Shown here: one piece after another, positions 1 to 64,000 of the stretch | How the letters are laid out: each line of letters starts with the position of its first letter | Position numbering within the stretch: position 1 is the stretch's first letter | Translations under genes and position numbers: made by a program | The notes under the pieces: model-generated | The model's database searches: none | What the model saw: the letters and a program-made list of their open reading frames with translations, nothing else | What the model was told of the DNA's origin: nothing | NCBI GenBank assembly: GCA_052034085.1 | Contig: JBPOJA010000026.1 | Span: 414-64,413, forward strand | Length of the DNA: 64,000 nucleotides | Direction: 5' to 3' | From: Bacillota bacterium | GTDB taxonomy: Bacteria > Bacillota > Clostridia > Peptostreptococcales > Anaerovoracaceae

Positions 1-973
1 CATCGTAGAGACTTTCAATTTCTATATGATGATCTTTCGAAAGTGGCCAGTGGACCGGGCAATAAATATTGTTTCTAATAAGGTGTTGCTTCAAAGCATC
101 GCGTTTGCCCGCCTTGCTCAAAACAGGGACAAATAGAGGGGTATCTTCTGCTGTTATGTTAGATATCTCTATGCCATTGTAAGCACTTAAGCCTTCAATT
201 AAATATTTCGCATTGGTTCTGCGTGTATTTTTTATTGTATTAATATCTAAATGAGTAATCAAATTTGTAAATACATCTGGGATACCATATTCCTTGTAAT
301 CAGCCTCGATAATGCTTTCGGCTTCACAGAAAAGGCTTAGAAAATCTTCCTTGTTACCTTCTTTATTAGATATGTACTTCCCCTTCAAAAGAGCTGCTTG
401 TTTCCTCAAATCAATATACTTCTGATTTATCTTTTGGGGATTTCCTGAGATGAAATCTCCGGATTGTTTCTTGGCGATTGCACCACATGCCAATCCGGTC
501 CATTTCCGAAAGCTGGCAAATACATAATCCGATTCATTGCTATATGGTTTTTCTGAAAACCATGAGTGTGTTGCATCCTCTATAACGATGCATCCCTTCT
601 CTTTGACTTTCCTTATAGTTTCCTTAACTTCCTTGTCGATGAAACCAAAGTACTGCATAATCAGTATCGCATCGCATTCAACAGTACTATCAAAATTAAT
701 TGCATGCTCATATTTACCGTTATTGAAAACAATTTCATAAAACTTCACATTAATGCCATTATCCAAAAAAGGTTTTATCATTGTATGGCAACAATATGTT
801 GGAAGCATCACCCTGTTAAAACGATTTTCTGCTTTGATATCTTTGATAATATAATCGAGCGCTGTCCTTCCTGTAAGCAAAAAACGGAGGTTTTCATTGA
901 CTTTCAAAGTAGGAGTGCCACTTAGCTCCACTTCCCAAAATTCGCCGCCAATTTCACTATTTACCCTATTCAT
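1..973 (-). CDS. DegT/DnrJ/EryC1-like PLP-dependent aminotransferase-fold protein (3' end cut by window edge)
   Basis: Own translation of the minus strand from ATG 973-971: MNRVNSEIGGEFWEVELSGTPTLKVNENLRFLLTGRTALDYIIKDIKA...IEDATHSW...FASFRKWTGL... The frame is open to position 1. It is absent from the ORF track because there is no stop in the window. The ATG overlaps the stop of the upstream GNAT gene (ATGAATAG). Confidence 0.5.
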   Translation of the reverse strand, partial: MNRVNSEIGGEFWEVELSGTPTLKVNENLRFLLTGRTALDYIIKDIKAENRFNRVMLPTYCCHTMIKPFLDNGINVKFYEIVFNNGKYEHAINFDSTVECDAILIMQYFGFIDKEVKETIRKVKEKGCIVIEDATHSWFSEKPYSNESDYVFASFRKWTGLACGAIAKKQSGDFISGNPQKINQKYIDLRKQAALLKGKYISNKEGNKEDFLSLFCEAESIIEADYKEYGIPDVFTNLITHLDINTIKNTRRTNAKYLIEGLSAYNGIEISNITAEDTPLFVPVLSKAGKRDALKQHLIRNNIYCPVHWPLSKDHHIEIESLYD

Positions 974-1526
974 CCCAGTAGTTGTTCCCCTTAATGAGTT
1001 CCAAATAATCTTCTCTCAAGATTCCAACTACAAGTTCATCATGATAAGCATTTGTTTTAAATATAGCTTTTCTTTTTATGCCTTCAACTTTCCACCCACA
1101 CTTATCACAGTATAATTTTTTTGACCCTTCATTATAATCAACAATGGCTCCATCCAAGCGATTAAGATTGAGTTCTTCAAAAGCATAGCGCATTACTGCC
1201 ATAACGGTGTCTGTCCCAATCCCTTTTTGGCGATTCCGTTTGTTAGATATCTTTATTCCATGAAAAGCAGACCTATTTTTCCAGTTAATATTAAAAATAT
1301 TTGCATAGCCAACAGCTTCGCCATTATCTGTCTCTATGATAAGCCTTAATTCATTGGTTGTTTGTAGACTATTTTTGTACCAATCCATTTGTTGCTGCAT
1401 TGAAATCGGGAAACTATATCCCCCAACCATTCTTTCGATTTCAGGATCATTAACCATCTCCCTTAATAATTCCTGGTCTTTTTCCTCCATAGCTCGCAAT
1501 GTAACGAATTTACCTTTTATATTCAT
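966..1526 (-). CDS. GNAT family N-acetyltransferase (RimJ/RimL-like)
   Basis: 186 aa with GNAT-type motifs (RQKGIGTDTVMAVMRYAFEELNLNRL). There is a 4-nt overlap with the upstream sugar transferase gene, and the gene sits in a glycan-gene context. Confidence 0.8.
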   Translation of the reverse strand: MNIKGKFVTLRAMEEKDQELLREMVNDPEIERMVGGYSFPISMQQQMDWYKNSLQTTNELRLIIETDNGEAVGYANIFNINWKNRSAFHGIKISNKRNRQKGIGTDTVMAVMRYAFEELNLNRLDGAIVDYNEGSKKLYCDKCGWKVEGIKRKAIFKTNAYHDELVVGILREDYLELIKGNNYWDE

Positions 1527-2146
1527 TTTATCCCCTCTTTTTGCCTATAAACATTAAAATCTTCGAGCGAATTAACTCCCCTAACTCCAATATCAGAGCG
1601 GTTTATTACAATCCTGACAGTATCAGTGATAATTCTTATATCCCCTTTTAGTGTTATATCTTCAATATATTTCACATCAAATCCAAACCGCTCTTCCCAA
1701 GATGTGCGATTCCTTCCATTTACTTGAGCAAGCCCAGTTAATCCAGGACGCACATTATGCCGCTGTTTTTCTCGTTCGTTATAGTGTGGCAAATATTCGA
1801 CAGCTAAGGGTCTTGGCCCTACGATGCTCATATCTCCTTTTAGTATATTCCATAATTCTGGGAGTTCATCCAATGATGTAGACCTGAGCCACTTGCCAAA
1901 GCTTGTGAGCCTTTCGCTATCGGGCAGAAGCTTACCCTCTTCATCTTTTTTATCGGTCATGGTCCGGAATTTATATAAGGTAAAGATTTTTTCGTTCAAA
2001 CCGGGCCGATTTTGCTTGAAGATTACCGGGCTGCCCAATTTTATTCTCACAAGAAGGGCTATTACTGCAAGCACCGGCGAAAGGACGATTAGAGCTATCA
2101 GAGCTAGTGTAAAGTCTAATATTCTTTTGAAATATTTCCGGTACAT
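1523..2146 (-). CDS. Small bacterial sugar transferase (undecaprenyl-phosphate sugar-phosphotransferase, PglC/EpsL type)
   Basis: 207 aa with an N-terminal TM helix (ILDFTLALIALIVLSPVLAVIALLV). It carries the motifs GSPVIFKQNRPG, YKFRTM, DELPELWNILKGDMSIVGPRP and PGLTGLAQV, which are typical of this family. Confidence 0.85.
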   Translation of the reverse strand: MYRKYFKRILDFTLALIALIVLSPVLAVIALLVRIKLGSPVIFKQNRPGLNEKIFTLYKFRTMTDKKDEEGKLLPDSERLTSFGKWLRSTSLDELPELWNILKGDMSIVGPRPLAVEYLPHYNEREKQRHNVRPGLTGLAQVNGRNRTSWEERFGFDVKYIEDITLKGDIRIITDTVRIVINRSDIGVRGVNSLEDFNVYRQKEGIK

Positions 2147-2193
2147 CTATAGATAATCTCTAATTTACTGTAGTTGCGAACGCCATATAATGA

Positions 2194-2376
2194 TCAAATG
2201 TATTGTTCACTGATCTTATTTCGCAAATCAGCAAGAGCCTCTCTGGCATCATAAACTTTCCTTTGTTCTGCTTGTTCAAGTCCTTCTGTCAGCTTTTCAT
2301 AAATTTCAGCATCTGTCATAAACTCTGCATTTACTGAATCAGGAGCTAATTCTATGTTGGTTTTCTCACTGTTCAT
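2194..2376 (-). CDS. Small antitoxin-like protein (orphan, no cognate toxin adjacent)
   Basis: 60 aa counted from the internal ATG (MNSEKTN...). The C-terminal pattern EIYEKLTEGLEQAEQRKVYDAREALADLRNK resembles small ParD/RelB-class antitoxin tails. The assignment is by resemblance only. Confidence 0.3.
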   Translation of the reverse strand: MNSEKTNIELAPDSVNAEFMTDAEIYEKLTEGLEQAEQRKVYDAREALADLRNKISEQYI

Positions 2377-2457
2377 ATAAGGGCACCACATTATCAATCA
2401 TCAAAAACTCTTTGCTTACTTTACCTTCTGCATAAGACCCAAAAAGACTGCATTTGT

Positions 2458-2646
2458 TTAATAACACTCTTCCGCAAACAGGATCAACTTCTTGACGTCT
2501 GCTATGTTTTTTGTGGCTAGTTGGTAAATGTTTTTCTTGTCAATTGCAAGATATTGAAACTCAATAATATTCCGTTGGTCCAGCAATTTCTTATAACTTT
2601 CAAATTCGGCCTGGCTTATGAGCTCCTTATCTTTTGTTTGTTTATA
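2458..2646 (-). pseudogene. HepT (DUF86/HEPN) toxin C-terminal fragment, no start codon
   Basis: Own translation: YKQTKDKELISQAEFESYKKLLDQRNIIEFQYLAIDKKNIYQLATKNIADVKKLILFAEECY*. It contains a degenerate R-N-x-x-x-H-x-Y HEPN motif (RNIIEFQY, with H replaced by F). It has no ATG/GTG/TTG start with an RBS. An MNT-like scrap (SLFGSYAEGK...) follows in another frame. Confidence 0.4.
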
Positions 2647-2652
2647 TCAGCA

Positions 2653-3855
2653 CTAACCACTTTGTAATACTTTTCTGATTATCCCGCAGACCCTGTCCAG
2701 GTCTTCATCTGTCATTTTTGTGTCGCTGGGCAGGCATACACCATGTTCAAATAACTCCCGGGCCACGGACCCGTCGGCCTGCTCGGCACCCTTGCCCACA
2801 CCGGCCTCGCTTGTTGCCGTCACAAAATCGTACTTCTCAAAATAAGGCTGGAGATGCATGGGCTTCCAGATGGGCCTGGCTTCTATGTTTTCTGCCTCAA
2901 GGGCATCCATGATTTTGTCCGGCAGGCTTTTGTCCGCAAGGAGCATACAGGTCAGCCAGTAGTTTGGCTCATTCCAGTGGTTTTCCGGCATAAAGCTAAT
3001 TCCGGCAAGGTCGCCTAAGGCCTTTTTATAATAGTCAAATATATATTTTTTCTTGGCAACTCTTTGGTCCAGGACCTTCAGCTGGCCCCTGCCTATGCCG
3101 GCGGCTATGTTGCTCATACGGTAGTTGAAACCCAGTTCGCTGTGCTGGTAATGCCTGGCCGGGTCCCTCGATTGGGTGGCCCACTTTCTTACCTTTTGGA
3201 TTTTTTCCGGGTCCTGGGAAATCAGCATTCCTCCCCCGGATGTGGTGATGATTTTGTTGCCGTTAAAACTGAAAATGCCGTAATCGCCAAAAGTCCCCGT
3301 TTGTCTGGTTTTATAGCTGGTCCCCAGAGATTCGGCTGCGTCTTCTATCAGGATGGTCCCGTAGTTTTGGCAAAGCTCTAAAATGGGGTCTAAGTCTGCC
3401 GCCAGGCCATAAAGATGGACCACTATTACCGCCTTTGGCAACTGACCTTGTTGGGCGTATTTTTCAAAGGCTTTTTTCAGTGCCACCGGGTCCATATTCC
3501 AGGTCTTAAGGTCGCTGTCTATGAAAACGGGTGTGGCTCCACAGTAGATTATGGGGTTGGCTGTGGCTGAAAAGGTCAGGCTCTGACAGAAAACCACATC
3601 CTTCTGGCTGCCGCTTTCGCCACCGGCCCTTCCTCCGACTCCTGCAGCCAGCAGGGCCAGATGAAGAGCTGCTGTCCCGGAGGATAAGGCAGCCGCCTGG
3701 CCGACCCCCACTTTTTCGGCAAATTCTGTCTCAAAAGCATCCACATTGGGCCCTAAGGGGGCTATCCAGTTTGTGGCAAAGGCTTCTTCGATATATTGTT
3801 TTTCAAAGCCCTCCTGGCTCATATGAGGGGAGGACAGGTATATGCGATTTTTCAT
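2653..3855 (-). CDS. DegT/DnrJ/EryC1/StrS family sugar aminotransferase (PglE/EpsN-like)
   Basis: From the internal ATG at 3855 the protein begins MKNRIYLSSPHMSQEGFEKQYIEEAFATNWIAPLGPNVDAFE, a typical N-terminus for this family. The motif FSFNGNKIITTSGGGML places the PLP lysine. The 37-codon upstream extension in the ORF track looks non-coding. Confidence 0.85.
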   Translation of the reverse strand: MKNRIYLSSPHMSQEGFEKQYIEEAFATNWIAPLGPNVDAFETEFAEKVGVGQAAALSSGTAALHLALLAAGVGGRAGGESGSQKDVVFCQSLTFSATANPIIYCGATPVFIDSDLKTWNMDPVALKKAFEKYAQQGQLPKAVIVVHLYGLAADLDPILELCQNYGTILIEDAAESLGTSYKTRQTGTFGDYGIFSFNGNKIITTSGGGMLISQDPEKIQKVRKWATQSRDPARHYQHSELGFNYRMSNIAAGIGRGQLKVLDQRVAKKKYIFDYYKKALGDLAGISFMPENHWNEPNYWLTCMLLADKSLPDKIMDALEAENIEARPIWKPMHLQPYFEKYDFVTATSEAGVGKGAEQADGSVARELFEHGVCLPSDTKMTDEDLDRVCGIIRKVLQSG

Positions 3856-4049
3856 TTTATAATATTGGTTATTGTTTTGAGTAGAGCGGATTCTTCGATT
3901 TGTTTTGGGCACAGCTTCGCCCTCCGGGCCCCTGGCCCGGCTTTTTTCGTGTCCCCCATGACGCACACGAGACTTGCGTCACTTTGACACTTGCTATGAC
4001 ATCCCGGATTTGGCAACGCGCCTGGCGACGATTGCGAAAAACGGGAATT

Positions 4050-4078
4050 TGTGGCCGGCCTCTTCTTTCGCCGGCCTT
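4050..4078 (-). terminator. GC hairpin downstream of the wHTH gene
   Basis: GGCCGGC-N10-GCCGGCC stem about 20 nt after the stop at 4099. The T-tract is weak. Confidence 0.35.
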
Positions 4079-4098
4079 CCTGCCTCCCTGCCTTCCAG

Positions 4099-4653
4099 CT
4101 AGAGGTCCAGGCCCTCCAAAATGTTGACCTTTTCGGCTGCCTCTAAGCGGTCAGCAGGCGTATCTGATGCCGGACCTAAGTGCTGATCTTCCCAGTAAAA
4201 AACTACTGTCTTGCCGGCCTTTTCCCCGGAACCGGCTCCATCATTGGCAGCCGGCAGGCCCACCTGATAAGGAATCTTCCCTTCCTTCAGAGCCAGAGCT
4301 GTAATCTCCATAATCTCATCCTTGGCGCCTGCCAGGTAAATATCAAAGCCCCTGTCAGCATAACTGCTCCCCAGAGTCATGACTTTTTCCGACATGGCCC
4401 GGACAGCTATATAGGATTTTCTCATGTAGCGCATGGTCTTTTCAGCCAATGTAGCCATGCCCTTGGGAGTCAGATGATACTGCATGGACTTGGCTGTCTG
4501 CCCTTCGATTTTTACCAGACCAATGGATACGAATTTTTTCAACAAAAAATTGACCTGGCCAAGGGAAATGCCCATTTTCTGAGCGATTTTCCGTTGGGAG
4601 GTCTCGGGGTCTTTTGCAACTATATCTAAAATGTCCAATTCCTGCGTGTTCAT
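4099..4653 (-). CDS. Winged helix-turn-helix transcriptional regulator (MarR-like N-terminus plus uncharacterised C-terminal domain)
   Basis: The N-terminus ILDIVAKDPETSQRKIAQKMGISLGQVNFLLKKFVSIGLVKIE is a classic wHTH. The gene is divergent from the AAA ATPase gene. Confidence 0.6.
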   Translation of the reverse strand: MNTQELDILDIVAKDPETSQRKIAQKMGISLGQVNFLLKKFVSIGLVKIEGQTAKSMQYHLTPKGMATLAEKTMRYMRKSYIAVRAMSEKVMTLGSSYADRGFDIYLAGAKDEIMEITALALKEGKIPYQVGLPAANDGAGSGEKAGKTVVFYWEDQHLGPASDTPADRLEAAEKVNILEGLDL

Positions 4654-4893
4654 CGTATGAACAGTATAGCCCGGCTGGAATAAATAGTCAACAGTATCTG
4701 AACAAAATCAAAGTAGTCAAGAAAAATCATTATTTTTTGACTTTTCCTGACCACTTAATCGACTTTTATGTCCAAAACTTGGTTAAAATTGAAACTTTTC
4801 GACTTTCAGGTCAAAAACTATTTACTTTTCTTCATTTTCGGTTATACTGGATGCAAGAAGTCGCCTCAAGGCAGTGCTAAGGAGGGGTAAAGC

Positions 4894-6123
4894 ATGACAA
4901 AGCTTATTAATAGGCCGGATTATATGAAAAAGCTGATGGAACATAAAGATACGGATCTTGTAAAAATCATCACAGGAATCCGACGGTGTGGAAAGTCCTC
5001 CTTGCTTGATTTATTTCATAGAGACCTCCTGGCCCAAGGTGTTCCCGAAAGCCATATCATACACATGAATATGGAATCCCTTAAGTACCAAAATCTATCC
5101 GACTATATGTCCTTTTATAATTATGTCAGCAATGCGATAACAAGCGGGCGCAAGACTTACCTTATTTTCGACGAGCTCCAGGCGGTAACAGGATGGGAAA
5201 AAGCAATCGAATCCTTCCGGCTTGACTTTGATGTAGATATTTATATAACAGGATCTAATGCTTATTTACTCTCCACTGAGTTCTCCACTCTGCTGGCTGG
5301 GCGCTATGTCGAAATTCGGGTTCTTCCCCTTTCATTCAAGGAATTCCTGACCTTTTATGATTTTGAGCCTGGTGCGACAATGGAAGAGCAATTCCAGAAG
5401 TATCTTCAATTTGGCGGTATGCCGGTACTGGGGCAATATAAGTTCAACGAGGCCCGAAGCAATGAGGCATTGGAAGGAATCTATGCAACAGTGGTGCTAA
5501 AGGATATTCTGCAAAGAAACCCTGCTTCCGACCAAAGTGTTTTGCATAAAATCGCCCTGTTTTTATGCGATAACATCGGAAGCCTGACATCGCCTAATAG
5601 TATCGGAAATGTGCTCTCTGCAGAAGGAGAACTTGAAGGTAGAAAAGGGAAAAATATTGCAGGCAAAACCATAAATCGCTATATTTCCATGCTGGAAAAT
5701 GCCTTTGTTTTTTACCCGGTTGGCAGGTACGATATTAAAGGCAAACAACTTTTGAAAACTCTGGGGAAAAACTATATTGTGGATTTGGGCTTCAGGAATC
5801 TTTTGCTTGGTTATCGGGATGCAGACCGGAGCCATATTCTTGAAAATGTGGTATTTCTGGAACTCCTTCGCAGAGATTACCGAGTTTCCGTTGGCAAAGT
5901 TGGAGAAAGGGAAGTTGATTTTCTTGCAGAAAAACCGGGAGACAAGCTATATATTCAAGTAACTGAATCCTTATCCTCAGAAGAAGTCAGAGAGCGGGAA
6001 TTGCGCCTCTTATTGCAAATACCGGACAATTATGAAAAAATCATTCTCTCTATGGACAGAAGCTTTATCCAATCCTATGACGGTATCAAGACCCTTAATC
6101 TGATGGATTGGCTACTAAATTAA
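4894..6123 (+). CDS. AAA_14 / DUF4143 ATPase
   Basis: 409 aa with Walker A GIRRCGKSS and Walker B LIFDELQ. The overall layout is typical of the AAA_14 + DUF4143 family. Confidence 0.8.
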   Translation: MTKLINRPDYMKKLMEHKDTDLVKIITGIRRCGKSSLLDLFHRDLLAQGVPESHIIHMNMESLKYQNLSDYMSFYNYVSNAITSGRKTYLIFDELQAVTGWEKAIESFRLDFDVDIYITGSNAYLLSTEFSTLLAGRYVEIRVLPLSFKEFLTFYDFEPGATMEEQFQKYLQFGGMPVLGQYKFNEARSNEALEGIYATVVLKDILQRNPASDQSVLHKIALFLCDNIGSLTSPNSIGNVLSAEGELEGRKGKNIAGKTINRYISMLENAFVFYPVGRYDIKGKQLLKTLGKNYIVDLGFRNLLLGYRDADRSHILENVVFLELLRRDYRVSVGKVGEREVDFLAEKPGDKLYIQVTESLSSEEVRERELRLLLQIPDNYEKIILSMDRSFIQSYDGIKTLNLMDWLLN

Positions 6124-6185
6124 GAAGAAAAGATCAAATAAGCCCCCGGTTTCCCCAGAGGCTTGTCCTCTTTCCACAATATCAT

Positions 6186-7019
6186 CTAATACAACTTCGG
6201 TATGTCCACTTCCTTGTTAAAGCTGAATTCCGGTGTGGGGAATTTGCCTTCAATTGATTCCCGGCGGAATTCGTTGAGGGCATTTACCATGATTTCCCTT
6301 ATGTTGGCATACTGCTTGACGAACTTGGGTTTGAAGTCGCCGTACATGCCCAGCAGATCCTGGGTTACCAGCACCTGGCAATCAACATGGGGTCCTGCGC
6401 CGATGCCCAAAACGGGTATGCTGACCGCTTCTGCAACGGCTTTACCAACTACTGACGGAACGCATTCCAGCACGAATGAGAAGCAACCGGCTTCTTCCAG
6501 AGCCTTGGCATCTTTAATGAGTTTTGCCGCGCTTTCAGGTGTGCCCCCCTGCACTTTGAATCCGCCCAGTGAAGATGCGGTCTGAGGAGTAAGGCCGATG
6601 TGACCCATTACATTGATGCCTGCGTTGACTATGGCCTTGATGCGTGAAAGCATTTCCACTCCGCCTTCCAGCTTGATACAGTCGCAACCGGTTTCCTTGA
6701 TCAGCCTGTTGGCATTTCTCACTGCCTCTTCGTCGCTTACGTTGTATGAACCAAAGGGCATGTCGCCCACTATCCATGTGTCCGGGGCGCCTTTTACCAC
6801 GGGCCTGATGTGGTGAACCATGTCGTCCATGGTCACGGCTTCGGTGCCCTTGTAGCCCAGCATAATCATGCCCAGGGAGTCACCCACCAGAATGATTTCC
6901 ACGTCGCTTTCGTTGACGATGGAAGCCATGGTGTAGTCATAAGCCGTTACATAGCTGAATATCCTGCCTTCTTCCTTGAACTTCTTGAAATCCTGAATGG
7001 TCATTTTTGTTTTTGCCAT
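6186..7019 (-). CDS. panB: 3-methyl-2-oxobutanoate hydroxymethyltransferase
   Basis: 277 aa. The motifs TAYDY, ILVGDSLGM, GDMPFGSY and KLEGG are characteristic of PanB. Confidence 0.9.
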   Translation of the reverse strand: MAKTKMTIQDFKKFKEEGRIFSYVTAYDYTMASIVNESDVEIILVGDSLGMIMLGYKGTEAVTMDDMVHHIRPVVKGAPDTWIVGDMPFGSYNVSDEEAVRNANRLIKETGCDCIKLEGGVEMLSRIKAIVNAGINVMGHIGLTPQTASSLGGFKVQGGTPESAAKLIKDAKALEEAGCFSFVLECVPSVVGKAVAEAVSIPVLGIGAGPHVDCQVLVTQDLLGMYGDFKPKFVKQYANIREIMVNALNEFRRESIEGKFPTPEFSFNKEVDIPKLY

Positions 7020-7064
7020 TTAATATGCCTCCTTTGATTAATTGTTTCTGATTATCATAGAGTA

Positions 7065-7766
7065 TCATAACATATCATCGCCTGTTTGTATAACCATATA
7101 TTCGTGTTCAAGAAGATTGATTGACAGGATTTTGTGTCTCAGGATGTCGCCCCGGCCCAGGAGGACTTTCATGGCCTCGGCCACCTGAATGGAAGCCACC
7201 ACGGGCGGCGTAAAAGCGGGAGTGCCCAGCTCTTTTTCGATGCCTCCCTCCGTCTGGTCTCCGTAGAGTTTTTCCAGCACCCTGTCCCCGGGAAATATGA
7301 CGGCAACCTGGCCGTACCATCCTCCGATTGCTCCGTGAACCAGTGGGATTTCCTCCTTTTCGCAGGCTTTTTCCAGCACCAGCCTGGTTTCGATGTTGTC
7401 CAGGGCATCAACGACCAGGTCGTGACCTTTTATCAGATCGACGGCGTTTTCCTCTGTGATTTTCCGGTGGTGCGTGGCGACCTGCACCTCGGGATTGACC
7501 AGTTTCATCCTTTCCCGGGCTGATTCCACCTTGCTTTTTCCATGGGTAAAGTCGGTTGCCAGTATCTGCCTGTTGAAGTTTGTATCCTCAAAGACATCAT
7601 TGTCGACAACCGTCAAATGCCCTACTCCCAGTCTTCCCAGTTCTTCCAGCGCGTAACCTCCAAGTCCTCCGCAGCCTGCTATGAAAATCCGAAAGCCTTT
7701 AATCTTTTCGTTTTCCGCAGGAGAAAAGGTTTTCATGTTTCTTTCGTATCGTTTGTCCAATATCAT
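7065..7766 (-). CDS. ThiF/HesA/MoeB-family E1-like adenylyltransferase
   Basis: 233 aa. It has the Rossmann motif IAGCGGLGGYALEELGRLGVGHLTVVDNDVFEDTNFNRQ. Confidence 0.8.
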   Translation of the reverse strand: MILDKRYERNMKTFSPAENEKIKGFRIFIAGCGGLGGYALEELGRLGVGHLTVVDNDVFEDTNFNRQILATDFTHGKSKVESARERMKLVNPEVQVATHHRKITEENAVDLIKGHDLVVDALDNIETRLVLEKACEKEEIPLVHGAIGGWYGQVAVIFPGDRVLEKLYGDQTEGGIEKELGTPAFTPPVVASIQVAEAMKVLLGRGDILRHKILSINLLEHEYMVIQTGDDML

Positions 7767-7782
7767 TCCCTTTTCTACACGC

Positions 7783-9033
7783 TTAGTAAGGGCTTTTGAT
7801 AATAAATTTATTTCTGTCTGAGCAAAGATAACTCATGTTCGATGACACTTCAATATCCATGAGATGTGAAGTGTCCTGTATTTTTACGATTTTTGCATTG
7901 TTTACATCGATTTTTTCACATGTCATAATCGCAGCTCTGAGCGCTTCTTCTTCGTTATCCATTATGATGGGGATTTTACCTGCCTCCGGCTCCCCTGCTG
8001 CTATGCAGTTTGTGTAAGTAGCCTGAAGATCAATTTCATCATAAGCCTCCTTTGTGATGTAATCCGCCAGGCCCACGCCGGTGGCATTGTGATGTGTTTT
8101 TTCCGTCAATCCAGAAATAATTATCCTTTTTATCGTGGGCCCATCATAATTTCTGATTACTTCCTTATTGACTCTCCCAACAATTTTAGGATCCATCCCT
8201 GCGCCGGAAATATTTTTCCCTATCTGCTTAATAATCAACACATCTATTTCCTTGAACTGCAATTTCGGCATCAGTTTTTTACTAAGTTCGAGCAGCCGCG
8301 GCTCTTCAGTCAATATATCAGTCCCCTTCACTACTTCTATTGTATGAACAAAATCATGCGCATTTTCAACGATTGCAATTCCAAAAGGGACATTTACTTT
8401 TTCTAAAACGATTTCTGCAGCTTTTGGTATTAGCTCTCCAAAACTTGCGAAACCTTCCATATGTAGTCGGGAACAACCATTATGTTTGCCTATCCCAATT
8501 GAAAGCATTTTGCATAATCCGCTTTCAATTGGGCCTTCAAAGTCCGTGTGCTGCTTCACACGGACTATTGGTATTACAAAATCGGCTTTTAAAGCGTCCT
8601 TTGCAACATGAACGGGAATATTACCGTCAATTTTGCCTACTATCTCAGTATCCATGTTTGATACGATGGGGACTCCCATGTTTTGTTCAGTAATGCCATA
8701 GCTTTCAATTATTTTCTGTTGTTCCGAAGCTATCCCTCCGCCATGACTGCCCATTGAAGGCACAATAAATGGTTTTAGTCCATTTTCGACAAGGGAATCA
8801 ATCGTAGCCTTAACAACTATGTCCAGGCTTGCAATACCGCGGCTTCCTACTAACAAAGCAACCGTTTTTCCACTATCCAAAGTACTTAAAATGTCTTTCT
8901 TGTTGATCTGTTCTCTGACTACTGACGGTATCCTGTCAGCATCAATTTTACTGTCATCAAACAGCTGAGTTACTTTTATCATTTTCGGAAGCTTGATTTT
9001 GTAAGCTTCTTGTGGCAGTACATTCATTTCCAT
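7783..9033 (-). CDS. LarA-like (DUF2088, lactate-racemase N-terminal domain-like) protein
   Basis: 416 aa. Its size and N-terminal half (GKTVALLVGSRGIASL...PSMGSHGG) resemble DUF2088/LarA-type proteins from memory. This was not verified by search. Confidence 0.4.
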   Translation of the reverse strand: MEMNVLPQEAYKIKLPKMIKVTQLFDDSKIDADRIPSVVREQINKKDILSTLDSGKTVALLVGSRGIASLDIVVKATIDSLVENGLKPFIVPSMGSHGGGIASEQQKIIESYGITEQNMGVPIVSNMDTEIVGKIDGNIPVHVAKDALKADFVIPIVRVKQHTDFEGPIESGLCKMLSIGIGKHNGCSRLHMEGFASFGELIPKAAEIVLEKVNVPFGIAIVENAHDFVHTIEVVKGTDILTEEPRLLELSKKLMPKLQFKEIDVLIIKQIGKNISGAGMDPKIVGRVNKEVIRNYDGPTIKRIIISGLTEKTHHNATGVGLADYITKEAYDEIDLQATYTNCIAAGEPEAGKIPIIMDNEEEALRAAIMTCEKIDVNNAKIVKIQDTSHLMDIEVSSNMSYLCSDRNKFIIKSPY

Positions 9034-9062
9034 ACCTTCTCTAGGTTAAACTAATAAGAGCA

Positions 9063-10379
9063 TTATTTAATCATTGAATTCGGCAGATACAACGCTATCT
9101 GAGGGAAGATTATACATAATATCAGCGCAAGTATCTGCAACATAACGAATGGTATTACTGATCTATAAATATCGCCTATAACAATTCCTTTTGGCACAAT
9201 GCTCTTTAGGAAGAACAGGTTGAAACCAAAGGGCGGCGTCAGATAAGCCATCTGAAGGTTCAGCATGAATATCAGAGAAAACCAGATTGGGTCAAAGTCC
9301 AGTGCCTTGATGATAGGCAGATATAAAGGCGCAGTAAGGGTAATAATCGCATAGTCGTCCATTAGCATACCTAAAATAAAATTCAGTAAAAGTATACATG
9401 TAATAAACGCCCATCTGCCTCCAGGCAGTGCCAATGCTACTCTGTTAAGGACTGTATATGCCCCCATGTAATTATATACTACATTGAAAACTGATGCAGC
9501 GACCAGTATCCACAGAACCATGGCAGTAAGAGCCAACGTGCGCTTCACAAGATCCGACAGCAAAAATAAAGTTAATTTACGCTTTGCAAGGGCAATAAGC
9601 AGTGAGCCTAAAGCCCCAACTGCAGCCGCTTCGGTAGGTGTTGCTGCTCCTGTATAGATTGAACCGAGTACAACGACAATAAGTATTACCGGCCCGATTA
9701 ATGCTTTGACGGATTTCATTTTTTCCGGCCACGTTGCACGTTCTTCCAAAGGAATTGCAGGTCCCAGATTTGGATTGATATAGCATCTTATACCTATGTA
9801 CACAATATATATGCCTGCACATAGCAATCCCGGCAACACGCCAGCATAAAACAGTTTTCCGACTGAAATAGAGCCAAATTGCGCAATTATAATCATTGGA
9901 ATACTGGGTGGAATAATAATGCCCAAAACACCGCCGGCCGCTATGCAACCCAAAGCAAGCTTTTTGTCATAGCCTCTTTTTAACATCGAAGGAAGTGCAA
10001 TAAGACCCATCGTTATGGTTGCAGGCCCGCTCCCGCCGCTCATGGCTCCAAAAATTGCACAAATTATGACAGTGCCCATCGCCAGTCCACCTCGCAGGCC
10101 ACCCATCCATCTATAGAGCATCTCATATAAATCATCGGCTATGCCGGATCGCTGAAGGCAATTTGCCATAAGTAAAAACATGGCAATAGCCAAATAAGTT
10201 TCAGTCGTAAAAGTAGAGAATGCGCTGTTAGCCAAGACAAAAGTGCCGTCAATTCCCCAAATAAACAGTATCGCTACTGTAGCTACTCCTCCTAGGGCAA
10301 AAACTACGGGTTGTCCTAAGAACAGGAATATAATCATAATTCCAATTAAAACTGCAAAACTCCAGGCAGGAAATGTCAT
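9063..10379 (-). CDS. TRAP transporter large permease (DctM family)
   Basis: 438 aa polytopic membrane protein with DctM-like sequence throughout. It lies adjacent to DctQ and DctP genes. Confidence 0.9.
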   Translation of the reverse strand: MTFPAWSFAVLIGIMIIFLFLGQPVVFALGGVATVAILFIWGIDGTFVLANSAFSTFTTETYLAIAMFLLMANCLQRSGIADDLYEMLYRWMGGLRGGLAMGTVIICAIFGAMSGGSGPATITMGLIALPSMLKRGYDKKLALGCIAAGGVLGIIIPPSIPMIIIAQFGSISVGKLFYAGVLPGLLCAGIYIVYIGIRCYINPNLGPAIPLEERATWPEKMKSVKALIGPVILIVVVLGSIYTGAATPTEAAAVGALGSLLIALAKRKLTLFLLSDLVKRTLALTAMVLWILVAASVFNVVYNYMGAYTVLNRVALALPGGRWAFITCILLLNFILGMLMDDYAIITLTAPLYLPIIKALDFDPIWFSLIFMLNLQMAYLTPPFGFNLFFLKSIVPKGIVIGDIYRSVIPFVMLQILALILCIIFPQIALYLPNSMIK

Positions 10380-10396
10380 ATTATTTCTCCTTTCTC

Positions 10397-10927
10397 TTAA
10401 TAACCCATAGTCCGCACATTTTCGGACTCACCCGTAATAAGTACTATTATATCGTGTATAAGCTTGGAAATACCTTGTATAAAACACATGAACACACCAA
10501 AAGCAATTAGTGTTTTGATTGGATATAATATTGGTGCCAGCACCGAAGTAGATCTCTCACGAAAAGCCCAGGATATTTTTGCCATATCAACCATGTTATA
10601 TACTAAAAGTCCAACAAAAATAAAGAATAATATCGAAGTGAAGATGTCAACAATTGCCCTGGTTCGGACAGACCACCGTTCCCAGAAAACATCAACTTGT
10701 ACATGGCAATTATACAGCATTGCATAACCGCCGCCCATGCATCCCACCAAAGCCAATAATTGCCGGGCAATATCCTGCGCCCAAATTGTCGGGCTGTTAA
10801 AGAAATATCTGGAAACAACTTCGAAAGAGAGAACTCCGCAAATTACCAGCAAGGTCCATTTAAAGATTCTTCCGACCCAGTCATTTGCCGTATCAATAAA
10901 ATGTCTGATCTTTCTTAAGGTATTCAA
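10397..10927 (-). CDS. TRAP transporter small permease (DctQ family)
   Basis: 176 aa with 4 TM segments. It sits between the DctP and DctM genes. Confidence 0.8.
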   Translation of the reverse strand: MNTLRKIRHFIDTANDWVGRIFKWTLLVICGVLSFEVVSRYFFNSPTIWAQDIARQLLALVGCMGGGYAMLYNCHVQVDVFWERWSVRTRAIVDIFTSILFFIFVGLLVYNMVDMAKISWAFRERSTSVLAPILYPIKTLIAFGVFMCFIQGISKLIHDIIVLITGESENVRTMGY

Positions 10928-10950
10928 AAATTTTCACCACCTTTGTTTTT

Positions 10951-10989
10951 ATTATGCACATGGGAAGATTATCTCCCCATGTGCATAAT
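10951..10989 (-). promoter_or_regulatory. Intra-operon stem-loop after the TRAP binding-protein gene
   Basis: ATTATGCACATGGG-N11-CCCATGTGCATAAT, a 14-bp perfect stem in the 73-nt dctP-dctQ spacer. Confidence 0.5.
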
Positions 10990-11000
10990 AATTGGATCCT

Positions 11001-12056
11001 TTATTTGCTTTCCACCCACTTGAGTATAATATCATAGCCCGGCCCGGCTGCCGGATATTCTTTTCTGCACCTTTCAATGACAGCATCTGCCGCATCATAG
11101 AAAGGCTGTAAATTTTCTTCAGGAATCTCTGATATTTGAGTTCCATAATCTAACCCGGCTTCAATAGCACTTTTATCAAACGAAATGGATGCCTCGTAAA
11201 TGTCCATAAATATGTCCTGCATAGTTTTATTCACAATATCTTGAACTTCTTTTGGCAAAGCATTCCATGATTTCATGCTGATGCTCAGGTTAACCGGGGC
11301 GCTGCCACCAACTGCCGGTGTCACTAAATATTTAGTAACTTCCATCAGCTTTGAAGTCTCAAGTTCACATACGGTATAAATATTACCATCAATAGTTCCT
11401 AATCTCATTCCCATGTAGATATCTCCGCCTGACATTACAACAGGAGATCCGCCCAGCTCTTCAATGAACATTCCATAGGTCGTGGATGCTCTGATTTTCT
11501 TGCCTACAAAATCGCTTGCTTTGGTTACAGGGAAGTTGGTCATTATCATATATGCTCCGTTTGGCACATACATCCCAAAATAGATATCTGATTTTGCATA
11601 CTCATCCCGAATGAAATCCAGGAGTCCTGCATTGTAATAGGTGTCATATACATCCTGTCCATCCTGCCATAAGAATGGTACTCCTTGTTCCGCATATGCT
11701 GCCGGGATTAAGCCTGCAGTATGGTTCGGTGCAGTCAGCGCAGCATCCAGCAGGCCTTTTGAAAGCATTGTGGGCGCTTCATCCGGTTCACAAATTGCTC
11801 CGGGCTGAAACAATTCAAACTTGATCAATCCATCGGTAGCCTCAGTTATAGCTTTTGTTATCATCGGCATTTGAACATCCCAACATTGGTCTCCCGGTGG
11901 GTATGAGCTTTGAATTCTCCATGTTACTCCTTCAAATTCGGCAACATCTCCGCCACCACCACCGTTATCACCGCCGCCGCCGGTGCCACCGCCGCCACAT
12001 GCTGTTAAAGCAACAATCAGCATTGCAATCAGCAAAAACGATAATAATTTCTTCAT
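11001..12056 (-). CDS. TRAP transporter substrate-binding lipoprotein (DctP family), ligand unknown
   Basis: 351 aa. It has a lipobox (LTAC) followed by a Gly-rich linker (GGGGTGGGGDNGGGGGD) and then a DctP-like periplasmic binding fold sequence. Confidence 0.8.
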   Translation of the reverse strand: MKKLLSFLLIAMLIVALTACGGGGTGGGGDNGGGGGDVAEFEGVTWRIQSSYPPGDQCWDVQMPMITKAITEATDGLIKFELFQPGAICEPDEAPTMLSKGLLDAALTAPNHTAGLIPAAYAEQGVPFLWQDGQDVYDTYYNAGLLDFIRDEYAKSDIYFGMYVPNGAYMIMTNFPVTKASDFVGKKIRASTTYGMFIEELGGSPVVMSGGDIYMGMRLGTIDGNIYTVCELETSKLMEVTKYLVTPAVGGSAPVNLSISMKSWNALPKEVQDIVNKTMQDIFMDIYEASISFDKSAIEAGLDYGTQISEIPEENLQPFYDAADAVIERCRKEYPAAGPGYDIILKWVESK

Positions 12057-12127
12057 TTGTTCTCCTCCTTTTTATTTAGAGTACAATTATCAGCTTCTTT
12101 TTTAAAAGCTGTTGCGAATAAATCCAA

Positions 12128-13288
12128 TTACTCAAATGCTTCTTCCAGTATTTCCAGTACGTCATCAGATGTAATCTTCACAGGATTCAATGCGAGCAAT
12201 CTGTAGGCCATTGTTCCCTCCACCAAATCGGGGAACATTTCCCTGGTTATCCCTACTTCTTTTAGTTTCATGGGTATGCCGGCATCTTCCGCCAGCTTAA
12301 AAACAATTTCTGATGATTTTGCGGCAATTTCCTCTTCAGCCAATCCGCTTTCGTCCACTCCCAGGGCTATGGCAATATCCTTAAATTTCCTGATATTGCC
12401 CTTTATATTTTTCTTCATAGCATACGGTAAAATCAGGCTGTTGGCAACCCCATGGGGAACGTCTGCCACTGCTCCCATTGTTTGTGCTATGCCATGAACG
12501 ACACCCAGGCCACCATTCATAAAGGCTACTCCGGCAATAGAGCTTGCCAGAGCCATCTTTCCCCTTGCCTCGAGATCTGCCCTGTCATTTATGGCTTTGA
12601 TCAAATTTTCACCTATTAATTTGATGGCATATAGCCCCATCATGTCACTCAGAGGTCCCGCATTCAACGAAACATATGATTCTATTGCATGGGTTAATGC
12701 GTCCATACCGGTGGTTCCCGTGACGAACTTCGGCATATCTACATGCAATTTGGGATCAATTACAGCTAGTGCCGGGAACAGATAATCATGGGTGACGGAG
12801 ACTTTTACACCCCTGGCTTCGTCATTCACAACCGATACCGGTGTCATTTCACTGCCACTGCCGGCTGTGGTCGGCACGCATATTAAAGGCATTGTAGGAT
12901 TGGTCACTGTCTTGCTACCCCCGAAAAGATAGTCGGCAATCGACCCATCATGAGTCTGCATCAGACACATTGCCTTAGCCGCATCTATTCTGCTGCCGCC
13001 TCCGACTGCCAGAACTGCGTCGGCATTGCTGGCCTTAAGGACTGCTGAAGCTTCATCAATCTGGTTAACAGAAGGCTCTGCCGCCAAATTGCTGTAAACC
13101 TCATAATCCATGCCGGCATTTTCAAGGGATTTTTTTATCTGCAAAACACCTTCGGTTTTACCTACTGTCGGGCCTGTTACAATAAAAATCTTTTTGTATC
13201 CCATACTCTTCAATGTGTCCCCGATTTTCTCCGCAGCACCGGTTCCGTACATTATCCTTGTAGGCATTTTAAACATAAAATCTTTCAT
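12128..13288 (-). CDS. Iron-containing alcohol dehydrogenase (4-hydroxybutyrate dehydrogenase-like)
   Basis: 386 aa with Fe-ADH motifs (AVGGGSRIDAAKAM, metal His cluster DALTHAIE, VHG). Confidence 0.9.
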   Translation of the reverse strand: MKDFMFKMPTRIMYGTGAAEKIGDTLKSMGYKKIFIVTGPTVGKTEGVLQIKKSLENAGMDYEVYSNLAAEPSVNQIDEASAVLKASNADAVLAVGGGSRIDAAKAMCLMQTHDGSIADYLFGGSKTVTNPTMPLICVPTTAGSGSEMTPVSVVNDEARGVKVSVTHDYLFPALAVIDPKLHVDMPKFVTGTTGMDALTHAIESYVSLNAGPLSDMMGLYAIKLIGENLIKAINDRADLEARGKMALASSIAGVAFMNGGLGVVHGIAQTMGAVADVPHGVANSLILPYAMKKNIKGNIRKFKDIAIALGVDESGLAEEEIAAKSSEIVFKLAEDAGIPMKLKEVGITREMFPDLVEGTMAYRLLALNPVKITSDDVLEILEEAFE

Positions 13289-13318
13289 AATCTTTCTCCC
13301 ATTCGGCTGAAATATGCA

Positions 13319-14593
13319 TTATAGAGATGCGAGAGCTTCTTCGAATATGGCAAGTCCTTTGTCCAGATCTTCTCTCGAAATATTCAGGGGTGTTGCAAAT
13401 CTGAATCCGTTTCCGTATACTCCGCATCCCAGAATCAGCATATTCTTTTTGAGGCAAAATTCTTTAACTTTGTTGAAAGCATCTGCATTCGGAGAGTTGT
13501 CTTCCGGATTGACAAACTCAGCGGCAACCATCAGACCCAGGCCCCTTACGTCGCCAATTACGGGATATTTCTCCTTAAGCTCAAATAATCTTCCTTTCAG
13601 GTATGAGCCCTGAGTATTGACGTTGTCCAGTATGTTTTCCTTTTCAAAGAGCTCCAGAATTTTCAGTGCGACTGCTGTGCATACCGGGTGACCTCCGAAA
13701 GTTGTTCCATGCATACCCGGTTCCCATTTGTCCATAATTTCTTTTCTGCTTGCAATGCATGACATGGGAAGTCCTCCGGCAATGGCTTTGCCCATGGTCA
13801 TTATATCAGGAACTATGCCGAAATGCTCACTGGCAAACATTTTGCCTGTTCTTCCGAAGCCTGACTGGATTTCGTCAAAAATGAGGAGTATGCCGTGTTT
13901 CTTCAGCAATTCACTCAGCTTTTCAACATACTTCTTCGGCGGGACGACATATCCGCCTTCACCCATGAGCGGTTCCATTATGACTGCCGCCACATTTTCG
14001 GGTGCTATCAGGTAATCAAATGTCCATTGCAGTTCCCTTAAGCATTCCAGGCTGCAGGTTTCGCAGGTTGTGTTGTAGGGACATCTGAAGCAGTTGGGAT
14101 AGGGAACAAAATATACTGACGGAAGAAGCGGCTCAATGTTTTTCCTGTACTTTGAGTTTGAGCCTGTAATGGATGCTGCTCCCAGTGACCGTCCGTGAAA
14201 CGATCCCCGCATGGAGATTATTCCCGGTCTTCCTGTGAAGTTGCGGGCCAGTTTTAAAGCTCCGTCGTTGGCCTCTGCGCCGCCGTTGCTGAAGAAAAAC
14301 ACATCCAGGTCACCGGGTGTGACTTCTGCCAGTTTTTCCGCATATTTTAATGTGCTGGGATAGTTGACCAAATTAAATGATGCAGTGATAAGTTTTCCTG
14401 CCTGCTCCTGCAGGGCTTTGACTATTTCCGGATGACAATGGCCGAAAGCATTTACTGCAATGCCCTGAACGAAATCCAGATATCTGACTCCGTTCACATC
14501 TTCCACATAGCATCCTTCGCCTTTTTCAATAATTAAATCTGTCGCTTTTGCTAAAGCCGGGCTAAGATACTGTTTGTACTCTTCAAATTTCAT
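13319..14593 (-). CDS. Class-III (omega) aminotransferase, GabT/ArgD-like
   Basis: 424 aa. It carries the motifs SNGGAEANDGALKLAR, IFDEIQSGFGRTGKMFA and TMGKAIAGG (PLP lysine). Confidence 0.9.
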   Translation of the reverse strand: MKFEEYKQYLSPALAKATDLIIEKGEGCYVEDVNGVRYLDFVQGIAVNAFGHCHPEIVKALQEQAGKLITASFNLVNYPSTLKYAEKLAEVTPGDLDVFFFSNGGAEANDGALKLARNFTGRPGIISMRGSFHGRSLGAASITGSNSKYRKNIEPLLPSVYFVPYPNCFRCPYNTTCETCSLECLRELQWTFDYLIAPENVAAVIMEPLMGEGGYVVPPKKYVEKLSELLKKHGILLIFDEIQSGFGRTGKMFASEHFGIVPDIMTMGKAIAGGLPMSCIASRKEIMDKWEPGMHGTTFGGHPVCTAVALKILELFEKENILDNVNTQGSYLKGRLFELKEKYPVIGDVRGLGLMVAAEFVNPEDNSPNADAFNKVKEFCLKKNMLILGCGVYGNGFRFATPLNISREDLDKGLAIFEEALASL

Positions 14594-14639
14594 GTTACCC
14601 CTCCTGTATTAAAAATTTAAAATAACTGATGCCTTTGCG

Positions 14640-16016
14640 TTAATAAGAAATCTTGCTTGTATTGCACCATATACCCATGCGCTCTGCCTCTTTTATCAGG
14701 TCTTCCCTGAAATCGGGATGTGCTATGTTGATTAAGAGTTCGGTTCTTTCCCATGTTGATTTTCCTTTGAAATTGGCCGTGCCGTATTCGGTTACCAGAT
14801 TATGTATGGCTGCTCTTGGCACCGTCACGATTGACCCTTCCGGCAGTCTGGGAACAATCAGGGACTCTTTGCTTCCGTCTTTTTTCGCCCTTGTGGAAGG
14901 CAGGCACAGGAAGCTTTGTCCGCCTTTTGACTTGAAAGCGCCCATAACGAAGTCCAATTGTCCTCCGTTGCCGCCAATATGCTGCCATACGGCGGATTCT
15001 GAATTGACTTGACAGAAAAGATCGATTTGCAGGCAGCTGTTGATTGAAACCACTTTGTCATTTTCTGCTATCACACCCAAATCATTGACCCATTCCACCG
15101 GGGCACAATGACAGATCGGATTTCCGTCGATGAAATCATAAAGCTCCTGGGAACCCTGTGAAAAGGTGTACACCATCTGACCTTTCATTGTATTTTTATT
15201 GCCTGTAATTTTGCCTTCCTTGTAGAGATGCAAATATGCATCAACGAACATTTCCGAATGCACACTTAAATCACCTATATCCGAATGCGCAATCATGCTG
15301 CCCACATAATTTGGTATTCCGCCTATTCCAAGCTGTAATGTGCTCCCGCTTTCTATCCTGTTGACAATTTGTCCCGCTATTGCCTTGTCAACCTCATTTG
15401 CATCTTTGGCCGTAATAATAGGCATATCTACATTGCTGCCTTCTACGACATAATCCACCTGGCCAATGTTAATTGTGGTTTTTAATCCCATGGCCTGTGG
15501 TTGCTTTTCATTGACTTCCACTATTACTGTTTTTGCCTTTTCCAGAATCCCCCAGTATTCAGCCACCTGAGGTCCCAGGTTGAAGTTTCCCCATTTGTCC
15601 ATGGGTCCAACCTGCAACATGGCAACATCTATGTCGCCTACATTCTCGGCCCAGAGCTTGGTGTTTTCCCTGAACTGCACCGGTATGTACCAGCAGCATC
15701 CATTTTTATTCATCTGCCTGTCCAAACCGCTGAAATGAGTGCTTAAATATTTGAAATGCTGCGACCCCGGGTCGGCTTCAAGAATTGCGGGGGGATCGGG
15801 ATATGCCCAGATAGTCGTGCAGACTTTTACATCCCGCAACTCTTCTGTCCTTTTGGCCAGGGCTTTGTCCAAATCAACAACCAGACCGTTAAACAGGCCA
15901 TAGTGAATACGATCACCCGATTTGATGACTTTTACCGCTTCATCTGCGGAAACACATTTTTTTCTGTATTCCGCCTCAATCCCGGAAAATTTACTGATAT
16001 TGCTTACTCTGTTCAT
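14640..16016 (-). CDS. Acetyl-CoA hydrolase/transferase family CoA-transferase (Cat2/AbfT/butyryl-CoA:acetate type)
   Basis: 458 aa. It shows the family-typical segments LQLGIGGIPN, SEMF and GGQLDF. Confidence 0.85.
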   Translation of the reverse strand: MNRVSNISKFSGIEAEYRKKCVSADEAVKVIKSGDRIHYGLFNGLVVDLDKALAKRTEELRDVKVCTTIWAYPDPPAILEADPGSQHFKYLSTHFSGLDRQMNKNGCCWYIPVQFRENTKLWAENVGDIDVAMLQVGPMDKWGNFNLGPQVAEYWGILEKAKTVIVEVNEKQPQAMGLKTTINIGQVDYVVEGSNVDMPIITAKDANEVDKAIAGQIVNRIESGSTLQLGIGGIPNYVGSMIAHSDIGDLSVHSEMFVDAYLHLYKEGKITGNKNTMKGQMVYTFSQGSQELYDFIDGNPICHCAPVEWVNDLGVIAENDKVVSINSCLQIDLFCQVNSESAVWQHIGGNGGQLDFVMGAFKSKGGQSFLCLPSTRAKKDGSKESLIVPRLPEGSIVTVPRAAIHNLVTEYGTANFKGKSTWERTELLINIAHPDFREDLIKEAERMGIWCNTSKISY

Positions 16017-16036
16017 TTTGCTTCCTCCTAATTGGA

Positions 16037-17221
16037 CTAATCATACAAAGCTTCCAGTATGACTGCAGTTCCCATTCCGCCGCCTGCGCACAGGGTTGCA
16101 AGTCCATACTTGTTGCCGCGCCTTCTCATTTCATAAAGCAGAGCTATCATTATCCTTGTGCCGGTTGCTCCGACCGGATGCCCCAAAGAAATTCCGCCGC
16201 CATTTACGTTGGTAATCTCCCTGTTTAGCCCAAGAGCTTTTTCACAGCCTATATACTGGGCGGCAAATGCTTCATTGACCTCTACCAGTTCCAGGTCTTC
16301 CAGTTTCAGTCCGGCTTTTCCCAAAGCCTTTTCAGTTGCACTGACGGGACCAAGCCCCATTATTTCCGGTTCGATGCCCGTGGTAGCAACAGATACGATT
16401 CTTGCCAATATGGGAACGCCAAGTTCCCTTGCCTTGTCCTCTGCCAGTAAAATCACACCGGAAGCGGCATCATTCATTCCGGATGCATTTCCTGCGGTAA
16501 CGGTTCCGTCATCCTTGAATGCCGGCTTCAGTTTCGCCAGGCTTTCTAACGTAACATCCCGTTTTGGATATTCATCCGTGTCATAAACCACATCACCTTT
16601 ACGGCCTTTTACGGTAACCGGGACAATTTCTTCTTTAAATTTGCCCGCATCCTGGGCTGCCACAGCTCTCTGCTGTGAGAGAAGCGCATACTCGTCCTGT
16701 TCCTCTCTGGAAATGCTGAATTTTTCCGCGATGTTTTCTGCGGTTATTCCCATACCCGGCCCGATACCGAGATTAGTCAGAGAATCCCACATGGAGTCCC
16801 TCAGTTCCATGTGACCGAACTTCTGTCCGTATCTGGCCTTAAATGCCATGTGCGGGGCTGTACTCATGCTGTCAGCCCCTCCCGCCATAATGCAGTCGGC
16901 CTCTCCTGCCCTTATCTGATAAAATCCCAGCTGTACGGAAGACATGGAAGATGTGCAGTTTCTGTGAATGGTGATGCCGGGAACGCTGGTCGGCAATCCC
17001 GCTTTTACCAGGGCCACTCTTGCCAGGTTGTTTTCCATGTAAGTCCTTTGATAGTTGCAACCCCAGATAACATCATCTATTATGGCAGGATTTATTCCAG
17101 CCCTTTCAACCAGAGATGACATTACCGGTATAGACAAATCCAGCGAAGTAATGTTCATAAACTGCCCGCCCATAGTTCCTATAGGTGTTCTGGCTGCCGA
17201 AACAATAACTACATTTCTCAC
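16037..17221 (-). CDS. Acetyl-CoA C-acetyltransferase (thiolase II)
   Basis: 394 aa. The motifs are NRNCTSSM (active-site Cys), NVNGGGISLGHPVGATG and CAGGGMG. Confidence 0.9.
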   Translation of the reverse strand: MRNVVIVSAARTPIGTMGGQFMNITSLDLSIPVMSSLVERAGINPAIIDDVIWGCNYQRTYMENNLARVALVKAGLPTSVPGITIHRNCTSSMSSVQLGFYQIRAGEADCIMAGGADSMSTAPHMAFKARYGQKFGHMELRDSMWDSLTNLGIGPGMGITAENIAEKFSISREEQDEYALLSQQRAVAAQDAGKFKEEIVPVTVKGRKGDVVYDTDEYPKRDVTLESLAKLKPAFKDDGTVTAGNASGMNDAASGVILLAEDKARELGVPILARIVSVATTGIEPEIMGLGPVSATEKALGKAGLKLEDLELVEVNEAFAAQYIGCEKALGLNREITNVNGGGISLGHPVGATGTRIMIALLYEMRRRGNKYGLATLCAGGGMGTAVILEALYD

Positions 17222-17254
17222 TTTTCTTCCCTCCTGATTTGATTCACCTTTATT

Positions 17255-18022
17255 TTATTCACCTTTATAAACCGGTTTTCTCTTTTCCACAAAAGCGCTC
17301 ATGCCTTCTTTTTGATCTTTGGTGTTGAAAAGTCCGGCCCAGTTGCTGCCTTCTATTTCCACGGCTTTTTTAACATCCGCTTCCAGCAGGCCTTCCCTTA
17401 TTGTCTTTTTTGCAATCTTCTGTGCAATGGTGGCTCCTATGGCCAGCTTTTCCGCCCAATTCATGGCATCCTCAAAGCAGGCTCCTTTTGCGCTGACTTT
17501 GTTTACAAGACCTGCTTTTTGCGCATCCTCTGCGCTGATTATGGTGCCGAGCAGAACCAGTTCCATTGCCTTGGCTTCTCCTGCAATTCGCGCCGCTCTG
17601 GCGGTTCCCCCCGCCCCGGGCATTATGCCCAGTGTTATTTCGGGAAAGCCCAATTTGGCGTCTTCATCGGCAATCCTCATATCGCAGGCCAAAGCCAGCT
17701 CAAATCCTCCGCCCAGTGCATATCCTTCAATTGCTGCTATGGTTGGAAATTCGAGATCTTCAATCTTGTTAAAAGTTTCTGAGAAGGCGAAGGCTTTGGC
17801 TTCCTCTTCATTAAAATCAAGCATGCTTTTGATATCTGCGCCCGCTGCAAAGTTTTTTTGACTGTGAATGACCAGGACCTTGACGGTTTCATCATTTTTT
17901 ATGCGCTCGATTGCCTCATCCAGTTCATCCACAAGCTCCCTGTTAAGAGCATTGTAAGCCTCCGGCCTTTGTATGCTGAGCACTGCAATGTTATTTTCGT
18001 TTCTGATGTTGATATATGACAT
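17255..18022 (-). CDS. Enoyl-CoA hydratase (crotonase family)
   Basis: 255 aa. It contains FAAGADI, GYALGGGFELALACD and PEITLGIMPGAGGT. Confidence 0.9.
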   Translation of the reverse strand: MSYINIRNENNIAVLSIQRPEAYNALNRELVDELDEAIERIKNDETVKVLVIHSQKNFAAGADIKSMLDFNEEEAKAFAFSETFNKIEDLEFPTIAAIEGYALGGGFELALACDMRIADEDAKLGFPEITLGIMPGAGGTARAARIAGEAKAMELVLLGTIISAEDAQKAGLVNKVSAKGACFEDAMNWAEKLAIGATIAQKIAKKTIREGLLEADVKKAVEIEGSNWAGLFNTKDQKEGMSAFVEKRKPVYKGE

Positions 18023-18036
18023 CTGTTTCCCCTCAA

Positions 18037-18900
18037 TTAATACTCATAGAAGCCTTTTCCGGTTTTCCTTCCATACTCGCCTCTGGCATACATTTCTGTG
18101 AGGCAGGCTGCAGGCCTGTCTTCAGGTTTTTCAGTCATCCTGAATTTTTCCATATAAACGTTATACTCCAGATCTATCCCTGTCATATCCAGAAGTTCAA
18201 GAGGTCCCATAGGATGACCCAGTCCGCCCTTTACTGCCTTGTCTATGTCTTCCACCGACGCGATTTCCATATCCACAAGATAGCAGGCCTCTCTTGTGAG
18301 AGCGCTGAAAATCCTGTTAACAATGAAGCCATAAATTTCCTTTTCAACCAGAACCGGCGTTTTGCCTATAGCCTTTGTAAATTCATAAACCGTGTTTACG
18401 GTTTCTTCAGATGAATGAGGCCCTTTTACAACTTCAACTATCTTCATTACCAAAGCCGGATTAAAAAAGTGCATATTACATACATTTTCAGGTCTTCTCA
18501 CTACGTCACAGAATCTTGAACTTACTATGTAGGAACTGTTGCTTGCGTAAATAGCATGTTCCGGCGCAAATTTGTCGGCTTCTTTCAGAACTTTTCTCTT
18601 GATTTCCAAAACATCTGCGACTGTTTCCACTATGATGTCGGCATTTTTACATGCCTCTTCAAGGCTTGTGGTGAAAGTGAGCCTGCCTTTGATTTCATCT
18701 GTTTCCGCTTGAGAAAACTTCTCTTTCGCTACTGCCTTTTCAAACCACCCGTCTGCATATTTTTGCGCCTTGTCCACTGTTTCCTGCCTTCTTGAATAAC
18801 AGACGGTTTCAAAACCATTTATGGCTATTTGCATCGCAATCTGATTTCCCATCAGACCTGCTCCCAATACTGCTGCTTTCTTAATCTCCATATTTTGCAC
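18037..18900 (-). CDS. 3-hydroxyacyl-CoA (3-hydroxybutyryl-CoA) dehydrogenase
   Basis: 287 aa. It has the NAD-binding motif VLGAGLMGNQIA and the signatures HFFNP and GFIVNR. Confidence 0.9.
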   Translation of the reverse strand: MQNMEIKKAAVLGAGLMGNQIAMQIAINGFETVCYSRRQETVDKAQKYADGWFEKAVAKEKFSQAETDEIKGRLTFTTSLEEACKNADIIVETVADVLEIKRKVLKEADKFAPEHAIYASNSSYIVSSRFCDVVRRPENVCNMHFFNPALVMKIVEVVKGPHSSEETVNTVYEFTKAIGKTPVLVEKEIYGFIVNRIFSALTREACYLVDMEIASVEDIDKAVKGGLGHPMGPLELLDMTGIDLEYNVYMEKFRMTEKPEDRPAACLTEMYARGEYGRKTGKGFYEY

Positions 18901-18923
18901 CCTTTCTCCTTTTTTAAATAATG

Positions 18924-19694
18924 CTAATTATCCATCTCTTTAGCATATATCGCTGCGCCTAACGCACCCATTGTCTGTGGGCTTTCCAACCTTACTATGT
19001 CGTAACCTGTTTCCGTTTCCAACGCTTTTATTACACTTTCGTTTAAAGCCACACCCCCCGACATTACAATCATGGGGGTTAACCCGATGCGATTGATAAG
19101 ACCTGCAACTCTTTGAGCTATCGATTTATGAGCTCCCAAAGCTACGTCTTCGATTTTCTTTCCTGCCGCCAGCTGGGAAATCATCTCAGATTCAGCAAAA
19201 ACGGTACAGGTGCTGCTGATGGTTACTCCATCCTTGCCTCTTTCCGCCATATCGGACAGCCCGTCAATGGTTGTATCCAAAACCCTGCCCATGACCTCAA
19301 GGAATCTGCCTGTGCCGGCTGCACATTTCTCGTTCATGACGAAATTTTTAACATTGCCGTTTTCATCTATCGATATGACTTTTGCATCCTGGCCTCCTAT
19401 GTCGATAATGGTCCTGGCTTCCGGAACAGTTTTGATTACTCCTTTTGCGTGGCAGCTTATTTCGGTAATCTGCTTGTCTGCCCCTTCAAAAGTCATACGT
19501 CCATAACCTGTGACCACGGTCTTTTTTATATCGTCGCGCTGAATGCCTGCCATTTTAAGTGCTTCATCTATCACTTTCTGAGGGCCTCTGCTACCTGTTC
19601 CTATATTGATTACCGCCTGCCCGGCAATATTTCCATCTTTGTCCAAAATTACTGCTTTAGAGGACGACGAGCCTATATCCAGTCCCAGATACAT
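18924..19694 (-). CDS. 2-hydroxyacyl-CoA dehydratase activase (BcrAD/BadFG ATPase, HgdC/HadI-like)
   Basis: 256 aa. It contains LGLDIGSSSSKAV, DIGGQD and the cluster-ligand context NEKCAAGTGRFLE. Confidence 0.9.
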   Translation of the reverse strand: MYLGLDIGSSSSKAVILDKDGNIAGQAVINIGTGSRGPQKVIDEALKMAGIQRDDIKKTVVTGYGRMTFEGADKQITEISCHAKGVIKTVPEARTIIDIGGQDAKVISIDENGNVKNFVMNEKCAAGTGRFLEVMGRVLDTTIDGLSDMAERGKDGVTISSTCTVFAESEMISQLAAGKKIEDVALGAHKSIAQRVAGLINRIGLTPMIVMSGGVALNESVIKALETETGYDIVRLESPQTMGALGAAIYAKEMDN

Positions 19695-19719
19695 ATAGTT
19701 TCTCCTTTTGTAAATTATT

Positions 19720-20847
19720 TTAGAGTATTTCGCTGAAAGTTTGGATTCTTGTTCTTAATTGCTCAACAGAATCCATCTGCTGTTCAATTTCTATGTATAG
19801 TGCCGGTACACCTGCTTCTTCCAGCTCTTTTTTTATCACCGGATAATCAAACTCTTCCGGATCACAAAACTTGAGCTGGCAATATACAATACCATCCGCA
19901 TTGAATTGTTTCTTGAGGTCAATCAGCATCTTCCCCCTGGTTTTTTCCTTATCGTACAGGAAGGGGCAGCCGTCCTGCCGTGCCACCCTTTCAGCCATTC
20001 TTTCAAAAACATCACCTTCTTGGGGGACTCTGACCCGGAACTGTCTCGACTCCTGCGCAAGGTCATCGGCAACTATAACGAGATTGTTTTCTGAAAAGAG
20101 ATTGAGAAATTCTTCGGGTTCCGCCAGAAGCCCTGAAATGATAATCCTCTTATAGGTGTTTTCTTTCCGGGGTATTTCTTTAAGCCCCTCCAGCAGGAGC
20201 TTCATATTCTCTACATATTCTGCTTTATCCATGAAATATGCCGCTTTGATGATTAAGTGCCTTGTGGATGCATCAAATATTTCAGGATAATCTCCGGCTG
20301 CTGCGACAAATTCTCTCATCAGGCTTCTGTATTCCTCATAGAGTGCATAGCTTTTTTCAAGAGCCTCGTCTGTAACGGTCACACCCAGGACTTTTTCCAG
20401 CTCTCTCTTAACACGGGCAAACTCCTCTCTCATAAAAATTTTCCCCGCAGAGGTTTTTCTGTTTTGCGAATAAACCACGGGGATGATATTTAAATGAGGG
20501 ACTGCCACTTTCCAGTTTTCTATCGTGCATTTCAGAGTGTCACAGAAAGCGCTTACAAGCACTGCAGACAGTTTGTCGTAAACACCTTTAAGGGCCTGGT
20601 GGGTGTTTGCCTTTATTACTGAACAGCAAAAAACCTGGTAATACCTGTCGCTGAGATTTCCAACCTGGGGACCTCCCCACATGCCTATGGGCAGTGCTCC
20701 TGCTGCGTAAACCAGCTCATCCGGCGAATAAATAGGAAAGCAGCCAACAGCTTTTTTTCCGGTCTTCTGAATTGCGAGTTCCACCGATCTTGCGGGATGC
20801 CTGGCAATTTCCTTAAATTCTTCTATTACTTTGTTAACATCTGTCAT
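19720..20847 (-). CDS. 2-hydroxyacyl-CoA dehydratase beta subunit (HgdB/HadC-like)
   Basis: 375 aa. It overlaps the alpha-subunit gene by 4 nt, and its size and sequence are typical of the HgdB/HadC family. Confidence 0.8.
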   Translation of the reverse strand: MTDVNKVIEEFKEIARHPARSVELAIQKTGKKAVGCFPIYSPDELVYAAGALPIGMWGGPQVGNLSDRYYQVFCCSVIKANTHQALKGVYDKLSAVLVSAFCDTLKCTIENWKVAVPHLNIIPVVYSQNRKTSAGKIFMREEFARVKRELEKVLGVTVTDEALEKSYALYEEYRSLMREFVAAAGDYPEIFDASTRHLIIKAAYFMDKAEYVENMKLLLEGLKEIPRKENTYKRIIISGLLAEPEEFLNLFSENNLVIVADDLAQESRQFRVRVPQEGDVFERMAERVARQDGCPFLYDKEKTRGKMLIDLKKQFNADGIVYCQLKFCDPEEFDYPVIKKELEEAGVPALYIEIEQQMDSVEQLRTRIQTFSEIL

Positions 20848-22070
20848 TGTGAATTGCCTCCCTTTGCTTTGCGCTCTTCCATCATTTCCACCAGTGCCTG
20901 CACTCTGGTTTCATATTGGGCCTGTGAGAATGCCCTGGGGTCCGTCTGATCGCCGTCAAAGATTACGGAAGGTACTCCGGTTGCCTGCTCTACCCTTCTT
21001 TGAACCTCAAACTGCCTGAAATCCATAAGCTTGCAGCTTCTGTTGGAGTGGTAGATTATCCCGTCAAGCTCAAAATTTCTAACCAGATTGACAATATTGT
21101 CAACGCCGAAATCAAGATTTCTGTTTACATAATTTGAGCTGTAAGCTCTTGCCATCCCATCCAGGTCATTGTCATCGTAAACTATGTACCAGGAATCGGG
21201 ATAAGTGGAAGTCACCATATTGATTCCGTAGTTTTTCAATGTCTTGTAAGTACTGCTCAAATATGGCCAGCAGGCTATGCCGTCCCACATTACCCTGTAC
21301 TTTTCTTCCCCGTCCTTCCATGGGCCCAGACCCTTTTCTGCCTTGTCTTTCAGCTCATCATGCCACATTTTGAAGAGTTCCCTTCCTTCTTCCGTGCCTC
21401 TTGCGCACACAATCGTGGCCATGTAGTTAAATAAGTCAAAGCCATTTAAGGGCGAAGGCTTGGCTCTTGCAAGGAGAGAAGCTTTTTTCCACCATATCGA
21501 TGTATCTCTCGATATGCTCATTACTTCGGAAAATTTGTCATAATCAAACTTTTTACCGGTGATGTTTTCAACCTGTCTGATAGCATCTAAAAGCTGTGCT
21601 TTCATATACTTTGTGTTTTGCTCATTAATTTCATACTGGTGATTGAAAGGCATGTCGAATACTATCATGGGAATATTGAGCTGCTTGGCAATGTTTTCAT
21701 ACCATTTGATGACAGTGTTGCAGATATTGTTGCAGCAAAAAATCAGATCCGGGCGCGGCATATTTCCGGCATCGCTATGCATGATGTCCAGATAGCCCAT
21801 ATTGACTCTTGCATATGAACAGATGTCAACGGAATATCCCTTTCCTTCTGCCTGGTTTATGAATTCCTGAGCCTGTTTTCTGGCCCCTATTGCGGCTGCA
21901 TGGTTTTCAGGATACATGGTATAGATATCTGCTGTTGTGAGAATTTCCTGAGGGGAGATAGATGTTGCCCAGGCCACAAGCTTTCCTTCTTCTTTCGCTG
22001 TGAAAGCCTCTTTGTAATGCCTGTCCAGCATTTCATTCAACAGCTGCTTTGACGTTTTGACTGTGTCCAC
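20844..22070 (-). CDS. 2-hydroxyacyl-CoA dehydratase alpha subunit (HgdA/HadB-like)
   Basis: I chose the GTG start at 22070 (VDTVKTSKQLL...) because GGGAGGG lies 5-6 nt upstream. The ORF-track TTG at 22100 has no RBS. The sequence is family-typical (AWATSISPQEIL, ICSYARVN). Confidence 0.8.
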   Translation of the reverse strand: MDTVKTSKQLLNEMLDRHYKEAFTAKEEGKLVAWATSISPQEILTTADIYTMYPENHAAAIGARKQAQEFINQAEGKGYSVDICSYARVNMGYLDIMHSDAGNMPRPDLIFCCNNICNTVIKWYENIAKQLNIPMIVFDMPFNHQYEINEQNTKYMKAQLLDAIRQVENITGKKFDYDKFSEVMSISRDTSIWWKKASLLARAKPSPLNGFDLFNYMATIVCARGTEEGRELFKMWHDELKDKAEKGLGPWKDGEEKYRVMWDGIACWPYLSSTYKTLKNYGINMVTSTYPDSWYIVYDDNDLDGMARAYSSNYVNRNLDFGVDNIVNLVRNFELDGIIYHSNRSCKLMDFRQFEVQRRVEQATGVPSVIFDGDQTDPRAFSQAQYETRVQALVEMMEERKAKGGNSQ

Positions 22071-22161
22071 TTTTACCCTCCCGGATACGACGATAGGCAA
22101 ATGCGAATATTTTTTATGTTATTGTTGCTGTTACTACTATGTCTACTATGTTTTCTATCGT

Positions 22162-22178
22162 CGCAAAAGTTGTGCCAA
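22162..22178 (-). promoter_or_regulatory. Sigma-54 (-24/-12) promoter
   Basis: The minus strand reads TTGGCAC-AACTT-TTGCG, matching the consensus TGGCAC-N5-TTGC exactly. It lies about 90 nt upstream of the dehydratase start and downstream of a sigma-54 EBP gene. Confidence 0.75.
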
Positions 22179-22240
22179 ATGAAGGTTCAGCTAAGAATGT
22201 GTTGAAAATGTGTATTCTTTAATCTTTTCTGCATTAAAAC

Positions 22241-22276
22241 AGGCGGGTTCGATGCGTTTGCGCATCATATCCGCCT
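22241..22276 (-). terminator. Nested hairpin after the EBP gene (possible terminator and/or EBP site)
   Basis: AGGCGG...GATGCG-TTTG-CGCATC...CCGCCT. It sits 37 nt after the stop at 22313, and the trailing T-run is short. Confidence 0.45.
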
Positions 22277-22312
22277 AATTTCTGTGTTCTTTTGGCATTT
22301 ATGCATCAATTG

Positions 22313-23695
22313 CTAAATGCCATACTTTTTCAGTTTTCTTATTATGGTCGATTGATCTATTTTCAATGCTTTTGACATTTTGCGACTGCTGCCATACTGG
22401 GATTTTGCCCTTTCCAGAATAAACTTTTCATAATCATCAACTAATTCTTTAAATGATTTGCTTTCACCCGGACTGCAGGGATCTTCCCTTTTTGTGTCCC
22501 TGAACCATGGCAGGTCTGATATTTGAAGATATTCATTATTGCTGACCACCACCATGTTTTCAATAACGTTTTTCAGCTGTCTGATATTTCCTTTCCAGCT
22601 GTTCATTTTCAACTCTTCAAGCACCTCGTACGTGAGTCTTTTGTTCTGCCCGTACTGCTTATTGAACTGATTCAGAAAACCAAGCGCCAAGGGCATAATT
22701 TCTTCTTTTCTTTCCCTTAGCGGCGGGATGTCTATTGTTATAACATTTAACCTGTAGTACAGATCTTCGCGGAAATCGCCGGAAGCCACCATTTCTCTCA
22801 GATCCTTGTTTGAAGCAGCAATAACACGTATGTCCACCGGAATATATTCTGTTGATCCCACACGGTTAATGGTCCTTGATTCCAATGCCCTCAGTAATTT
22901 TACCTGCAGGTTTAAACTCATCTCTCCTATTTCATCCAGTAAGAGCGTTCCGCCGTTTGCGGCTTCAATTAAACCTTCTTTGCCTCCTTTCGCAGCTCCG
23001 GTAAAAGCACCTTCGGCATAACCGAAAAGTTCAGACTCCAGCAATGATTCCGGAATGGAACCACAGTTTACGGCAATGAAAGGTTTGTTCCTTCTCAGCA
23101 TGCTGTTGTCATGGATAAATCGGGCCAACACATCTTTGCCCACCCCGGACTCTCCAGAAATCAGTATCGTTGTGTTAAAATCTCCCACCTTTTTGGCAAG
23201 AGAAAAAATTTCTTCCATAACCCTGTTTATTACTACAATTCCATGACTTTCTCCGCTTTTCTCAGCATTTAGCTGGTCAAAATATATCCTTTCCATTTTC
23301 CTGGCATCGTCAAGTTCTTCTTTGAGAGCATATATTTCAGACATGTCTCTTGTATTGACAACTACTCTTTTTATAGTTCCGTCTTCCTGGAAAATGGGAG
23401 TTCCTGTAACAATGATATTTTTGCCATGCCTGGTTGTGTGGTGCATGGTAACCGGCCTCCCCTGTTCAATAGCCAGCAGAACAACTGAGTTTTTCATCCA
23501 GACAGGATTAATGAGCTCACGAACATTGTGACCTAAAAGCTCATCCTTTTGTATATTAGTATTTCTTACGTAAGATTGATTAACAAGGAGAACTTTTCCA
23601 TCCCCGTCAGTGACCATTATTCCATCAAAAGAACCTTCTATAATTTCCTGTAGTTCTTCCAGGCTTTTATCTTTATTTTTGTCTGGCCCAAACAT
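22313..23695 (-). CDS. Sigma-54-dependent transcriptional activator (PAS - AAA+ - HTH)
   Basis: An N-terminal PAS-like domain is followed by GESGVGKD (Walker A), GAFTGA and ELFGY (sigma-54 contact), then a C-terminal Fis-type HTH (SSRKMSKALKIDQSTIIRKLKKYG). The start is taken at the internal ATG at 23695; 23725 is also possible. Confidence 0.9.
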   Translation of the reverse strand: MFGPDKNKDKSLEELQEIIEGSFDGIMVTDGDGKVLLVNQSYVRNTNIQKDELLGHNVRELINPVWMKNSVVLLAIEQGRPVTMHHTTRHGKNIIVTGTPIFQEDGTIKRVVVNTRDMSEIYALKEELDDARKMERIYFDQLNAEKSGESHGIVVINRVMEEIFSLAKKVGDFNTTILISGESGVGKDVLARFIHDNSMLRRNKPFIAVNCGSIPESLLESELFGYAEGAFTGAAKGGKEGLIEAANGGTLLLDEIGEMSLNLQVKLLRALESRTINRVGSTEYIPVDIRVIAASNKDLREMVASGDFREDLYYRLNVITIDIPPLRERKEEIMPLALGFLNQFNKQYGQNKRLTYEVLEELKMNSWKGNIRQLKNVIENMVVVSNNEYLQISDLPWFRDTKREDPCSPGESKSFKELVDDYEKFILERAKSQYGSSRKMSKALKIDQSTIIRKLKKYGI

Positions 23696-23820
23696 GATGT
23701 CACGATATCCTTTCCTGCAAACCACACCACAAGTTTATTATGGTACAGTTTACTATAATAAAAAAATTCATTCAACACATGTCATAAGAATAGGGTATTA
23801 CGCAGAGATGACGGAGAGCA

Positions 23821-24018
23821 TTATTCTCCGTCTGCAAGCCTGAGAATTTTCACTGCATCTCCGTCGCCCAGAATGTGGCCGGCGTATTCGTTTTTTCGAA
23901 GCTGGTTTCCGTTAACCCACACAGCAGCCCTTGTGCTATAATCTCTATATCCCAGGAGCTGCTGTATGGTTGTTTCGTTTTCCAGCGATATTTCTTCTTT
24001 GTTTACTTTAATTCGGAT
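23821..24018 (-). pseudogene. ThiS/MoaD-like beta-grasp ORF with no canonical start codon and no C-terminal Gly-Gly
   Basis: Own codon-by-codon translation: IRIKVNKEEISLENETTIQQLLGYRDYSTRAAVWVNGNQLRKNEYAGHILGDGDAVKILRLADGE*. It aligns by eye with ThiS (TIQDLL..., DGDxIEIvxxvGG). The frame is open back to the bfr TAG but contains no ATG/GTG/TTG. Confidence 0.4.
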
Positions 24019-24105
24019 ATCCGGGGTTCCATGCGCTCTTGCGCACTCCGGAGTTCCATGCGCTTTGGGCTTTTGGTTCTTGCGCGCTCCTGAGCCTCGA
24101 AGGCA

Positions 24106-24570
24106 CTAGACCTGAGTGGTAAGGAATATGGGCAGACCCATCTGGTCTATCCTGTCCTGAAAACCTTCGATATCGTCCATGTGGCGGTCTTCGTCCATTA
24201 AGATTTCCTCAAGCAGGTCCTTCGTGGCGAAGTCGCCCACTTCACTGGCCAGCTTGATGGCTTCGTTGTAAGCCCTGATGGCATCAACTTCCGCCAGCCT
24301 GTCATTTTCCAGCTGATTGGGCACCTGGGCGCCGATGTGAATTTTTCTGAGTTCTGTGACTATGGGCCTTCCTTCCAGGAACAGAATCCTGCCTATGAGT
24401 TTCTCCGCATGTTTCATTTCGTCAATGGCTCTCTTTTCGAAGCTTTCATGAAGCTTGTCGTAGCCCCAGTCCGCGCACATCTCCGAGTGAACCATGTATT
24501 GATTAATCGCCGTCAGTTCATCGGCCAAAAGTGAATTAAGTGTTTCAAGTAGTTTGGGATCGCCTTTCAT
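24106..24570 (-). CDS. bfr: Bacterioferritin
   Basis: 154 aa. The opening MKGDPKLLETLNSLLADELTAINQYMVHSEM and the di-iron ligand motifs (E..H twice) match. The RBS is AAGGAGG. Confidence 0.9.
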   Translation of the reverse strand: MKGDPKLLETLNSLLADELTAINQYMVHSEMCADWGYDKLHESFEKRAIDEMKHAEKLIGRILFLEGRPIVTELRKIHIGAQVPNQLENDRLAEVDAIRAYNEAIKLASEVGDFATKDLLEEILMDEDRHMDDIEGFQDRIDQMGLPIFLTTQV

Positions 24571-24640
24571 CGTACTTCCTCCTTATGTTGCTTTTACTTT
24601 GTGGTTTTTCTGTTTTGCAATCTTATGCTGCATCTACAGG

Positions 24641-24859
24641 GTTGGGTTCTGTGGGCCGGCTTGGGTTTTGTGGGCCGGCTTGGGTTTGTGGGCCGGTCCG
24701 GCCTGGGTTCTTTGGGTCGGCTAATTTTGGGCCGGTCCGGCCTGGGTTCTTTGGGTCGGCTTATTTTGGGCCGGTCCGGCTTGGGTTTTCGGGCCGGCTA
24801 ATCTTGTGGGCCGGTCCGGCCTGGGTTTGCGGGCCGGCTTATTTTGGGCCGGTCCGGCT
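24641..24859. repeat. GC-rich minisatellite, ~39-bp unit (two ~19-20 bp half units), about 5.5 copies
   Basis: The unit GGGCCGGTCCGGCCTGGGTTCTTTGGGTCGGCTAATTTT is repeated head to tail. Each unit contains the palindrome GGCCGG-T-CCGGCC. The array fills the spacer from the MATE stop to the bfr upstream region. Confidence 0.85.
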
Positions 24860-26471
24860 ATTCTCTATATGATAGGTTATCACTGCCGGCCCAACTATGC
24901 AATGATAATATATACCAGATCAGCATGGAAAGTCCCCGCAGCGCCGCCGAAAGGCTGATGCCCAGCCAGAGTCCGTTCATGCCCATAATGAGGTGGAGCC
25001 GCCAGCAGAGAATCGGCCTTAAAAGGTTTGCCCCTATGCTACAGATGCTTGGGGGCAGGGTTTTTCCAAGACCACGGAAGGCCCCCGAGCAGGTTCCTTC
25101 AAAAGCCAGAAACACCAGGCAAATGGCCATTATTTTCAGGTAAACAGCTCCCATGCCGATGATTTCGGGCGGCTCCCTGAGAAATAGCGAAAAGAAGAAT
25201 CCCCCAAAAGCCACCAGCAGGAAAGTTACAAATAGCTCCCATATCAGGAGCGCCGCCGTGGCGATTTTGAAGGATCTTCGGATTCTGTTCCACTTTTTTG
25301 CCCCGTAATTTTGCCCTACGAAAGCGGTCATGGCGGATGAAAATCCTATGCCAACCATCCAGGAGAGGGATTCAATCTGGCTGCCTACCCGGTTGATGGC
25401 AACTGCCATTTCTCCGTACCAGGCTGCCGCCATTGCCGTGACCACCATGGACAGGATGGTGAAGGCGGCGCTTTCCAATGCCAAAGGCGTGCCCCACCAA
25501 AGGATGATTTTGCTGCGTCTTTTCCGCAGTCCCAGCAGACTTTTATGCAAGCCCGGCAGGTCTTTCTCCGAGCTTTGTGGTGTGAAATGGCGGGCGTAGG
25601 CTCTTCCGCCGTTTTCCGCTTGACGACCGCATGCTCTTCCGCCGCCGAAAATTCTGAAGCCTGAGAAAGGCCTTGTAGCCGGATGCTTTATAAAAATTAT
25701 GAACTGCACAAACACCACTATTTCCGCCAGGGAAGTGGCTACTGCGGCTCCGGTCACCCCCCAGCCGAAGTACAGAATCATGAGAGGATCCAGAACCATA
25801 TTAACCAGAAGCCCCACAGCATTTGCCTTGAAGCTGATTTTGGAATTACCTGCACCATTGAAAATGCCTGTTATCGATGCGGAAACATAAAAGAAAGGCA
25901 CGGCCGCCCCTATTATGCGCAGGTACCGAACTGAATTCTGATAAACGGTGGGTTCCTGAACTTTCAGCAGGCTTATGAGGGGTTCGGGAAATATGATGAA
26001 AATAGCTCCGCAAACTATCCCGAGAATCAGGGCTATCCGCACCGAATCCTGGGCATAGTCCCTGGCTTTGCCGGGCTTTCGCTTGCCCAGATTTTGCGCG
26101 GTTCCGATTTCGGCTCCTGTCCGCCCAAGTAGCATGGGAGCAGCGGACAGCCACATATAGAGGCCCGCCAGCCCGCTGGCGGCTACCGCCATAACCGCAT
26201 AATCCGTCCGCCCCAGCCAGAACATATCCGTCAGGTTGTAGGCCATCTGCATAAACTGAGTCCCCATGATGGGCAGTGCCACCATGAGGAGTTTTTTGAG
26301 TATGCCGCCTTCAGTGAGATTGCCGGCATCTGAACTTCCTGATTTGTGACCGCCGGCATCTTTTGCCTTTGCTTCGAGGCTACCCGCATCTTTTGCCTCG
26401 GCTTCGAGGCTACCGGCATCTTTTGCTTTAGCTTCAAGGCCGCCGGCTTGAATTTTTTCTGATGATTCCAT
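24858..26471 (-). CDS. MATE family efflux transporter with repeat-containing N-terminal extension
   Basis: 537 aa and 12-TM-like. The segment ILKKLLMVALPIMGTQFMQMAYNLTDMFWLGR is typical of a MATE N-terminus. It is preceded by 3 x 10-aa repeats (LEAKAKDAGS). A basic linker is inserted between the two halves. Confidence 0.8.
   Translation of the reverse strand: MESSEKIQAGGLEAKAKDAGSLEAEAKDAGSLEAKAKDAGGHKSGSSDAGNLTEGGILKKLLMVALPIMGTQFMQMAYNLTDMFWLGRTDYAVMAVAASGLAGLYMWLSAAPMLLGRTGAEIGTAQNLGKRKPGKARDYAQDSVRIALILGIVCGAIFIIFPEPLISLLKVQEPTVYQNSVRYLRIIGAAVPFFYVSASITGIFNGAGNSKISFKANAVGLLVNMVLDPLMILYFGWGVTGAAVATSLAEIVVFVQFIIFIKHPATRPFSGFRIFGGGRACGRQAENGGRAYARHFTPQSSEKDLPGLHKSLLGLRKRRSKIILWWGTPLALESAAFTILSMVVTAMAAAWYGEMAVAINRVGSQIESLSWMVGIGFSSAMTAFVGQNYGAKKWNRIRRSFKIATAALLIWELFVTFLLVAFGGFFFSLFLREPPEIIGMGAVYLKIMAICLVFLAFEGTCSGAFRGLGKTLPPSICSIGANLLRPILCWRLHLIMGMNGLWLGISLSAALRGLSMLIWYILSLHSWAGSDNLSYRE
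26352..26441 (-). repeat. 3 x 30-bp in-frame tandem repeat inside the MATE 5' end
   Basis: CC(G)GCATCTTTTGCCTnnGCTTCGAGGCTA occurs three times and encodes LEAKAKDAGS / LEAEAKDAGS / LEAKAKDAGG. Confidence 0.85.
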
Positions 26472-26877
26472 GCCTATGATTATAGATGAAAATTAGAGCG
26501 TTTTGGGGATTTTGAGCAAATTTTCGACTTATCATTGATTTTTGGCCCCTCGAGTTCGGATTGAATTCGGGCATCTAGAATATTTGCTCAGAAATCTGAA
26601 AGTAAGTGGCAAAATTTCAGATATCCTGAAATTTTGCTTACATCATGCCCGGCCGAGAGCTCCTGCCGGGAGCCTGTGTTGAGAGCTTCTGCCTGGAGTC
26701 CCGGCCTGAAGCCTATGTCGGAAGCTTTTACCTGGAGTCTATGTCGGGAGCTTCTGGCCGGAGCATTTCAAGAAGCCCGACGGCCGCTTTTTGTCGGCCG
26801 CCGGGTGCACCGCCTCAGATGCTGTGCTGTAATCCCGAAGAACAGGTAAATAAAAGCCGGTTCTTCGGGATTTCAAT

Positions 26878-27068
26878 AGATTTTGAGCTAAAACCGGCGA
26901 AGTGCTATGCCGGAATGCAGATATTAGGACGGTTGTGAGCAAAAACACGAGAAGTGCATAGAAAAACTTGGGTGCAAGTCCGAAAATCCATAGCACTTCG
27001 CTCTTTTTTGCTCATTCCGCTCCTGTTTTCCCGATTTCTGGCTAGCACTTCTCCTCATTTTGCTCAAA
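26878..27068. repeat. Four-module 52-bp-pitch repeat element, copy A
   Basis: Four modules of the form GAGCnAAAAnnnGAGAAGTGCTAG are present. The GAAGTGC core is at 26899 and 26951 (direct). The GCACTTC core is at 26993 and 27045 (inverted). Modules 1/4 and 2/3 are mutually complementary. Confidence 0.85.
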
Positions 27069-27076
27069 AGAAGAGC

Positions 27077-27144
27077 AGAAATTTTTTGCACAAAAGTCAC
27101 AGAAATTTTTTGCACAAAAGTCACAGAAATTTTTTTGTGCAAAG
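27077..27144. repeat. 24-bp tandem repeat (2.8 copies), last copy partly inverted
   Basis: AGAAATTTTTTGCACAAAAGTCAC occurs twice, followed by AGAAATTTTTTTGTGCAAAG. TTGCACAAAA and TTTTGTGCAA are complementary. The array lies about 110 nt upstream of the -10 of the peptidase gene. Confidence 0.8.
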
Positions 27145-27229
27145 TATTGCCACGATATTTTTATTCAAAATACAACATTTTCACTCAACTGATGCACCGC
27201 AGTTAGTAAGTCGGAAATTTCCGCAAACC

Positions 27230-27263
27230 AACACTGCACGGACCGCCTGGAATGTGGTATAAT
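27230..27263 (+). promoter_or_regulatory. Putative sigma-A promoter with extended -10 for the M28 peptidase gene
   Basis: TGgTATAAT at 27255-27263, 34 nt upstream of the TTG start. The -35 is poor. Confidence 0.45.
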
Positions 27264-27296
27264 TTATCTGAATAATCTGAAAGGAAGTGATCCCAA

Positions 27297-29561
27297 TTGT
27301 CCCGAAATAAAAAACTTCTCAGTATTGCACTAATTCTTATTCTGATTTTGGGTCTTCTGTCCGCCTGCGGCAAAGGGGGCGGCGATGAGAACGGCACCGA
27401 AGAGCCGGGAACTGAGACCACAATCTACACAAGTTTTCTCGAAGCAGTTGATGTAAATTTTGCATATGAAGTTGGGGTTGAGCTGGCGGAAAATCCCGAA
27501 TACCACGATTCTCCCATGGGCACCAGGACCGCCGGCAGCGATGCGGAGCACAAGGCAGCTGATTATCTGGCCAACCTGATGGAATCCATTGGCCTGCAGG
27601 ATGTGGAAAAAGTGGGAGTCAAAGTGGACAGATGGCAGTTTAACGGCGCCAGCCTGGTGCTCGAGAGCGATGGCGATGGTGCAGGTGGTGGCAACAGCGA
27701 AAAGAAAGAGATTCTCCTCCACTCATACGCTACCGAGGCAACTCCCAAAGAAGGCATTGATGCGGAAATCATCTATGTGGGCGAAGGCACTATGGCAGAC
27801 TACGAGGGTCTTGATGTGAAAGGCAAAATCGTTCTATGCGATGTGAACCAGCGTGACAACTGGTGGGTTACTATGCCCATGCTGGAGGCCTGGCATCAGG
27901 GGGCGGCAGCTTTGCTAGCCGCTTCGACCGAAGGTTTTTCCGAAATCAGCGATGAGGCCTACAATGCCAATGACATCTGCGGACCCACAGGCATTCCTTG
28001 CGTCAGCATAACTCCCAAGGATTCCGCCTATCTCCAAAGCCTGATGGAAGAAGGTCCGGTCCGCGGCAATCTGAAAGTGGACAACATCGTTGAACCCGGA
28101 GGTACCTCTTACAACATTGTGGGCAAAATCCCCGGAAAATCATCTGAGGAAATGGTAATCTTCGGCGCCCACTACGATATGTATTTTACCAGTTTTCAGG
28201 ATGACTCAGTTGCTGTGGGCTCGGCACTGGCCATTGCAAAGGCCATGATAGATTCGGGCTACACTCCCGAGAGAGACATCGTTTTCTGCATTCACGGCTC
28301 CGAAGAATGGGGCGCCAGCAACTCCCAGTTTGACTGGACCACCGGAGCCTGGCGCATGATCAACGAGGCGCACCCGGAATGGGCGGGAAAAACTCTGGCT
28401 TTCATCAATTTCGAGCTTCCTGCCTTTGAGTTTGATGACTACACCATGGTTTATTCCGCACCGGAAATGTACACCATGATAGACCGTTTCGTAAATGAAG
28501 AACCTTCACCGGGGCCAGTTGACTGCTTCCCTGACGGGGTTCTCACCGACGGTTTTCAGACTTACACTTATTCCGACGACTTTTCATATTACGTAGCGGG
28601 GGTTCCTTCCACTGTGAACGGCTTTTTGCTGGATAAGGATATGGAAGACGTTTTCCCCTTCTACCGGGAGATTTACCATTCCAATTTTGACACCAAGGAA
28701 ACCTGCAACTTCAATGTGTTGCGCTTTACCGTGGAGTTTTATGGAGCTTTCGGCATTTACATAGACTCCACCCCTGCCCTGCAGCTGGATTACACGGCTC
28801 ACTATGACAGACTGATGGATGCCATAGACGAGGAAACGGCTCTAGCTTACGGTGTGGATTATGACGGCTATATTGCAGCTGCCAAGGCTTACAAGGAAGC
28901 GGCAGAGGATGCTTTCGGAGCTGTTGATGCCCTGAACAAGGCGTATTTTGCTTTGCTCAGCAATGGCAACGGTACTGGGGCAGGTTCGGGAAATGGGGAG
29001 ACCGCGGACAATTCAGGCGATCTTGAGAGCGATCTGGAAAGCATATGGGCCGCCGCCCGCGATATGAACAAGAAAAACCTGGCCCTCTTTAAGCTTACCC
29101 AGGACAAGATTCTGGGCCTCATGTACGAACGGCCAATAGTTCCCCACGAGGCGGCCCAGGAAAACCTCATGCTTATGCAGGAAATCATTGCTTTGCTGAA
29201 AGATGGCGATGTGCAGACTGCGGTGGATGAGTATGCCTGGCAGATTAATAATGTGGAAGAATGGTATGCCATGTATTTCAGCCCAGAAGTAACCAAAATA
29301 GGCTACGATATGTTCTACAGCCCCGACAACAAGCACAATCTCTTCTGGGGCTCCGGCAAGGAATATCTGCCGGCTGAAGTTGAGGAAGCCACCCGCAGTT
29401 TAGTGGCCAGATACGATGAGCAAGGCGGAAAATTCGCGAAGGAAATTGCTGTGTATGAGGCCTCCATCGAAGCCCAAAAGATTGAATACAAGAAAAGGGT
29501 CAGCCAGGAAATAGCGGACCTGTACACTCTGACCCAGGCCCTGAAAGGAATTACATATTAG
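27297..29561 (+). CDS. M28-family metallopeptidase lipoprotein with PA domain and long helical C-terminal domain
   Basis: 754 aa with a TTG start after AAAGGAAGTGA. It has a lipobox (LLSACG), a PA-like segment (GKIVLCDV) and M28 motifs (GAHYD, HGSEEWGASNS). Confidence 0.7.
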   Translation: MSRNKKLLSIALILILILGLLSACGKGGGDENGTEEPGTETTIYTSFLEAVDVNFAYEVGVELAENPEYHDSPMGTRTAGSDAEHKAADYLANLMESIGLQDVEKVGVKVDRWQFNGASLVLESDGDGAGGGNSEKKEILLHSYATEATPKEGIDAEIIYVGEGTMADYEGLDVKGKIVLCDVNQRDNWWVTMPMLEAWHQGAAALLAASTEGFSEISDEAYNANDICGPTGIPCVSITPKDSAYLQSLMEEGPVRGNLKVDNIVEPGGTSYNIVGKIPGKSSEEMVIFGAHYDMYFTSFQDDSVAVGSALAIAKAMIDSGYTPERDIVFCIHGSEEWGASNSQFDWTTGAWRMINEAHPEWAGKTLAFINFELPAFEFDDYTMVYSAPEMYTMIDRFVNEEPSPGPVDCFPDGVLTDGFQTYTYSDDFSYYVAGVPSTVNGFLLDKDMEDVFPFYREIYHSNFDTKETCNFNVLRFTVEFYGAFGIYIDSTPALQLDYTAHYDRLMDAIDEETALAYGVDYDGYIAAAKAYKEAAEDAFGAVDALNKAYFALLSNGNGTGAGSGNGETADNSGDLESDLESIWAAARDMNKKNLALFKLTQDKILGLMYERPIVPHEAAQENLMLMQEIIALLKDGDVQTAVDEYAWQINNVEEWYAMYFSPEVTKIGYDMFYSPDNKHNLFWGSGKEYLPAEVEEATRSLVARYDEQGGKFAKEIAVYEASIEAQKIEYKKRVSQEIADLYTLTQALKGITY

Positions 29562-29602
29562 AGTTTAAGCAAAGTGCTGCATTAAGAGCTTCTGGAAATG
29601 TT

Positions 29603-29646
29603 ACAACCGGGCCGGTCCTAAAAGGCGGCCCGGTTGTTTCTTTTAT
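29603..29646 (+). terminator. Rho-independent terminator of the peptidase gene
   Basis: CAACCGGGCCG-N12-CGGCCCGGTTG followed by TTTCTTTTAT. Confidence 0.7.
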
Positions 29647-29657
29647 CGGTTATCGGT

Positions 29658-29845
29658 GGATTTTGAGTTAAAACAGGAGAAGTGCTAGGCGCGAAAGTGG
29701 ATATGAGGCTGGCAGTGAGCGAAAACACGAGAAGTGCTAGGAAAAATTGGGGATAAACCCTGAAATCCCTAGCACTTCACATTTTTTTGCACATTTCAGC
29801 CTGGATTTCTTATTTCGGGCTAGCACTTCTCCTGTTTTTGCACCC
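29658..29845. repeat. Four-module 52-bp-pitch repeat element, copy B
   Basis: The GAAGTGC core is at 29679 and 29731, and the GCACTTC core is at 29772 and 29823. The architecture matches copy A. Confidence 0.85.
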
Positions 29846-29900
29846 ACAAACAGCTCTATCTTGTGTTTCCAATCAGTTGTCTCTGCTTCGCAGCATCAGG

Positions 29901-30944
29901 CTAGTTGTTTTTGGCCAGAAACTCCTTCATTTTGACTATCATGAAGTCAATGTCTTCGCGGCTCACATTGGCGTTAGTCACAAAACGCCACTCTCCCAGC
30001 TCTTTTCCGTTAACTTTAATGCCGTTGTTAAATAAATATTTAACTAAAGCATCTTCTTCGGTCTTTGACATATCAGGTTCGGTCTGGAAAAAGACCATAT
30101 TGATGTCCCGGCGGTCTTCCATGACTTTGATGCCGGGGAGTTTGGAGAGCTGGTCGGCCATGTAGGCTGCATTTTCGTGGTCTATATTAAGCCTCTTGGT
30201 CATTTGCTCAAGTGCAATGATGCCGGCGGCGCCCAGGATACCGGCCTGCCTCATGCCGCCGCCCATAAGCTTTCTGCCGCGTTTGGCCTTATCGATGAAT
30301 TCTTTGCTGCCGACTACCATGGAACCAACCGGCGCTGACAATCCTTTGGACAGACAGAACATTACCGAATCGGCGCAGGCGGCGATTTCTTTAACATCAA
30401 TGCCCAGAGCAACTGCCGCATTGAAAATCCGGGCGCCGTCCATGTGAACGGGTATGCCGTATTTTTCGCCTATTGCTTTGATAGCCTTCAGGTTTTCCAG
30501 AGGCACCGCAACTCCTGAACCGTGAGCGTTTTCCACGCAAATCAGCCCGGTCCTGGGATAATGGATATCGTCCGGATCCCTGATGGCGCCTTCCACTTCG
30601 GAGGGGTCAAAGGTGCCGTATTTGGTATCCAGCGTCCAGAGCTGCACGCCTGCTATAACGGCGGCACCTCCTGCCTCATGAATCAGTATGTGACTTTCTT
30701 TGCCCAGAATTATTTCGTCGCCCCTGTTGGTGTGTGCGAGAATGCAGAGCTGATTGCCGAAAGTTCCGCTGGGCACGAAGAGTGCGGCTTCTTTTCCAAG
30801 CATTTCCGCAGCCAGAGCCTGGAGTCTGTTCATGGTGGGGTCATCATCGTAGACGTCATCTCCTACTTGAGCCTCTGCCATGGCTTTTCTCATTTCTGCC
30901 GTGGGCATGGTTACTGTGTCGCTTCTCAAATCGATGTACTTCAT
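29901..30944 (-). CDS. ltaE: Low-specificity L-threonine aldolase
   Basis: 347 aa. The opening DLRSDTVTMPTAEMRKAMAEAQVGDDVYDDDPT and the PLP-lysine context (FCLSKGLSAPVGS) match. Confidence 0.9.
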   Translation of the reverse strand: MKYIDLRSDTVTMPTAEMRKAMAEAQVGDDVYDDDPTMNRLQALAAEMLGKEAALFVPSGTFGNQLCILAHTNRGDEIILGKESHILIHEAGGAAVIAGVQLWTLDTKYGTFDPSEVEGAIRDPDDIHYPRTGLICVENAHGSGVAVPLENLKAIKAIGEKYGIPVHMDGARIFNAAVALGIDVKEIAACADSVMFCLSKGLSAPVGSMVVGSKEFIDKAKRGRKLMGGGMRQAGILGAAGIIALEQMTKRLNIDHENAAYMADQLSKLPGIKVMEDRRDINMVFFQTEPDMSKTEEDALVKYLFNNGIKVNGKELGEWRFVTNANVSREDIDFMIVKMKEFLAKNN

Positions 30945-30974
30945 TTTTCGTCTCCCTTTGCAATTTTTGGCTTA

Positions 30975-31057
30975 CCGGCACGGAGCCGGGATGTCTTTTT
31001 ACAGCCGGCACGGAGCCGGGATGTCTTTTTACAGCCGGCACGGGGCCGGGACATCTG
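30975..31057. repeat. 30-bp tandem repeat, 2.8 copies
   Basis: CCGGCACGGAGCCGGGATGTCTTTTTACAG occurs twice plus a partial copy. Each unit holds the small hairpin CCGGC-ACGGA-GCCGG. The array lies in the ltaE upstream region. Confidence 0.85.
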
Positions 31058-31062
31058 AAATT

Positions 31063-31094
31063 AAATGGCTGTGATGATAATATCACAGCCATTT
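31063..31094 (-). terminator. 13-bp perfect hairpin ending the 4-gene cluster
   Basis: AAATGGCTGTGAT-GATAAT-ATCACAGCCATTT, about 90 nt after the stop at 31181. The T-run is modest. Confidence 0.45.
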
Positions 31095-31133
31095 TCACGT
31101 TTCAATCGATGTCGCTGAAATCGGACCTTTACC

Positions 31134-31207
31134 TCAGGACATCTTTGTGCTCAGGTACTAATCTCCGGGCATCTTTGTACTCAGGCCTTAATCTCCGGGC
31201 ATCTGAG
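31134..31207. repeat. Second 30-bp tandem repeat, about 2.5 copies, overlapping a gene 3' end
   Basis: TCAGGTACTAATCTCCGGGCATCTTTGTAC / TCAGGCCTTAATCTCCGGGCATCTGAG, plus a partial copy at 31134. The TGA stop of the 301-aa ORF lies inside the last unit. Confidence 0.75.
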
Positions 31208-32086
31208 ATAGTGCTCTACAATGCTCAGCAGCTGTTCTCCGCTTAAGGCCAGCAGATTAATTTCTTCGTCGCCCATCGAAAGGTAAATTATATCTCTCAG
31301 GCCGGCAACAAAAGCAAGTCCGGTGTCAAATGTAACTTCTCCCTCTTCATCCAGGGAAAACAGTTCAAGCACCACCATGGCTTTGGGTACAAGCATACTT
31401 CTTGCCATTTCTGCCAATTCATCATTAAGTCTGTAATCTCCTTCAACCAGGCCCTTTTCTTTCAGGGATTCAAGAAGTTTCTTCACGTCTGCTTTTTCCG
31501 GCGGTTCATAGCCATAGCTTTCGATCAGTATCTTTGTCATACTGTTGCCTTTAGAGTCAAACAAGGCATCCGCCACGGCTTTTTCATCGTATGTGTCATG
31601 CAGTTCCGCTGCACCGCCCTGATAAAGAAGATTATTTTTTCTGTATGCGTCAACCAGCGCAAACAACACAAGCATCTCTTTTGAAGCTGCTTCAACTTCG
31701 ATATCCGCAATCTTCATTTTTCCCATGCCCACAAATTCCGACAGGTAAATCATCATCATGTCAAATTCCAGCAACAGCTTGAATGACAGGTCTCCCATAT
31801 CGTTGTCAATCTGGACATATTTTTCGCCCATCCGGTAAACATATTTTTCAACGATCACCTTATCGTCCTGAATTGCCAGTCTTGCCGCACCGGTTCCTTT
31901 GGCCACCACTTCAAAGACCTCCGCGGCAGCGGCATCGAGGGCTCCGTTTTTCAAAATGCCTTTGCTTTCAAGACTCTTCGCCTCGGAACCGTCCATTGGT
32001 GCCTCCAGTGTCGTAAAGAGGCTAATCGGGGACTTTTCTTCCAACAGTTCTGCCACATAGGCCACTTCATTTATACTAAGTTTCAT
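31181..32086 (-). CDS. Hypothetical acidic cytoplasmic protein (301 aa), last gene of the 4-gene cluster
   Basis: Long ORF with no signal peptide or TM segment. I recognise no motif in it. It starts 22 nt after the stop of the 1037-aa gene. Confidence 0.6.
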   Translation of the reverse strand: MKLSINEVAYVAELLEEKSPISLFTTLEAPMDGSEAKSLESKGILKNGALDAAAAEVFEVVAKGTGAARLAIQDDKVIVEKYVYRMGEKYVQIDNDMGDLSFKLLLEFDMMMIYLSEFVGMGKMKIADIEVEAASKEMLVLFALVDAYRKNNLLYQGGAAELHDTYDEKAVADALFDSKGNSMTKILIESYGYEPPEKADVKKLLESLKEKGLVEGDYRLNDELAEMARSMLVPKAMVVLELFSLDEEGEVTFDTGLAFVAGLRDIIYLSMGDEEINLLALSGEQLLSIVEHYLRCPEIKA

Positions 32087-32108
32087 CTCATCAGCTCCTT
32101 TACAATCA

Positions 32109-35100
32109 CTATATTAATTTTCGCACTCCGGCGGCAGTTGCCTTGCCCAGGGGTTTGCTCACATATGGTTTAACTACGAAAGAATCTGTTACATTCTTTC
32201 CGAGCTTGGCTCCGAAAACTTTTGTAATGGGGCCTGCCGCGCTTTTGATGAAGCCCGCTCCATCTCCCTCTGTTAATGGGAACTTGGGAAGAGTGGTCCC
32301 GGGAGCCGGCTTGGCCAGCTTATCACTGACATGAAGCATAGCTCCTTTTATCGAGCCTTCCACAAAGCCTTGTGCGGCACCTTCTGCTCCCTTATCAATA
32401 TAACCAGCTACGGTTTCACCTGTAACTACTGTGGCAAATTTGCCAGCCGCCCCGGGGACATAACCCCTTGCTGCAGCGGCTGCGCCCTTCACCGCGCCTT
32501 TCTTTAAACTCTTGACGGACCAGTCGCCGGATGCGCCTTCATAAGCCACATTTCTGACAAATTTGTAGCCTGCGTTGATTCCTTTCCCAACGGGTCCGGT
32601 TACCTTTCCCAGAGCATCCATTGAGGCATCGGCAGCATTCATAACTAGCGTGGCTCCGCCTTCTGCCCATGCTCCTACTCTATCCACGTGCATCCATCTT
32701 TCATATGACTGTTTGTTGAATGCATCATTTATACCTATTATTGCTTCCAGATCAGCCCTCGAAGAGACGTTATATTTCTTGAACAATTGACGGTACAGTT
32801 CATCTTTTTTGCGCTGTTGATCAATTTTCATTTCAGTTTCCCACACAAGGTAATCCTGAAGCGTCTCGCCTTTTACATTTTTCTCCCATTCTCTTTCTAT
32901 GAATTCCCTGTCTTTTTCAAGATTGGGTTTTACAACTTTCTCATAGGCTTCCATATCTAAGACACCGCCGGTTTCCGGATTGACATATTCGCCCGTTGCA
33001 GGGTCACGAACATATCTGGATATCCTGCCGGTATGGTCAGTTACCAGTTCAAGCTCATCCGGACCTTCGGGCATGCCTGTTCCCGGTGTGCCGGGTGTTT
33101 GGCCTGCATCCGGCCCTGCGGCCGCGGTTGCCGCAACACCGCTGTCAGGGGCACCGGTCTCGTAACCGCCTTCGGTTGTACCGGCTTCATGGCCGGCTTC
33201 GTAGCCGCCTTCATAGCTGTCGGTGGAAGTGCCGCCATCATATCCCGAATCGCCGCCGTCGTAGCCGCCGTCTTCGTCATATCCGCCGAAGACACCTCCC
33301 GACTCTCCTCCGGAAGCGCCGCCGGTCGCAGCGGCTATTTCGTTGTCACCTACTGAAACAGGATCGTTGGGATCGCCACCTGAGGCCCCCAGGGCTTCTG
33401 CAAGAATTGCCCAGGCCTCTGACTCTCTTTCAGAAATGAGCCTGCCCGAAGGTTTGGGTTTGGGCATTTCTTTAGGCTTAAGCGCATTCGAAATAGCTGT
33501 GGCAAGAAGGCCTACCAAGGGCGGGAAAAGCATTCCAGCCGCAGCTTCAAAGGGACTGTCGGGGCCCGGAATATTTCCGGCTCCATATGCCGCTCCTATG
33601 GCAGCAATTACATAGGAAGGAAGTTCATCCTTTACCTTGTAGCCTTTGCCGTTGAGATTGTATGTGTTGCTGTCAGCGCCTTTGTTCTTTGATGGCATTC
33701 TGTCGTAGTAACCGTTGCCGCCGACAGTCACTGAAATTACCCCGTTGATTGCTTTTTCGAAACGAATTTCGCCGTTGGCTGAAATCGCCGCTTTGTATGG
33801 CAGTCCGGTCAGGTCTGCCGCAAATTCCAGTTTGGCAACCGCATAATCCACTCCTCTTTCCAGCACGGGGCAGTTTTGCGAGAACGGCATGCCTTCGTAC
33901 TTGCCAATGATTTCAATGAATTCGCCTTTATCAATGACCGCCAGCACCTGATCATAGAGTTCTTTAGACTTCTCGGGTGGATCCACATCCCCCATGAGAG
34001 TTCTTATCTTATACAGAAATATGTTCATATTGTAAGTGCCGGTGAAAACCGTAAATTCTTCCGGTGCGGGTGAAACACTGACCGAAAACACCGGATCCCC
34101 GTCTTCGTCAAAATCCAATGCCCATTTATCATCGATGTCTAAGTAATACACTCCCGGAGGCAGTATAATGTCCGGCATAACCATCCAGAAAGTATTTGGC
34201 GCATTTCCGGGGCCGTAGCCCTGGGACTGGAATGCGGCCACCATCTCGTCTTCATCATTATAGATATATATGATGCCCGGCATGGCGCCTTCGCCGTTGT
34301 TCCAGGTGCTAAGAATTATTTCATCGATTATATAGCTTTCATCCAGTTCGAAAGCGGGGGCTTTATATGGTATTTCGACACCCATCCAGGTCGGTTCCTC
34401 CACCAGATCGGAGAGTACCCTATCCCAGAATTCATCGCTGAGTTCCTGGTTGCCGATTACTTCCGGTTCTTCTTCACCTAGCCACTTTACCAGTTTTTCT
34501 TTATATTTTTCATAGGCCTTGAAATCCATGCCTTTGACGAAATAACCCTCTGCCGGCCAGGCACCACCCGCCAGCTGAATCATGTATCTGCCTTTGGGCA
34601 ACACTATGGCATCTTCCGGATAATAGTAAACTATGGTATCGCCCTTCTGGCCTTCAAGCCTCTCGCCGTAATGTGGAGTATAATCCTCGATGCCTTCGGT
34701 ATTTTCCAGGTCTCCTATTAGCTCATCCTGTTCTTCGTCCGGTTCTCCATCCGGCATACCTCCCGTGTCATCGTAACCCGGAGGAGGCGGCGATGAAGGT
34801 GGCTGAACTTCTTTTAAGGTACCCACATAGGCTATTTCTCCCGAAAAGCCCTGATAGACATTGCCCTGATCCGAAACCAGAGCCATATACATAGGTTCAA
34901 GCAGAAGCCCCGGGAATGGAATATAGATGCCAGTCAGCACTGTGGTTTCCTTCACATCAAAGGTGAAGAATGCTTCGGTGCTGGGCTTGTTAAAATTGCC
35001 TCTGAAACCCACTACCAGGGTGTTTGCTCCTTCGTAGGTGAACTGAGAGGTGTACCAGCTGCCCTTTTGAACGATTGCTTTTTCGTAAGGTCTTTCGGGC

Positions 35101-35222
35101 GGTGCACCCTGGCCTGCCGCATAGCTTGAAAAAGGCATAAATGTCATGACCAGCAGATAGGCCAGCAATATTATGCTTAGCATCCGTCTCATTGTGCTAT
35201 TTTTAATTGGTCTCCTGATCAT
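32109..35222 (-). CDS. Large single-pass envelope protein (1037 aa), function unknown
   Basis: The N-terminus carries a signal peptide (MRRMLSIILLAYLLVMTFMPFSSYAAG). About 520 aa of extracytoplasmic sequence follows, interrupted by a Pro/acidic linker. A hydrophobic span (AAAGMLFPPLVGLLATAISNAL) is followed by KPKEMPKPKP. Next comes a Gly/Asp/Tyr-rich low-complexity stretch of about 110 aa. The C-terminal ~330 aa comprise a charged helical region and a Gly/Ala/Lys-rich tail. Confidence 0.7.
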   Translation of the reverse strand: MIRRPIKNSTMRRMLSIILLAYLLVMTFMPFSSYAAGQGAPPERPYEKAIVQKGSWYTSQFTYEGANTLVVGFRGNFNKPSTEAFFTFDVKETTVLTGIYIPFPGLLLEPMYMALVSDQGNVYQGFSGEIAYVGTLKEVQPPSSPPPPGYDDTGGMPDGEPDEEQDELIGDLENTEGIEDYTPHYGERLEGQKGDTIVYYYPEDAIVLPKGRYMIQLAGGAWPAEGYFVKGMDFKAYEKYKEKLVKWLGEEEPEVIGNQELSDEFWDRVLSDLVEEPTWMGVEIPYKAPAFELDESYIIDEIILSTWNNGEGAMPGIIYIYNDEDEMVAAFQSQGYGPGNAPNTFWMVMPDIILPPGVYYLDIDDKWALDFDEDGDPVFSVSVSPAPEEFTVFTGTYNMNIFLYKIRTLMGDVDPPEKSKELYDQVLAVIDKGEFIEIIGKYEGMPFSQNCPVLERGVDYAVAKLEFAADLTGLPYKAAISANGEIRFEKAINGVISVTVGGNGYYDRMPSKNKGADSNTYNLNGKGYKVKDELPSYVIAAIGAAYGAGNIPGPDSPFEAAAGMLFPPLVGLLATAISNALKPKEMPKPKPSGRLISERESEAWAILAEALGASGGDPNDPVSVGDNEIAAATGGASGGESGGVFGGYDEDGGYDGGDSGYDGGTSTDSYEGGYEAGHEAGTTEGGYETGAPDSGVAATAAAGPDAGQTPGTPGTGMPEGPDELELVTDHTGRISRYVRDPATGEYVNPETGGVLDMEAYEKVVKPNLEKDREFIEREWEKNVKGETLQDYLVWETEMKIDQQRKKDELYRQLFKKYNVSSRADLEAIIGINDAFNKQSYERWMHVDRVGAWAEGGATLVMNAADASMDALGKVTGPVGKGINAGYKFVRNVAYEGASGDWSVKSLKKGAVKGAAAAARGYVPGAAGKFATVVTGETVAGYIDKGAEGAAQGFVEGSIKGAMLHVSDKLAKPAPGTTLPKFPLTEGDGAGFIKSAAGPITKVFGAKLGKNVTDSFVVKPYVSKPLGKATAAGVRKLI

Positions 35223-35764
35223 AGTATGCCACCCCCTATCAGGGAACGTAACAGCTCATAACCGCCTTCAATAAATGAAGGAATTCTGTACATGTATCCA
35301 AAAGACAGGGTCCAGGCCGCAGAAAACAGGAAGGACATAACTGCCGCCCCTATGGTGTTTTTAAAAGCGGGCTTTTCTGATAGCTTGTTCATTTCGATGG
35401 CTGAAGCTGTTCCCACCGCCATAATTCCTGCCGTAATGAAAGGCACGCTCATGGACCAGCGCAACCCGAACACCGCAATGAGCAGCATGATTGCGAACGG
35501 GGTCAGGAAGAGCATGCCGTTATCAATGGCATATTTCATTGCCGCTTTGCCATGCTCTTTTTTTATTTTCCCGTTGAAGGCGCTGAGTATTGCCTTAAGA
35601 AAAATCCTGAAGACCATGCCGAAAATCAGACCCACAACGGCTCCAACTATTAGATGAAAGAGGTTTAATGGATTCATGGGATCTGCAAAGGCCCCTATTC
35701 CAAGGGCTATAAACGAAAGCCTTCTGACCAGTGTTCTGGCTCCCTTGCCTTTTTTGAAGTCCAT
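35219..35764 (-). CDS. Hypothetical polytopic membrane protein (181 aa)
   Basis: 4-5 predicted TM helices. The stop overlaps the start of the 1037-aa gene (ATGA). Confidence 0.6.
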   Translation of the reverse strand: MDFKKGKGARTLVRRLSFIALGIGAFADPMNPLNLFHLIVGAVVGLIFGMVFRIFLKAILSAFNGKIKKEHGKAAMKYAIDNGMLFLTPFAIMLLIAVFGLRWSMSVPFITAGIMAVGTASAIEMNKLSEKPAFKNTIGAAVMSFLFSAAWTLSFGYMYRIPSFIEGGYELLRSLIGGGIL

Positions 35765-35776
35765 ATGCCCACCCCC

Positions 35777-36328
35777 TTAAAGATTCCCAAAGACAGACCA
35801 GGAGATGAGCACAAGGGCTCCCACCAGGCTGGCTATGGGGACACTGAGAGCATTTTTCCCGCCGGTTAGTTCCCGTATCGTAAACATCATGGGGCCTATT
35901 GCCCAGAGAACTCCGGTTACGCCAAAGGCAATGGAAGTTTTCCAGCCTAGGGCAAGTGAAAAAATAATTCCTAAAATTCCGTAAATCAAGGCGCCGCTGT
36001 AGCTTAAACAAAAAGCGGATACCGCCTCAAGAATGCTCTTGTCCGTTTTCGCGGCTTTTAATATGACCCAAACTACCACTCCAAGAATAGGAATGACAAC
36101 CAGTCCGTAGGCCAGCCCTGTTCCGGCTGAAAAAATCACAAAACCCGTGCCTTTCTGGCCCGTTTTGTAAAGATCCATGCCGGTTTGCAGGAAGAACAGC
36201 CCAAAGGCCACGGCGGAAACCGCCGCAGATAAGTACCATTTGTTGGCAAAGGCATCTTTGATTGCACCCGAAGGATTAATCATCATGCCAAAAATGGTTC
36301 TGACCAGGGATCGTTTCTCCTGTTCCAT
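35777..36328 (-). CDS. Yip1-domain-like membrane protein (183 aa)
   Basis: The N-terminus IFGMMINPSGAIKDAFANKWYLSAAVSAV is followed by 5 TM helices, a layout typical of bacterial YIP1-family proteins. The assignment is by resemblance. Confidence 0.5.
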   Translation of the reverse strand: MEQEKRSLVRTIFGMMINPSGAIKDAFANKWYLSAAVSAVAFGLFFLQTGMDLYKTGQKGTGFVIFSAGTGLAYGLVVIPILGVVVWVILKAAKTDKSILEAVSAFCLSYSGALIYGILGIIFSLALGWKTSIAFGVTGVLWAIGPMMFTIRELTGGKNALSVPIASLVGALVLISWSVFGNL

Positions 36329-36441
36329 TTCACACCTGCCTTTCTCAATTGTTAATTAAAAGATTTCGGGTTTTTGACTGTAAGTCTTTCGCTGATTTTT
36401 CGGCCTCACCCCTCAGTCTGAATAGTCTGATATTTATAGAA

Positions 36442-36469
36442 ATTATAACAATTTTAGGTGCATGTGTAA
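36442..36469 (-). promoter_or_regulatory. Sigma-A promoter of the 4-gene cluster
   Basis: The minus strand reads TTACAC-N16-TATAAT with an extended-10 TG (TGtTATAAT). It lies about 110 nt upstream of the Yip1-like start. Confidence 0.6.
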
Positions 36470-36487
36470 ATAAGAAAGTAGCGACTG

Positions 36488-36666
36488 TATGACGGTGGTA
36501 TGTATGACAGGGATGACAGTGGTGACAGTGGGACAGACCTTTTGACATGACAGACATGTATGACAGTGGGACAGACCTTTTGTCATATGACAGTGGGACA
36601 GACCTTTTGACATATGTCAAAAGGTCTGTCCCACTGTCATCATTTTGTCATCTGTCTCATTGTCTT
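36488..36666. repeat. GACAG palindromic element cluster, locus 1 (T/A variant)
   Basis: There are three direct copies of GACAGTGGGACAGACCTTTTG(A/T)CA plus one inverted copy. The last pair forms a 52-bp perfect palindrome at 36588-36639, centred on CATATG. The cluster is flanked by TGACAG/ATGACAG short repeats and begins about 3 nt after the stop at 36669. Confidence 0.9.
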
Positions 36667-36668
36667 CT

Positions 36669-37745
36669 CTACAGTTCGAGCTCCATAAATCTTGCCCCCG
36701 GGATGGGATTGTAGATGTAAGGCTCGATATCATAGAAGCCCAGGCTCTCATATAACTTCTGAGCTTTTTCCATGGTGGCCAGGGTGTCCAGCCTCATGTA
36801 CTTGTAGCCCTTTTTTCTAGCCTCATTTATGATGCGACGTGCAAGCTCGCTGCCGATATCAAGTCCGCCATAGGCATGGTCTACATAGAGCCTCTTCATT
36901 TCACAGATTGAATCCGGCTTCGCAGGATTATTGTCTGGCGGAATTCGACCGGTCGGATTGCTTATGGGACGCAGAGCCACGCAGCCTATTGCCGCAAGTT
37001 CGGCTGTGAATGAGAACTGGCCGTATAAAGAAGCTTCAGCAGGCGCCGGCGCATCTGCGTCAACGACTTGCGCAATTATGATGGCGCCGTCGGGCGAGGC
37101 ATAAGCCCCGGGCAATTCCGCCAGCTCCCGGGCAAAGCCCTGAAACTGCAAATCAATCCCGATATGTTTCTCATATTGTTTGAAAAGACGCCTCAGCTCT
37201 TCCAGCAAGTGCGGATTTTTTTCATCTTCTGCACCCAGCACTTTATATTCAACAACATAATCTCCGGCATAATGCACTTCTTTGGAGAAAAACATAGGGT
37301 CTGCATTTTTCAATTTAAGCAGATCTTCATATGCAAGCAACTTTAAGCCCCTGCTTTCAAGGAAATTTTGTACACCCGACCGGATTATCTCATGCTCCAA
37401 CAGAAAAGGTTCTTCCGAAACAATCAGATTTTGCCCCTTGCTCCCCTTAACGTATTTTAGAAAATCCAGATATGCCAGTTTTTCATCTTCTGAAATGTTT
37501 ACAACCATGTAAAATACATGGTTGCGGTCCGAGAAATCAGCGAACTCCTCCCCTCCAAAATCACCGTCAAAATCGCTCAGGCTCACATAAAAAGCCTTGT
37601 TTTGCGTCCGGTCAAAGTCGCTTAAATCCTCTACTTTCCGGCCGGGGAAAGCCGTTTGCAGTTCATGTTCCCAGTCCGTCATCTTTCCGTTTCCTTGATA
37701 TTTTCCTAAATATTTTTTTGCTGGAATTATTATAACATTTGTCAT
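36669..37745 (-). CDS. GNAT acetyltransferase domain fused to an uncharacterised ~170-aa N-terminal domain
   Basis: The C-terminal half carries GNAT motifs (RLYVDHAYGGLDIGSELARRIINEARKKGYKYMRLDT, LYESLGF). I do not recognise the N-terminal half. Confidence 0.65.
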   Translation of the reverse strand: MTNVIIIPAKKYLGKYQGNGKMTDWEHELQTAFPGRKVEDLSDFDRTQNKAFYVSLSDFDGDFGGEEFADFSDRNHVFYMVVNISEDEKLAYLDFLKYVKGSKGQNLIVSEEPFLLEHEIIRSGVQNFLESRGLKLLAYEDLLKLKNADPMFFSKEVHYAGDYVVEYKVLGAEDEKNPHLLEELRRLFKQYEKHIGIDLQFQGFARELAELPGAYASPDGAIIIAQVVDADAPAPAEASLYGQFSFTAELAAIGCVALRPISNPTGRIPPDNNPAKPDSICEMKRLYVDHAYGGLDIGSELARRIINEARKKGYKYMRLDTLATMEKAQKLYESLGFYDIEPYIYNPIPGARFMELEL

Positions 37746-37790
37746 GTTAAGTAGGAACAGGAATAGATGTTATCAGCTATTACACGAGGA

Positions 37791-38717
37791 TTATCGGTCA
37801 TTTTGAAAAAGGCCGCGCAATTGTGCATGGGCGGCGTCGAATTTTGCCGTTCTGATTTGAACCCGTCGCCCTATTCTTTTAGCAAGGTTGTGCGCAAAAT
37901 CCCTGCAGGCGTCCGGATTATGCAGCTGCAAGGTGCTTAAACTCATGGTGCCGATCCCCTGACTTTCCAGAATGACAGATCTCATTGCATCTTTTCCCTG
38001 CTCTGACGGACTGTTATGAAAAGCAAAACTGTCGTACTCTACGACCAGTTTTGCTTCCTTGTAATATAAATCGAGGAAACAGCGCTTCTGGCCCAGGCGC
38101 TGTTTCCCTTCGTCTCTCAACTTTATTTCATAGTTGAAAATCGGTTTTCCAAGGCCGTATCCTCCCAAGTGGTTGGGCAGCGACAGAACCATAAACGCAA
38201 AAGATTCCATTACGGAGGCTGAGCCGTTTTCGATGAATCGCAAGGCGTGAGCGGATTTCTGTACTCCACGAAGCCCGGGTGCCTTTTTTATGAAATTGCA
38301 TAATTTCTGTTTTGATGTGACAGCTTTTTGGGGCTGTCCCGGAGGGAATGAGCACATTTGCAGGCCAAGAAGAGTTAACTGATGAAGGTTCAATTCTGTA
38401 GCCAACTGCAGAAAAACCAGTTCCGGTGAAGCAATTTTCAAATTCGGCCGAGTATTTTCACTATCTGCTTCTGCGCCTATGACTTTTTTTACTGAGCTGC
38501 TGCTTAGTACGGCATTTGAAGGTAAGGGTGTTTGACATAAATGCGTAATCTGCCCGTGCCTGAAATTTCTTTCACCTCTTTTTAAATAAGTAATATGGGC
38601 CTTCTCTGACCTTTCATCCAAATTCATAAAAATTTGATCAAGATAAGAAATTTGCCAAATTCGCGCTGCCGTATAATGACTGATAAAGGATTTGCTGTTA
38701 TTCATATTCCGTATCAT
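37791..38717 (-). CDS. DUF559 / Vsr-like PD-(D/E)xK endonuclease-domain protein with AbiEi-like N-terminus
   Basis: 308 aa. The N-terminus ISHYTAARIW and the C-terminal block CFLDLYYKEAKLVVEYDSFAFH...R..D..R resemble DUF559 proteins. Confidence 0.55.
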   Translation of the reverse strand: MIRNMNNSKSFISHYTAARIWQISYLDQIFMNLDERSEKAHITYLKRGERNFRHGQITHLCQTPLPSNAVLSSSSVKKVIGAEADSENTRPNLKIASPELVFLQLATELNLHQLTLLGLQMCSFPPGQPQKAVTSKQKLCNFIKKAPGLRGVQKSAHALRFIENGSASVMESFAFMVLSLPNHLGGYGLGKPIFNYEIKLRDEGKQRLGQKRCFLDLYYKEAKLVVEYDSFAFHNSPSEQGKDAMRSVILESQGIGTMSLSTLQLHNPDACRDFAHNLAKRIGRRVQIRTAKFDAAHAQLRGLFQNDR

Positions 38718-38859
38718 AACTTAATTCAGTGTTAGTTGCAACCATATATTTCCATTATTGTTTGTCAATACCATTTATTATGCCAAAGTCAGCTTTTTCT
38801 GACCTCTGAACTTAACTGAAACCTTTCAGAAGTGGCCTCTTTGCAAAAGAGGCTTCATT

Positions 38860-39052
38860 ATTAAGCGAAAAAGGGAGAAGTGCTATGGAGAATTTGATAA
38901 ATCTGGGAGCGGCTGAGCGAAAAACGGAGAAGTGCTAGAGATTAAGTGGGCTGGCTCTCTATATTCTTTGGCACTTCTATGATTTTTGCTCAAAAACACC
39001 CAAAATCTTAAATTTGCCATAGCACTTCTCTTTTATTTGCTCAAATCCTGCC
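38860..39052. repeat. Four-module 52-bp-pitch repeat element, copy C (module 3 degenerate)
   Basis: The GAAGTGC core is at 38877 and 38929, and the GCACTTC core is at 38971 and 39022. Confidence 0.8.
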
Positions 39053-39111
39053 GATTTCCTGAAAGCCCATCTAATCTATCTATAAAAAGTATCAAGAGAA
39101 ATACAAAGAAA

Positions 39112-39207
39112 CAATCGGGGCCGACCGGCGGGCGGTGGCCCGGCATGTGTGCCGGCAGAGTTCCCGCCTTTTTGCGCTGTCTAGTGCCGTCTTGACGGCC
39201 CCGATTG
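39112..39207 (-). terminator. 96-nt nested palindrome downstream of ppdK
   Basis: The outer stem is CAATCGGGGCCG ... CGGCCCCGATTG (12 bp, perfect). The inner stems are GGCGGG...CCCGCC and CCGGCA-TGTG-TGCCGG. On the minus strand it is followed by the T-rich run TTTCTTTGTATTTCTCTT. Confidence 0.45.
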
Positions 39208-39292
39208 TCACATCTGAGTTTATTTGAGATTATTTGAGTTTATCTGAATTCATTTGAATTCTATGGTAGCGCAAGGGGCCTTGCGCATCTGC

Positions 39293-41947
39293 CTATTTCT
39301 GTCCCAGGCTTTTAACTCCAGTCAGTTCATGGAGTCTGGCCTGGGCGGCGGCGAGCCTGGCTATTGGTACTCTGAAGGGCGAGCAGGACACGTAGTCAAG
39401 GCCTGCAAAGTGGAAGAATTCCACAGATGCGGGGTCGCCGCCGTGTTCGCCGCAAACACCCAGGTGTAGGTCGGGATTGCCCTTCCTGCCTAATTCAACA
39501 GCCATTTCTACAAGCTTGCCGACACCGGTCTGGTCAAGCTTTGCAAAGGGATCGCTTTCATAAATCTTGTTGTCATAGTAGGCATCCAGGAAGGAGCCGG
39601 CGTCGTCACGGCTGAATCCAAAAGTCATCTGAGTCAGGTCGTTGGTGCCGAAGGAGAAGAAATCAGCCTCTTTGGCAACCTCGTCCGCAGTCAGGGCAGC
39701 CCTTGGAATTTCAAGCATTGTGCCCACCAGGTATTTCAGGTCAACACCGGAGTCTTTGATGATGGCGTCAGCGGTCTTTACAACGAAGCTCTTTACAAAA
39801 GCCAGTTCCTTGGCTTCGCCTACAAGAGGAATCATCAGTTCGGGAACCAAATCCCATTCGGGATGCTTTTTCTGAACATTGATGGCTGCCTCAATGATGG
39901 CCCTGGTCTGCATTTCTGCGATTTCAGGATAAGAAACCGACAGGCGGCAGCCTCTGTGGCCCATCATGGGATTGTATTCGTGCAGGGATGTGATTACCGC
40001 CTTGAGTTCGGTGATTTCCATTTTCATTTCTTTTGCCAGCTCGGCGATGTCATCCTCGTCAGTGGGCAGGAACTCGTGCAGGGGGGGATCCAGGAAACGG
40101 ATGGTTACCGGGAAGCCCTGCATGGCTTCGAATATGCCTTCAAAGTCTCCTCTTTGCATGGGCAGGAGCTTGTCCAGTGCGGTTCTTCTTTGTTCTTCAG
40201 TCTTGGAGACAATCATTTCGCGCATGGCGGAAATTCTGTCCGGCTCGAAGAACATGTGCTCGGTTCTGCAAAGGCCTATGCCTTCGGCACCGAATTTAAT
40301 GGCCTGGGCTGAGTCTGCAGGAGTATCGGCATTGGTCCTGACTTTAAGGGTTCTGATTTCGTCAGCCCAGTGCATGATCCTGTCAAAGTCACCGGAAATG
40401 GTGGCTTCCACTGTGGGAATCGCTTCGCCGTAAATTTTACCGGTGGAACCATCCAATGAAATCCAGTCGCCTTCCTTGTATTCTTTGCCGCCAAGGGTGA
40501 ATTTGCCGGCAGCTTCATCGATGTGAAGTTCACCGCAGCCTGCTACGCAGCAGGTTCCCATGCCCCTGGCAACTACCGCCGCATGGGAAGTCATGCCGCC
40601 TCTGGCAGTCAAAATTCCCTTGGAATGGTGCATACCTTCAATATCTTCCGGAGAGGTTTCAAGACGTACCAGAATAACATCCTTGCCGGCCCGGCCCCAT
40701 TCGGCAGCCTTGTCTGCGGTGAAGGCCACCTGTCCGGTTGCCGCTCCCGGTGAAGCAGGCAGACCTGAACCGATGGGAGTTGCTGCCTTGAGGGCGGCAG
40801 CGTCAAATTGTGGATGAAGCAGTGCATCCAGCTGCTTGGGATCAATCATGTTTACAGCTGTTTCCTTAGTAATCATGCCTTCGTCCACCAGGTCGCAGGC
40901 AACTTTAAGGGCCGCGGCCGCAGTTCTTTTGCCGCTTCTGGTCTGCAGCATGTAGAGCTTTCCGTCTTCAATGGTAAACTCCATGTCCTGCATATCTTTG
41001 TAGTGTTTTTCCAGCTTTTCCGCTATATCATGGAACTGCTGGTAGACATCTGGGTTAATCTCCTTTAGATAATCGATTGGGTTGGGAGTTCTGATGCCGG
41101 CCACCACGTCTTCACCCTGGGCATTCATCAGGAATTCACCGTAAAGCTTGTTTTCGCCGGTGGCCGGGTTTCTTGAGAAAGCGACACCGGTGCCGGATTT
41201 GTTGCCGGTATTTCCGAATACCATGGACTGGACATTAACAGCGGTGCCCCAGGATGAGGGAATATCGTTCATCCTTCTGTAATAGATGGCTCTGGGGTTG
41301 TCCCAGGAGCGGAATACGGCTTCAATGGCTCCGAAAAGCTGGACTTTCGGATCCTGAGGAAAGTCGTCTCCCACGGATTTTTTGTACTCCTCTTTGAACT
41401 GTTCAGCCAGGGCTTTCAGATCGCCGGCATCCAGGTCAATGTCGTCCTTCACGCCTTTTTCAGCTTTCATTGCGTCAATGAGTCTTTCGAAATGGGATTT
41501 GCCCACTTCCATTACGACGTCTGAATACATCTGAATAAACCTTCTGTAAGAGTCATATGCAAAACGGGGGTTGCCGGTTTTTTCCGCAAAACTTACAACC
41601 ACCTCGTCGTTTAAGCCCAGGTTTAAAATGGTGTCCATCATGCCGGGCATGGAGGCTCTGGCGCCGGAACGGACGGAAACCAGCAGGGGATTTTCAACGC
41701 TGGCGAATTTCTTGCCTGTGATTTCTTCTAGTTTTGTAATATGTTCCATAATTTCTGCCCGGATGGCGTCATTGATGACTTCGCCGTCCTCGTAATACTT
41801 GGTGCAGGCTTCCGTGGTAACGGTGAAGCCCTGGGGCACGGGCATGCCCAGGTTGGTCATTTCGGCCAGGTTTGCGCCCTTGCCGCCTAAGAGTTCCTTC
41901 ATGGAACCATTGCCTTCTTTGAACTGATAAACATACTTTACACTCAT
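39293..41947 (-). CDS. ppdK: Pyruvate, phosphate dikinase
   Basis: 884 aa. It contains LLGGKGANLAEM, GGMTSHAAVVARGMG (phospho-His) and a C-terminal PEP-utilising domain. Confidence 0.95.
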   Translation of the reverse strand: MSVKYVYQFKEGNGSMKELLGGKGANLAEMTNLGMPVPQGFTVTTEACTKYYEDGEVINDAIRAEIMEHITKLEEITGKKFASVENPLLVSVRSGARASMPGMMDTILNLGLNDEVVVSFAEKTGNPRFAYDSYRRFIQMYSDVVMEVGKSHFERLIDAMKAEKGVKDDIDLDAGDLKALAEQFKEEYKKSVGDDFPQDPKVQLFGAIEAVFRSWDNPRAIYYRRMNDIPSSWGTAVNVQSMVFGNTGNKSGTGVAFSRNPATGENKLYGEFLMNAQGEDVVAGIRTPNPIDYLKEINPDVYQQFHDIAEKLEKHYKDMQDMEFTIEDGKLYMLQTRSGKRTAAAALKVACDLVDEGMITKETAVNMIDPKQLDALLHPQFDAAALKAATPIGSGLPASPGAATGQVAFTADKAAEWGRAGKDVILVRLETSPEDIEGMHHSKGILTARGGMTSHAAVVARGMGTCCVAGCGELHIDEAAGKFTLGGKEYKEGDWISLDGSTGKIYGEAIPTVEATISGDFDRIMHWADEIRTLKVRTNADTPADSAQAIKFGAEGIGLCRTEHMFFEPDRISAMREMIVSKTEEQRRTALDKLLPMQRGDFEGIFEAMQGFPVTIRFLDPPLHEFLPTDEDDIAELAKEMKMEITELKAVITSLHEYNPMMGHRGCRLSVSYPEIAEMQTRAIIEAAINVQKKHPEWDLVPELMIPLVGEAKELAFVKSFVVKTADAIIKDSGVDLKYLVGTMLEIPRAALTADEVAKEADFFSFGTNDLTQMTFGFSRDDAGSFLDAYYDNKIYESDPFAKLDQTGVGKLVEMAVELGRKGNPDLHLGVCGEHGGDPASVEFFHFAGLDYVSCSPFRVPIARLAAAQARLHELTGVKSLGQK

Positions 41948-41978
41948 AATCTATTCTCCTTTTATTTATTTACTAATT

Positions 41979-42097
41979 ATATGACAGGGGGACATATGAC
42001 AGGGGGACAGCCCTTTTGACATATGGCATATGACAGGGGCATTCTAACGCCTGATGACAAAAGATGTCAAAAGGGCTGTCCCCCTGTCATCCTGTCA
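41979..42097. repeat. GACAG palindromic element, locus 2 (split arms)
   Basis: GACAGGGGGACAGCCCTTTTGACA at 41998-42021 and its exact inverse at 42065-42088, separated by 43 nt. Flanking ATGACAG/CTGTCAT repeats are present. The element abuts the glyQS TGA. Confidence 0.9.
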
Positions 42098-43501
42098 TCA
42101 AAACTCAAGTTTTTCCTCAATGTAATTTCGGACTTCTGATATTGGCAGGCGAACCTGTTCCATTGTATCACGGTCGCGGACGGTTACTGCCCCGTCGGCT
42201 TCCGTGTCGAAGTCAACAGTTATACAGAAGGGTGTGCCTATCTCATCCTGCCTTCTGTAGCGCTTTCCTATGCTGCCCGGCAGGTCATAATCCACCATGA
42301 AATACCTGGCCAGCTCTTCATGAAGAGCCGATGCCGCCTCGTGCTGCTTCTTGGTAAGCGGCAGTACGGCTGCCTTGAATGGCGCCAGGGCCGGATGGAA
42401 GCGCAGTACAACGCGGGTGTCTTCCTTGCCGTTTACGTCAAGCACGGTCTCCTCGTCGTAAGCATCGCACAGAAAAGCCAGAGTCATCCTGTCCAGGCCA
42501 AGCGACGGTTCGATGCAGTAGGGGATATATTTTTCATTGGTTTCGGGGTCCATATAGGTCATGTCCTGCCCCGAATGCTCCTGATGCTGCTTCAGGTCAA
42601 AGTCTGTCCTGTCAGCTATGCCCCAAAGCTCGCCCCAGCCAAAGGGGAACTTATACTCAAAGTCCGTGGTGGCCGCACTGTAATGGGAAAGCTCTTCCTG
42701 CTCATGATCCCTCAGTCTGATATTTTCCATTCTCATGCCCAGGGAGACAAGCCAGTTTTCACAGAAATCCCTCCAGTATTTGAACCATTCGAGATCTGTA
42801 CCGGGTTTACAGAAAAATTCCAGCTCCATCTGCTCGAATTCCCTTGTTCTGAATGTGAAATTTCCGGGAGTTATTTCGTTTCTGAAGGACTTGCCCACCT
42901 GGCCAATCCCAAAGGGGATCTTTTTTCTGGTGGTTCTGGCAACATTTTTAAAGTTGACGAAAATGCCCTGAGCGGTTTCGGGCCTTAAAAACAGCTCAGC
43001 CTGAGAATCCTCGGTAACACCCTGAAAGGTTTTGAACATAAGGTTGAACTTTCTGATTGCCGTATAATCGTGCTTGCCGCACACGGGACACGGCACCTCC
43101 TGCTCAGTCAGAAAATCCTGCAGTTTTTCGTTGGACCAGCCGTCCACGCTTATATTCATATTTTCTTTGGACTTTATGTAGTCTTCTGCCAACTTGTCGG
43201 CTCTGAACCTGGATTTGCAGCTTTTGCAGTCAATAAGAGGGTCCGAAAAACCTGCCACATGACCTGATGCCACCCAGGTTTTCGGGTTCATCAGAATGGC
43301 CGCATCCAGACCCACATTGTACTTGGATTCCTGAATAAATTTTTTCCACCAGGCTTTTTTTACATTGTTTTTCAGCTCCACTCCCACCGGGCCGTAATCC
43401 CATGTATTGGCCAGGCCACCGTAAATCTCGGATCCGGGAAATACAAAACCCCTGGACTTGGCCAGAGCCACGATCAGGTCCAAAGTAAAATCTTTACTCA
43501 T
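42098..43501 (-). CDS. glyQS: Glycine--tRNA ligase (homodimeric type)
   Basis: 467 aa. The opening [31 protein letters not shown] and the class-II motifs match. Confidence 0.95.
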
Positions 43502-43552
43502 ATTATCTTGTTTGCTCCAATCTCACTAATCTTTCCTGCCCTACCAGCTTTT

Positions 43553-44173
43553 CTAGTCTTCGGGCTTAAATTCATCTGCAACTTCTTCGACAAAATCCTC
43601 CACATCTTCCGCTACATCTGCGCCTTTTTTCTTTGCTTTATCGAAAGCGTCGGAGGCTTTGTCAAAAGCTTCGCTGGCTTTTGATTTGACACTTTCAAAG
43701 ACTTCGCCGCCCTTTTCCTTCATCTCATCGGCAATGATTGAACCTTTTTCAACTACTTCTTCGAAAGTATCCGTGGCCATTTCGCTTATATCGACAACCT
43801 CGCCACTATCCTTAACCAGCTCAACTGTGCACTTGGTTCCGAAGACAGCCACAACACCGGCCACCGCTGCCCATGGAGCCAGAACTGTTCCCACTATACC
43901 AACATTGACGGGCAGATTGAGCATGACATCGTCGCCTTTTCTGACCACTATTTTTGAAACATTGCCTTTTTTGATGGCGGCCTTAACTTTTTCAACTATT
44001 GCAGAACTATGTTCTCCAAGTTTGCTTCTGGATTTGATATCCATGGATTCCTCAATGGCTATGATGGCATCCACAACGCTGCCTTCAGCCGCTTCCAGAG
44101 CTTCCTTAGCTTCTTTGTAGCTGACTCCGGTTCTGTCTTTTACCAGTTCAATCTTTTCCAATGTAATCTCCAT
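43553..44173 (-). CDS. DUF4342-like protein with UBA/EF-Ts-N-like N-terminus
   Basis: 206 aa. The N-terminus is VKDRTGVSYKEAKEALEAAEGSVVDAIIAIE and the core is KIVVRKGDDVMLNLPVNVGIVG. Confidence 0.55.
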   Translation of the reverse strand: MEITLEKIELVKDRTGVSYKEAKEALEAAEGSVVDAIIAIEESMDIKSRSKLGEHSSAIVEKVKAAIKKGNVSKIVVRKGDDVMLNLPVNVGIVGTVLAPWAAVAGVVAVFGTKCTVELVKDSGEVVDISEMATDTFEEVVEKGSIIADEMKEKGGEVFESVKSKASEAFDKASDAFDKAKKKGADVAEDVEDFVEEVADEFKPED

Positions 44174-44189
44174 TGCTTTCTCTCCTCTC

Positions 44190-44936
44190 TTATTCCAGAA
44201 TCTTCATGCATTCTTCGGTTTTCAGACAACCTATGTCTAAATGACAAAGGGAATAATTTTTTACAACCTCCCGCAAAATGGGAAGCGCATCCTCATTTAA
44301 AGTCAGTTTTTCCAGGCCGGAAAAAGCTGTCTCCGTCAAAAAATCGATTACACTTACTATATCAAATCCCGACCCGTAAATCAATTGTTCCTTATGCTCT
44401 TCCTTGTCGGAACACGCAGGACAGAGCCTTCCACCTTCCGCGACCGAGAACCCTCCGCCTTTTTCCTCAGAACCGCATCTGACGCAGGTTTTCAGATTCG
44501 GTGCACAGCCCATGAGCTTGAGGGTCTTGAACTGATAGGCCAGCAGAAGTATCTCAAACTCCTTGGTCCTTTTTTCCATGTGTGTGAGAAACTCAAGCAG
44601 CATGTTGAAAAGTTTAGGGGCCGGCGCGTCTTCCGGCAACAGTTTCCCTGTAAATTCCATAGCCATGGAAGCGTACATGTATTTGTCAAGGTCGGCGCCA
44701 AGACCGTAATGCGATGAAATCAAGTCGCTGTTGTTGATATGATATTTGTCGCCGGTCTTTCTTATTTCATATTTCCCATGGGCAAAGGGCCGCAGGGCCG
44801 CTGCGGAACGACTCTTGCCTCCTTCGTTGATGGAAGTGCCTGCACTTATAATGCCGCGTGCCTTGCTGAACAGCACTATCATACGCCTGCCGGAAGCAAT
44901 TTTATGTTGTCTTAAAACAATGGCCTCTAATTCCAC
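44190..44936 (-). CDS. recO: DNA repair protein RecO
   Basis: I chose the GTG at 44936 (preceded by AAAGAGG) as the start. The longer ORF-track version (to 45023) translates the palindromic repeat. The protein has an OB-fold N-terminus and the zinc motif CVRCG...CPAC. Confidence 0.85.
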   Translation of the reverse strand: MELEAIVLRQHKIASGRRMIVLFSKARGIISAGTSINEGGKSRSAAALRPFAHGKYEIRKTGDKYHINNSDLISSHYGLGADLDKYMYASMAMEFTGKLLPEDAPAPKLFNMLLEFLTHMEKRTKEFEILLLAYQFKTLKLMGCAPNLKTCVRCGSEEKGGGFSVAEGGRLCPACSDKEEHKEQLIYGSGFDIVSVIDFLTETAFSGLEKLTLNEDALPILREVVKNYSLCHLDIGCLKTEECMKILE

Positions 44937-44947
44937 ATCAACCTCTT

Positions 44948-45032
44948 TGATGACAGATGACAGGGGGACAGCCCTTTTGACACATGACAAAAGGGCTGTC
45001 CCCCTGTCATCACCTGTCATCACCTGTCATCA
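44948..45032. repeat. GACAG palindromic element, locus 3
   Basis: TGATGACAGATGACAGGGGGACAGCCCTTTTGACACATGACAAAAGGGCTGTCCCCCTGTCATCACCTGTCATCACCTGTCATCA. It fills the whole era-recO spacer and includes the era TGA. Confidence 0.9.
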
Positions 45033-45959
45033 TTCCTTATACCCCAATTCCGAAATTGCGAAGCTGCTGTTCCGCCAGTTTTCCCGGACTTTCACATAAA
45101 GTTCGAGAAATACGTGGGCGCCCAGCAGGGCCTCAATTTCCAGCCTGGCGCTTTTTCCTATGCCCTTGAGCTTTTTGCCGCCTTTGCCAATAATAATGCC
45201 TTTGTGTGACTGTTTTTCACAGTAAATCAAGGCTGATATTCTGATCAGATTCTCTGACTCTACAAAGTTTTCAATCTCTACTGCTATGCCGTGGGGAATT
45301 TCCTCTTCAAGATAATGAAGGGCTTTTTCTCTTATGATTTCACTTACCAGAAATCTTTCGGGATGGTCAGTTACCATGTCGGCAGGGAAAAACATGGGCC
45401 CTTCCGGGATGTAATCCCTTATCACTTCCATCACTTTATCCACATTTTTTCCCGTCAGGGCCGATATACCCATAATGTGATCGAACACTCCTGCTGCTTC
45501 ATAGTCCTCATAAATTTCCCTGAAGGTTTCGGGACCCATGACATCGATTTTGTTGATGAGAAGTATGGCTTTTGTGCCGGACTTTTTTATCATCTCCAGA
45601 ATCATATCGCCATCTCTCATGGGCCTGTCCACCAGATAAAGAATCAGATCCACTTCATGCAATGTGTTGGATGCCACACTGCTCATGTATGAACCCAGTT
45701 TGGTCCTGGGCTTGTGAATGCCCGGCGTATCCAGGAACACTATCTGCATTCCGGCCTCTTGCCCGCTTTCCCCGGGTCGGTCTTTGTTTTCCTGCCGCTC
45801 CGTGTAAATGCCTCTTATTACGTTTCTTGTGGTCTGGGGCTTGTCGGCGGTGATAGCCACTTTCTCCCCCAAAATATAGTTAAGCAGACTGGATTTTCCC
45901 ACATTTGGCCTGCCTATGATTCCTACAAACCCGGATTTCATTAATTTCTGCTGCTCCAT
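45030..45959 (-). CDS. era: GTPase Era
   Basis: 309 aa with G1 GRPNVGKSS, G3 DTPG, G4 NKID and a KH domain. About 14 extra residues lie between G2 and G3. Confidence 0.95.
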   Translation of the reverse strand: MEQQKLMKSGFVGIIGRPNVGKSSLLNYILGEKVAITADKPQTTRNVIRGIYTERQENKDRPGESGQEAGMQIVFLDTPGIHKPRTKLGSYMSSVASNTLHEVDLILYLVDRPMRDGDMILEMIKKSGTKAILLINKIDVMGPETFREIYEDYEAAGVFDHIMGISALTGKNVDKVMEVIRDYIPEGPMFFPADMVTDHPERFLVSEIIREKALHYLEEEIPHGIAVEIENFVESENLIRISALIYCEKQSHKGIIIGKGGKKLKGIGKSARLEIEALLGAHVFLELYVKVRENWRNSSFAISELGYKE

Positions 45960-45967
45960 TTTGCCTT

Positions 45968-46369
45968 TTATCTTTCCAGCCGGAAACCTTCCGGCAAAAG
46001 TTCTGTTATTTTATATACTTTCAGGTGGTCTTCATCCTCCCCGGTTATTATCCTCAGGTCATCGCCGAATTCGAACATGAACTGACGGCAGATGCCGCAG
46101 GGAAGCACGGCCCCTTCAGACGAAACCACCGCCACGGTATGAAAGTCTTTTCTGCCTTCTGAGATTGCCTTTACGAAAGCTGTCCGTTCGGCGCAAATAG
46201 TTGCACCGAGGGATGAGTTTTCCACATTTACTCCCGTAAAAACCTCTCCGCCACGGGTCAGAAGAGCCGCGCCTACTGCAAAGTTGGAAAATGGTGCATA
46301 AGCCTTGTTCAGCATGCTCTTCGCCAGTCGAAACAGTTCTTTATCCCTTGATCCGTCATTATTATTCAT
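45968..46369 (-). CDS. cdd: Cytidine deaminase
   Basis: 133 aa with the zinc motifs CAERTA and PCGICRQ. Confidence 0.9.
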   Translation of the reverse strand: MNNNDGSRDKELFRLAKSMLNKAYAPFSNFAVGAALLTRGGEVFTGVNVENSSLGATICAERTAFVKAISEGRKDFHTVAVVSSEGAVLPCGICRQFMFEFGDDLRIITGEDEDHLKVYKITELLPEGFRLER

Positions 46370-46430
46370 CTTATTTTACTCCCCGAACCTCTTTTCTCCC
46401 GAATCTTTCACTCCCTGAACCTATTTCCGG

Positions 46431-46886
46431 TTAATCGCGGGAAAGACCCACTTTGGCCAGGATTGCTTCTTCTTTCTCCCTCATACCCGCTTTTTCATCT
46501 TCTGTCCCATGGTCGAAGCCCAAAAGATGCAAAATGCTGTGAACGAATAGATACGTGAGCTCTCTCTCGGGGGAATGTCCGAATTCATCGGCCTGAAGCA
46601 GAGCCTGTTCGGTGCATATAACCACATCCCCCAGCAGAACCTTACCTGTCGGCGGCAGGTCTCCGATTCCATCGTACTGAGGGAAAGACAAAACATCGGT
46701 GGTTCTGTCCACTCCCCTGTAAAGGGCATTCAATTCGCGTATTTCCTCACTGCTGACAAAACTGACGGAAACGGCAAACCTGTCGGGCTCCAGATCATTT
46801 TCCGTAAAACAGATTTCCGCCGCCTCACGGATCTTTTTAAGTATGGTTCTGCCGGGTTTTCTCTCGTTGCTGAAAATCAGTTCCAT
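46431..46886 (-). CDS. ybeY: rRNA maturation endoribonuclease YbeY
   Basis: 151 aa with the motif HSILHLLGFDH. Confidence 0.9.
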   Translation of the reverse strand: MELIFSNERKPGRTILKKIREAAEICFTENDLEPDRFAVSVSFVSSEEIRELNALYRGVDRTTDVLSFPQYDGIGDLPPTGKVLLGDVVICTEQALLQADEFGHSPERELTYLFVHSILHLLGFDHGTEDEKAGMREKEEAILAKVGLSRD

Positions 46887-46930
46887 TGCTCCACCTTTGC
46901 TCCACCTTTTGTTTTCTTTTGCCTTACTTT

Positions 46931-47929
46931 TTACACATCAACCTTGTCCATCTGCTTCTGAAAATATTCGTAGGCGTTGATAATCCGTCTTACCAGAGGA
47001 TGTCTCACCACATCTTCATCTTTCAGGAAGCAGAAATCAATGCCTCTGACATTTTTTAATATTTTGTGGGCTTCCACCAGGCCTGACTGAGTATGTCCCG
47101 GAAGGTCTATCTGGGTAATGTCGCCTGTGATGACCGCTTTTGATCCGAAGCCCATCCTTGTCAGAAACATCTTCATCTGCTCTCCGGTTGTGTTCTGAGC
47201 TTCGTCCAAAATAATAAATGAATTGTCAAGAGTCCTCCCCCTCATATAAGCAAGGGGAACCACTTCTATAATTTCCCGTTCTTTCAGACGCAGGGCTCCG
47301 TCCCTTCCCAGCATGTCATAAAGGGCATCATAAAGCGGCCTCAGATAAGGATCCACCTTTTCCTGGAGATCTCCCGGCAAAAACCCCAGTCGCTCTCCTG
47401 CTTCCACGGCCGGTCTTGCCAGGACGATTTTTTCCACTTCCTTATTTTTGAGAGCGTTTATCGCCAGGGCGACTGCAATGTAGGTTTTTCCGGTTCCGGC
47501 AGGGCCTATGCCGAAACAGATGTCATGTTCCCTTATGCTCTTTGCATAAAGGGTTTGACCCAGGGTTTTGGGCTTAATGGCCTTGCCTCTGTGCGTAAAA
47601 CATAAAACATCCCCATTAAGCTTTGATTTACTATAGGACAAACCTTGTTTTTTCAAGCTTATTGCATAATTGACTGTTTGGCCGTCAAGCTTTTCTCCCG
47701 CCTGAATAATTGCCACAAGCTCTTCAATGAGGCCGGCTGCTTCCCTGGCTTCATCACCAAGCACGATGAGATTCCCTTCTCTTTGAATAAGGTCAACCCT
47801 GTAGTTGTCCCTGATGATTTTCAGGTTGGTGTCTCCCGGGCCAAAGAGCTGATGGCCTTCCGCCTCAGAACTCAGCTCGATTTTTATCTCGTTAATATCG
47901 TTTGTTGTATTTATTACGTTGCTTCCCAA
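46931..47929 (-). CDS. phoH: PhoH-family ATPase
   Basis: 332 aa with GPAGTGKTY and ILDEAQN, plus the PhoH-typical segment LARPAVEAGERLGFLPG. Confidence 0.9.
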   Translation of the reverse strand: MGSNVINTTNDINEIKIELSSEAEGHQLFGPGDTNLKIIRDNYRVDLIQREGNLIVLGDEAREAAGLIEELVAIIQAGEKLDGQTVNYAISLKKQGLSYSKSKLNGDVLCFTHRGKAIKPKTLGQTLYAKSIREHDICFGIGPAGTGKTYIAVALAINALKNKEVEKIVLARPAVEAGERLGFLPGDLQEKVDPYLRPLYDALYDMLGRDGALRLKEREIIEVVPLAYMRGRTLDNSFIILDEAQNTTGEQMKMFLTRMGFGSKAVITGDITQIDLPGHTQSGLVEAHKILKNVRGIDFCFLKDEDVVRHPLVRRIINAYEYFQKQMDKVDV

Positions 47930-48002
47930 GTAATTTTCTCCTCAAAGTTTATATACTTCTTTGAAACAATTAATCCCTTCGAAATTATCGATCCCTTCGA
48001 AT

Positions 48003-48034
48003 TATAGAAAAGAATAACCCGACTGGCGGGTTAT
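48003..48034 (-). terminator. Rho-independent terminator after rpsU
   Basis: The minus strand reads ATAACCCG-CCAGT-CGGGTTAT followed by TCTTTTCT. Confidence 0.65.
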
Positions 48035-48049
48035 CCTTATCACACTATT

Positions 48050-48229
48050 TTAATATTTTCTTGCTTTTTTCCGTGCCGCCTCGGATTTTTTCTTCCTTCT
48101 GACACTGGGCTTTTCATAGTGTTCCCTTTTGCGAAGCTCAGACATGACGCCGTCTCTGGCACAGGAACGCTTGAATCTCTTTAAAGCGCTTTCGAGGTTT
48201 TCACCCTCTCTAACAACCACTTGAGCCAT
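48050..48229 (-). CDS. rpsU: 30S ribosomal protein S21
   Basis: Own translation (59 aa, below the ORF-track cutoff): [59 protein letters not shown]. The RBS is GGAGGGAGGG. Confidence 0.9.
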
Positions 48230-48334
48230 CTATCCATTTTCCCTCCCTCCGTATTTAGGACTTCCGCATTGTCACTCCCGGGCTCACGCCCCTTCCTAAA
48301 TAGAGTTTGTGGAGCGGTTTGCTTACGACTTATC

Positions 48335-48363
48335 ATTATAACTGCTTACTAAAGAATAGGCAA
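48335..48363 (-). promoter_or_regulatory. Putative sigma-A promoter of rpsU
   Basis: The minus strand reads TTGCCT-N17-TATAAT. The -35 abuts the left copy of the IS target duplication. Confidence 0.5.
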
Positions 48364-48391
48364 GCAAATTTATTATAAGATTTACTAATTG
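48363..48391. repeat. Target-site duplication, left copy
   Basis: AGCAAATTTATTATAAGATTTACTAATTG is identical to 49954-49982. The true duplication is 26-29 bp depending on where the IS ends are drawn. Confidence 0.85.
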
Positions 48392-49954
48392 TATGAAGCA
48401 CAAATGATAATGTCACCCTGTAAACGCAAATGAAAATGACACAGTAAAGAATTACAATGGAGCCTGGGAGGTGGTTCCGTTGAGAAAGGTGGCATTAACA
48501 GTGAAAGAAGAATACGTCTATCAACAAATCAAGAATTATGTGCACCAGGGTGGCAATTTTAAGGCTTTGTGTTTAAGATTAGGCTGCAGCGAAAGAACGG
48601 CCCGGCGAAAAATAGCGGGCTACAAAAAAGAAGGTAGAGCTTTCTTCCGCCACAAAAATCATGATAACAAACCAGCTACAACCATATCGGAAGATAAGAG
48701 AAGAGAGTTGATTGAGCTATACAACAAGCTATATTTTGACGCAAACTTTACACATTTTCATCGGCTGCTACAAAGGACTAATTCCGAATTCAGAAATCTC
48801 AGCCTTTCTACCATACGAAACATTATGAAAGAAAATGATATACTCTCGCCCTTAGCCTTTAGAAGCACTAAAAAAGCCCTGAGAATCAAAGACAAGCAGG
48901 AAATAGAAGCAAGTAATCAGGAAGAACCTGTTAAGATAGAAGAACCAACCGTAAGCATTTCTCCTCATCCAAGAAGGGAAAAATCTAAATATGCAGGAGA
49001 ATTAATTTATCAGGATGGATCTGTACATCCCTGGTTTAATGGTGCTTATACAACCCTGCATGCAGCCGTGGATGATGCTACGAGCACATTGGTAGGGGCC
49101 AGATTTGAAGAACAGGAGACTCTAAAAGGCCATTACCATGTCCTTGCTCAAATTCTTAAAAACCATGGTATACTTAACAAGCTTGGTGTTGATGGGCGTA
49201 CTGTATTTGAATACAAAAGAAAGGGCCTGACTTCTTTGGAGGAAGATGCCGCTACTCAATTTGGCTATGCCTGTAAGACTTTAGGCATACAGCTACGATC
49301 CACAACCAGCGCTCAAGCTCAGGGGAAGATTGAAAGACTCTTTGGCACTTTACAATCACGCCTTGTTGTCGAATTACGACTCCAAGGCGTGACCACAATC
49401 GAGCAAGCCAATGAGTTCTTGAAATCATATATCCCCATACATAATCAAGAATTCGCTGCTCCACTTAAATCTATACCATCAGCCTATGAGAAGCAACTAT
49501 CTGATGAGGAAATCAATCTGATTTTGGCTGTAATTTCCAAAAGGACTGTAGATGGTGGTCATTGCATCGCCTACGACAAGCAGCATTACCGCTTTCTTGA
49601 CAGCTATGGAAATCGCATACCCTTGGCTCCAAAGCAGACAGTCTTGGTAATCCGTGCTTTTGATGGCCAATTGTTCGCTTCTTGCAAGGATAGACTCTTT
49701 GCCTTGCAGCAAGTTGCTGACCACAAGAAACATTCTTATGACCTGGATTTTATTACTGAAAAACAAAAGACTCCAAAACCCTATATTCCACCTTTTATGC
49801 ATCCCTGGCGGAAAAATGAATTCGAAGCCTTTGCTAAAGATTATCGATCTTCAAAATATTCCTTTGAAGAGCTTATGTATTCAACCGAAAATATCTACTC
49901 CCTAGAAAACTCATATTTTTGATTTTTGGGTGACATTTTCATTTGTGCTTGACA
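48390..49954 (+). mobile_element. Insertion sequence, ~1.56 kb, ISNCY/IS1202-group-like
   Basis: The terminal inverted repeats are TGTATGAAGCACAAATGATAATGTCACCC and GGGTGACATTTTCATTTGTGCTTGACA, with a 23-bp core and 1 mismatch. It carries a single 483-aa DDE/integrase-core transposase and has perfect long direct repeats on both sides. Confidence 0.85.
48471..49922 (+). CDS. Transposase (N-terminal HTH plus rve/DDE integrase-core domain)
   Basis: 483 aa. It has an N-terminal HTH (LRLGCSERTARRKIAGY) and a DDE core (YQDGSVH..., HAAVDDATS..., GVDGRTVFE). The TTG at 48480 is better spaced from GGGAGG than the GTG at 48471. Confidence 0.85.
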   Translation: MVPLRKVALTVKEEYVYQQIKNYVHQGGNFKALCLRLGCSERTARRKIAGYKKEGRAFFRHKNHDNKPATTISEDKRRELIELYNKLYFDANFTHFHRLLQRTNSEFRNLSLSTIRNIMKENDILSPLAFRSTKKALRIKDKQEIEASNQEEPVKIEEPTVSISPHPRREKSKYAGELIYQDGSVHPWFNGAYTTLHAAVDDATSTLVGARFEEQETLKGHYHVLAQILKNHGILNKLGVDGRTVFEYKRKGLTSLEEDAATQFGYACKTLGIQLRSTTSAQAQGKIERLFGTLQSRLVVELRLQGVTTIEQANEFLKSYIPIHNQEFAAPLKSIPSAYEKQLSDEEINLILAVISKRTVDGGHCIAYDKQHYRFLDSYGNRIPLAPKQTVLVIRAFDGQLFASCKDRLFALQQVADHKKHSYDLDFITEKQKTPKPYIPPFMHPWRKNEFEAFAKDYRSSKYSFEELMYSTENIYSLENSYF

Positions 49955-49982
49955 GCAAATTTATTATAAGATTTACTAATTG
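49954..49982. repeat. Target-site duplication, right copy
   Basis: Identical 29-mer to 48363-48391. Confidence 0.85.
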
Positions 49983-49989
49983 ACCCGTA

Positions 49990-50343
49990 TCAACCCGGCG
50001 GCCACTTCATGAGTCTCTTGCCCAGCAGGTGGAAGTGCACGTGATCAACGGTCTGCATCCCATCCCTTCCGCAGTTGCTTACCAGCCTGTAACCATTTTC
50101 CAGACCGAGGTCTTTAGCAATTTCCCTGACTTTTCCCATCAGATAGCCCAATACTTCCTGATGATGCTCCTCTATATGATCCAATGAAGCTATATGTTCT
50201 TTGGGAATTATAAGCACATGAACGGGAGCCTGCGGATTCAAATCGTGAAAGGCAAGTATTTTATCGTCTTCATAAACGGGATTCGAGGGAATCTCTTTAT
50301 TCACTATTTTGCAAAAAATACAATTATCCATGTCTTCCTCCAT
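49990..50343 (-). CDS. HIT-family (histidine triad) nucleotide hydrolase
   Basis: 117 aa containing CIFCKI and the HVHFHLLG triad. Confidence 0.9.
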   Translation of the reverse strand: MEEDMDNCIFCKIVNKEIPSNPVYEDDKILAFHDLNPQAPVHVLIIPKEHIASLDHIEEHHQEVLGYLMGKVREIAKDLGLENGYRLVSNCGRDGMQTVDHVHFHLLGKRLMKWPPG

Positions 50344-50386
50344 TTCCTATGGCTATGATTATTAATTATCTGTCGGCATTCAGACC

Positions 50387-51727
50387 TCATTTCAGTGAGG
50401 CCATCATACCGTCATTATAGACTTTTTCAAGTATTACTGCAACAAAGGTGTTGATATAGCTCTCACTGCCGGCTTCTGCTGACGGGAGTTTTATATAGGT
50501 TTTCACGAAATTTCCGGTGTGACCTACCAGGCAGCCGCCATCAACTTCTTCCACCAGCACCCTTTCGCTTTTACCTTTTAATCCCTGCAGGAATTCCCGG
50601 GCTGACTCTTCGCCGGCCTTTATCATTTGCGCATTTCTGGCTTTTTTTATCGAAGGATCTATCTGATCTGGCATTTTTGCTGCAGGAGTTCCTTCTCTCA
50701 GCGAATACGGAAATGCGTGGGTTTTGACGAACTTGTTCTCTCTGATTGCTCGCAGGCTTTCCTGAAAATCTTCGTCGCTTTCTCCCGGAAATCCTACAAT
50801 GATGTCAGTGGAAATGCCGTAGTCAGGATCCGTAGCCCGGAGTACTTCTATAATTTTCTCGAAATCCTTCATTTGATAGCGGCGGTTCATAGACTTTAAG
50901 GTTCTGTTACTGCCGCTTTGCATCGAGAGATGCATATGATGGGCAAGTTTGTCAAATTTGAGAAGTCTTTCCGCCAGTTGCCAGTCTATAACATTGGGCT
51001 CAAGGGAACCCAGGCGGATTCGGAAGTCGCCGGGAAGATCGTTCAGCCGGGCCACCAGATTTTCTATGGTTGGCTTTGTACCGTCGCCGTTCGCCGCCGT
51101 CGATTTAAAATCCAGGCCATACAGGGCCGTGTTGATGCCTGTCAGCACCAGCTCCTTGTAACCTTTTTTCAGCAGGTTTTGAGCTTCTTCCACGATATCT
51201 TCTATGCTTCTGCTGCAGACCGGGCCTCTTGCATAGGGAATTATGCAATAAGAACAGAAGCGGTTGCAGCCTTCCTGGATTTTTATCAGGGCCCTTGTCC
51301 TGTCGCCCGGCAGTGTCTGTCCTGAATTTCCCCCCGAAAAATCCAAAAGATTCCGGCCCATGCCCCTGAACTCATGTTCCTCATCCATTTTCAACCTGGC
51401 TTCAATCAAATCCGGCAAATTAAGTTTTTCTTTATTGCCCAGAATAATGTCAACCCCTTCTATGGCCGCTAAATCGTCGGGGTTTATTTCCGCATAGCAG
51501 CCGATGGCAGCAACTATGCTTTCGGGATTGAGCTTTTTCATCCGTTTGATATATTGCCTGGATTTCCTGTCTGCCAGGTGGGTTACGGTACAGGTGTTGA
51601 CTACATAAACATCTGCCATCTCGTCATGATTAACTATGGAGTAGCCCCGTCCGGCAAAATCCTCCATCAGTGAATTGCTTTCGTATTGATTAACTTTACA
51701 GCCTAAAGTGTAGAATGCTACTTTCAT
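50387..51727 (-). CDS. mtaB: tRNA t6A37 methylthiotransferase MtaB (radical SAM, MiaB-like)
   Basis: 446 aa. It has an N-terminal UPF0004 domain (YTLGCKVNQYES, NTCTV), the radical-SAM motif CNRFCSYC and a TRAM-like C-terminus. The gene occupies the yqeV position next to rsmE and prmA. Confidence 0.85.
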   Translation of the reverse strand: MKVAFYTLGCKVNQYESNSLMEDFAGRGYSIVNHDEMADVYVVNTCTVTHLADRKSRQYIKRMKKLNPESIVAAIGCYAEINPDDLAAIEGVDIILGNKEKLNLPDLIEARLKMDEEHEFRGMGRNLLDFSGGNSGQTLPGDRTRALIKIQEGCNRFCSYCIIPYARGPVCSRSIEDIVEEAQNLLKKGYKELVLTGINTALYGLDFKSTAANGDGTKPTIENLVARLNDLPGDFRIRLGSLEPNVIDWQLAERLLKFDKLAHHMHLSMQSGSNRTLKSMNRRYQMKDFEKIIEVLRATDPDYGISTDIIVGFPGESDEDFQESLRAIRENKFVKTHAFPYSLREGTPAAKMPDQIDPSIKKARNAQMIKAGEESAREFLQGLKGKSERVLVEEVDGGCLVGHTGNFVKTYIKLPSAEAGSESYINTFVAVILEKVYNDGMMASLK

Positions 51728-51774
51728 TGTTGCTCCGGTTCGTACGATTGTTATTGCTCCAGTTCGTACATAAG

Positions 51775-52599
51775 TTATTGCTCCAATTCGTACATAATCA
51801 TGGCCAGTGCTGCCGGCCCTGCCGTCTCTGTTCGCAATATTGTTTTACCCAATGAGAGGGCTTTTCCGCCCTTTTCGGTAATCAGGGCCGCCTCTCCGAC
51901 GGAAAAGCCTCCTTCCGGGCCAATCACAAGCCCGATTTCAGGCCCTGTTTCAGGTCTTGCTTCAGGCCCTCTTTTCAGCCCGTCTCCGCCGGTTCCGATT
52001 CCTGCTGATGCTGCAGCCGTCAAGGCCAGCCACTGCCTGAGCACATCTTTCATGCTAGTACCCTTTTCATCTTCGTATGGGAAAAGCACAAGGTCAAAGT
52101 GCCCGAACATTTCTGTCATCTCTTCAAGTTTCAATGGTTCGGCAACTTCGGGTATTATGCCCCTTTTGCACTGTTTAACTGCTTCTGCGGCCATCCTGTT
52201 CCATCTTTGAATTTTGCCCCTGTTTTCTTTATCCTTCACAACTGTACGGCTGCAATATACCGGAACAATCTTATAAACGCCCAGCTCCACGGATTTTTGA
52301 ATAATTGTTTCCATTTTTCCCTGCTTGGGAAGGCACTGGAACAAAGTGACCCGGGTGGTCGCCTCGCCTCTGAAAGCCTGTTTATCTATAATTCTCCCCA
52401 CCACTATGGAGTCGTCCCCGACAGATTCAGGAATGCTTACAAGCTCCACAATATACTCGAACTCTGTGGAGTCTGAAACTTCGATCTTATCGCCGGCCTT
52501 AAGTCTCAGCACTTTCACGATATGCTTTATATCGTCTTTATCGATTATTTCTATGTTTTCCCCGCCCACCCGGGCAGGCTCCACAAAAAACCTGTTCAC
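51775..52599 (-). CDS. rsmE: 16S rRNA (uracil1498-N3)-methyltransferase RsmE with ~30-aa internal insertion
   Basis: 274 aa. The opening is MNRFFV, the core is KSVELGV and the SAM-binding motif is IGPEGGFS. The segment LTAAASAGIGTGGDGLKRGPEARPETGPE precedes IGPEGG. Confidence 0.85.
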   Translation of the reverse strand: MNRFFVEPARVGGENIEIIDKDDIKHIVKVLRLKAGDKIEVSDSTEFEYIVELVSIPESVGDDSIVVGRIIDKQAFRGEATTRVTLFQCLPKQGKMETIIQKSVELGVYKIVPVYCSRTVVKDKENRGKIQRWNRMAAEAVKQCKRGIIPEVAEPLKLEEMTEMFGHFDLVLFPYEDEKGTSMKDVLRQWLALTAAASAGIGTGGDGLKRGPEARPETGPEIGLVIGPEGGFSVGEAALITEKGGKALSLGKTILRTETAGPAALAMIMYELEQ

Positions 52600-52623
52600 C
52601 TTATTTTGTCTTAACCTCCGGGG

Positions 52624-53598
52624 TCATTGCTTGAATCTGGCCCCTATGGCACACCATTCTCCTTCTTCCATAATCTTGTCTATAATGAAGCCGGCATCCA
52701 GCAGGCTTTTTACAATTTCGTCCTCTTTCTCAATCAGGATGCCTGAAGATATGAAGACTCCGTTTTCTTTAAGGTTTGGCCTGACCAGTGGGGCAAGCCT
52801 GATAACCAGGTCTGCCATCAGGTTGGCCACAACTATATCCGCCACAAATTCCACACCCTCATTTAGATCGCCTTTGATTATGGTGATTTTTTCTTCCTGG
52901 CCATTTCTTTTTATATTTTCCATGGCAACTGGTATGGCAACCGGATTAATTTCAATACCCAGTACTTCTTGCGCCCCAAGAAGAGCTGCCGCCAGGCTTA
53001 ATATGCCCGAACCGGCTCCAATGTCAAGCACAGCCGGGCCATTCAGCGAACTGCTCTTCTCACCCTGCCCCGGGTTTCCGGCAAAGCCGGCTTTCATGTA
53101 TTCTTCCATGAGTTCAATGCAAAGCCTGCTGGTGGGATGATCGCCGGTTCCAAAAGCCATACCGGGATCCAGATCAATTACCAATTCGCCTGCTGCCGCC
53201 CGGTATTCCTCCCAGCTGGGCCTGACAACTATTTTTTCGGTAATGTGAACCGGTTTGAAATACTCTTTCCATTTATGCTGCCAGTCATCAGAGTCCGCCG
53301 GAGAAATTTCAACTTTTTCAGGCCGGAAAGGCCGTAATGTTTCCAAAGCTTCATCCAGAAGTTCCAGACCTTTTTCGCTGTCTTCCAGATAAAACTCAAT
53401 GCCGGGTTCCATATTCCTGATAGCCTCCACTGAAGGATCAATATAGTCCCAGTCATACTCATTCTTTTTCCGGACAAGTTCATTAAAGGAGCCCGGATCG
53501 TGGATTTCCGATCCTGTTTCGATAGCTTCGAATATAGCTCCCGCCATGTCTTCTAAACTGTTGCTCTTGGCATATACTTTGATTTTTATATAGTTCAT
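52624..53598 (-). CDS. prmA: Ribosomal protein L11 methyltransferase
   Basis: The start is taken at ATG 53598 (MNYIKIKVY...); the ORF-track extension translates the palindromic repeat. The motifs are FGTGDHPTT-like (FGTGDHPTS) and LDIGAGSGILS. Confidence 0.9.
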   Translation of the reverse strand: MNYIKIKVYAKSNSLEDMAGAIFEAIETGSEIHDPGSFNELVRKKNEYDWDYIDPSVEAIRNMEPGIEFYLEDSEKGLELLDEALETLRPFRPEKVEISPADSDDWQHKWKEYFKPVHITEKIVVRPSWEEYRAAAGELVIDLDPGMAFGTGDHPTSRLCIELMEEYMKAGFAGNPGQGEKSSSLNGPAVLDIGAGSGILSLAAALLGAQEVLGIEINPVAIPVAMENIKRNGQEEKITIIKGDLNEGVEFVADIVVANLMADLVIRLAPLVRPNLKENGVFISSGILIEKEDEIVKSLLDAGFIIDKIMEEGEWCAIGARFKQ

Positions 53599-53610
53599 TT
53601 TTTGCCTACT

Positions 53611-53680
53611 GAATGACAGGGAATGACAGGGGGACAGCCCTTTTGACACATGTCAAAAGGGCTGTCCCCCTGTCATGTCA
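53611..53680. repeat. GACAG palindromic element, locus 4
   Basis: GAATGACAGGGAATGACAGGGGGACAGCCCTTTTGACACATGTCAAAAGGGCTGTCCCCCTGTCATGTCATT. It starts directly after the dnaJ TAA and ends 13 nt before the prmA ATG. Confidence 0.9.
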
Positions 53681-54835
53681 TTATTTAAACAAATCTTTCA
53701 CTGCGCCGGCAAAGCTTTTCTTCTTTGTATAAGAATCATCGGTCAGGCCGGCGCCCATATCTTTAATAAGATTCTTCTGCCTGGCGTTCAGCTTGGTGGG
53801 CACTTCCAGTTTCACTTTTATATAAAGGTCACCCACCCTGCTGCTTCTCACACTCTTAACACCTTTGCCTTTCAGGCGGAATATGGTGTCAGGCTGGGTT
53901 CCCTCAGGAACCTTATAGCTGACCTTTTCCTTCATAGTCGGAACAACTATATCTGCTCCCAGAGCTGCCTGGTCAAAGGTTATGGGGATCTCAAGCCAGA
54001 GGTCGTTACCTTCACGCCTGAAGAGCTTGTGGGGCTCAACGGAGATTACCACATAAAGGTCGCCTGCCGGGCCTCCGTTCTTGCCCGGCTCTCCCTGGCC
54101 CTTGATGGAAATTACAGAATCATTGTCCACGCCTGCCGGAACTTCCACGGCTATAGTCACCTGTTTTTTCAGCTTGCCTTTGCCGTTGCAGAGCTTGCAG
54201 GGATCCTCCACGACTTCTCCGGTACCTTCACAGGTGGGGCAGGATTGAACGTTTACAAACTGGCCAAAAGGCGTTCTCTGAGTACTCCTTACCTCTCCGC
54301 TTCCTCCGCAGGTGGGACAGGTTTTCTTGCCGGAACCTTTGCTGGCACCGGTGCCCTTGCAGCCTTCACAGATAACGGTCTTTGTAATCTTTAAATTCTT
54401 CTTGGCACCGAAAACAGCCTCTTCAAAAGTAATTCTGAGACCTTTCTGCAGATCTGCACCCCTTTGAGGGCCTGTTCTCCTGGGCTGGCCGTAGCCGGCT
54501 GCTCCGCCGAACATGCTGCCGAAAATATCGCCGAATATGTCCTCAAAACCACCGGCTCCGCCAAAACCGCCAAAGCCGCCGGCCCCGCCGAATCCCGCAC
54601 TGGGATCTACGCCGGCGTGGCCGAATCTGTCATACTTATCCTTTTGCTTAGGATCCGATAAAATACCGTAGGCCTCATTTACTTCCTTAAACTTTTCCTC
54701 CGCAGTCTTGTCTCCGGGGTTCCTGTCAGGATGATATTCCATAGCCTTCTTTCTGAAGGCCGATTTAATCTCATCCTCACTGGCGCCCTTCTTTATGCCA
54801 AGGACTTCGTAATAATCTCTCTTTTGTTCTGCCAT
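53681..54835 (-). CDS. dnaJ: Chaperone DnaJ
   Basis: 384 aa with a J-domain (YHPDRNP), a G/F region and four CxxCxGxG zinc motifs. Confidence 0.95.
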
Positions 54836-54889
54836 GGGTATTCGTCTCCCGCTAAATTATCTTCCTTTATTATTTATTTTCAGCTTTCT

Positions 54890-56803
54890 TTAGTTTTCTT
54901 CGCTGCTTCCGTTTTCATCATCTTCCACTACTTCGAACTCCGCGTCAACCACATTGTCATGTTCGCCGGCTGAGGAAGCACCGCTTCCAAAGTCACCGCC
55001 GCCAAAGCTGTCGGCACCGCTTGGGTCAAAGCCGCCCTGGGCTCCCTGGGCTCCCTGGGCTCCCTGGGCCTGCTGATACAGTTTAGCAGAAATTGTGTGG
55101 AAATGCTCGGTTAATGCATCAGTTTTTGCTTTTATTTCTTCCAGTGTACCGTTTTCAAGCACAGCACTGAGGTCATCTTTTGCACTGACTATGGTGTCTT
55201 TTTCAGAATCTGACAGGCTGCCTTCCAGCTCCTTCAGTGATTTTTCCGTCTCGTAGATTAAGCTTTCAGCCTTGTTTCTGGCTTCAACCTCTTCTTTTCT
55301 TCTCCTGTCCTCTTCGGCAAACTGCTCAGCTTCTTTAACCTTCTGCTTGATTTCTTCATCGCTCAGTTTGGTTGATGAAGTTATGGTAATCCTCTGCTCC
55401 CTGCCTGTGCCCAGGTCTTTGGCACTGACGTTTACAATGCCGTTGGCGTCTATGTCAAAAGTAACTTCAATCTGGGGCACTCCTCTGGGTGCGGGAGGAA
55501 TTCCGCTGAGCTGAAATCTGCCTAAAGTAATGTTGCCGGCCGCCATTTCCCTTTCACCCTGCATTACGTGAATATCCACTGCGCTCTGGTTGTCTGCAGC
55601 CGTGGAGAAAATCTGGCTCTTCTTGGTAGGTATGGTTGTGTTTCTCTCGATCAGCCTGGTGGCAACTCCGCCCAGAGTCTCTATGGACAGGGACAGAGGT
55701 GTTACGTCCAGAAGAAGCACGTCCTTAACTTCACCGGTCAGAACTCCGGCCTGGATGGCCGCACCTATGGCAACACATTCGTCGGGGTTGATGCCCTTAA
55801 AAGGTTCTTTGCCTGTAATTTTCTTTACTGCATCCTGAACGGCTGGAATTCTTGTGGATCCCCCTACCAGAATAACTTTTTCCAGATCCGATGCGGTAAC
55901 GCCGGCATCAGCCATAGCCTTTTTCATGGGGTCAATGGTCTTCTCTACCAGATGGCTGGTAAGCTGGTCAAATTTCGCCCTGGTTATATCCATGTTCAGG
56001 TGCAAAGGACCTTCCGGATTAACCGTGATAAATGGCAGGTTTACGCTGGTGGTCTGGGCTGAGGACAATTCCTTTTTCGCCTTTTCCGCGGCTTCCTTCA
56101 GCCTCTGCAGAGCCATTTTGTCACTTCTCAGATCCACGCCATTTTCCTTGGCAAAGCTGTCTGCTATGAAATTTACCAGTGCATCGTCAAAGTCGTCGCC
56201 GCCAAGTTTATTGTTGCCGTTGGTGGCCAGAACTTCAAATACTCCGTCTCCAAGGTCCAGTATGGAAACGTCAAATGTGCCACCGCCAAGGTCATATACC
56301 AGAATCTTGTGGTTGGCACCGCTTTCTTTATCAAGACCGTAGGCCAAAGATGCCGCCGTGGGCTCATTTATAATTCTTTTTACGTCAAGACCTGCAATCT
56401 TTCCGGCATCGGCAGTTGCCTGCTTCTGACTGTCTGTGAAGTAAGCCGGCACCGTGATAACCGCCTCTGTAATTTTTTCACCCAGGTAGGCTTCTGCATC
56501 CTGCTTGAGTTTTGATAGTATCATTGCAGAAATATCCTGCGGTGTGTAGGTTTTGCCATCTATGGTAACTGTATAGTTGGTTCCCATTTCTCTCTTGATG
56601 GACATTACTGTTCTGGTGGGGTTGGTTATGGCCTGACGCTTGGCTGTCTCGCCTACCAGTCTTTCGCCATTTTTGGCAAATGCAACTATGGAGGGTGTAG
56701 TCCTGTTGCCTTCTGCGTTGGCTATTACAACGGGCTCTCCCCCTTCTAAAACGGATACTACCGAGTTTGTTGTTCCTAAATCAATTCCTATTACTTTTCC
56801 CAT
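54890..56803 (-). CDS. dnaK: Chaperone DnaK (Hsp70)
   Basis: 637 aa containing GIDLGTTNS and DLGGGTFD. Confidence 0.97.
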
Positions 56804-56878
56804 TTCTTTCTTCCTCCTGTGATTTCTGTTATCTGTATATCTTGTATCTCTATTTGTCCGATTAATTCCTTATTTAAT

Positions 56879-57451
56879 CTATTCGGCCACTATCACCATG
56901 GATGGTCTTATAACTTTCTTGTTCAGCATATAACCCTTTTGCAAAACTGTGGTTATGTGGCCCTTTTCTGTTTCATCCGTGCTTTCAGTCTGCACTGCAT
57001 GATGAAAGTTCGGATCAAATTCCTGGTTTTCCGTGGGAATTTCCTCCAGGCCGGATTTGGTCAGCACGCCCATAAGCTGCTTAAAAATCATCTCCATGCC
57101 CTCTTTCATTCCCGTGTCCGCTGTTTCCACCGCCAGGGCTCTGTCAAAATTATCTATAACGGCTAAAAGCTCCGTCATAATCTTTTCATTGGCATAGGAG
57201 TATATGTCGTTTTTCTCCTTGTCCACCCTACGCCTGAAGTTCTGGAAGTCGGCCGCCAGCCGCAAATACTTGGTGTTTAGTTCCTCCTCTTCCTGTGAAA
57301 GCTGGTCGTCTTTTGCCATCGTTTCATCTGATGATTCAACTTTTTCGTCTGTTTCACCGGCCGTCTTGGCCTCCTCTTCCGACTGTTCTGAAATATCCTC
57401 CAGATTGTCCATCAGATCTTTTTCTTCTGCCGCACCTTTTTTACTCTTCAT
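56879..57451 (-). CDS. grpE: Nucleotide exchange factor GrpE
   Basis: 190 aa. It has an acidic N-terminus, the motif RLAADFQNFRRR and the C-terminal segment GYMLNKKVIRPSMV. Confidence 0.9.
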   Translation of the reverse strand: MKSKKGAAEEKDLMDNLEDISEQSEEEAKTAGETDEKVESSDETMAKDDQLSQEEEELNTKYLRLAADFQNFRRRVDKEKNDIYSYANEKIMTELLAVIDNFDRALAVETADTGMKEGMEMIFKQLMGVLTKSGLEEIPTENQEFDPNFHHAVQTESTDETEKGHITTVLQKGYMLNKKVIRPSMVIVAE

Positions 57452-58490
57452 CCTCTTCTCCTTCTTCTCCGGTTATAAATGCCTCGTTTAAATGATCAGT
57501 CATATATTCCATAATCGAGGTTATCTGGCCGTACTGCATTCTTGTGGGGCCGATGACCCCCAGTCTGCCCACCAGCTTGCCGTCGATTTTATATGTAGCT
57601 GTGATTAAACTGCACTCCTTCAGGGTTTCGTCAATATTTTCCTCGCCTATGGTGATAATCACTCCCTTGTCCCTGTTAACCAGAACCCGGGGGAAATCCT
57701 TGCTGTTAATCATTTCAAGGAAAATTTTCGCCTTTTCTATGTCGTTGTATTCAGGCAGATTGAAAATATTCAGAAGCCCTTCCATGTAAAACTCTTCGTC
57801 CAGCATATTCTCCAAAGTCCTCATAAATCGAGGCATGATGGAGTCGGCCAGTTTGCTGAGTGCATCTATGTCAACTTCAAAGTTACGCACAATGTCCATT
57901 GTCAGTATGTCGGACAGCTTCTTGCCTTTGTAGTTGTGAGTCAGCACCTTTGCCAGCAGCTCCAGCTGGTCCTCTTTATATGGAACCTTGGGCTGGAGTA
58001 TGGTGTTGGTGGATTTGCCGCTTTCGGCAACAAGCACCAGAACCACACTGTTTTCATCTATGGGTACGATATTTACATACCTGAGCACATCCTCATGCTG
58101 GCTTGGCGTTACCGCAAAAGAGGTCAGGCTGGTAAGCTCCGACAGCAGTTTGGCCGCATGTTCAACAGTCTGGCTGAATTCATTGAGCTTGGTGTTCAGG
58201 TTGTTTCTGATCCGCTCTTTTTCCAACTTTGAAAGCTCATGCCTTTCCATAAGGCTGTCCACATACAGGCGGTAAGCTTTTGTGGACGGAACCCTGCCTG
58301 CCGATGTGTGAGGATGGGTCAGGAAGCCCATCTCCTCCAGATCAGCCATTTCGTTTCTTATGGTGGCGGGACTGATGCCCATTCCATACCTACGGGACAA
58401 GGTGCGGGATCCTACAGGCTCGGCGGAAACTATAAAATCCGTGATTATAGCCTGAAGAATCTTAAGTTTTCTTTCGTTTAAATCCATCAT
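57441..58490 (-). CDS. hrcA: Heat-inducible transcription repressor HrcA
   Basis: 349 aa opening with LNERKLKILQAIITDFIVSAEPVGSRTL. A CIRCE element lies upstream. Confidence 0.95.
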   Translation of the reverse strand: MMDLNERKLKILQAIITDFIVSAEPVGSRTLSRRYGMGISPATIRNEMADLEEMGFLTHPHTSAGRVPSTKAYRLYVDSLMERHELSKLEKERIRNNLNTKLNEFSQTVEHAAKLLSELTSLTSFAVTPSQHEDVLRYVNIVPIDENSVVLVLVAESGKSTNTILQPKVPYKEDQLELLAKVLTHNYKGKKLSDILTMDIVRNFEVDIDALSKLADSIMPRFMRTLENMLDEEFYMEGLLNIFNLPEYNDIEKAKIFLEMINSKDFPRVLVNRDKGVIITIGEENIDETLKECSLITATYKIDGKLVGRLGVIGPTRMQYGQITSIMEYMTDHLNEAFITGEEGEEDEE

Positions 58491-58513
58491 TTCCCTCCTC
58501 CCGTTTCATTTTA

Positions 58514-58540
58514 TTAGCACTCTTACCAAGTGAGTGCTAA
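58514..58540. promoter_or_regulatory. CIRCE operator
   Basis: TTAGCACTC-N9-GAGTGCTAA, a perfect match to the CIRCE consensus. Confidence 0.95.
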
Positions 58541-58549
58541 TCTAACAAT

Positions 58550-58578
58550 AATATACTACCCGAAAAGGCCCTTGTCAA
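58550..58578 (-). promoter_or_regulatory. Sigma-A promoter of the hrcA-grpE-dnaK-dnaJ operon
   Basis: The minus strand reads TTGACA-N17-TATATT, immediately upstream of CIRCE. Confidence 0.75.
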
Positions 58579-58584
58579 ACAGTT

Positions 58585-58872
58585 TTACGGGGTTTTTCTT
58601 TCCTCAAGATAATCAATTAATTTTTTGTGAAATTCGCATTTGAAAGAACAGAGTTTTTCAGTAATCCTCTGCCTTGTCCGGAGAGCTTTTCCCGTTCCGG
58701 GTATGTCAAAAAAGACGAATCCGTCCGCATACCAGAGATCTTCCCCCCTGGTGTTGTCCACAATGCGGCCATCCAGGCAGCTCATCAGCCAGTCCATGTC
58801 ATCTTCCTTGTCAATGTGGGCAAAGGGGGGTGTTTTAATTATTTCATCGTAATACTGCTTGTACTCTTTCAC
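58585..58872 (-). CDS. Hypothetical protein (95 aa)
   Basis: ORF with no recognisable motif, sitting between glpK and the hrcA promoter. Confidence 0.4.
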   Translation of the reverse strand: MKEYKQYYDEIIKTPPFAHIDKEDDMDWLMSCLDGRIVDNTRGEDLWYADGFVFFDIPGTGKALRTRQRITEKLCSFKCEFHKKLIDYLEERKTP

Positions 58873-58915
58873 TTTGCAGGCTCCTCCTTACAGTTTTGGG
58901 CTGCACGCAGGCTTC

Positions 58916-60394
58916 TCAAAAACTTCTTTTTACGGCATCGTGCCAGCCTTCCAGCAGTTCTTTTCTCTTTTGGATTTCCATGTCCGGCTCAAAAAAGCGT
59001 TCAACCTGGCGGTTGTTTTTTACATCATCAAGGCTTTTCCAGTAGCCGGTGGCCAGGCCTGCCATGTAGGCGGCGCCCAGGGCGGTGCTTTCTTTGTTTA
59101 CAGGTCTTTCCACCGCCGCACCGGTTATATCTGCCTGAAACTGCATTAGAAAATTGTTTTCAGAGGCGCCGCCGTCTGCTTTGACATTTGCCAGTTTTAT
59201 GCCGGCATCCTCCTCCATTGCATTTAAAACATCAACAGTCTGATAAGCGATGGCCTCAAGAGTTGCTCTGACCAGATGGTTTCTGCCCGTGCCTCTGCTG
59301 AGCCCTGTGATTGTTCCCCTGGCATAGGGATTCCAGTAAGGTGCCCCAAGACCCACAAAGGCCGGAACAAAATAGACTCCGCCGCTGTCCTCTACCTCCA
59401 TGGCCAGCTCTTCGGTTTCCTGGGCTGTCCTTATGAGTTTCAGCTCATCCCTCAACCACTGGACAGCGGCTCCTGCTATGAAAACAGAACCTTCCAGGGC
59501 ATAAGTGATGTTCTTTCCTATTTTCCAGCCAATGGTTGTCAGCAGCCCGTTTTTAGAGCTGACAGGCCTACCTCCAGTATTCATGAGGAGGAAACCTCCG
59601 GTGCCATAGGTATTTTTTGCATCGCCGGCATGAAAACAAGCCTGGCCAAACAAAGCAGCCTGCTGGTCCCCCACTGCCGAGCCTATGGGAATCTCTCCTC
59701 CGAAAATCAGCGGATCAGTGCTTCCGTATATAAAACTTGAATCCATAACCCGGGGCAGCATGCCTGCAGGAATTTGCAGGATTTCCAGCAGTTCTTCGTC
59801 CCATTTCAGTTCTTTAATATTGTAGAGCATGGTTCTGGCGGCATTGGAATAATCCGTTGCATGAACCCTGCCCTTAGTAAGATTCCAGATAAGCCAGCTG
59901 TCGATTGTTCCGAAAAGCAAATCGCCTCTTTCTGCTTTTGATCTTGCCCCCTCCACATTATCCAGTATCCATTTAATTTTGGTAGCCGAAAAATATGCAT
60001 CGATGGGGAGGCCGGTCTTTTCCCTGAACTTTTCTTCAAGGCCCTGCTTTTTCAGCTCATCGCAGTAATCAGCCGTGCGGCGGCACTGCCAGACAATGGC
60101 ATTGTAAACCGGTTTCCCGGTTGTCTTGTCCCAGACCACGGTGGTTTCCCTCTGGTTGGTAATGCCTATGGCTTCAATGTCATGAAATTCCACCCCTATG
60201 TGCCTCATGGCCTGTTGTGCCACCCCCACCTGAACCGCCCAGATCTCCATGGCGTCATGCTCCACCCAGCCGGGCCTGGGGTAGATCTGCTTAAACTCTC
60301 TTTGGGCAATGCTTACTATTTCACCCCTGTGGTTTACCAGCATGGCCCTCGATGAGGTAGTTCCCTGGTCGAAAGACATTATGTATTTTGACAT
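58916..60394 (-). CDS. glpK: Glycerol kinase
   Basis: The start is taken at ATG 60394 ([16 protein letters not shown]) after AGGTGA. FGGY-family motifs run throughout. Confidence 0.95.
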
Positions 60395-60435
60395 TTCTTC
60401 ACCTGTTCCTTTTCTACAAAACAACTCTTTGCATA

Positions 60436-61629
60436 TTACACGAAATCCACCAGGACCCGGTTGAATAAATCCAGGCCGGCAAGGCTCAGTCTTATGGTCT
60501 TTTCATCGCTTTTCAGCAGCCCGGCTTTCACATTTTTCTCTATGGCCTCTCCGTACTTACTGTAAATATCCATGCCGAACCTCTGCTCAAAATCCTTTAT
60601 CTCTATTCCTTCCACTTTTCTCAGACCTGTAAACATATACTCCGCCAGTTCATCCTCCAATGTGTTTTTATGCACGGAGTCCATGAAATCCCCGCTCCCC
60701 ATGCCTTTAAGATACACATCAAGCTCTCTTACATTTTCACATCTGTGCCCGCTCAAGTATGAATGGGCACCCAAACCCAGCCCAAGATATTCCTCCATTG
60801 ACCAGTATTTCAGATTGTGACGGGACTGAAAGCCCGGCTTTGCGCAGTTGGATATCTCGTAATGGACATATCCTGCAGCTTTCAGCATTCCCACTGCCTT
60901 GTGATACATGGCTCTGTCCGTCTCCTCGTCAATTGCGTCAAGGAAGCCTGTATCAATCATTTCTTTCAAAGGCGTTCCCTCTTCAATCTGCAGTGCATAA
61001 AAAGAAATATGCTGAGGGTCCAGGCTTATGGTTTCACCCAGAGTCTTCTCCCAATCGCCCAGGGTCTGACCGGGAAGAGCAAAAATCAAATCCAGACTTA
61101 TATTTTTAAAGCCGGCATTTTTTGCCATTTCATATTTCCTGAGAAAAACTTCTCTGCTGTGGGCCCGCCCCAAGGTATTCAACATTTCATTGTTCAAACT
61201 TTGAACACCAATGCTTAGGCGGTTAATGCCCGCTTTCAGGTAGGCCTCCAGTTTCTCTTCCGTTATGGATTCGGGGTTGGCTTCTATGGTGATTTCCGGA
61301 AGTCCTTCTATTCTCCCGTCTCCCGCAAACGAAAAAGGTGTTCGCAGCTCATCCATTATTCTTGCTACATGGCCGGCATCAATAAAGGAGGGGGTTCCCC
61401 CTCCGATATACACTGTATCTATATAATAGTTGTCTGCGGCAAAATGCAGGCTTTCACGGGTAAATCCGGCTTTGAAACTTCCGATCTGCCTGCTAAGGGC
61501 ATCAATGTAGGTGGCAACCGCATCTTTTCCAGGATCCTGAAAAGAGAGAAAATCGCAGTAACTGCAGCGGTGCACGCAAAAAGGAATATGAATATAGAGG
61601 CCCAAAGGCTTTTTATTTGTTGTCGTCAT
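60436..61629 (-). CDS. hemW: Radical SAM heme chaperone / oxygen-independent coproporphyrinogen-III oxidase-like protein
   Basis: The start is taken at ATG 61629 ([27 protein letters not shown]), overlapping the lepA 3' end by 17 nt. The longer ORF-track version is unlikely. Confidence 0.85.
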
Positions 61630-63424
61630 ACTTGAGCACCGCAGTAAAAGCTTCCTGGGGAACTTCCACACTGCCGAAGCGACGCATCCTTTTCTTGCCT
61701 TCCTTCTGCTTCTCCAGCAGTTTCTTTTTACGGGAAATGTCGCCACCGTAACACTTGGCTATTACGTCCTTCCTGACGGCCTTAACGGTTTCCCTGGCTA
61801 TCACCTTCTGGCCAATGGATGCCTGAATGGGAATTTCAAACTGATGTTTGGGTATTATCTCCTTCAGTTTTTCACAGACGAAGCGTCCTCTTGAATAGGC
61901 CTTTGACTCATGGACTATCATGGAAAATGCATCCACCAGCTCCTTGTTAAGCAAAATATCCAGTTTCACCAGATTGGATTTCTGATAACGCAAAAGCTCA
62001 TAATCCAAAGAACCGTAGCCCCTGGTTTTGGATTTAAGGGCATCGAAGAAGTCATAGATTACCTCATTTAAAGGCATCTCATAGTGAAGGGCAACCCTGT
62101 TTTCTGTAATATATTCCATATGGGTCATGGTGCCCCGTCTTTCCTGACAGATTTCCATTATTCCGCCCACATAATCATTGGGAATCATGATATCCGCTTT
62201 TACTATAGGCTCTTCAATATGGTCTATTTCCACCTGCGGCGGCAGGTTTGAAGGATTCTGTATCATCAGCTCTGTGCCGTCGGTTTTTACTACTTTGTAT
62301 ATTACACTGGGGGAAGTGGTTACTATGGCCAGGTCAAACTCCCGTTCCAGACGTTCAACTATGATTTCCATATGCAAAAGGCCCAAAAATCCGCACCTGA
62401 AACCAAAGCCCAGAGCTGTTGAAGTTTCCGGCTCAAACAGGAAGGCCGCATCGTTGACCTGGAGCTTTTCCAGGGCATCTCTTATACTTTCGTATTTTTC
62501 ACCTTCGGCAGGGTATATGCCGCAATAAACCATGGACTGCATCTTCTTATAACCTGGGAAAGGTTTATCGGTAGGATCTTTGTCCAGGGTAATGGTGTCA
62601 CCCACCCTTGCATCGGCTACCTGCTTGATGCTGGCGCTTATGTATCCAACCTCTCCTGCTTTCAATTCAGCAACGGGAGTATGACCGGGTGCAAAAACTC
62701 CAACCTCGGTTACTTCGTATTTTTTATTTGTGGACATGAGGCGTATAGTGTCGCCGGCTTTCACGCTGCCGTCAAACACTCTGGTGTATATGACCACCCC
62801 TCTGTAGTTATCGTAATAGGAATCAAAAATCAGGGCCTTCAGTCTGCCTTCGGGATCCCCTTTTGGAGGGGGTATAACCTCAATGACTTTCTCAAGAAGG
62901 TCCTCAATGCCTATGCCTTCCTTGGCGGAAATCAGAGGAGCTCCGCCAGCATCAATTCCTATAACCTCCTCTATCTCAGCTTTTGCCGCATCGGGGTCGG
63001 CGCTGGGCAGATCTATCTTGTTTATAACGGGGAGGATTTCAAGTTCTTCATCCAGCGCCAGATATACATTGGCCAGAGTCTGAGCCTCCACTCCCTGGGT
63101 GGCATCCACCACCAGAACAGCTCCTTCACAGGCAGCAAGGCTCCTGGAAACTTCATAGGTAAAGTCCACATGTCCCGGAGTATCGATGAGATTGAAAATG
63201 TACTCCTTTCCGTCCCCGGCTCTGTATGTGAGCCTGGTGGTCTGGAGTTTGATGGTTATGCCTCTCTCCCTTTCAATATCCATGTTGTCCAGAAACTGGT
63301 CCTTCATATCCCTTTGCTGAACCAGGCCTGTATGTTCCAGAAGTCTGTCGGCAAGGGTTGATTTTCCATGGTCTATGTGGGCAATTATACTGAAATTTCT
63401 TATGCGGTCCTGATAGCTGTTCAT
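61613..63424 (-). CDS. lepA: Elongation factor 4
   Basis: 603 aa containing [20 protein letters not shown] and DTPGHVDF, with a LepA C-terminal domain. Confidence 0.97.
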
Positions 63425-63449
63425 AGGTCCTCCTTTACAAGCTCACTAA

Positions 63450-63478
63450 TTGTAGCATATTTTTATTTTTGATACAAT
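63450..63478 (+). promoter_or_regulatory. Sigma-A promoter of rpsT
   Basis: TTGTAG-N17-TACAAT with an extended-10 TG (TGaTACAAT). Confidence 0.55.
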
Positions 63479-63547
63479 TGGCCTTGCATTTCCTTTTTCC
63501 ATAATATATACTTCATTAGGCTATATTCATGAAAGTGGGGTGAAAAT

Positions 63548-63817
63548 ATGGCAAACATTAAATCTGCTAAGAAAAGAATAGGCGTCATAGCAAGGAAAAC
63601 AGCGGCAAACAAGAGGGTGAAAAACCATCTTAAGGAGATTGTCAAAAGCTATGACAAGGCCATTGCAGACAAGGATTTAAGCCTTGCCCAGGAAAAGCTG
63701 GCTCTGGCAGAAAAGAAACTGATGCAGGCCGCGTCAAAAGGAACCATTCACAAGAATGCCGCTTCCAGAAAAGTTTCAAGAATGACCGTGAAGCTGAACA
63801 AGGCAAAGGCTGAGTAA
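63548..63817 (+). CDS. rpsT: 30S ribosomal protein S20
   Basis: 89 aa opening with MANIKSAKKRIGVIARKTAANKRVK. Confidence 0.95.
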   Translation: MANIKSAKKRIGVIARKTAANKRVKNHLKEIVKSYDKAIADKDLSLAQEKLALAEKKLMQAASKGTIHKNAASRKVSRMTVKLNKAKAE

Positions 63818-63838
63818 TCTCACCCGTCCCCACAGAAT

Positions 63839-63872
63839 AAAAGCCGGATGTGTCTCCCGGCTTTTTTTATTT
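63839..63872 (+). terminator. Rho-independent terminator of rpsT
   Basis: AGCCGG-N9-CCGGCT followed by TTTTTTTATTTTTT. Confidence 0.8.
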
Positions 63873-63906
63873 TTTGTATTTTTTCAAGCCGGCGCAGCCT
63901 GCGCCC

Positions 63907-64000
63907 TTATTTCCCCAGGTGCTTGAAGCGCTGTATCTTTTTGGTCGTGGTCTTTATGAATTCGTCTTTTCTGATGCTTATATTCCTGATTCGCTTATAT
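63907..64000 (-). CDS. 3' end of an unidentified minus-strand gene (30 codons in window)
   Basis: Own translation: ...YKRIRNISIRKDEFIKTTTKKIQRFKHLGK*, followed by the hairpin GGCGCAGGCTGCGCC. It is too short to name. Confidence 0.3.
   Translation of the reverse strand, partial: YKRIRNISIRKDEFIKTTTKKIQRFKHLGK

Follow-up and report, generated by a model that had tools for sequence, protein, structure and literature searches.

The locus raises the question of whether its fifteen co-directional minus-strand genes form one regulated pathway and, if so, which compound that pathway would break down. All fifteen open reading frames and the activator gene upstream of them were found where the original prediction had placed them, and its gene labels agree with the Pfam and NCBIfam assignments (Table 1). 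The intergenic gaps are −4, 25, 23, 14, 33, 20, 46, 30, 71, 73, 17, 29, 16, and 45 nt, reproducing the expected range of −4 to 73 nt, and a strong Shine-Dalgarno sequence precedes every gene of the block. For the first gene, encoding a HadB-like protein, the best start is GTG at 22070 (Shine-Dalgarno GGGAGGG), as had been proposed, and in this form the alignment to Clostridium difficile HadB begins at residue 4; a longer TTG start at 22100 was rejected in its favor. Downstream of the sigma-54 promoter, no intergenic terminator-like site occurs before the one 3′ of panB, and the other minus-strand terminator-like matches in the scan are all within coding sequence. Judged by its sequence, the block is a genuine operon switched on by its own regulator, with a core for the breakdown of an acid to acetyl-CoA. 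The host would be an anaerobic gut- or digester-type bacterium, which would use the operon on a small hydroxy or amino acid via an oxygen-sensitive radical dehydratase. The gene combination had not been matched to a described pathway in the original prediction, and no published description of the gene set was found in the literature searched; its core is widespread in related bacteria, yet no published account of it was found. The explanation that we tentatively favor, with a probability of about 0.45 for the whole, is a regulated 15.9-kb island carrying a radical-dehydration core and an omega-amino/hydroxy feeder module, next to native thiF and panB genes.

Table 1. Features of the locus in the direction of transcription. 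Positions refer to the window, the whole 64-kb stretch of DNA that was analyzed.
Feature	Positions	Strand	Basis or remark
ThiS-like remnant, ~65 codons, upstream edge of putative island	23821..24015	-	Pfam ThiS 25.0 bits, over 22.5 cut-off
Enhancer-binding protein, PAS - AAA+ with GAFTGA - HTH_50, 470 aa	22313..23725	-	Pfam
Candidate activator-binding site 1 (UAS1), GATGCATAAATGCCAA	22292..22307	-	imperfect palindrome, read from sequence
Candidate activator-binding site 2 (UAS2), TGATGCGCAAACGCATC	22251..22267	-	perfect palindrome, TGATGCR-N4-YGCATC match
Hairpin after activator gene, AGGCGG...CCGCCT then GTTTTAATG	22241..22276	-	UAS2 lies inside
Sigma-54 -24/-12 promoter, TGGCAC-AACTT-TTGC	22163..22177	-	perfect element, conserved in relatives
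2-Hydroxyacyl-CoA dehydratase alpha subunit, HadB-like, 408 aa	20844..22070	-	Pfam HGD-D
2-Hydroxyacyl-CoA dehydratase beta subunit, HadC-like, 375 aa	19720..20847	-	Pfam HGD-D
ATP-dependent dehydratase activase, HadI/HgdC-like, 256 aa	18924..19694	-	Pfam BcrAD_BadFG
3-Hydroxyacyl-CoA dehydrogenase, Hbd-like	18037..18900	-	Pfam 3HCDH_N, 3HCDH
Enoyl-CoA hydratase, crotonase-like	17255..18022	-	Pfam ECH_1
Thiolase (acetyl-CoA C-acyltransferase)	16037..17221	-	Pfam Thiolase_N, Thiolase_C
Family I CoA-transferase, But/AbfT type	14640..16016	-	Pfam AcetylCoA_hydro, AcetylCoA_hyd_C
Class III PLP enzyme, GABA-aminotransferase-like, first feeder gene	13319..14593	-	Pfam Aminotran_3
Iron-containing alcohol dehydrogenase (Fe-ADH)	12128..13288	-	Pfam Fe-ADH, ADH_Fe_C
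TRAP solute-binding protein, divergent DctP	11001..12056	-	Pfam DctP, 131 bits
Stem-loop between DctP and DctQ, 20-bp perfect	10949..10991	-	dG -30 kcal/mol, no T tract
TRAP small membrane subunit DctQ	10397..10927	-	Pfam DctQ
TRAP large membrane subunit DctM	9063..10379	-	Pfam DctM; TIGR00786 314 bits, over 268 cut-off
LarA-like nickel-pincer (NPN) dependent 2-hydroxyacid isomerase, NCBIfam 'group 22'	7783..9033	-	NF052515
ThiF/MoeB-like adenylyltransferase	7065..7766	-	Pfam ThiF
PanB, ketopantoate hydroxymethyltransferase	6186..7019	-	TIGR00222 299 bits, over 207 cut-off
Rho-independent terminator 3′ of PanB	6140..6164	-	terminator scan

The sigma-54 promoter predicted near the first gene is present 93–107 nt upstream of the start codon. 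An exact search for TGGCA[CT]N5TTGC on both strands of the window returned this element as the single match. One-mismatch matches in the window were not above chance (4 found, 5.3 expected), and the significance of the promoter therefore rests on its position and conservation rather than on a count. Indeed, the element lies 40–150 nt upstream of the HadB-like gene in related loci L001, L003, L004, L008, L010, L012, L014–L016, L018–L020, L024, L030, L033, L038, L039, L043–L046, and L048. The activator has the domain composition originally proposed, with Pfam matches to PAS, Sigma54_activat, AAA_lid_14, and HTH_50 and the GAFTGA motif in the translation. Its top NCBIfam match is PrdR, but it was rejected as a PrdR ortholog because the score of 407 bits is under the cut-off of 795; its own orthologs (55%–76% identity) stand before the cluster in related loci. 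The centers of the two candidate activator-binding sites are 41 nt apart, with identical spacing at both promoter regions of L030. An equivalent of UAS1 is present in 13 related loci, and the UAS2 motif, TGATGCR-N4-YGCATC, which has just two exact occurrences in the window, recurs in most related loci at the equivalent spot, with 90–170 nt between it and the downstream −24 element. More than 13 loci, belonging to several families, have both the sigma-54 element and the two palindromes at the corresponding site. UAS2 is embedded in the hairpin that had been predicted for the activator gene, and in related loci a hairpin resembling a terminator lies between the two candidate sites and the promoter. 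This comparative evidence makes a strong case for control by sigma-54 and a dedicated activator: the PAS enhancer-binding protein would bind the two palindromes just downstream of its own gene and, once bound, would turn on the sigma-54 promoter of thirteen catabolic genes. No rpoN gene was seen in the 64-kb window.

A search of relatives for the same neighborhood, as had been suggested, recovered the core across Anaerovoracaceae, Oscillospiraceae, and Clostridium. The gene order activator-HadB-HadC-activase-Hbd-crotonase-thiolase-CoA-transferase is kept in about 24 loci, at 50%–87% identity. Only these genes are universally conserved, and the minimal version (L039/L040) consists of them and an MFS transporter. 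The HadB-like subunit scores 550 bits with the NCBIfam HadB model, under its cut-off of 750, and aligns to PDB 3o3m_A over residues 4–402 (457 bits, ∼55% identity, one gap of one residue); it retains the Cys-containing stretches CxYAR, CCNNICN, CWPY, and SCKLM. The HadC-like gene overlaps the alpha gene by 4 nt, and its product is likewise under the cut-off of its model (460 bits; cut-off 700). The activase passes TIGR00241, "acyl-CoA dehydratase activase" (263 bits; cut-off 125), and the thiolase passes TIGR01930 (459 bits; cut-off 240). The Hbd-like protein is under the cut-offs of the canonical 3-hydroxybutyryl-CoA dehydrogenase models, as is the crotonase-like protein for the short-chain enoyl-CoA hydratase model (256 bits; cut-off 394). 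The CoA-transferase belongs to the family of butyryl-CoA:acetate and 4-hydroxybutyrate CoA-transferases; it is under the cut-off of TIGR03948 (506 bits; cut-off 675), and its top PDB matches are 4-hydroxybutyrate CoA-transferases (272 bits). The core reaction sequence is well supported. The CoA-transferase would load CoA onto an (R)-2-hydroxy acid, and the [4Fe-4S] dehydratase, primed by its ATP-dependent activase, would remove water through a ketyl radical to give a 2-enoyl-CoA. This would then be hydrated by the crotonase, oxidized by the Hbd-like dehydrogenase, and cleaved by the thiolase, giving acetyl-CoA plus an acyl-CoA shortened by two carbons. Classical Stickland reductive branches, by contrast, reduce the enoyl-CoA.

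The core is conserved, and comparison of the loci indicates that the aminotransferase, Fe-ADH, TRAP, and LarA-like genes are an exchangeable feeder module. A sigma-54 promoter precedes the aminotransferase gene in L030 and L017, and in L030/L034 the series aminotransferase-Fe-ADH-DctPQM-LarA-like-OYE has its own promoter and palindrome pair. The claim that the whole block is one inducible regulon thus stands in part. The analysis supports one sigma-54/activator regulon for catabolism of an imported acid, covering its uptake, its activation with CoA, radical dehydration, and a branch resembling beta-oxidation; promoter, candidate sites, and gene order are kept in many related loci. The block is nevertheless no single unit in function or evolution, and in the nearest relative the feeder has its own promoter. 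Orthologs of the aminotransferase at 60% identity or more adjoin core or feeder genes in 14 of 16 metagenome loci, the exceptions being L050 and L052. The class III enzyme scores 628 bits with PRK08117 (cut-off 574), and its best PDB matches are PuuE/GabT at 312 bits; class III amino-acid racemases reach ∼300 bits, and this near-equal score counts against the role proposed for the enzyme below. The Fe-ADH is under every NCBIfam equivalog cut-off and has methanol dehydrogenase, 1,3-propanediol dehydrogenase, and lactaldehyde reductase as PDB neighbors. DctP has a counterpart of 81% identity in L030/L034, and its PDB matches are weak (≤65 bits) and give no clue to the ligand. The LarA-like protein passes NF052515 (486 bits; cut-off 400), its AlphaFold model has a pLDDT of 90, and the top 19 matches of a fold search of the PDB are all LarA-family enzymes. 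Its gene is kept 3′ of the TRAP genes in the nearest relative, and in Sinanaerobacter a homolog adjoins a second cluster, of the HgdAB type. In related loci, genes for a D-2-hydroxyacid dehydrogenase and RidA come directly after the cluster; the source genome and its nearest relative have the LarA-fold isomerase instead. These arrangements point to a 2-hydroxy acid as the central intermediate.

For the feeder module of the source genome we infer the following roles. The TRAP system would take the substrate in, and the GABA-aminotransferase-like enzyme and Fe-ADH would convert a terminal amino group via an aldehyde to a hydroxyl, so that no lactam could form once the acid is CoA activated. The nickel-pincer enzyme would supply the (R)-2-hydroxy acid that the dehydratase needs by inverting the (S) enantiomer. 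Our leading guess for the substrate is a C4–C6 2-hydroxy acid whose terminal group is amino or hydroxy and whose precursor would be a diamino or imino acid, for example 2,4-diaminobutyrate/homoserine, ornithine/proline, or lysine/pipecolate. In that case an omega-hydroxyacyl-CoA would be the second product, namely 4-hydroxybutyryl-CoA where a lineage has a genuine AbfD linked to the cluster. Homologies to GABA aminotransferases, aldehyde/alcohol Fe-ADHs, and 4-hydroxybutyrate CoA-transferases are consistent with this proposal, and the layout of L030/L034 and the linkage of the aminotransferase argue for a feeder that acts as one unit with one transporter. The 4-hydroxybutyryl-CoA link is suggested by a true AbfD inside the operon of L033 (846 bits to 1u8v) and an AbfD-like gene behind its own sigma-54 motif adjoining the cluster of C. 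aromativorans. No AbfD is encoded in the window, and among the loci seen so far none with both aminotransferase and Fe-ADH has AbfD within 10 kb; its occurrence in loci lacking this pair counts against the proposal. An alpha-deaminating enzyme and a 2-oxoacid reductase are absent from the cluster of the source genome. Literature on omega-amino-2-hydroxy acids, searched by name, gave only synthetic or prebiotic chemistry; these acids, which the proposal needs, are no known metabolites, a further point against it.

Two C4 substrates could instead converge on crotonyl-CoA and be split into two acetyl-CoA by crotonase, Hbd, and thiolase, which we consider unlikely. One branch would start from 2-hydroxybutyrate (or 2-oxobutyrate from threonine or methionine) and use the LarA-like racemase, CoA-transferase, and HadBC-like dehydratase; the other would bring in GABA through the aminotransferase, Fe-ADH as 4-hydroxybutyrate dehydrogenase, CoA-transferase, and an AbfD encoded elsewhere. 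Every enzyme would then perform the reaction of its nearest characterized relatives (GABA aminotransferase, 4-hydroxybutyrate CoA-transferase, AbfD), and a LarA homolog specialized for 2-hydroxybutyrate exists (PMC11770544). Anaerovoracaceae very commonly have AbfD, some relatives add Bcd-EtfBA (the classical crotonyl-CoA reductase), and in L033 the core stands together with AbfD and a reductase of the LdhA/VanH type, with two methionine-gamma-lyase-type genes nearby. However, in the nearest relative a single transcription unit with a single transporter makes up the feeder and mixes the supposed GABA genes with the 2-hydroxyacid isomerase, and the distribution of AbfD described above also counts against this reading. 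Hbd, crotonase, and thiolase all fall short of the cut-offs set for canonical C4 enzymes. In addition, the commonest variant of the cluster has, beside Fe-ADH, a D-2-hydroxyacid dehydrogenase whose type, that of glyoxylate/hydroxypyruvate reductases, suggests a polar 2-oxo acid.

A plain alpha-amino-acid route appears quite improbable. Here, the class III enzyme would make a 2-oxo acid that Fe-ADH reduces to the 2-hydroxy acid, and TRAP and the LarA-like enzyme would also scavenge free 2-hydroxy acid. In a glutamate/2-hydroxyglutarate version, glutaconyl-CoA would be hydrated and oxidized to 3-oxoglutaryl-CoA, which would yield CO2 and acetoacetyl-CoA, and this loss of CO2 would make a glutaconyl-CoA decarboxylase unnecessary. 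Hydroxyacid-oxoacid transhydrogenase, a member of the Fe-ADH family, converts 2-oxoglutarate to (R)-2-hydroxyglutarate; GABA-type aminotransferases use the 2-oxoglutarate/glutamate pair, and dicarboxylates are common cargo of TRAP systems, all of which would suit this route. 2-Hydroxyglutarate racemases are also among the known LarA functions (PMC11770544). The route is free of exotic metabolites and accounts for L006, L007, L018, and L043, which have the aminotransferase and Fe-ADH but no 2-oxo- or 2-hydroxy-specific enzyme and fit better if these two make the 2-hydroxy acid themselves, a point against the favored proposal. Against it, the nearest relatives of the Fe-ADH are aldehyde/alcohol enzymes, and Fe-ADH would be redundant beside the dedicated dehydrogenase of the commonest variant. 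Moreover, the alpha subunit has the size of HadB (408 aa) and shares ∼55% identity with the crystallized C. difficile enzyme, which acts on an uncharged aliphatic substrate, and neither glutaconate CoA-transferase nor glutaconyl-CoA decarboxylase was seen in the cluster of the window or among the annotated neighbors in related loci.

The favored reading leaves thiF and panB outside the pathway. The LarA-like, ThiF, and PanB genes had been regarded as three unexpected tail genes; the first travels with the system, but the other two occur in none of the related loci, and in the nearest relative, which keeps TRAP and LarA-like genes, an OYE-type flavoprotein stands in their place. Their GC3 (ThiF 0.58, PanB 0.63) is that of the flanking genome, unlike the 0.37–0.51 of the island genes (0.37 for the LarA-like gene adjoining thiF). 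GC3 steps sharply at both island edges, and island genes differ from the rest of the window (0.444 versus 0.520, Mann-Whitney p = 0.00026). At the upstream edge lies the ThiS-like remnant, with no ATG, GTG, or TTG start and no C-terminal GG. From composition and synteny, an island of 15.9 kb (7783–23725) appears to have been inserted between the thiS-like remnant and thiF; no direct repeats flanking it were found. ThiF and PanB are thus most likely native neighbors, which may be read through from the operon. A single fifteen-gene pathway, in which, for example, PanB would serve as aldolase for a 4-hydroxy-2-oxo acid and a carboxylate would be adenylated by ThiF, would agree with the shared strand, the gaps of 16 and 45 nt, and the lack of an intergenic terminator-like site before the 3′ end of panB. 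Synteny, GC3, the thiS-like remnant, and the score of PanB above its equivalog cut-off all speak against it, and we regard it as very improbable.

It is extremely improbable that the HGD-D pair works like benzoyl-CoA reductase, as an ATP-dependent reductase with a dienoyl- or enoyl-CoA as its substrate, for example in a 5-aminovalerate or GABA pathway without the usual flavin dehydratase: the Pfam family is the same, there are weak matches to benzoyl-CoA reductase subunits and the double-cubane reductase, and the aminotransferase, Fe-ADH, and CoA-transferase trio resembles the upper part of such pathways, but the scores of 550 and 460 bits with the HadB and HadC models compare with at most 166 bits for reductase subunit models, one activase gene is present rather than two ATPase subunits, and D-2-hydroxyacid dehydrogenases or a 2-hydroxyacid isomerase accompany the pair.

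Within the block, the stem-loop between the DctP and DctQ genes is the only strong internal structure, as had been noted. It is a probable mRNA stabilizer or processing site, and L034 has a different inverted repeat in the same gap.

The 15 consecutive minus-strand genes of the original prediction were recovered in the ORF listing, running from 22100 or 22070 down to 6186 with intergenic gaps of -4 to 73 nt and a strong ribosome-binding site at each gene; for the first gene, the GTG codon at 22070 is preferred as start. As had been claimed, internal structure is sparse. The sole strong structure is a 20-bp stem between the DctP and DctQ genes, which lacks a T tract, and a rho-independent terminator 3′ of PanB is the only intergenic terminator-like site on the coding strand. 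No RNA family from Rfam was found in 5500-24600 and no tRNA in the window. The genes of the TRAP system are encoded together, with Pfam matches for all three components. The remainder of the window is housekeeping in content (hrcA-grpE-dnaK-dnaJ, lepA, recO, era, ppdK, and others), and the cluster proteins find their best matches in Anaerovoracaceae MAGs.

Features of the island and its surroundings, with Pfam and NCBIfam assignments (window coordinates; UAS, candidate activator-binding palindrome)
Feature	Position	Strand	Description
Island (candidate insertion)	7783-23725		15.9 kb
ThiS-like remnant	23821-24015	minus	~65 codons; between ferritin and activator genes
Activator	22313-23725	minus	470 aa; PAS / sigma-54-interaction / HTH_50
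UAS1	22292-22307		imperfect palindrome
UAS2	22251-22267		perfect palindrome; one of only two exact motif matches in window
Sigma-54 element	22163-22177		TGGCAC-AACTT-TTGC
Block genes 1-3		minus	HadB-like and HadC-like (both HGD-D), then BcrAD_BadFG activase
Block genes 4-7		minus	3-hydroxyacyl-CoA dehydrogenase, crotonase, thiolase, AcetylCoA_hydro-type CoA-transferase
Block genes 8-12		minus	class III aminotransferase, Fe-ADH, DctP, DctQ, DctM
Block gene 13		minus	passes NCBIfam "nickel pincer cofactor-dependent isomerase, group 22"
Block genes 14-15		minus	ThiF/MoeB-like, bona fide PanB
Second perfect palindrome	15227-15243		inside CoA-transferase gene
M28/PA-domain peptidase	27297-29561	plus	754 aa; near island
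Two adjacent large ORFs	31181-35222	minus	301 and 1037 aa; no Pfam family at E <= 1e-5
483-aa ORF	48471-49922	plus	opposite to neighbors; GC3 0.37; no Pfam match

The block had been predicted to lie under a sigma-54 promoter with an adjacent enhancer-binding protein, and both are borne out: the -24/-12 element is perfect, the neighboring activator carries GAFTGA in its translation (Sigma54_activat, 224 bits, with AAA_lid_14 and HTH_50), and the arrangement is conserved across loci. The element is the sole exact match to a consensus of the TGGCAC-N5-TTGC type in 64 kb. One-mismatch matches in the window are at chance level, and the promoter argument therefore rests on conservation. Related loci were collected by a genome scan with the CoA-transferase (24 loci), a metagenome scan with the aminotransferase, and homologue look-ups. 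The position of the element is kept in >20 of them, 40-150 nt upstream of the HadB-like gene wherever this gene and that of the activator are adjacent. Directly 3′ of the activator stop codon, most related loci have two TGATGCR-N4-YGCATC palindromes. Those of the window lie 75-145 nt upstream of the -24 element (upstream activator sequences being expected ~80-200 bp from the promoter), and their centers are 41 nt apart, a spacing also present at both promoters of the nearest relative. The phylogenetic footprint formed by the element and the palindromes provides good evidence that the neighboring activator drives the sigma-54 promoter. No rpoN was found among the window ORFs scanned, and a table of clostridial sigma-54 regulons held no operon matching this cluster. 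The second perfect copy of the palindrome (TGATGCATATTTGCATC), within the CoA-transferase gene, was considered as an internal enhancer, which seems the less likely reading: four related loci (L014, L020, L021, and L022) have near-identical palindromes in their CoA-transferase genes, at an unchanged codon offset, and no sigma-54 motif lies downstream of it in the window. It is probably a coding coincidence.

A tBLASTn search of all loci with 16 window proteins showed that the order activator-HadB-HadC-activase-Hbd-Crt-thiolase-CoA-transferase is universal. This core was found in Anaerovoracaceae, Oscillospiraceae, Clostridium aromativorans, Sinanaerobacter, and others at 50%-87% identity, with the same gene order in about two dozen loci, and >100 protein clusters are at least 69% identical to the HadB-like α subunit. 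Both HGD-D subunits score ~270 bits to PF06050, and their genes overlap by 4 nt. The activase, a single BcrAD_BadFG-type ATPase, passes TIGR00241 (263 bits against a cut-off of 125). Equivalog level is missed by both dehydratase subunits, with 550 bits against 750 for the HadB model and 460 against 700 for the HadC model. The α subunit aligns with the crystallized enzyme at ~55% identity, interrupted only once by a gap of one residue, and the predicted dehydratase is, on these scores, a relative of 2-hydroxyisocaproyl-CoA dehydratase, not that enzyme itself. The CoA-transferase present belongs to a different family from HadA. No D-2-hydroxyacid dehydrogenase was found in the window, which has the LarA-like isomerase; such dehydrogenases are present in related loci. 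Taken together, dehydratase and activase, 2-hydroxy-acid partners, CoA-transferase, and a full set of hydratase, dehydrogenase, and thiolase indicate by homology and context that the core would convert an (R)-2-hydroxyacyl-CoA to a 2-enoyl-CoA and then to acetyl-CoA and a shorter acyl-CoA. Known 2-hydroxyacyl-CoA dehydratase systems reduce or decarboxylate the enoyl-CoA (PMC6615313, PMC8473912), and sending it to β-oxidation-like cleavage would be a departure from them.

Among described systems, the cluster comes closest to ldhA-hadAIBC-acdB-etfBA of Clostridioides difficile, the operon for reductive Stickland metabolism of leucine, with its regulator LeuR (PMC6615313). Common to both are a sigma-54 promoter with a dedicated enhancer-binding protein, a HadB/HadC-type dehydratase (~55% identity in the α subunit) with an ATP-dependent activase, and the activation of an (R)-2-hydroxy acid by a CoA-transferase. 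This transferase is of family I, But/AbfT type, in the window and is the family III HadA in C. difficile, whose operon also includes LdhA, absent from the window. Crotonase, Hbd, and thiolase take the place of acyl-CoA dehydrogenase and Etf, which argues for cleavage of the enoyl-CoA to acetyl-CoA and not for its reduction. The class III aminotransferase, Fe-ADH, TRAP system, and LarA-like isomerase are additions in the window.

Clostridium aminobutyricum ferments 4-aminobutyrate with gabT, abfH, abfT, and abfD, and Clostridium viride ferments 5-aminovalerate. Analogous to these fermentations, the window combines a class III ω-aminotransferase, an Fe-ADH, and an AbfT-family CoA-transferase with crotonase, Hbd, and thiolase downstream, and AbfD is linked in some relatives. 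In contrast, the window has neither AbfD (no match in 64 kb by tblastn with AbfD of the related locus L033) nor the flavin 5-hydroxyvaleryl-CoA dehydratase, its operon is led by a 2-hydroxyacyl-CoA dehydratase and activase, and a 2-hydroxyacid isomerase or, in related loci, D-2-hydroxyacid dehydrogenases are attached. AbfD may be encoded at another place in the genome. From its gene content, the cluster appears to take over the upper part of the fermentation of GABA or of 5-aminovalerate. The hydroxyglutarate pathway (hgdH, gctAB, hgdCAB, gcdABCD) is the "glutarate pathway" of butyrate-pathway surveys. It has in common with the cluster an HGD-D pair with activase and a product that enters crotonase, Hbd, and thiolase or Bcd-Etf, and automated annotation would probably file the cluster there. 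However, the window lacks GctAB, glutaconyl-CoA decarboxylase, and HgdH, and its α subunit is HadB-sized and HadB-like; neither GctAB nor the decarboxylase was found among the cluster genes, the other window ORFs scanned, or the neighbor families annotated in related loci. No paper describing the combination was found, in keeping with the claim that it is not a described pathway, and nothing relevant emerged from literature searches that covered the combination itself, 2-hydroxybutyryl-CoA, these dehydratases in Anaerovoracaceae, and the hypothetical intermediates by name.

The genes that follow the core vary between loci, and five arrangements were distinguished. In variant (a), the core is accompanied by an aminotransferase and Fe-ADH, a D-2-hydroxyacid dehydrogenase of glyoxylate-reductase type, RidA, a transporter, and an amine dehydrogenase; the last is heteromeric, of FAD/Fe-S type, and its catalytic subunit is closest to Pyrococcus L-proline dehydrogenase. 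Variant (b) combines an aminotransferase, to which Fe-ADH may be added, with a TRAP system and one or two Amidohydro_3 enzymes, and variant (c) has an aminotransferase and Bcd-EtfBA. Variant (d), that of the window and its nearest relative, consists of aminotransferase, Fe-ADH, TRAP, and LarA-like genes. Variant (e) is without aminotransferase and Fe-ADH and has either an LdhA/VanH-type reductase with a genuine AbfD (846 bits to 1u8v) or only an MFS transporter. In the nearest relative, whose HadB-like protein is 85% identical, the 370-nt gap between CoA-transferase and aminotransferase genes contains a further palindrome pair together with another sigma-54 element. The same gap in the window is 46 nt long and promoterless, and because of this, what are predicted to be two units under one activator in the nearest relative would be fused in the window. 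The proposal of a single sigma-54 regulon is supported for the conserved core and for the uptake and feeder genes of the window; the block itself is modular, and ThiF and PanB probably fall outside the pathway.

The aminotransferase is closest to GabT/PuuE, the Fe-ADH to aldehyde/alcohol enzymes, and the CoA-transferase to 4-hydroxybutyrate CoA-transferases, a likeness at family level; none reaches the equivalog cut-off for GABA/4-hydroxybutyrate functions. Against the PDB, the TRAP binding protein gives weak matches (<=65 bits) to lactate, ectoine, polyol, and other binders, and hence no clue to the ligand. In the related locus L008, a ThDP enzyme (15327-17027) of the acetolactate-synthase/oxalyl-CoA-decarboxylase/2-hydroxyacyl-CoA-lyase group directly follows RidA and is itself followed by an SNF-type transporter; it could provide an alternative fate for the 2-hydroxyacyl-CoA. 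Two Oscillospiraceae loci (L003, 16655-18820; L004, 16465-18627) encode homologues of the M28/PA-domain peptidase near the island, in each case some kilobases downstream of the related cluster, and the pathway may be loosely associated with peptide degradation.

In the nearest relative, too, the LarA-like gene follows those of the TRAP system, and it is itself followed by a gene for an OYE-type flavoprotein. The window ORF is 416 aa long and has no exact-protein match; the database form has 414 aa. For its AlphaFold model (pLDDT 90), the top 19 Foldseek matches are all LarA-family enzymes, with E-values of 3.6e-10 to 2e-6 and probability 1.00. Residues R63, H95, H160, K173, and H189 are invariant in 28 homologues and are spaced like the cofactor-binding and catalytic residues R75, H108, H174, K184, and H200 of LarA (numbering from PMC11770544). 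The protein shares the fold of the LarA superfamily (PMC7583248, PMC11770544) and passes the NCBIfam group 22 cut-off. However, it is only 11%-16% identical to the LarA-family structures matched, gives only a weak Lar_N Pfam match, and has Thr-Asp after the second catalytic histidine, where characterized LarA groups have Phe-Phe, Glu-Val, or Tyr-Phe. It had no match among PDB sequences, no mention of "group 22" or LarAH22 was found in the LarA papers, and no larB, larC, or larE was found among the window ORFs scanned. Homologues with 55%-59% identity have different surroundings: in Sinanaerobacter, one adjoins a second cluster, HgdAB-activase-Crt-Hbd-thiolase-CoA-transferase-Fe-ADH, and in Anaerovorax and Hornefia they belong to alcohol/aldehyde-dehydrogenase blocks. 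Given its conserved place after the TRAP genes, these contexts, the modeled fold, and the residue spacing, the gene is counted as part of the system, in which it would supply the (R)-2-hydroxy acid.

The second Sinanaerobacter cluster (L028, 13189-21153) encodes thiolase, Hbd, Crt, HgdA, HgdB, activase, a FabA-like protein, CoA-transferase, Fe-ADH, and an SDR; it is differently ordered and only 35%-71% identical to the window genes. Its neighbors are a LarA-like gene and the gene of an aldehyde:ferredoxin oxidoreductase, the latter accompanied by a ThiS-like gene. LarA-like homologues of Anaerovorax odorimutans (L027), Sinanaerobacter (L028), and Hornefia butyriciproducens (L041) lie in a different conserved block of aldehyde dehydrogenase, 403-aa Fe-ADH, SDR, SSF transporter, small-protein, LarA-like, and Zn-ADH genes. 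Sigma-54 activators and KDPG-aldolase and kinase genes are found nearby, and AbfD adjoins in Hornefia. This block looks like another uncharacterized hydroxy-acid or polyol pathway.

The reading that best accounts for the cluster, with a probability of roughly 0.45, is that it degrades one substrate, a 2-hydroxy acid whose terminal amine would be turned into an alcohol before CoA activation. Free ω-aminoacyl-CoAs cyclize. A single bifunctional substrate is favored because the feeder genes, one transporter, and the isomerase share one transcription unit in the nearest relative. Within this reading, the core chemistry is probably correct, and the specific feeder logic is put forward tentatively. 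The chain may be of C4, C5, or C6 length. That some lineages have AbfD points to 4-hydroxybutyryl-CoA as a product further down the pathway. In Clostridium aromativorans (L010), an AbfD-like gene (3-627) divergent from that of the activator has its own sigma-54 motif upstream (TGGCACAAGTCTTGCT), and AbfD appears to belong to the same regulon there.

Alternatively, the cluster could serve as a C4 hub in which 2-hydroxybutyrate and GABA or 4-hydroxybutyrate converge on crotonyl-CoA. Each enzyme would then perform its textbook reaction and the AbfD-containing locus L033 would be accounted for, yet a feeder unit with a single transporter fits poorly, as does the absence of AbfD within 10 kb in aminotransferase-type loci; we consider this less likely. 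A more far-reaching reading, of low probability, is an aminomutase-free anaerobic route for diamino or imino acids, unrecognized so far, with two radical dehydratases in series. Lysine/pipecolate, ornithine/proline, or 2,4-diaminobutyrate/homoserine would be the candidates. The terminal amine would become an alcohol and the α position an (R)-hydroxyl, and the HadBC type would act first and AbfD second on one carbon skeleton, with 4-hydroxybutyryl-CoA from thiolysis or enoyl reduction as the AbfD substrate and acetyl-CoA as the end product. If so, ω-amino-2-hydroxy acids and 2,ω-dihydroxyacyl-CoAs would be new metabolic intermediates. A further rival, likewise of low probability, is a plain α-amino-acid or glutamate/2-hydroxyglutarate route, which would account for the variants that have no other 2-oxo or 2-hydroxy enzyme and would oblige the Fe-ADH to act as a 2-oxoacid reductase, an unusual role. 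A path from β-alanine via 3-hydroxypropionyl-CoA and acryloyl-CoA to lactoyl-CoA, with the dehydratase reversed, was rejected since the universal Hbd and thiolase would be without a role.

Amino-acid fermentation, both in the gut and in anaerobic digesters, has 2-hydroxyacyl-CoA dehydratases as its signature enzymes, and to our knowledge all characterized dehydratase systems route the enoyl-CoA to reduction or decarboxylation. Here, the dehydratase is coupled to a β-oxidation round and to an ω-aminotransferase/alcohol-dehydrogenase pair and, in some lineages, further to AbfD or a nickel-pincer isomerase. The module is conserved, putatively controlled by sigma-54, and widespread in uncultured amino-acid fermenters. 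With its substrate identified, Anaerovoracaceae and Oscillospiraceae would gain a fermentation pathway and a very divergent LarA group its first physiological role, and butyrate-pathway calls in metagenomes, which would assign these genes to the glutarate pathway, could be corrected. The palindrome pair and promoter form a ready-made reporter for an inducer search, and the substrate is directly testable.

The original prediction had also placed three tail genes in the regulon. The LarA-like gene is retained there by its conservation in the nearest relative; ThiF and PanB were found in no related locus and resemble the flanks in third-position GC (GC3), with 0.58 and 0.63 against 0.61 for the flanking ferritin, 0.58 for MATE, and 0.37-0.51 for island genes. 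Mean GC3 is 0.444 in island genes and 0.520 in the rest of the window (p = 0.00026). The ThiS-like remnant passes the Pfam ThiS threshold, has no ATG, GTG, or TTG start, and ends in ADGE, not in a C-terminal GG. Its location at the opposite end of the island from ThiF suggests a split thiS-thiF pair, and the simplest reading is that the island was inserted between the two genes. No direct repeats of at least 9 nt were found at the island borders. By these indications, ThiF and PanB would not be pathway genes; they are probably read through from the island promoter. Catabolism of pantoate or pantothenate, at which PanB hinted, was rejected, since PanB shows no conservation alongside the system and pantoyl-CoA lacks a β-hydrogen that could be eliminated. 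Elsewhere in the window, small membrane-type ORFs, Yip1-like or unassigned, and a GNAT protein come after the two adjacent large ORFs, and the 483-aa ORF may be another foreign insertion.

Follow-up and report, generated by a model that had tools for sequence, protein, structure and literature searches.

The 64,000-nt window analysed here (positions 414 to 64,413 of contig JBPOJA010000026.1, assembly GCA_052034085.1; Bacillota bacterium, Anaerovoracaceae), from an uncultured anaerobe, carries a gene set that we interpret as one sigma-54-activated catabolic operon. Its products would channel small hydroxy and amino acids to a 2-enoyl-CoA, most likely crotonyl-CoA, and cleave the latter to acetyl-CoA for ATP. 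Two entries, one for a 2-hydroxy acid and one probably for GABA, would meet at crotonyl-CoA or a near homologue of it; we give this explanation as a whole about an even chance of being correct. A literature search found no description of such a composite operon, combining an oxygen-sensitive radical dehydratase with crotonase, Hbd, thiolase and a GABA-type feeder.

Gene content and operon organization

The nine enzyme genes of a first-pass annotation were all confirmed (Table 1). They share the minus strand with the genes for a sigma-54-dependent activator, a TRAP transporter and a LarA-family protein. The activator, the -24/-12 promoter, dctPQM and the LarA-family gene had been absent from that annotation.

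Table 1 Features of the predicted operon (cat denotes the CoA-transferase gene; AT3, the Aminotran_3 aminotransferase)
Feature	Coordinates	Strand	Basis
Sigma-54-dependent activator (PAS sensor, AAA+ sigma-54 interaction domain, HTH)	22313..23725	-	Pfam PAS, Sigma54_activat, AAA_lid_14, HTH_50
Predicted sigma-54 (-24/-12) promoter, TGGCACAACTTTTGCG	22162..22177	-	TTGGCAC-N5-TTGC; one mismatch vs TGGCAC-N5-TTGCW
Alpha subunit, HadB-like 2-hydroxyacyl-CoA dehydratase	20844..22070	-	PF06050 (HGD-D)
Beta subunit, HadC-like dehydratase	19720..20847	-	PF06050 (HGD-D); 4-nt overlap with alpha gene
ATP-dependent activase (HgdC/HadI type)	18924..19694	-	PF01869 (BcrAD_BadFG)
3-Hydroxyacyl-CoA (3-hydroxybutyryl-CoA-type) dehydrogenase, Hbd	18037..18900	-	3HCDH_N + 3HCDH
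Short-chain enoyl-CoA hydratase (crotonase)	17255..18022	-	ECH_1; top match PRK05809
Thiolase, acetoacetyl-CoA (thiolase II) type	16037..17221	-	Thiolase_N + Thiolase_C; TIGR01930 over cut-off
Acyl-CoA:acetate CoA-transferase, 4-hydroxybutyrate/butyrate (Cat2/But) family	14640..16016	-	AcetylCoA_hydro + AcetylCoA_hyd_C
Class III (GabT-like) omega-aminotransferase, AT3	13319..14593	-	Aminotran_3; PRK08117 628 bits, over 574 cut-off
Iron-containing alcohol dehydrogenase (aldehyde reductase), Fe-ADH	12128..13288	-	Fe-ADH + ADH_Fe_C
TRAP transporter dctPQM	9063..12056	-	Pfam DctP 11001-12056, DctQ 10397-10927, DctM 9063-10379
LarA-family nickel-pincer-cofactor isomerase (putative 2-hydroxyacid racemase/epimerase)	7783..9027	-	NF052515

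The nine enzyme genes either overlap or are separated by 14-46 nt, and the gaps from the alpha gene through panB are 14-73 nt. The sole strong minus-strand terminator occurs at 6164-6140; neither a terminator nor a second promoter was detectable in the 30-73 nt gaps of the tail (AT3, Fe-ADH, TRAP and LarA). The predicted promoter precedes the GTG start of the alpha gene by about 90 nt, and 25 of 35 related loci have a TGG[CT]A[CT]-N5-T[TC]GC motif in front of hadB. Because of this conserved promoter, the short gaps and the single strong terminator, the genes may well form a single transcription unit. The activator is PrdR-like, yet scores under the PrdR cut-off, and a homolog immediately precedes hadB in most related loci.

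Enzymes of the core and of the tail

The alpha subunit starts with GTG at 22070 and has 408 aa, equal to database entry P0374; this is the length of HadB, whereas classical HgdA has about 477 aa. It aligns over its full length with chain A of PDB 3O3M (457 bits), the aligned cysteine motifs being kept. Both subunits score under the cut-offs of the Had models (550 bits against 750 for alpha with NF052455, HadB; 460 against 700 for beta with NF052456, HadC), and the activase is over that of TIGR00241, 'acyl-CoA dehydratase activase' (263 bits against 125). Ketyl-radical dehydratases remove a hydroxyl adjacent to the thioester carbonyl, a gamma-hydroxyl being out of reach. The ketyl mechanism of the 2-hydroxyacyl-CoA dehydratase family is outlined in PMC8473912.

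The best NCBIfam matches of Hbd are short-chain Hbd models, every one under its cut-off. The crotonase contains the GGGFEL and FPE motifs and thus both catalytic Glu residues, and the nearest solved structures of the thiolase are the acetoacetyl-CoA thiolases 3SS6 and 4WYR (401-411 bits). The CoA-transferase is under the cut-off of TIGR03948 (506 bits against 675), and its top solved relatives are 4-hydroxybutyrate CoA-transferases (3EH7, 272 bits). Similarly, AT3 has GABA aminotransferases as its top solved relatives and keeps all of the E. coli GabT positions I50, R141, E211, Q242, K268, T297 and R398. Judged by nearest relatives and residues, the thiolase, crotonase, Hbd, CoA-transferase and AT3 all look C4-type.

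By similarity, the Fe-ADH stands nearer to enzymes for methanol, 1,3-propanediol and lactaldehyde than it does to known 4-hydroxybutyrate dehydrogenases, which speaks against our preferred explanation. Its orthologs are paired with AT3 in loci L053, L056, L060, L061 and L062, and in L135 a homolog 47% identical to that of the window adjoins AbfD, the 4-hydroxybutyryl-CoA dehydratase. The TRAP genes likewise follow Fe-ADH in L053 (at least dctP), L056 and L057; a 20-bp stem-loop lies at 10949-10991, in the dctP-dctQ interval. The LarA-family protein belongs to 'NPN-dependent isomerase, group 22' (NF052515, 486 bits, over the 400 cut-off), and its gene also follows dctM in L056 and L057, where the protein is just 66% identical.

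Conservation in related loci

The order s54-hadB-hadC-hadI-hbd-crt-thl-cat is repeated in about 25 loci of several families, an arrangement far beyond chance. Its carriers are Anaerovoracaceae, Oscillospiraceae-labelled MAGs, Sinanaerobacter, Zhenpiania, C. aromativorans, C. symbiosum and Negativicutes; deltaproteobacterial loci show a rearranged core. The genes after the CoA-transferase differ among loci, close relatives included. The closest relatives have a D-lactate-dehydrogenase-like enzyme and a true AbfD, other loci have AT3, Fe-ADH and a D-2-hydroxyacid dehydrogenase, and still others a glutamate-symporter-like transporter, an amine dehydrogenase, Fe-ADH and AbfD. The window itself has AT3, Fe-ADH, TRAP and LarA; TRAP together with LarA occurs both in the window's own lineage, which L054 also samples, and in that of L056/L057.

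An enzyme working on C2, be it a dehydrogenase or a racemase, is almost always present. D-LDH/HicDH/HgdH-type dehydrogenases are found in L001, L018 and L050-52, the best PDB match of the D-LDH-like enzyme being D-lactate dehydrogenase (228 bits, compared to 183 for HgdH). A second, unrelated 2-Hacid_dh lineage, F5, occurs in L004, L015, L020, L027, L033, L041, L060 and L061; it is PGDH/glyoxylate-reductase-like, and JGI labels some members 2-oxoglutarate reductase.

AbfD accompanies the radical dehydratase

The first-pass annotation had suggested that an HgdABC-type enzyme replaces AbfD. AbfD is indeed absent from the gene block: tblastn across the 64 kb gave no match for AbfD, for acyl-CoA dehydrogenase or for D-2-hydroxyacid dehydrogenase, and none of these, nor ETF or Gcd, was among the Pfam annotations of all non-nested ORFs of at least 150 aa in the window. 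Nevertheless, the replacement itself is not supported, because in the closest relatives AbfD is encoded in the same operon as the radical dehydratase. True AbfD genes occur in the HadBC-type operons of L050-52, L018, L026, L043 and L135, which represent five independent cluster types; the proteins match PDB 1U8V with 846 bits and keep the cluster ligands. The core of the window closely resembles that of AbfD-carrying relatives: its alpha subunit is 87% identical to theirs and falls in one 90% cluster with P0001, whose contigs carry AbfD. In our preferred explanation, the HadBC-type enzyme and AbfD would thus be partners feeding one trunk, neither substituting for the other.

The reported lack of acyl-CoA dehydrogenase and Etf holds within the window but not among relatives: L002 has Acyl-CoA_dh and ETF genes directly after AT3, and L012 a Bcd homolog in the same position.

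Proposed pathway

In the first entry, the TRAP system would take up a 2-hydroxy acid, the LarA-type isomerase would give its R form, and the Cat2/But-type CoA-transferase, presumably serving both entries, would esterify it. The ATP-activated HadBC-type enzyme would then strip the alpha-hydroxyl by ketyl-radical chemistry to yield the 2-enoyl-CoA. The gene content of this entry is present, and its substrate is most likely 2-hydroxybutyrate, which could originate from threonine, methionine or 2-oxobutyrate and would give crotonyl-CoA directly. In C. propionicum, a dehydratase of the same family converts (R)-2-hydroxybutyryl-CoA into crotonyl-CoA during threonine and methionine fermentation (PMC8473912). 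Methionine gamma-lyase-like genes occur near L050-52, but they are not conserved in other loci, which weakens this assignment. Hydration at C3 would amount to a formal 2-to-3 hydroxyl shift, enabling thiolysis to two acetyl-CoA by an oxidative trunk of crotonase, Hbd and the thiolase II-type thiolase. The conversion of a 2-hydroxy acid through 2-enoyl-CoA to cleavage, already put forward from the first-pass annotation, is supported by LarA here and in L056/L057, by relatives that have one or the other of two unrelated D-2-hydroxyacid dehydrogenase lineages where the window has LarA, and by the intact catalytic glutamates of the crotonase.

In the second entry, probably GABA via 4-hydroxybutyrate, AT3 and Fe-ADH would convert GABA through succinic semialdehyde to 4-hydroxybutyrate, and the shared CoA-transferase would make 4-hydroxybutyryl-CoA. 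As side evidence for the proposal, C. symbiosum-like genomes dominate this 4-aminobutyrate pathway in metagenomes of the human gut (PMC3994512). Conversion to crotonyl-CoA would need an AbfD encoded outside the window, so that the entry is incomplete within the 64 kb, a point against the proposal.

Alternative explanations

An unlikely alternative places glutamate at the centre. (R)-2-hydroxyglutarate, from 2-oxoglutarate reduction or from racemization of L-2-hydroxyglutarate by LarA, would be dehydrated as its CoA ester to glutaconyl-CoA, and this would be decarboxylated to crotonyl-CoA by an enzyme encoded elsewhere, or directly hydrated, oxidized and cleaved; GABA from glutamate decarboxylation would enter by AT3, Fe-ADH and AbfD. 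DctP-type TRAP systems classically transport dicarboxylates, and AT3 retains R398 and E211, which bind 2-oxoglutarate/glutamate. Relatives carry Pfam Glt_symporter-family transporters after the CoA-transferase (C. symbiosum-type loci and L135), as well as a SoxAB/DAO-like amine dehydrogenase, RidA and an Asp/Glu-racemase-superfamily gene that could restore 2-oxoglutarate from glutamate. The transporters, the amine dehydrogenase and the racemase-superfamily gene suggest glutamate/2-oxoglutarate over 2-oxobutyrate. The PGDH/glyoxylate-reductase-like character of lineage F5 and its 2-oxoglutarate reductase labels also favour this alternative. However, no glutaconyl-CoA decarboxylase gene was found, whether in the window, among the genes with Pfam annotation in about 15 related loci, or in extra upstream ORFs of L002, L018 and L020. 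Moreover, the alpha subunit has HadB and not HgdA length, the CoA-transferase is in the monocarboxylate 4-hydroxybutyrate/butyrate family and not GctAB, and the D-LDH-like dehydrogenase of the closest relatives matches D-lactate dehydrogenases with a higher score than HgdH. For C. symbiosum, glutamate fermentation via the hydroxyglutarate route has already been reported (PMC8473912). Classical HgdAB is therefore expected there, so its second, activase-less dehydratase paralog more likely acts on another substrate.

Quite improbable is a linear route from a diamino or imino acid (lysine, ornithine, proline) processed at both ends. AT3 would take the omega-amino group and Fe-ADH reduce the aldehyde, while the alpha-amino group would be removed and the 2-oxo group reduced or racemized. 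The resulting (R)-2,omega-dihydroxy acid would undergo CoA transfer, HadBC dehydration and cleavage by Crt/Hbd/Thl to acetyl-CoA and an omega-hydroxyacyl-CoA; for lysine, this would be 4-hydroxybutyryl-CoA, which AbfD would turn into crotonyl-CoA, and the trunk would be used a second time. A single route of this kind would employ all the accessory genes, AbfD among them. L062 and L063 hold AT3, Fe-ADH, a glyoxylate-reductase/PGDH-like 2-Hacid_dh, RidA, an amine dehydrogenase, a racemase-like gene and an amino-acid transporter as a stand-alone unit, no had genes being within reach, and this unit follows the core in L060; it would fit one substrate worked at both ends, contrary to our two-entry proposal. 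OYE- and BaiCD-like ene-reductases recur near related loci, and LarA group 22 relatives occur in polyhydroxy-acid contexts. Conversely, 2,omega-dihydroxy acids are not known to us as intermediates in nature, and the thiolase, crotonase and Hbd appear to be specific for C4 compounds. The window and L056 lack alpha-deamination genes yet have TRAP, which requires an anionic substrate. L050-52, L018 and L026 carry AbfD without AT3 or Fe-ADH, and L135 has Fe-ADH, AbfD and a glutamate-type transporter without AT3.

We regard as slightly less probable still that the tail is functionally unrelated, for example a separate sugar-acid/amine module, the pathway being hadBCI-hbd-crt-thl-cat only. Tail composition differs between close relatives, and the AT3/Fe-ADH module exists apart from had genes in L062/L063. 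LarA group 22 and TRAP are known to occur together in sugar-acid contexts (Desguin 2020 Table S1), and group 22 homologs in such contexts, e.g. in A. odorimutans, also count against the 2-hydroxybutyrate proposal. Against an unrelated tail, more than 12 loci of different lineages have AT3 and Fe-ADH after the CoA-transferase, TRAP and LarA are kept in two lineages with identity down to 66% (L053 shows at least dctP), and the short tail gaps show neither a terminator nor a second promoter. In addition, each variant has functions that suit the trunk, whether a dehydrogenase or racemase for C2, the formation of 4-hydroxybutyrate, or AbfD.

Finally, it is very improbable that the HgdABC-type enzyme takes over the function of AbfD by acting as the dehydratase of 4-hydroxybutyryl-CoA or of some different non-2-hydroxy acyl-CoA, such as one derived from an omega-amino acid as the first-pass annotation had offered: the window has AT3, Fe-ADH and a Cat2-type transferase without AbfD, but true AbfD co-occurs with HadBC-type genes in five cluster types, the dehydratase is accompanied by C2-specific partners (LarA or D-2-hydroxyacid dehydrogenase), and the ketyl mechanism is limited to an alpha-leaving group.

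Organization and regulation of the operon

The nine-enzyme block described in the first-pass annotation is present as nine minus-strand ORFs from 12128 to 22100, all identified with Pfam and NCBIfam, and it is extended on both sides by genes and a promoter that had been overlooked, namely a sigma-54 activator and its -24/-12 element upstream and a TRAP transporter and a LarA homolog downstream. The gene for the α subunit of the dehydratase most likely starts at the GTG at 22070, which is preceded by a GGGAGGG ribosome-binding site and gives a 408-residue protein identical in extent to the database entry P0374.

Genes and promoter of the operon, with the model scores and cut-offs used for identification
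Feature	Position	Strand	Evidence or remark
Sigma-54 activator, PAS/AAA+/HTH	22313-23725		Upstream of α; Sigma54_activat E = 8e-67
Near-consensus -24/-12 promoter, TTGGCACAACTTTTGCG	22162-22177		TTGGCAC-N5-TTGC
HGD-D subunit, α	20844-22100 (ORF)	-	HadB model 550 bits, cut-off 750
HGD-D subunit, β	19720-20847	-	HadC model 460 bits, cut-off 700
Acyl-CoA dehydratase activase	18924-19694	-	TIGR00241 263 bits, cut-off 125
3-Hydroxyacyl-CoA dehydrogenase (Hbd)	18037-18900	-	Pfam/NCBIfam
Crotonase (Crt)	17255-18022	-	Pfam/NCBIfam
Thiolase (Thl)	16037-17221	-	Pfam/NCBIfam
AcetylCoA_hydro-type CoA-transferase	14640-16016	-	Butyryl-CoA:acetate transferase model 506 bits, cut-off 675
Class III aminotransferase (AT3)	13319-14593	-	PRK08117 628 bits, cut-off 574
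Fe-ADH	12128-13288	-	Pfam/NCBIfam
dctP (TRAP)	11001-12056	-	
dctQ (TRAP)	10397-10927	-	
dctM (TRAP)	9063-10379	-	
LarA homolog, 414 aa	Downstream	Same strand	NCBIfam nickel pincer cofactor-dependent isomerase, group 22
ThiF/MoeB-like adenylyltransferase and lone panB	6186-7766	-	After LarA homolog, gaps 16 and 45 nt

Both hallmarks of a sigma-54-dependent operon were found, a promoter with -24 GG and -12 GC and an enhancer-binding protein that carries the domain for sigma-54 interaction. The promoter motif lies upstream of hadB in 25 of the 35 loci tested, and is absent from the deltaproteobacterial loci and from a more distant cluster type. A sigma-54 regulon paper for Clostridiales does not describe the window operon. 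Upstream of the activator, related loci carry unrelated housekeeping or signalling genes (in L002, L018 and L020, three of the loci fetched for comparison, these comprise housekeeping, signalling and one transporter ORF, and no gcd), and we therefore take the activator as the cluster boundary.

The genes downstream of Fe-ADH (TRAP, LarA, ThiF/MoeB-like and panB) are on the same strand with gaps of 16-73 nt. The 71-nt gap between Fe-ADH and dctP holds only a weak 8-bp hairpin without a T-run, and the sole strong minus-strand terminator-like hairpin lies beyond panB (6164-6140). The ThiF/MoeB-like gene and panB are probably outside the conserved pathway; the same arrangement occurs in L054, and an OYE-type flavoenzyme takes that place in L056/L057. 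The dctP-dctQ spacer (10949-10991, minus strand) forms a perfect 20-bp stem-loop of -30 kcal/mol (z = -5.95) without a T-run, a stability reached by none of 200 shuffles. Such an element may stabilise the mRNA or direct its processing, and so raise expression of the binding protein over that of the membrane subunits.

The radical dehydratase and the crotonyl-CoA trunk

The two PF06050 subunits are encoded side by side (E = 6e-80 for α and 4e-81 for β), and the gene of the HgdC-type BcrAD_BadFG activase adjoins the β gene. The α subunit aligns over its full length with HadB (PDB 3O3M, 457 bits), with conservation of the motifs D(I/L)C.YAR, CCNNICN and NRSCKLM, whose cysteines we take to be the [4Fe-4S] cluster ligands. 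Since both subunits score below the cut-offs of the NCBIfam HadBC equivalogs NF052455/NF052456, we do not class them as HadBC proper, and the literature on HadBC pocket residues gave no residue list usable for substrate prediction. At E <= 1e-30, 2,659 α homologs were retrieved from NCBI, ENA, JGI and Logan assemblies; the best 120 of these 2,659 are all at least 70% identical, and the nearest are 85-87% identical and come, where the source is named, from Anaerovoracaceae MAGs. The window is accordingly assigned to an uncultured bacterium within, or closely related to, the Anaerovoracaceae (Clostridia; formerly "Family XIII").

In this family, a thioester ketyl radical anion expels the adjacent α-hydroxyl group, and the mechanism has no route to elimination of a γ-hydroxyl. 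The reaction typical of the family is a syn-elimination of water from an (R)-2-hydroxyacyl-CoA that depends on ATP, Mg and a low-potential reductant. 2-Hydroxyacyl-CoA dehydratases are known from the reductive branches of amino-acid fermentation, where they catalyse the key step on the way to an enoyl-CoA that is then reduced to a fatty acid. The ketyl-radical mechanism has been outlined (PMC8473912). For the supply of an (R)-2-hydroxyacyl-CoA, the window offers a CoA-transferase of the Cat2/But family, and a LarA-type isomerase where relatives have a 2-Hacid_dh; no D-2-hydroxyacid dehydrogenase was found by tblastn in the 64 kb.

The trunk enzymes look C4-type. The closest solved structures to the thiolase are the acetoacetyl-CoA thiolases 3SS6 and 4WYR, the closest NCBIfam models for crotonase and Hbd are short-chain clostridial ones, and the crotonase keeps both catalytic glutamates. 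The CoA-transferase is nearest to 4-hydroxybutyrate and butyryl-CoA:acetate transferases, and its top solved relatives are all 4-hydroxybutyrate CoA-transferases (229-272 bits, a family-level match).

Conservation of the core and its variable tail

With the α subunit as query, 185,579 species genomes yielded 48 loci, onto which, together with loci fetched later, the window proteins were mapped. The order s54-hadB-hadC-hadI-hbd-crt-thl-cat (activator, dehydratase and activase, trunk, CoA-transferase) is found in about 25 loci, among whose sources are Anaerovoracaceae and Oscillospiraceae-labelled MAGs, one Negativicutes MAG, and the named organisms Sinanaerobacter chloroacetimidivorans, Zhenpiania hominis, Clostridium aromativorans and C. 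transplantifaecale. In C. symbiosum ATCC 14940 the core is present without an adjacent activase, and Desulfobacterales and Smithellaceae MAGs have CoA-transferase and TRAP genes upstream instead. The most informative result of the locus comparison is the variable tail that follows the CoA-transferase.

Variants of the tail that follows the CoA-transferase gene (L numbers are related loci fetched for comparison)
Variant	Genes after cat	Loci
a	D-lactate-DH-like 2-Hacid_dh, HpaB-family protein (AbfD)	L001 (truncated), L050-L052, also L018
b	AbfD alone	L026
c	AT3, Fe-ADH, F5 2-Hacid_dh	L004, L015, L020, L027, L033, L041/L060, L061
d	AT3, Fe-ADH, DctPQM, LarA group 22	Window, L053 (to dctP), L056/L057
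e	Glt_symporter-family transporter, Fer2/Pyr_redox_2-Fer4/BFD/DAO set	C. symbiosum-type loci, L135 (Fe-ADH and AbfD come next)
f	AT3, then Acyl-CoA_dh	L002, L012 (ETF by Pfam in L002 only)
g	MFS or other TRAP transporters	L009, L010

In most variants the dehydratase is accompanied by an enzyme for the R configuration at C2, either a D-2-hydroxyacid dehydrogenase or a LarA-type isomerase. The L050-type 2-Hacid_dh matches D-lactate dehydrogenases (228 bits), D-2-hydroxyisocaproate dehydrogenase (186) and HgdH (183), whereas the best matches of the unrelated F5 lineage are phosphoglycerate dehydrogenases and archaeal glyoxylate reductases; a D-2-hydroxyacid dehydrogenase has been recruited to the dehydratase loci at least twice independently. 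The closest relatives of the window are the variant a loci L050-L052, with α subunits 87% identical and in the same 90% cluster; the methionine gamma-lyase-like genes upstream of these three loci are not conserved in the others. In L060 and L061 of variant c, F5 is followed by RidA, beyond which L060 encodes a SoxAB/DAO-like multi-subunit amine dehydrogenase, an SNF transporter, a PRK07475 gene of the Asp/Glu-racemase superfamily and a BaiCD-like flavoenzyme.

A conserved module was also seen with or without the had core, in L062/L063 (1-16700) and L060 (7528-20665). It consists of an amino-acid transporter, an Fe-ADH, a class III aminotransferase, a 2-Hacid_dh, RidA, a Fer2_4/Pyr_redox_2/Fer4/BFD/DAO amine dehydrogenase and the PRK07475 racemase-like protein, and with the L062/L063 copies the window AT3 shares 55% identity and the window Fe-ADH 52%.

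Flavonifractor- and Dysosmobacter-like genomes carry a second, more distant cluster type (L032, L035-L040, L043 and L044; α 53-63% identical). It has the order thl-hbd-hadB-hadC-hadI-cat-TRAP-crt, with bcd next in some loci and without an adjacent same-strand sigma-54 activator or promoter; it may encode a route to valerate or the complete dismutation of a 2-hydroxy acid. Within it, L038, L039 and L040, from bins labelled Bacteroidaceae, Alistipes communis and Bacteroides stercoris, have the gene order of L037 (labelled only "bacterium") and matching identities to the window proteins; bin contamination is a possible explanation. L049 (10001-12351), on a 544-kb NCBI contig, has two HGD-D genes only, identical to the database entry P0001 and flanked by the unrelated housekeeping genes for RNase P, YidC, rpoA and rplQ; it may be what remains of a cluster, or the assembly may be chimeric.

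AbfD and the 4-aminobutyrate arm

The absence of AbfD from the block, as first annotated, holds for the entire 64 kb: tblastn with the L026 or L050 homologs gave no match, and HpaB_N/HpaB domains are in none of the Pfam-annotated ORFs of the window. AbfD is encoded in the related operons L050-52, L018, L026, L043 and L135. The homolog aligned with AbfD of C. aminobutyricum (PDB 1U8V) scores 846 bits and keeps the motifs CxxxC and HxxxxxxC, presumably the cluster ligands; it is a genuine AbfD. The proposal that an HgdABC-type enzyme has replaced AbfD is contradicted by the relatives, since five independent cluster types encode both, including the cores nearest to that of the window, which is nearly identical to cores that AbfD follows.

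AT3 has a class III fold with PuuE and GabT as best solved relatives, and, when aligned to E. coli GabT, conserves I50, R141, E211, Q242, K268, T297 and R398, whose roles we assume to be those they have in GabT; it is accordingly a predicted GABA:2-oxoglutarate aminotransferase. The Fe-ADH best matches ErcA, FucO, and methanol and 1,3-propanediol dehydrogenases, and reaches 235 bits against the C. necator-type 4-hydroxybutyrate dehydrogenase model, whose cut-off is 500. A homolog 47% identical to it adjoins AbfD in L135. A metagenome scan by the Fe-ADH alone gave no match, and one by an alignment of its orthologs returned mostly generic Fe-ADHs of 35-40% identity, among which only L064 and L135 were informative.

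The LarA homolog and the TRAP transporter

The LarA homolog scores 486 bits against the NCBIfam "group 22" equivalog NF052515 (cut-off 400), and its Pfam Lar_N match is weak. Its identification rests on NCBIfam, because a PDB sequence search gave no meaningful match. The protein is 100% identical to the database entry P0121 and is also found in the Logan sample ERR12982444; larB, larC and larE were not found in the 64-kb window. A nickel hydride-shuttling enzyme described in a 2026 paper has an aldo-keto reductase fold and is not relevant to this homolog. Among the PDB entries weakly similar to the window DctP, 4PE3 ranks highest, followed at E ~ 1e-16 by TTHA0766, called lactate-binding in related PDB entries, and 2HZK/2HZL, which we take to be the α-keto-acid-binding protein TakP.

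LarA homologs were divided into 25 groups by Desguin et al. (2020), whose group 22, a number that may differ from that of the NCBIfam "group 22", occurs with TRAP transporters, SDRs, dihydroxyacid dehydratases and sugar kinases (PMC7583248 and its supplement). Characterised LarA homologs invert C2 of lactate, 2-hydroxybutyrate, 2-hydroxyglutarate and 2,4-dihydroxybutyrate (PMC11770544), and the literature searched reports no characterised member of group 22. In L056/L057, the LarA protein is 66% identical to that of the window and the order AT3, Fe-ADH, DctPQM, LarA is still kept. Because this order is kept at such divergence, and because LarA homologs racemise 2-hydroxybutyrate and lactate, we treat the TRAP transporter and the LarA homolog as candidates for uptake and stereo-inversion of a 2-hydroxy acid.

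Proposed pathway and alternatives

We propose a sigma-54-controlled fermentation operon with two entries and one trunk, a reading to which we give about even chances. One entry would lead from a 2-hydroxy acid through the HadBC-type dehydratase, the other from GABA through 4-hydroxybutyrate and AbfD, and both would join the Crt/Hbd/Thl trunk; the matches of thiolase, crotonase, Hbd, CoA-transferase, AT3 and AbfD point to crotonyl-CoA as the C4 convergence point, as do the Fe-ADH homolog that adjoins AbfD in L135 and the weak PDB similarities of DctP. For the first entry, the TRAP transporter would import the 2-hydroxy acid and the LarA homolog would invert its C2 stereochemistry. The substrate is tentatively 2-hydroxybutyrate, an assignment that we hold with rather less than even confidence. 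(R)-2-Hydroxybutyryl-CoA is a proven substrate of the dehydratase family, which converts it to crotonyl-CoA in the threonine/methionine fermentation of C. propionicum (PMC8473912).

Our best guess is a carbon-conserving, redox-neutral conversion of 2-oxobutyrate into two acetyl-CoA by a 2-to-3 hydroxyl shift. 2-Oxobutyrate would be reduced to (R)-2-hydroxybutyrate, activated to the CoA ester and dehydrated to crotonyl-CoA, which Crt, Hbd and Thl would convert to two acetyl-CoA; the NADH spent at the 2-oxo acid reductase would be regained at Hbd, and no CO2 would be lost. The first of two readings offered earlier, in which a 2-hydroxy acid undergoes a formal 2,3-hydroxyl shift before cleavage, gains support from the C2 enzymes in most variants and from the crotonase glutamates.

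An unlikely alternative is centred on glutamate, with 2-oxoglutarate/2-hydroxyglutarate as substrate of the HadBC-type enzyme. The Glt_symporter-like transporters of relatives, their amine dehydrogenase, RidA and racemase-like set, and the dependence of AT3 on 2-oxoglutarate are consistent with it, but no glutaconyl-CoA decarboxylase gene is present in any annotated flank, the CoA-transferase belongs to a monocarboxylate family, and C. symbiosum is already reported to ferment glutamate via the hydroxyglutarate route.

The grouping of Fe-ADH, AT3, F5, RidA, amine dehydrogenase and racemase-like gene without had genes in L062/L063 would suit a linear diamino-acid pathway through a 2,omega-dihydroxy acid, in which the two radical dehydratases act in series. 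A diamino acid such as lysine would yield an (R)-2,omega-dihydroxyacyl-CoA, the HadBC-type enzyme would act at C2, one round of the trunk would release 4-hydroxybutyryl-CoA, and AbfD would dehydrate this at C4 before the same trunk completes the pathway. If true, this would be a new mutase-free anaerobic fermentation of lysine or ornithine; however, it is without precedent and fits variants a, b, d and e poorly, and we consider it distinctly improbable.

Slightly more doubtful still is that the TRAP transporter and LarA form an independent module unrelated to their neighbours, as suggested by the sugar-acid setting of group 22 LarA with TRAP and by the 59% identical homolog of Anaerovorax odorimutans, which sits in a sugar-acid cluster; the gene order kept in L056/L057 argues against it. 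The second of the earlier readings, that the HgdABC-type enzyme itself dehydrates a non-2-hydroxy acyl-CoA derived from an omega-amino acid, is very improbable, given a ketyl mechanism that eliminates α-hydroxyls only and the co-encoded AbfD, which is specific for 4-hydroxybutyryl-CoA.

Other candidate pathways were rejected. 5-Aminovalerate fermentation is described with an acyl-CoA-dehydrogenase-type step and needs neither an α-hydroxyl dehydratase nor a C2 enzyme. A taurine/isethionate route, with a Tpa-like aminotransferase and a SarD-like Fe-ADH beside the TRAP transporter, would leave the core unexplained, and the SarD model is outscored by other Fe-ADH models. A β-alanine or lactate/acrylate route was dropped because the core enzymes Hbd and thiolase would lack a substrate, and for 2-oxoadipate no locus encodes a CoA-acylating succinate-semialdehyde dehydrogenase.

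Comparison with known systems

HadBC and HadI of C. difficile, from the leucine Stickland branch, are likewise two PF06050 subunits and a BcrAD_BadFG activase encoded side by side. In contrast, the window subunits fall below the equivalog cut-offs, AcdB/EtfBA are missing, the CoA-transferase is of the Cat2/But type, and the enoyl-CoA would be hydrated, oxidised and cleaved, not reduced. HadA is a family III CoA-transferase, and if the C. difficile had operon is sigma-54 dependent, it would share this control with the window operon. The chemistry that we propose is identical to that of the (R)-lactoyl-CoA dehydratase of C. (Anaerotignum) propionicum on (R)-2-hydroxybutyryl-CoA (PMC8473912). Threonine/methionine fermentation in that organism ends in propionate and butyrate (PMC8473912), whereas the window trunk would oxidise crotonyl-CoA to acetyl-CoA.

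With GABA fermentation in C. aminobutyricum, the window has in common the GabT-like AT3, the Fe-ADH, the 4-hydroxybutyrate-CoA-transferase family and the Crt/Hbd/Thl branch, but it lacks AbfD and Bcd/Etf, its Fe-ADH is not close to known 4-hydroxybutyrate dehydrogenases, and the set shares a single sigma-54 promoter with a 2-hydroxyacyl-CoA dehydratase, a LarA-type isomerase and a TRAP transporter. The annotated lack of acyl-CoA dehydrogenase/Etf stands for the window, where tblastn over the 64 kb found no acyl-CoA dehydrogenase, and does not extend to L002 and L012, which have Acyl-CoA_dh after AT3. The hydroxyglutarate pathway of Acidaminococcus fermentans and C. symbiosum (HgdH, GctAB, HgdCAB, GcdABCD) follows the same logic from 2-oxo acid to acetyl-CoA, and glutamate-type transporters also occur in some relatives of the window operon; however, no Gct/Gcd is present in any locus examined, the CoA-transferase is of another family, and the α subunit is HadB-like in length and match.

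Every component of the operon comes from a known family, and there are precedents for the chemistry. In the literature we found no description of an operon that combines a 2-hydroxyacyl-CoA dehydratase with Crt-Hbd-Thl, a Cat2-type transferase, AbfD/GABA genes and a LarA homolog, nor of a link between the LarA superfamily, whose "group 22" the window protein passes, and such an operon. A large dehydratase clade is tied here to a hydratase/dehydrogenase/thiolase trunk rather than to a reductive branch, so that the enzyme would work in an oxidative route that yields ATP and shifts the hydroxyl from C2 to C3. The juxtaposition with the GABA/4-hydroxybutyrate pathway and a nickel-pincer racemase points to a crotonyl-CoA hub for amino-acid-derived acids in asaccharolytic Clostridia, and offers candidates for a dedicated 2-hydroxybutyryl-CoA dehydratase, for a function of LarA group 22 and for that of a new TRAP binding protein. 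Butyrate-pathway surveys treat the "glutarate" (HgdABC) and "4-aminobutyrate" (AbfD) routes separately (PMC3994512, PMC9403272), and pathway callers that count these from HgdAB-like and AbfD-like genes may misassign such loci.

Other features of the window

The remaining ORFs of at least 150 aa (hrcA-grpE-dnaK-dnaJ, lepA, hemN, PPDK, a peptidase, MatE, ferritin and others) are housekeeping or unrelated. Between the MatE (24858-26471) and ferritin (24106-24570) genes, both on the minus strand, lies a GC-rich 39-bp tandem repeat (24656-24859, 5.1 copies, consensus CCGGCCTGGGTTTTTGGGCCGGCTAATTTTGGGCCGGT), which was also scored as several plus-strand terminator-like hairpins. A run of four ORFs on the minus strand (31181-36328) encodes proteins of 1037 (32109-35222), 301 and 181 aa without a Pfam match, together with a weakly Yip1-like membrane protein. 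On the plus strand, a 483-aa ORF (48471-49922) with only a weak HTH_28 match occupies a low-GC stretch (0.41) amid housekeeping genes and may be a transposase or a mobile-element remnant.

Follow-up and report, generated by a model that had tools for sequence, protein, structure and literature searches.

Small modular palindromic repeats in the intergenic DNA of a Clostridia-type bacterium and of unrelated anaerobic lineages

Introduction

Few small interspersed repeats have been catalogued from the uncultured anaerobic Firmicutes. The locus analysed here raises the question of what such a repeat is made of and how it came to occupy its sites: three palindromic elements, the copies known in this genome from a scan of the window, lie inside 12.2 kb. 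The window, as the whole stretch is called throughout, comprises 64,000 nucleotides of a Bacillota bacterium (GCA_052034085.1, JBPOJA010000026.1:414-64413). It is core chromosome of an uncultured Clostridia-type bacterium, with the gene run hrcA-grpE-dnaK-dnaJ-prmA followed by phoH-ybeY-cdd-era-recO-glyQS-ppdK, while another stretch carries 2-hydroxyglutaryl-CoA dehydratase and a butyrate-pathway cluster with a sigma-54 activator. Our analysis assigns the elements to a hitherto undescribed family of interspersed repeats that are small, modular and palindromic, a kind of element that is itself well known, and leads us to regard them as probably once mobile.

Architecture of the elements

The three elements measure about 190 bp (189-194 bp), and each contains four 25-bp modules (TGAGCAAAAAnnnGAGAAGTGCTAG), two in forward orientation followed by two in reverse. 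Sequence reading and a module scan placed them as follows.

26880-27068, no strand assigned: copy A, with modules at 26884-26908 (+), 26936-26961 (+), 26990-27014 (-) and 27042-27066 (-)
29660-29848, no strand assigned: copy B, with modules at 29664-29688 (+), 29716-29740 (+), 29769-29793 (-) and 29820-29844 (-)
38857-39050, no strand assigned: copy C, with modules at 38862-38886 (+), 38914-38938 (+), 38968-38992 (-) and 39019-39043 (-)

The GAAGTGC cores and their GCACTTC complements lie exactly where an earlier note on this DNA had put them, at 26899 and 26951 / 26993 and 27045 in copy A, 29679 and 29731 / 29772 and 29823 in copy B, and 38877 and 38929 / 38971 and 39022 in copy C. The strict 52-bp pitch described there holds for copy A, where both same-orientation spacings are 52 bp, and is near-strict in B and C (52 and 51 bp); it is not universal, related elements having two, at least three or four modules, or pitches of 31 and 42 bp. 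The conserved module likewise proved real but slightly longer than the 24 nt first given, its logo spanning 25 bp in two parts: TG-N5-AAA-N3-GnGAAGTGC-TAG, with the last triplet also given as (T/A)(A/C)G. Aligning the 12 modules yields the consensus TGAGCAAAAA-nnn-GAGAAGTGCTAG, clearly bipartite in shape, with GAAGTGC invariant.

This repetition exceeds chance. Allowing up to two mismatches, the 12-mer GAGAAGTGCTAG occurs 10 times in the window, every time within the three elements, against 4.1 +/- 1.7 occurrences in shuffled controls, none of the 100 shuffles reaching 10. With a looser 22-nt module pattern, the window yields exactly 12 modules, none of them outside the elements. Stops interrupt all six frames, so the copies are non-coding. 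The outer modules 1 and 4 form terminal inverted repeats of 27-35 nt that are about 80% complementary, and the inner inverted pairs are spaced 47-48 bp apart in all lineages in which the element was found.

Between copies, the arms are 60-81% identical, and the inter-module spacers are the most divergent part, in keeping with the loose conservation noticed at the outset. Copies A and B share 81% of their left arms and 75% of their right arms, whereas left and right arms inside one copy are only 67-69% alike. It follows that whole elements, with their two ends already distinct, were duplicated; A and B may stem from a local duplication.

Parts of the module also stand by themselves beside copy A, at three places.

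27057-27144, no strand assigned: 24-bp tandem repeat CAGAAATTTTTTGCACAAAAGTCA of about three units, abutting copy A
27134-27144: inverted half-site within the 24-bp repeat region beside copy A
26511-26521, plus strand: isolated 5' half-site GGATTTTGAGCAAAT, similar to the element's outer terminus, 370 bp left of copy A

Each 24-bp unit holds only the 5' half-site of the module (TTTGTGCAAAA, on the minus strand), and the number of units is three in the window and four in two strain contigs (L096 and L097). The tandem, inverted and solitary half-sites together indicate that the two module halves can occur independently.

Genomic setting

All three copies are intergenic, as had been stated, and lie between annotated genes. 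An M28 peptidase gene stands between copies A and B, with a MatE gene on the far side of A and a threonine aldolase gene, convergent with that of the peptidase, on the far side of B; copy C lies between ppdK (PPDK) and a gene for a 308-aa protein, nine unrelated genes separating B from C. The M28 peptidase (27297-29561) has its closest named homologues in Anaerovoracaceae (71% amino acid identity) and Sinanaerobacter (56%), and exact-protein look-ups for PPDK, the 308-aa protein and P0001 returned no record. Among 50 window ORFs compared with Pfam, none encodes a transposase, integrase, RAYT (Y1_Tnp) or Cas protein; three ORFs of at least 110 aa lie outside that scan. At 7065-24100, between the ketopantoate hydroxymethyltransferase and ferritin genes, the window has about 17 kb of genes that the corresponding interval of a syntenic contig (L099, 7903-7925) lacks; they encode a TRAP transporter, an aminotransferase, a CoA-transferase, butyrate-pathway enzymes, 2-hydroxyglutaryl-CoA dehydratase and a sigma-54 activator.

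The GC hairpin described to the left of each copy is present in every case, across gaps of 8-27 bp.

26834-26869, plus strand: GC hairpin with a 10-bp stem, 14 bp left of copy A
29605-29636, plus strand: intrinsic-terminator-like hairpin of the M28 peptidase gene with a T-rich tail, 27 bp left of copy B
38834-38854, plus strand: GC hairpin, 8 bp left of copy C

The targeting of terminators that had been read into this arrangement is not established, a clear gene terminator standing beside copy B only and the gap varying from 8 to 27 bp. Upstream of the first hairpin there is only a doubtful 71-aa ORF lacking a Pfam match, and the hairpin beside copy C is the terminator of neither neighbouring gene, both of which lie on the minus strand.

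Other repeats share these surroundings. Neighbouring spacers hold an unusual wealth of tandem repeats, at 24642-24880 (39 bp, five units), 26353-26447 (30 bp, three units), 30975-31051 (30 bp, 2.6 units) and 31133-31204 (30 bp, 2.4 units). The longest MatE ORF, of 537 aa against 410-455 aa in relatives, is probably over-called, since its 5' extension takes in the repeat at 26353-26447. A second, unrelated intergenic family occurs at 36505-36650, 41990-42091, 44951-45020 and 53613-53686, in the short operon spacers dnaJ-prmA, era-recO and glyQS-ppdK and upstream of a GNAT gene; its members are near-perfect palindromes of ATGACAGGGGGACAGCCCTTTTGACA and its reverse complement with extra TGACAG/CTGTCA half-repeats, and one copy is also present in strain contig L096.

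Searches against known families

The earlier note did not recognise the element as a named repeat, and neither Rfam, nor blastn against phages and plasmids, nor a literature search for sequence strings produced a match. Rfam gave zero matches for the whole window at the gathering threshold and for seven related loci; copy A at E<=10 drew only sub-threshold, generic miRNA or snoRNA hairpin models. Queries with copy B, the element of locus L021 and two 33-nt module consensus sequences against 72,556 plasmids and 50,697 phages returned either no match or chance matches in coding DNA, and no insertion sequence (IS) end matching the module. Four pattern scans of viral contigs gave chance matches only, all without the 5' half-motif, and a full-text literature search with core 11-12-mers found unrelated PCR primers only. 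The 50 scanned window ORFs and the plasmid, phage and viral collections alike gave no IS with matching ends.

Three specific identities were rejected. No module matches CIRCE, the HrcA operator (TTAGCACTC-N9-GAGTGCTAA), within three mismatches; the sole CIRCE match in the window, a perfect one, lies at 58514-58540 upstream of hrcA-grpE-dnaK-dnaJ. A sigma-54 promoter had been suggested by the reverse-strand GCAC...TTGCA and by an enhancer-binding protein encoded at 22313-23725, but inspection shows a spacing of 11-13 instead of 5 and no conservation of GG. A CRISPR mini-array is contradicted by repeats in opposite orientations, two per arm, by "spacers" that are 60-81% conserved and by the lack of cas genes among the scanned window ORFs.

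Related elements in other lineages

A pattern matching the inner inverted pair of all three copies was run on 185,579 species, one genome each, and matched 38 loci, about the chance expectation; 35 of them were chance and three real. Loci L010 and L021 (Oscillospiraceae MAG) hold one forward and one reverse module each and share a repeat of about 198 bp at 89% identity. Locus L012 (Christensenella MAG) has four modules at a 51/52-bp pitch, the contig ending in module 4. In the same contig, the four-module element lies about 90 bp away from an IS66 (tnpA, tnpB, tnpC) at 65-2729, which terminates at GTAACGCCC.

Unit number is polymorphic within a species: L102, 98.5% identical to L010, has one 52-bp unit more at the corresponding locus before its contig ends inside a module, giving at least three modules against two. 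Three contigs in all end inside modules (L012, L096 and L102), as is expected of dispersed repeats. Neighbouring genes differ from locus to locus and encode Bmp, peptidase C26, a permease, VTC/response regulator and polyprenyl synthase. The L010 element (3848-3925) nevertheless lies just downstream of an M28 orthologue (1252-3732; 59% amino acid identity over 710 residues), so that the element adjoins orthologous M28 genes in two distant lineages, the gene beyond being different. Random insertion does not readily predict this adjacency, which counts against the mobile reading.

A sister family of higher GC content came from a scan of metagenomes, where about 53 of 55 matched loci were due to chance, as expected, and contig L039 was found. 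Its module, CGTGCAAGGAAAnnGGCGAAGTGCACGG, is homologous: when the two are anchored on GAAGTGC, its TG, AAA and GnG stand at offsets identical to those of the window module. Conservation of the module as sequence thus extends over lineages of 46-59% GC. Arrays of this type comprise 8 to 14 modules in mixed orientation, with a 124-bp (-,-,+) super-unit as their building block. According to a translated-array search, such arrays give rise to at least 18 distinct spurious ORFs or "proteins", mostly on short contigs; the same kind of search with the low-GC element as query gave no matches. Two array loci that were retrieved (L105 and L106-L112) lie between unrelated housekeeping genes in DNA of 57-59% GC. 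Two features accompany these arrays. In L039, an IS1595-like insertion at 587-1980, with a 370-aa ORF at 739-1851 and terminal inverted repeats CTCTATGTTAAACCACCGTTGACC, sits in the array and is flanked by a duplicated array stretch of about 120 bp. A conserved block, GGGGTGAGCCGCTTCCG.AG.CGGG...CTGTAGGC.AACCCCTC, stands beside the arrays in two unrelated contigs, L039 (about 2480-2587) and L105 (about 10400-10520), and has no Rfam match.

Over all lineages together, modules of the same orientation are spaced at only four distances: 31 bp (11 times), 42 bp (three times) and 51 or 52 bp (seven times). They correspond to about three, four and five helical turns, which fits the proposal that the modules lie on one face of the DNA. 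This helical phasing is suggestive only, since many of the spacings are copies of one another through tandem duplication of the 124-bp super-unit.

Filled and empty sites

Two metagenomic strain contigs (L096 and L097), 98-99% identical to the window, keep every copy that they cover almost unchanged, so within the species the copies are stable. Copy A is unchanged in L097, and the L096 contig ends within its module 4; copy B is present in both, and copy C is identical in L096. Divergence between strains amounts to 0.3-1.0% in the elements, about 1.2% in coding DNA and more than 2% in other intergenic DNA, all from small counts. Elements that evolve no faster than coding DNA between strains could mean a host function.

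The comparison of filled with empty sites, which the earlier note had called for in related strains, did reveal empty sites, in more distant relatives. Four of these relatives encode the flanking M28 peptidase (L099, 81%; L104, 80%; L101, 72%; L100, 69% amino acid identity). The MatE, M28 and threonine aldolase genes are all retained in L099, and the convergent M28/threonine-aldolase pair in L100 and L101; in these three, 54-98 bp separate M28 from the aldolase gene, against 340 bp in the window, and a terminator hairpin of their own stands at the equivalent position. The module pattern was absent from the 46 kb scanned in L099-L101. L104 is a 3.3-kb contig with the M28 gene and a cut upstream gene that ends before any aldolase gene, and reading the stretches on either side of its M28 gene revealed no module. 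The site of copy A is thus covered in L099 and L104, both of which extend to either side of M28 and lack A and B, and L100 and L101 show the B site only, empty. Elsewhere, a relative of the L010 locus (L103, about 73% nucleotide identity) has a plain terminator in the element's place. These filled and empty sites are compared at the between-species level only, the spacers being too diverged for base-by-base alignment, and insertion boundaries are approximate for that reason.

The copies therefore behave as insertions: the corresponding spacers of syntenic relatives lack them, and unrelated lineages have them. This amounts to an intergenic polymorphism with a patchy phylogenetic distribution. 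The target-site duplication that might accompany insertion was not borne out: no copy has a flanking direct repeat, and inspection of all six ends by eye revealed neither duplications nor a common target motif. This absence is weak evidence, given the age of the copies (60-81% identity) and an uncertainty of a few bp in their boundaries.

A composite transposon made of the M28 gene with copies A and B was considered and rejected, the four related contigs having M28 without a flanking element and three of them retaining the convergent threonine-aldolase gene. Downstream of M28, L104 carries different repeats at 3040-3302, namely GGCAAAATTTCAA palindromes and CAACACTACC tandem units, so the spacer downstream of M28 seems to be a recurrent landing place for repeats.

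Folding potential

Modules 1 and 4 and modules 2 and 3 are complementary, as claimed, and each copy is predicted to fold as one long hairpin, with free energies of -77.9 kcal/mol (z -7.4) for A, -90.3 (z -11.1) for B and -83.0 (z -9.3) for C. The three-copy alignment has 90% of its cells paired. The check for compensatory changes in this alignment was positive, with nine pairs against 3.9 +/- 1.4 in shuffles, which indicates that arm complementarity is maintained; the RNAalifold covariation term is +1.35, slightly unfavourable (n=3). The 3-5 nt between the half-motifs are consistently unpaired and differ between left and right arm, and the central loop is not conserved between lineages. Folded singly, a low-GC module reaches only -2.0 to -2.5 kcal/mol, and the high-GC variant forms a 6-bp stem of -7.1 kcal/mol. 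Inside the elements there is no convincing promoter or T-tract terminator. Copy C folds at -83 kcal/mol on the non-transcribed strand and at -67.6 kcal/mol on the transcribed one, which argues against a specific RNA function, the second of the original candidates.

Origin of the elements and alternative readings

With slightly better than even confidence, we read the elements as non-autonomous repeats resembling MITEs, REPINs or BOX, whose modules would be recognition sites for a protein acting in trans and whose unit number subsequently drifted. The building block would be a 51-52-bp unit with a bipartite 25-bp module, two such units and two inverted ones composing the element. As the likeliest mechanism we infer that the modules would serve as sequence-specific sites for a DNA enzyme encoded elsewhere in the genome, transposase-like or domesticated transposase-like, binding several phased sites per end. 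Such an enzyme would once have copied the element into intergenic DNA, after which slippage or unequal recombination between direct units would have altered their number. The complementary arms would give a long hairpin in a transcript or single strand, which may have a secondary role in blocking transcription or stabilising RNA. A bolder version, rather unlikely in our estimation, has the 25-bp module recognised by an architectural or transposase-like protein, uncharacterised and possibly domesticated, that several Clostridia lineages share; module and protein would together be an anaerobe counterpart of REP/RAYT/BIME that would build nucleoprotein arrays beside hairpins; it specifies a non-palindromic bipartite site repeated at whole helical turns (31, 42 and 52 bp).

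Two features of the module, namely its conservation as sequence between 46 and 59% GC rather than as arm complementarity alone and its spacing at about three, four and five turns, would also suit an array owned by the host, in which phased sites for a conserved Clostridial DNA-binding protein, such as a regulator or a nucleoid-associated factor, nucleate on one face of the DNA a wrapped or looped complex affecting neighbours such as the M28 peptidase. The additional 5' half-sites just upstream of the M28 promoter (the 24-bp tandem array and the inverted pair), the adjacency to orthologous M28 genes in two lineages and the low divergence between strains point the same way. We nonetheless hold such an array to be unlikely: the sites are missing from the M28 regions of closer relatives, as a conserved feature of a regulon would not be, convergent 3' ends flank copy B and leave it no promoter to regulate, neighbour genes differ at every locus, and the regular spacing comes largely from duplication of the 124-bp super-unit, so that the observations are not independent. 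Quite unlikely, too, is an element acting at the RNA level, either as a long hairpin in 3' or 5' untranslated regions that blocks transcription in both directions, is processed by RNase III/E or stabilises the mRNA, or as a small RNA family, the complementarity of its arms then being under selection for that role. The very stable folds (z -7 to -11), the 90% of paired cells with their nine compensatory pairs against 3.9, and the position of copies next to terminators or between convergent genes are what it would predict, but it is opposed by the absence of an Rfam match, the covariation term of +1.35 (n=3), the unpaired and arm-specific 3-5 nt between half-motifs, the central loop that varies between lineages, the better fold of copy C on its non-transcribed strand, the lack of a convincing internal promoter or T-tract terminator, and high-GC arrays whose mixed orientation forms no single structure.

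A mobile origin is compatible with both of these alternatives. It is at odds with the idea that the copies are purely local segmental duplications or decaying tandem repeats devoid of mobility or function, in spacers rich in slippage repeats. Their confinement to 12.2 kb, the unrelated tandem repeats that fill neighbouring spacers and the lack of a visible target-site duplication would agree with that idea, which the wider distribution makes very improbable: the same module and four-module 52-bp architecture recur in unrelated MAGs, a homologous module builds the high-GC arrays, copy C is nine unrelated genes away from B, and the Oscillospiraceae MAG holds two dispersed copies.

The family breaks metagenomic assemblies, with three contigs ending in modules, and spawns spurious ORFs, 18 of them in the protein database. 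Unit-number polymorphism between strains that are 98.5% identical makes it a possible strain marker. The constant register of the module across 46-59% GC and the whole-turn spacings appear to point to a specific DNA-binding partner; identifying it would reveal by what means these repeats spread in Clostridia or what use is made of them there.

Comparison with known repeat systems

The elements share with MITEs (PMC10969869, PMC3049150) a length below 500 bp, a non-coding and intergenic nature, terminal inverted repeats, a highly paired predicted structure, several copies per genome and differences in presence or absence between related genomes. They differ in having neither a visible target duplication nor an identified IS with matching ends, although flanking direct repeats fade in old MITE copies (PMC10969869, PMC3049150). 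A MITE, moreover, has one short terminal repeat, whereas each arm here contains two full 25-bp modules at a 52-bp pitch, in variable unit number.

REPINs and BIMEs are REP sequences mobilised by RAYT transposases (PMC3116915, PMC2817692, PMC3733652). Like REPINs, the elements pair short conserved motifs in inverted orientation to give a hairpin, and their high-GC relatives recall BIMEs in the regularly spaced motif arrays of alternating orientation; the extragenic position, often beside terminators, and the maintained complementarity of the arms are common to all. The REP unit, in contrast, is an imperfect palindrome of 20-40 bp, while the low-GC module is not palindromic and folds on itself at only -2 kcal/mol. 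The GTAG/CGTC tag of REP sequences (PMC3733652) is absent from both module logos, which read TGAGC/TGTGC ... GTGCTAG at low GC and CGTGCA ... GTGCACG at high GC. No RAYT occurs among the scanned window ORFs, and the hosts here are anaerobic Clostridia.

The ends of several transposons (Mu, Tn7, Tn402/Tn5053, Tn552 and the IR-DR type of Sleeping Beauty) carry at least two direct transposase sites of about 20-25 bp each, and the two ends are inverted relative to one another. The elements resemble this plan in their two direct modules per arm and inverted arms, and the TG at the start of the outer module gives TG...CA termini. The likeness is architectural only, no transposase, cargo or 5-bp target duplication having been found here.

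Compared by architecture only, BOX of Streptococcus pneumoniae and S. suis (PMC3049150) differs in having three module types (A, B_n and C), of which boxB alone is iterated, whereas a single type in both orientations is used here. BOX appears dormant, with no convincingly assigned transposase, forms a predicted stem-loop and clusters with other repeats (PMC3049150), all of which recalls the elements of the window; both are composite, modular Firmicutes repeats with a variable number of internal modules and partly complementary ends.
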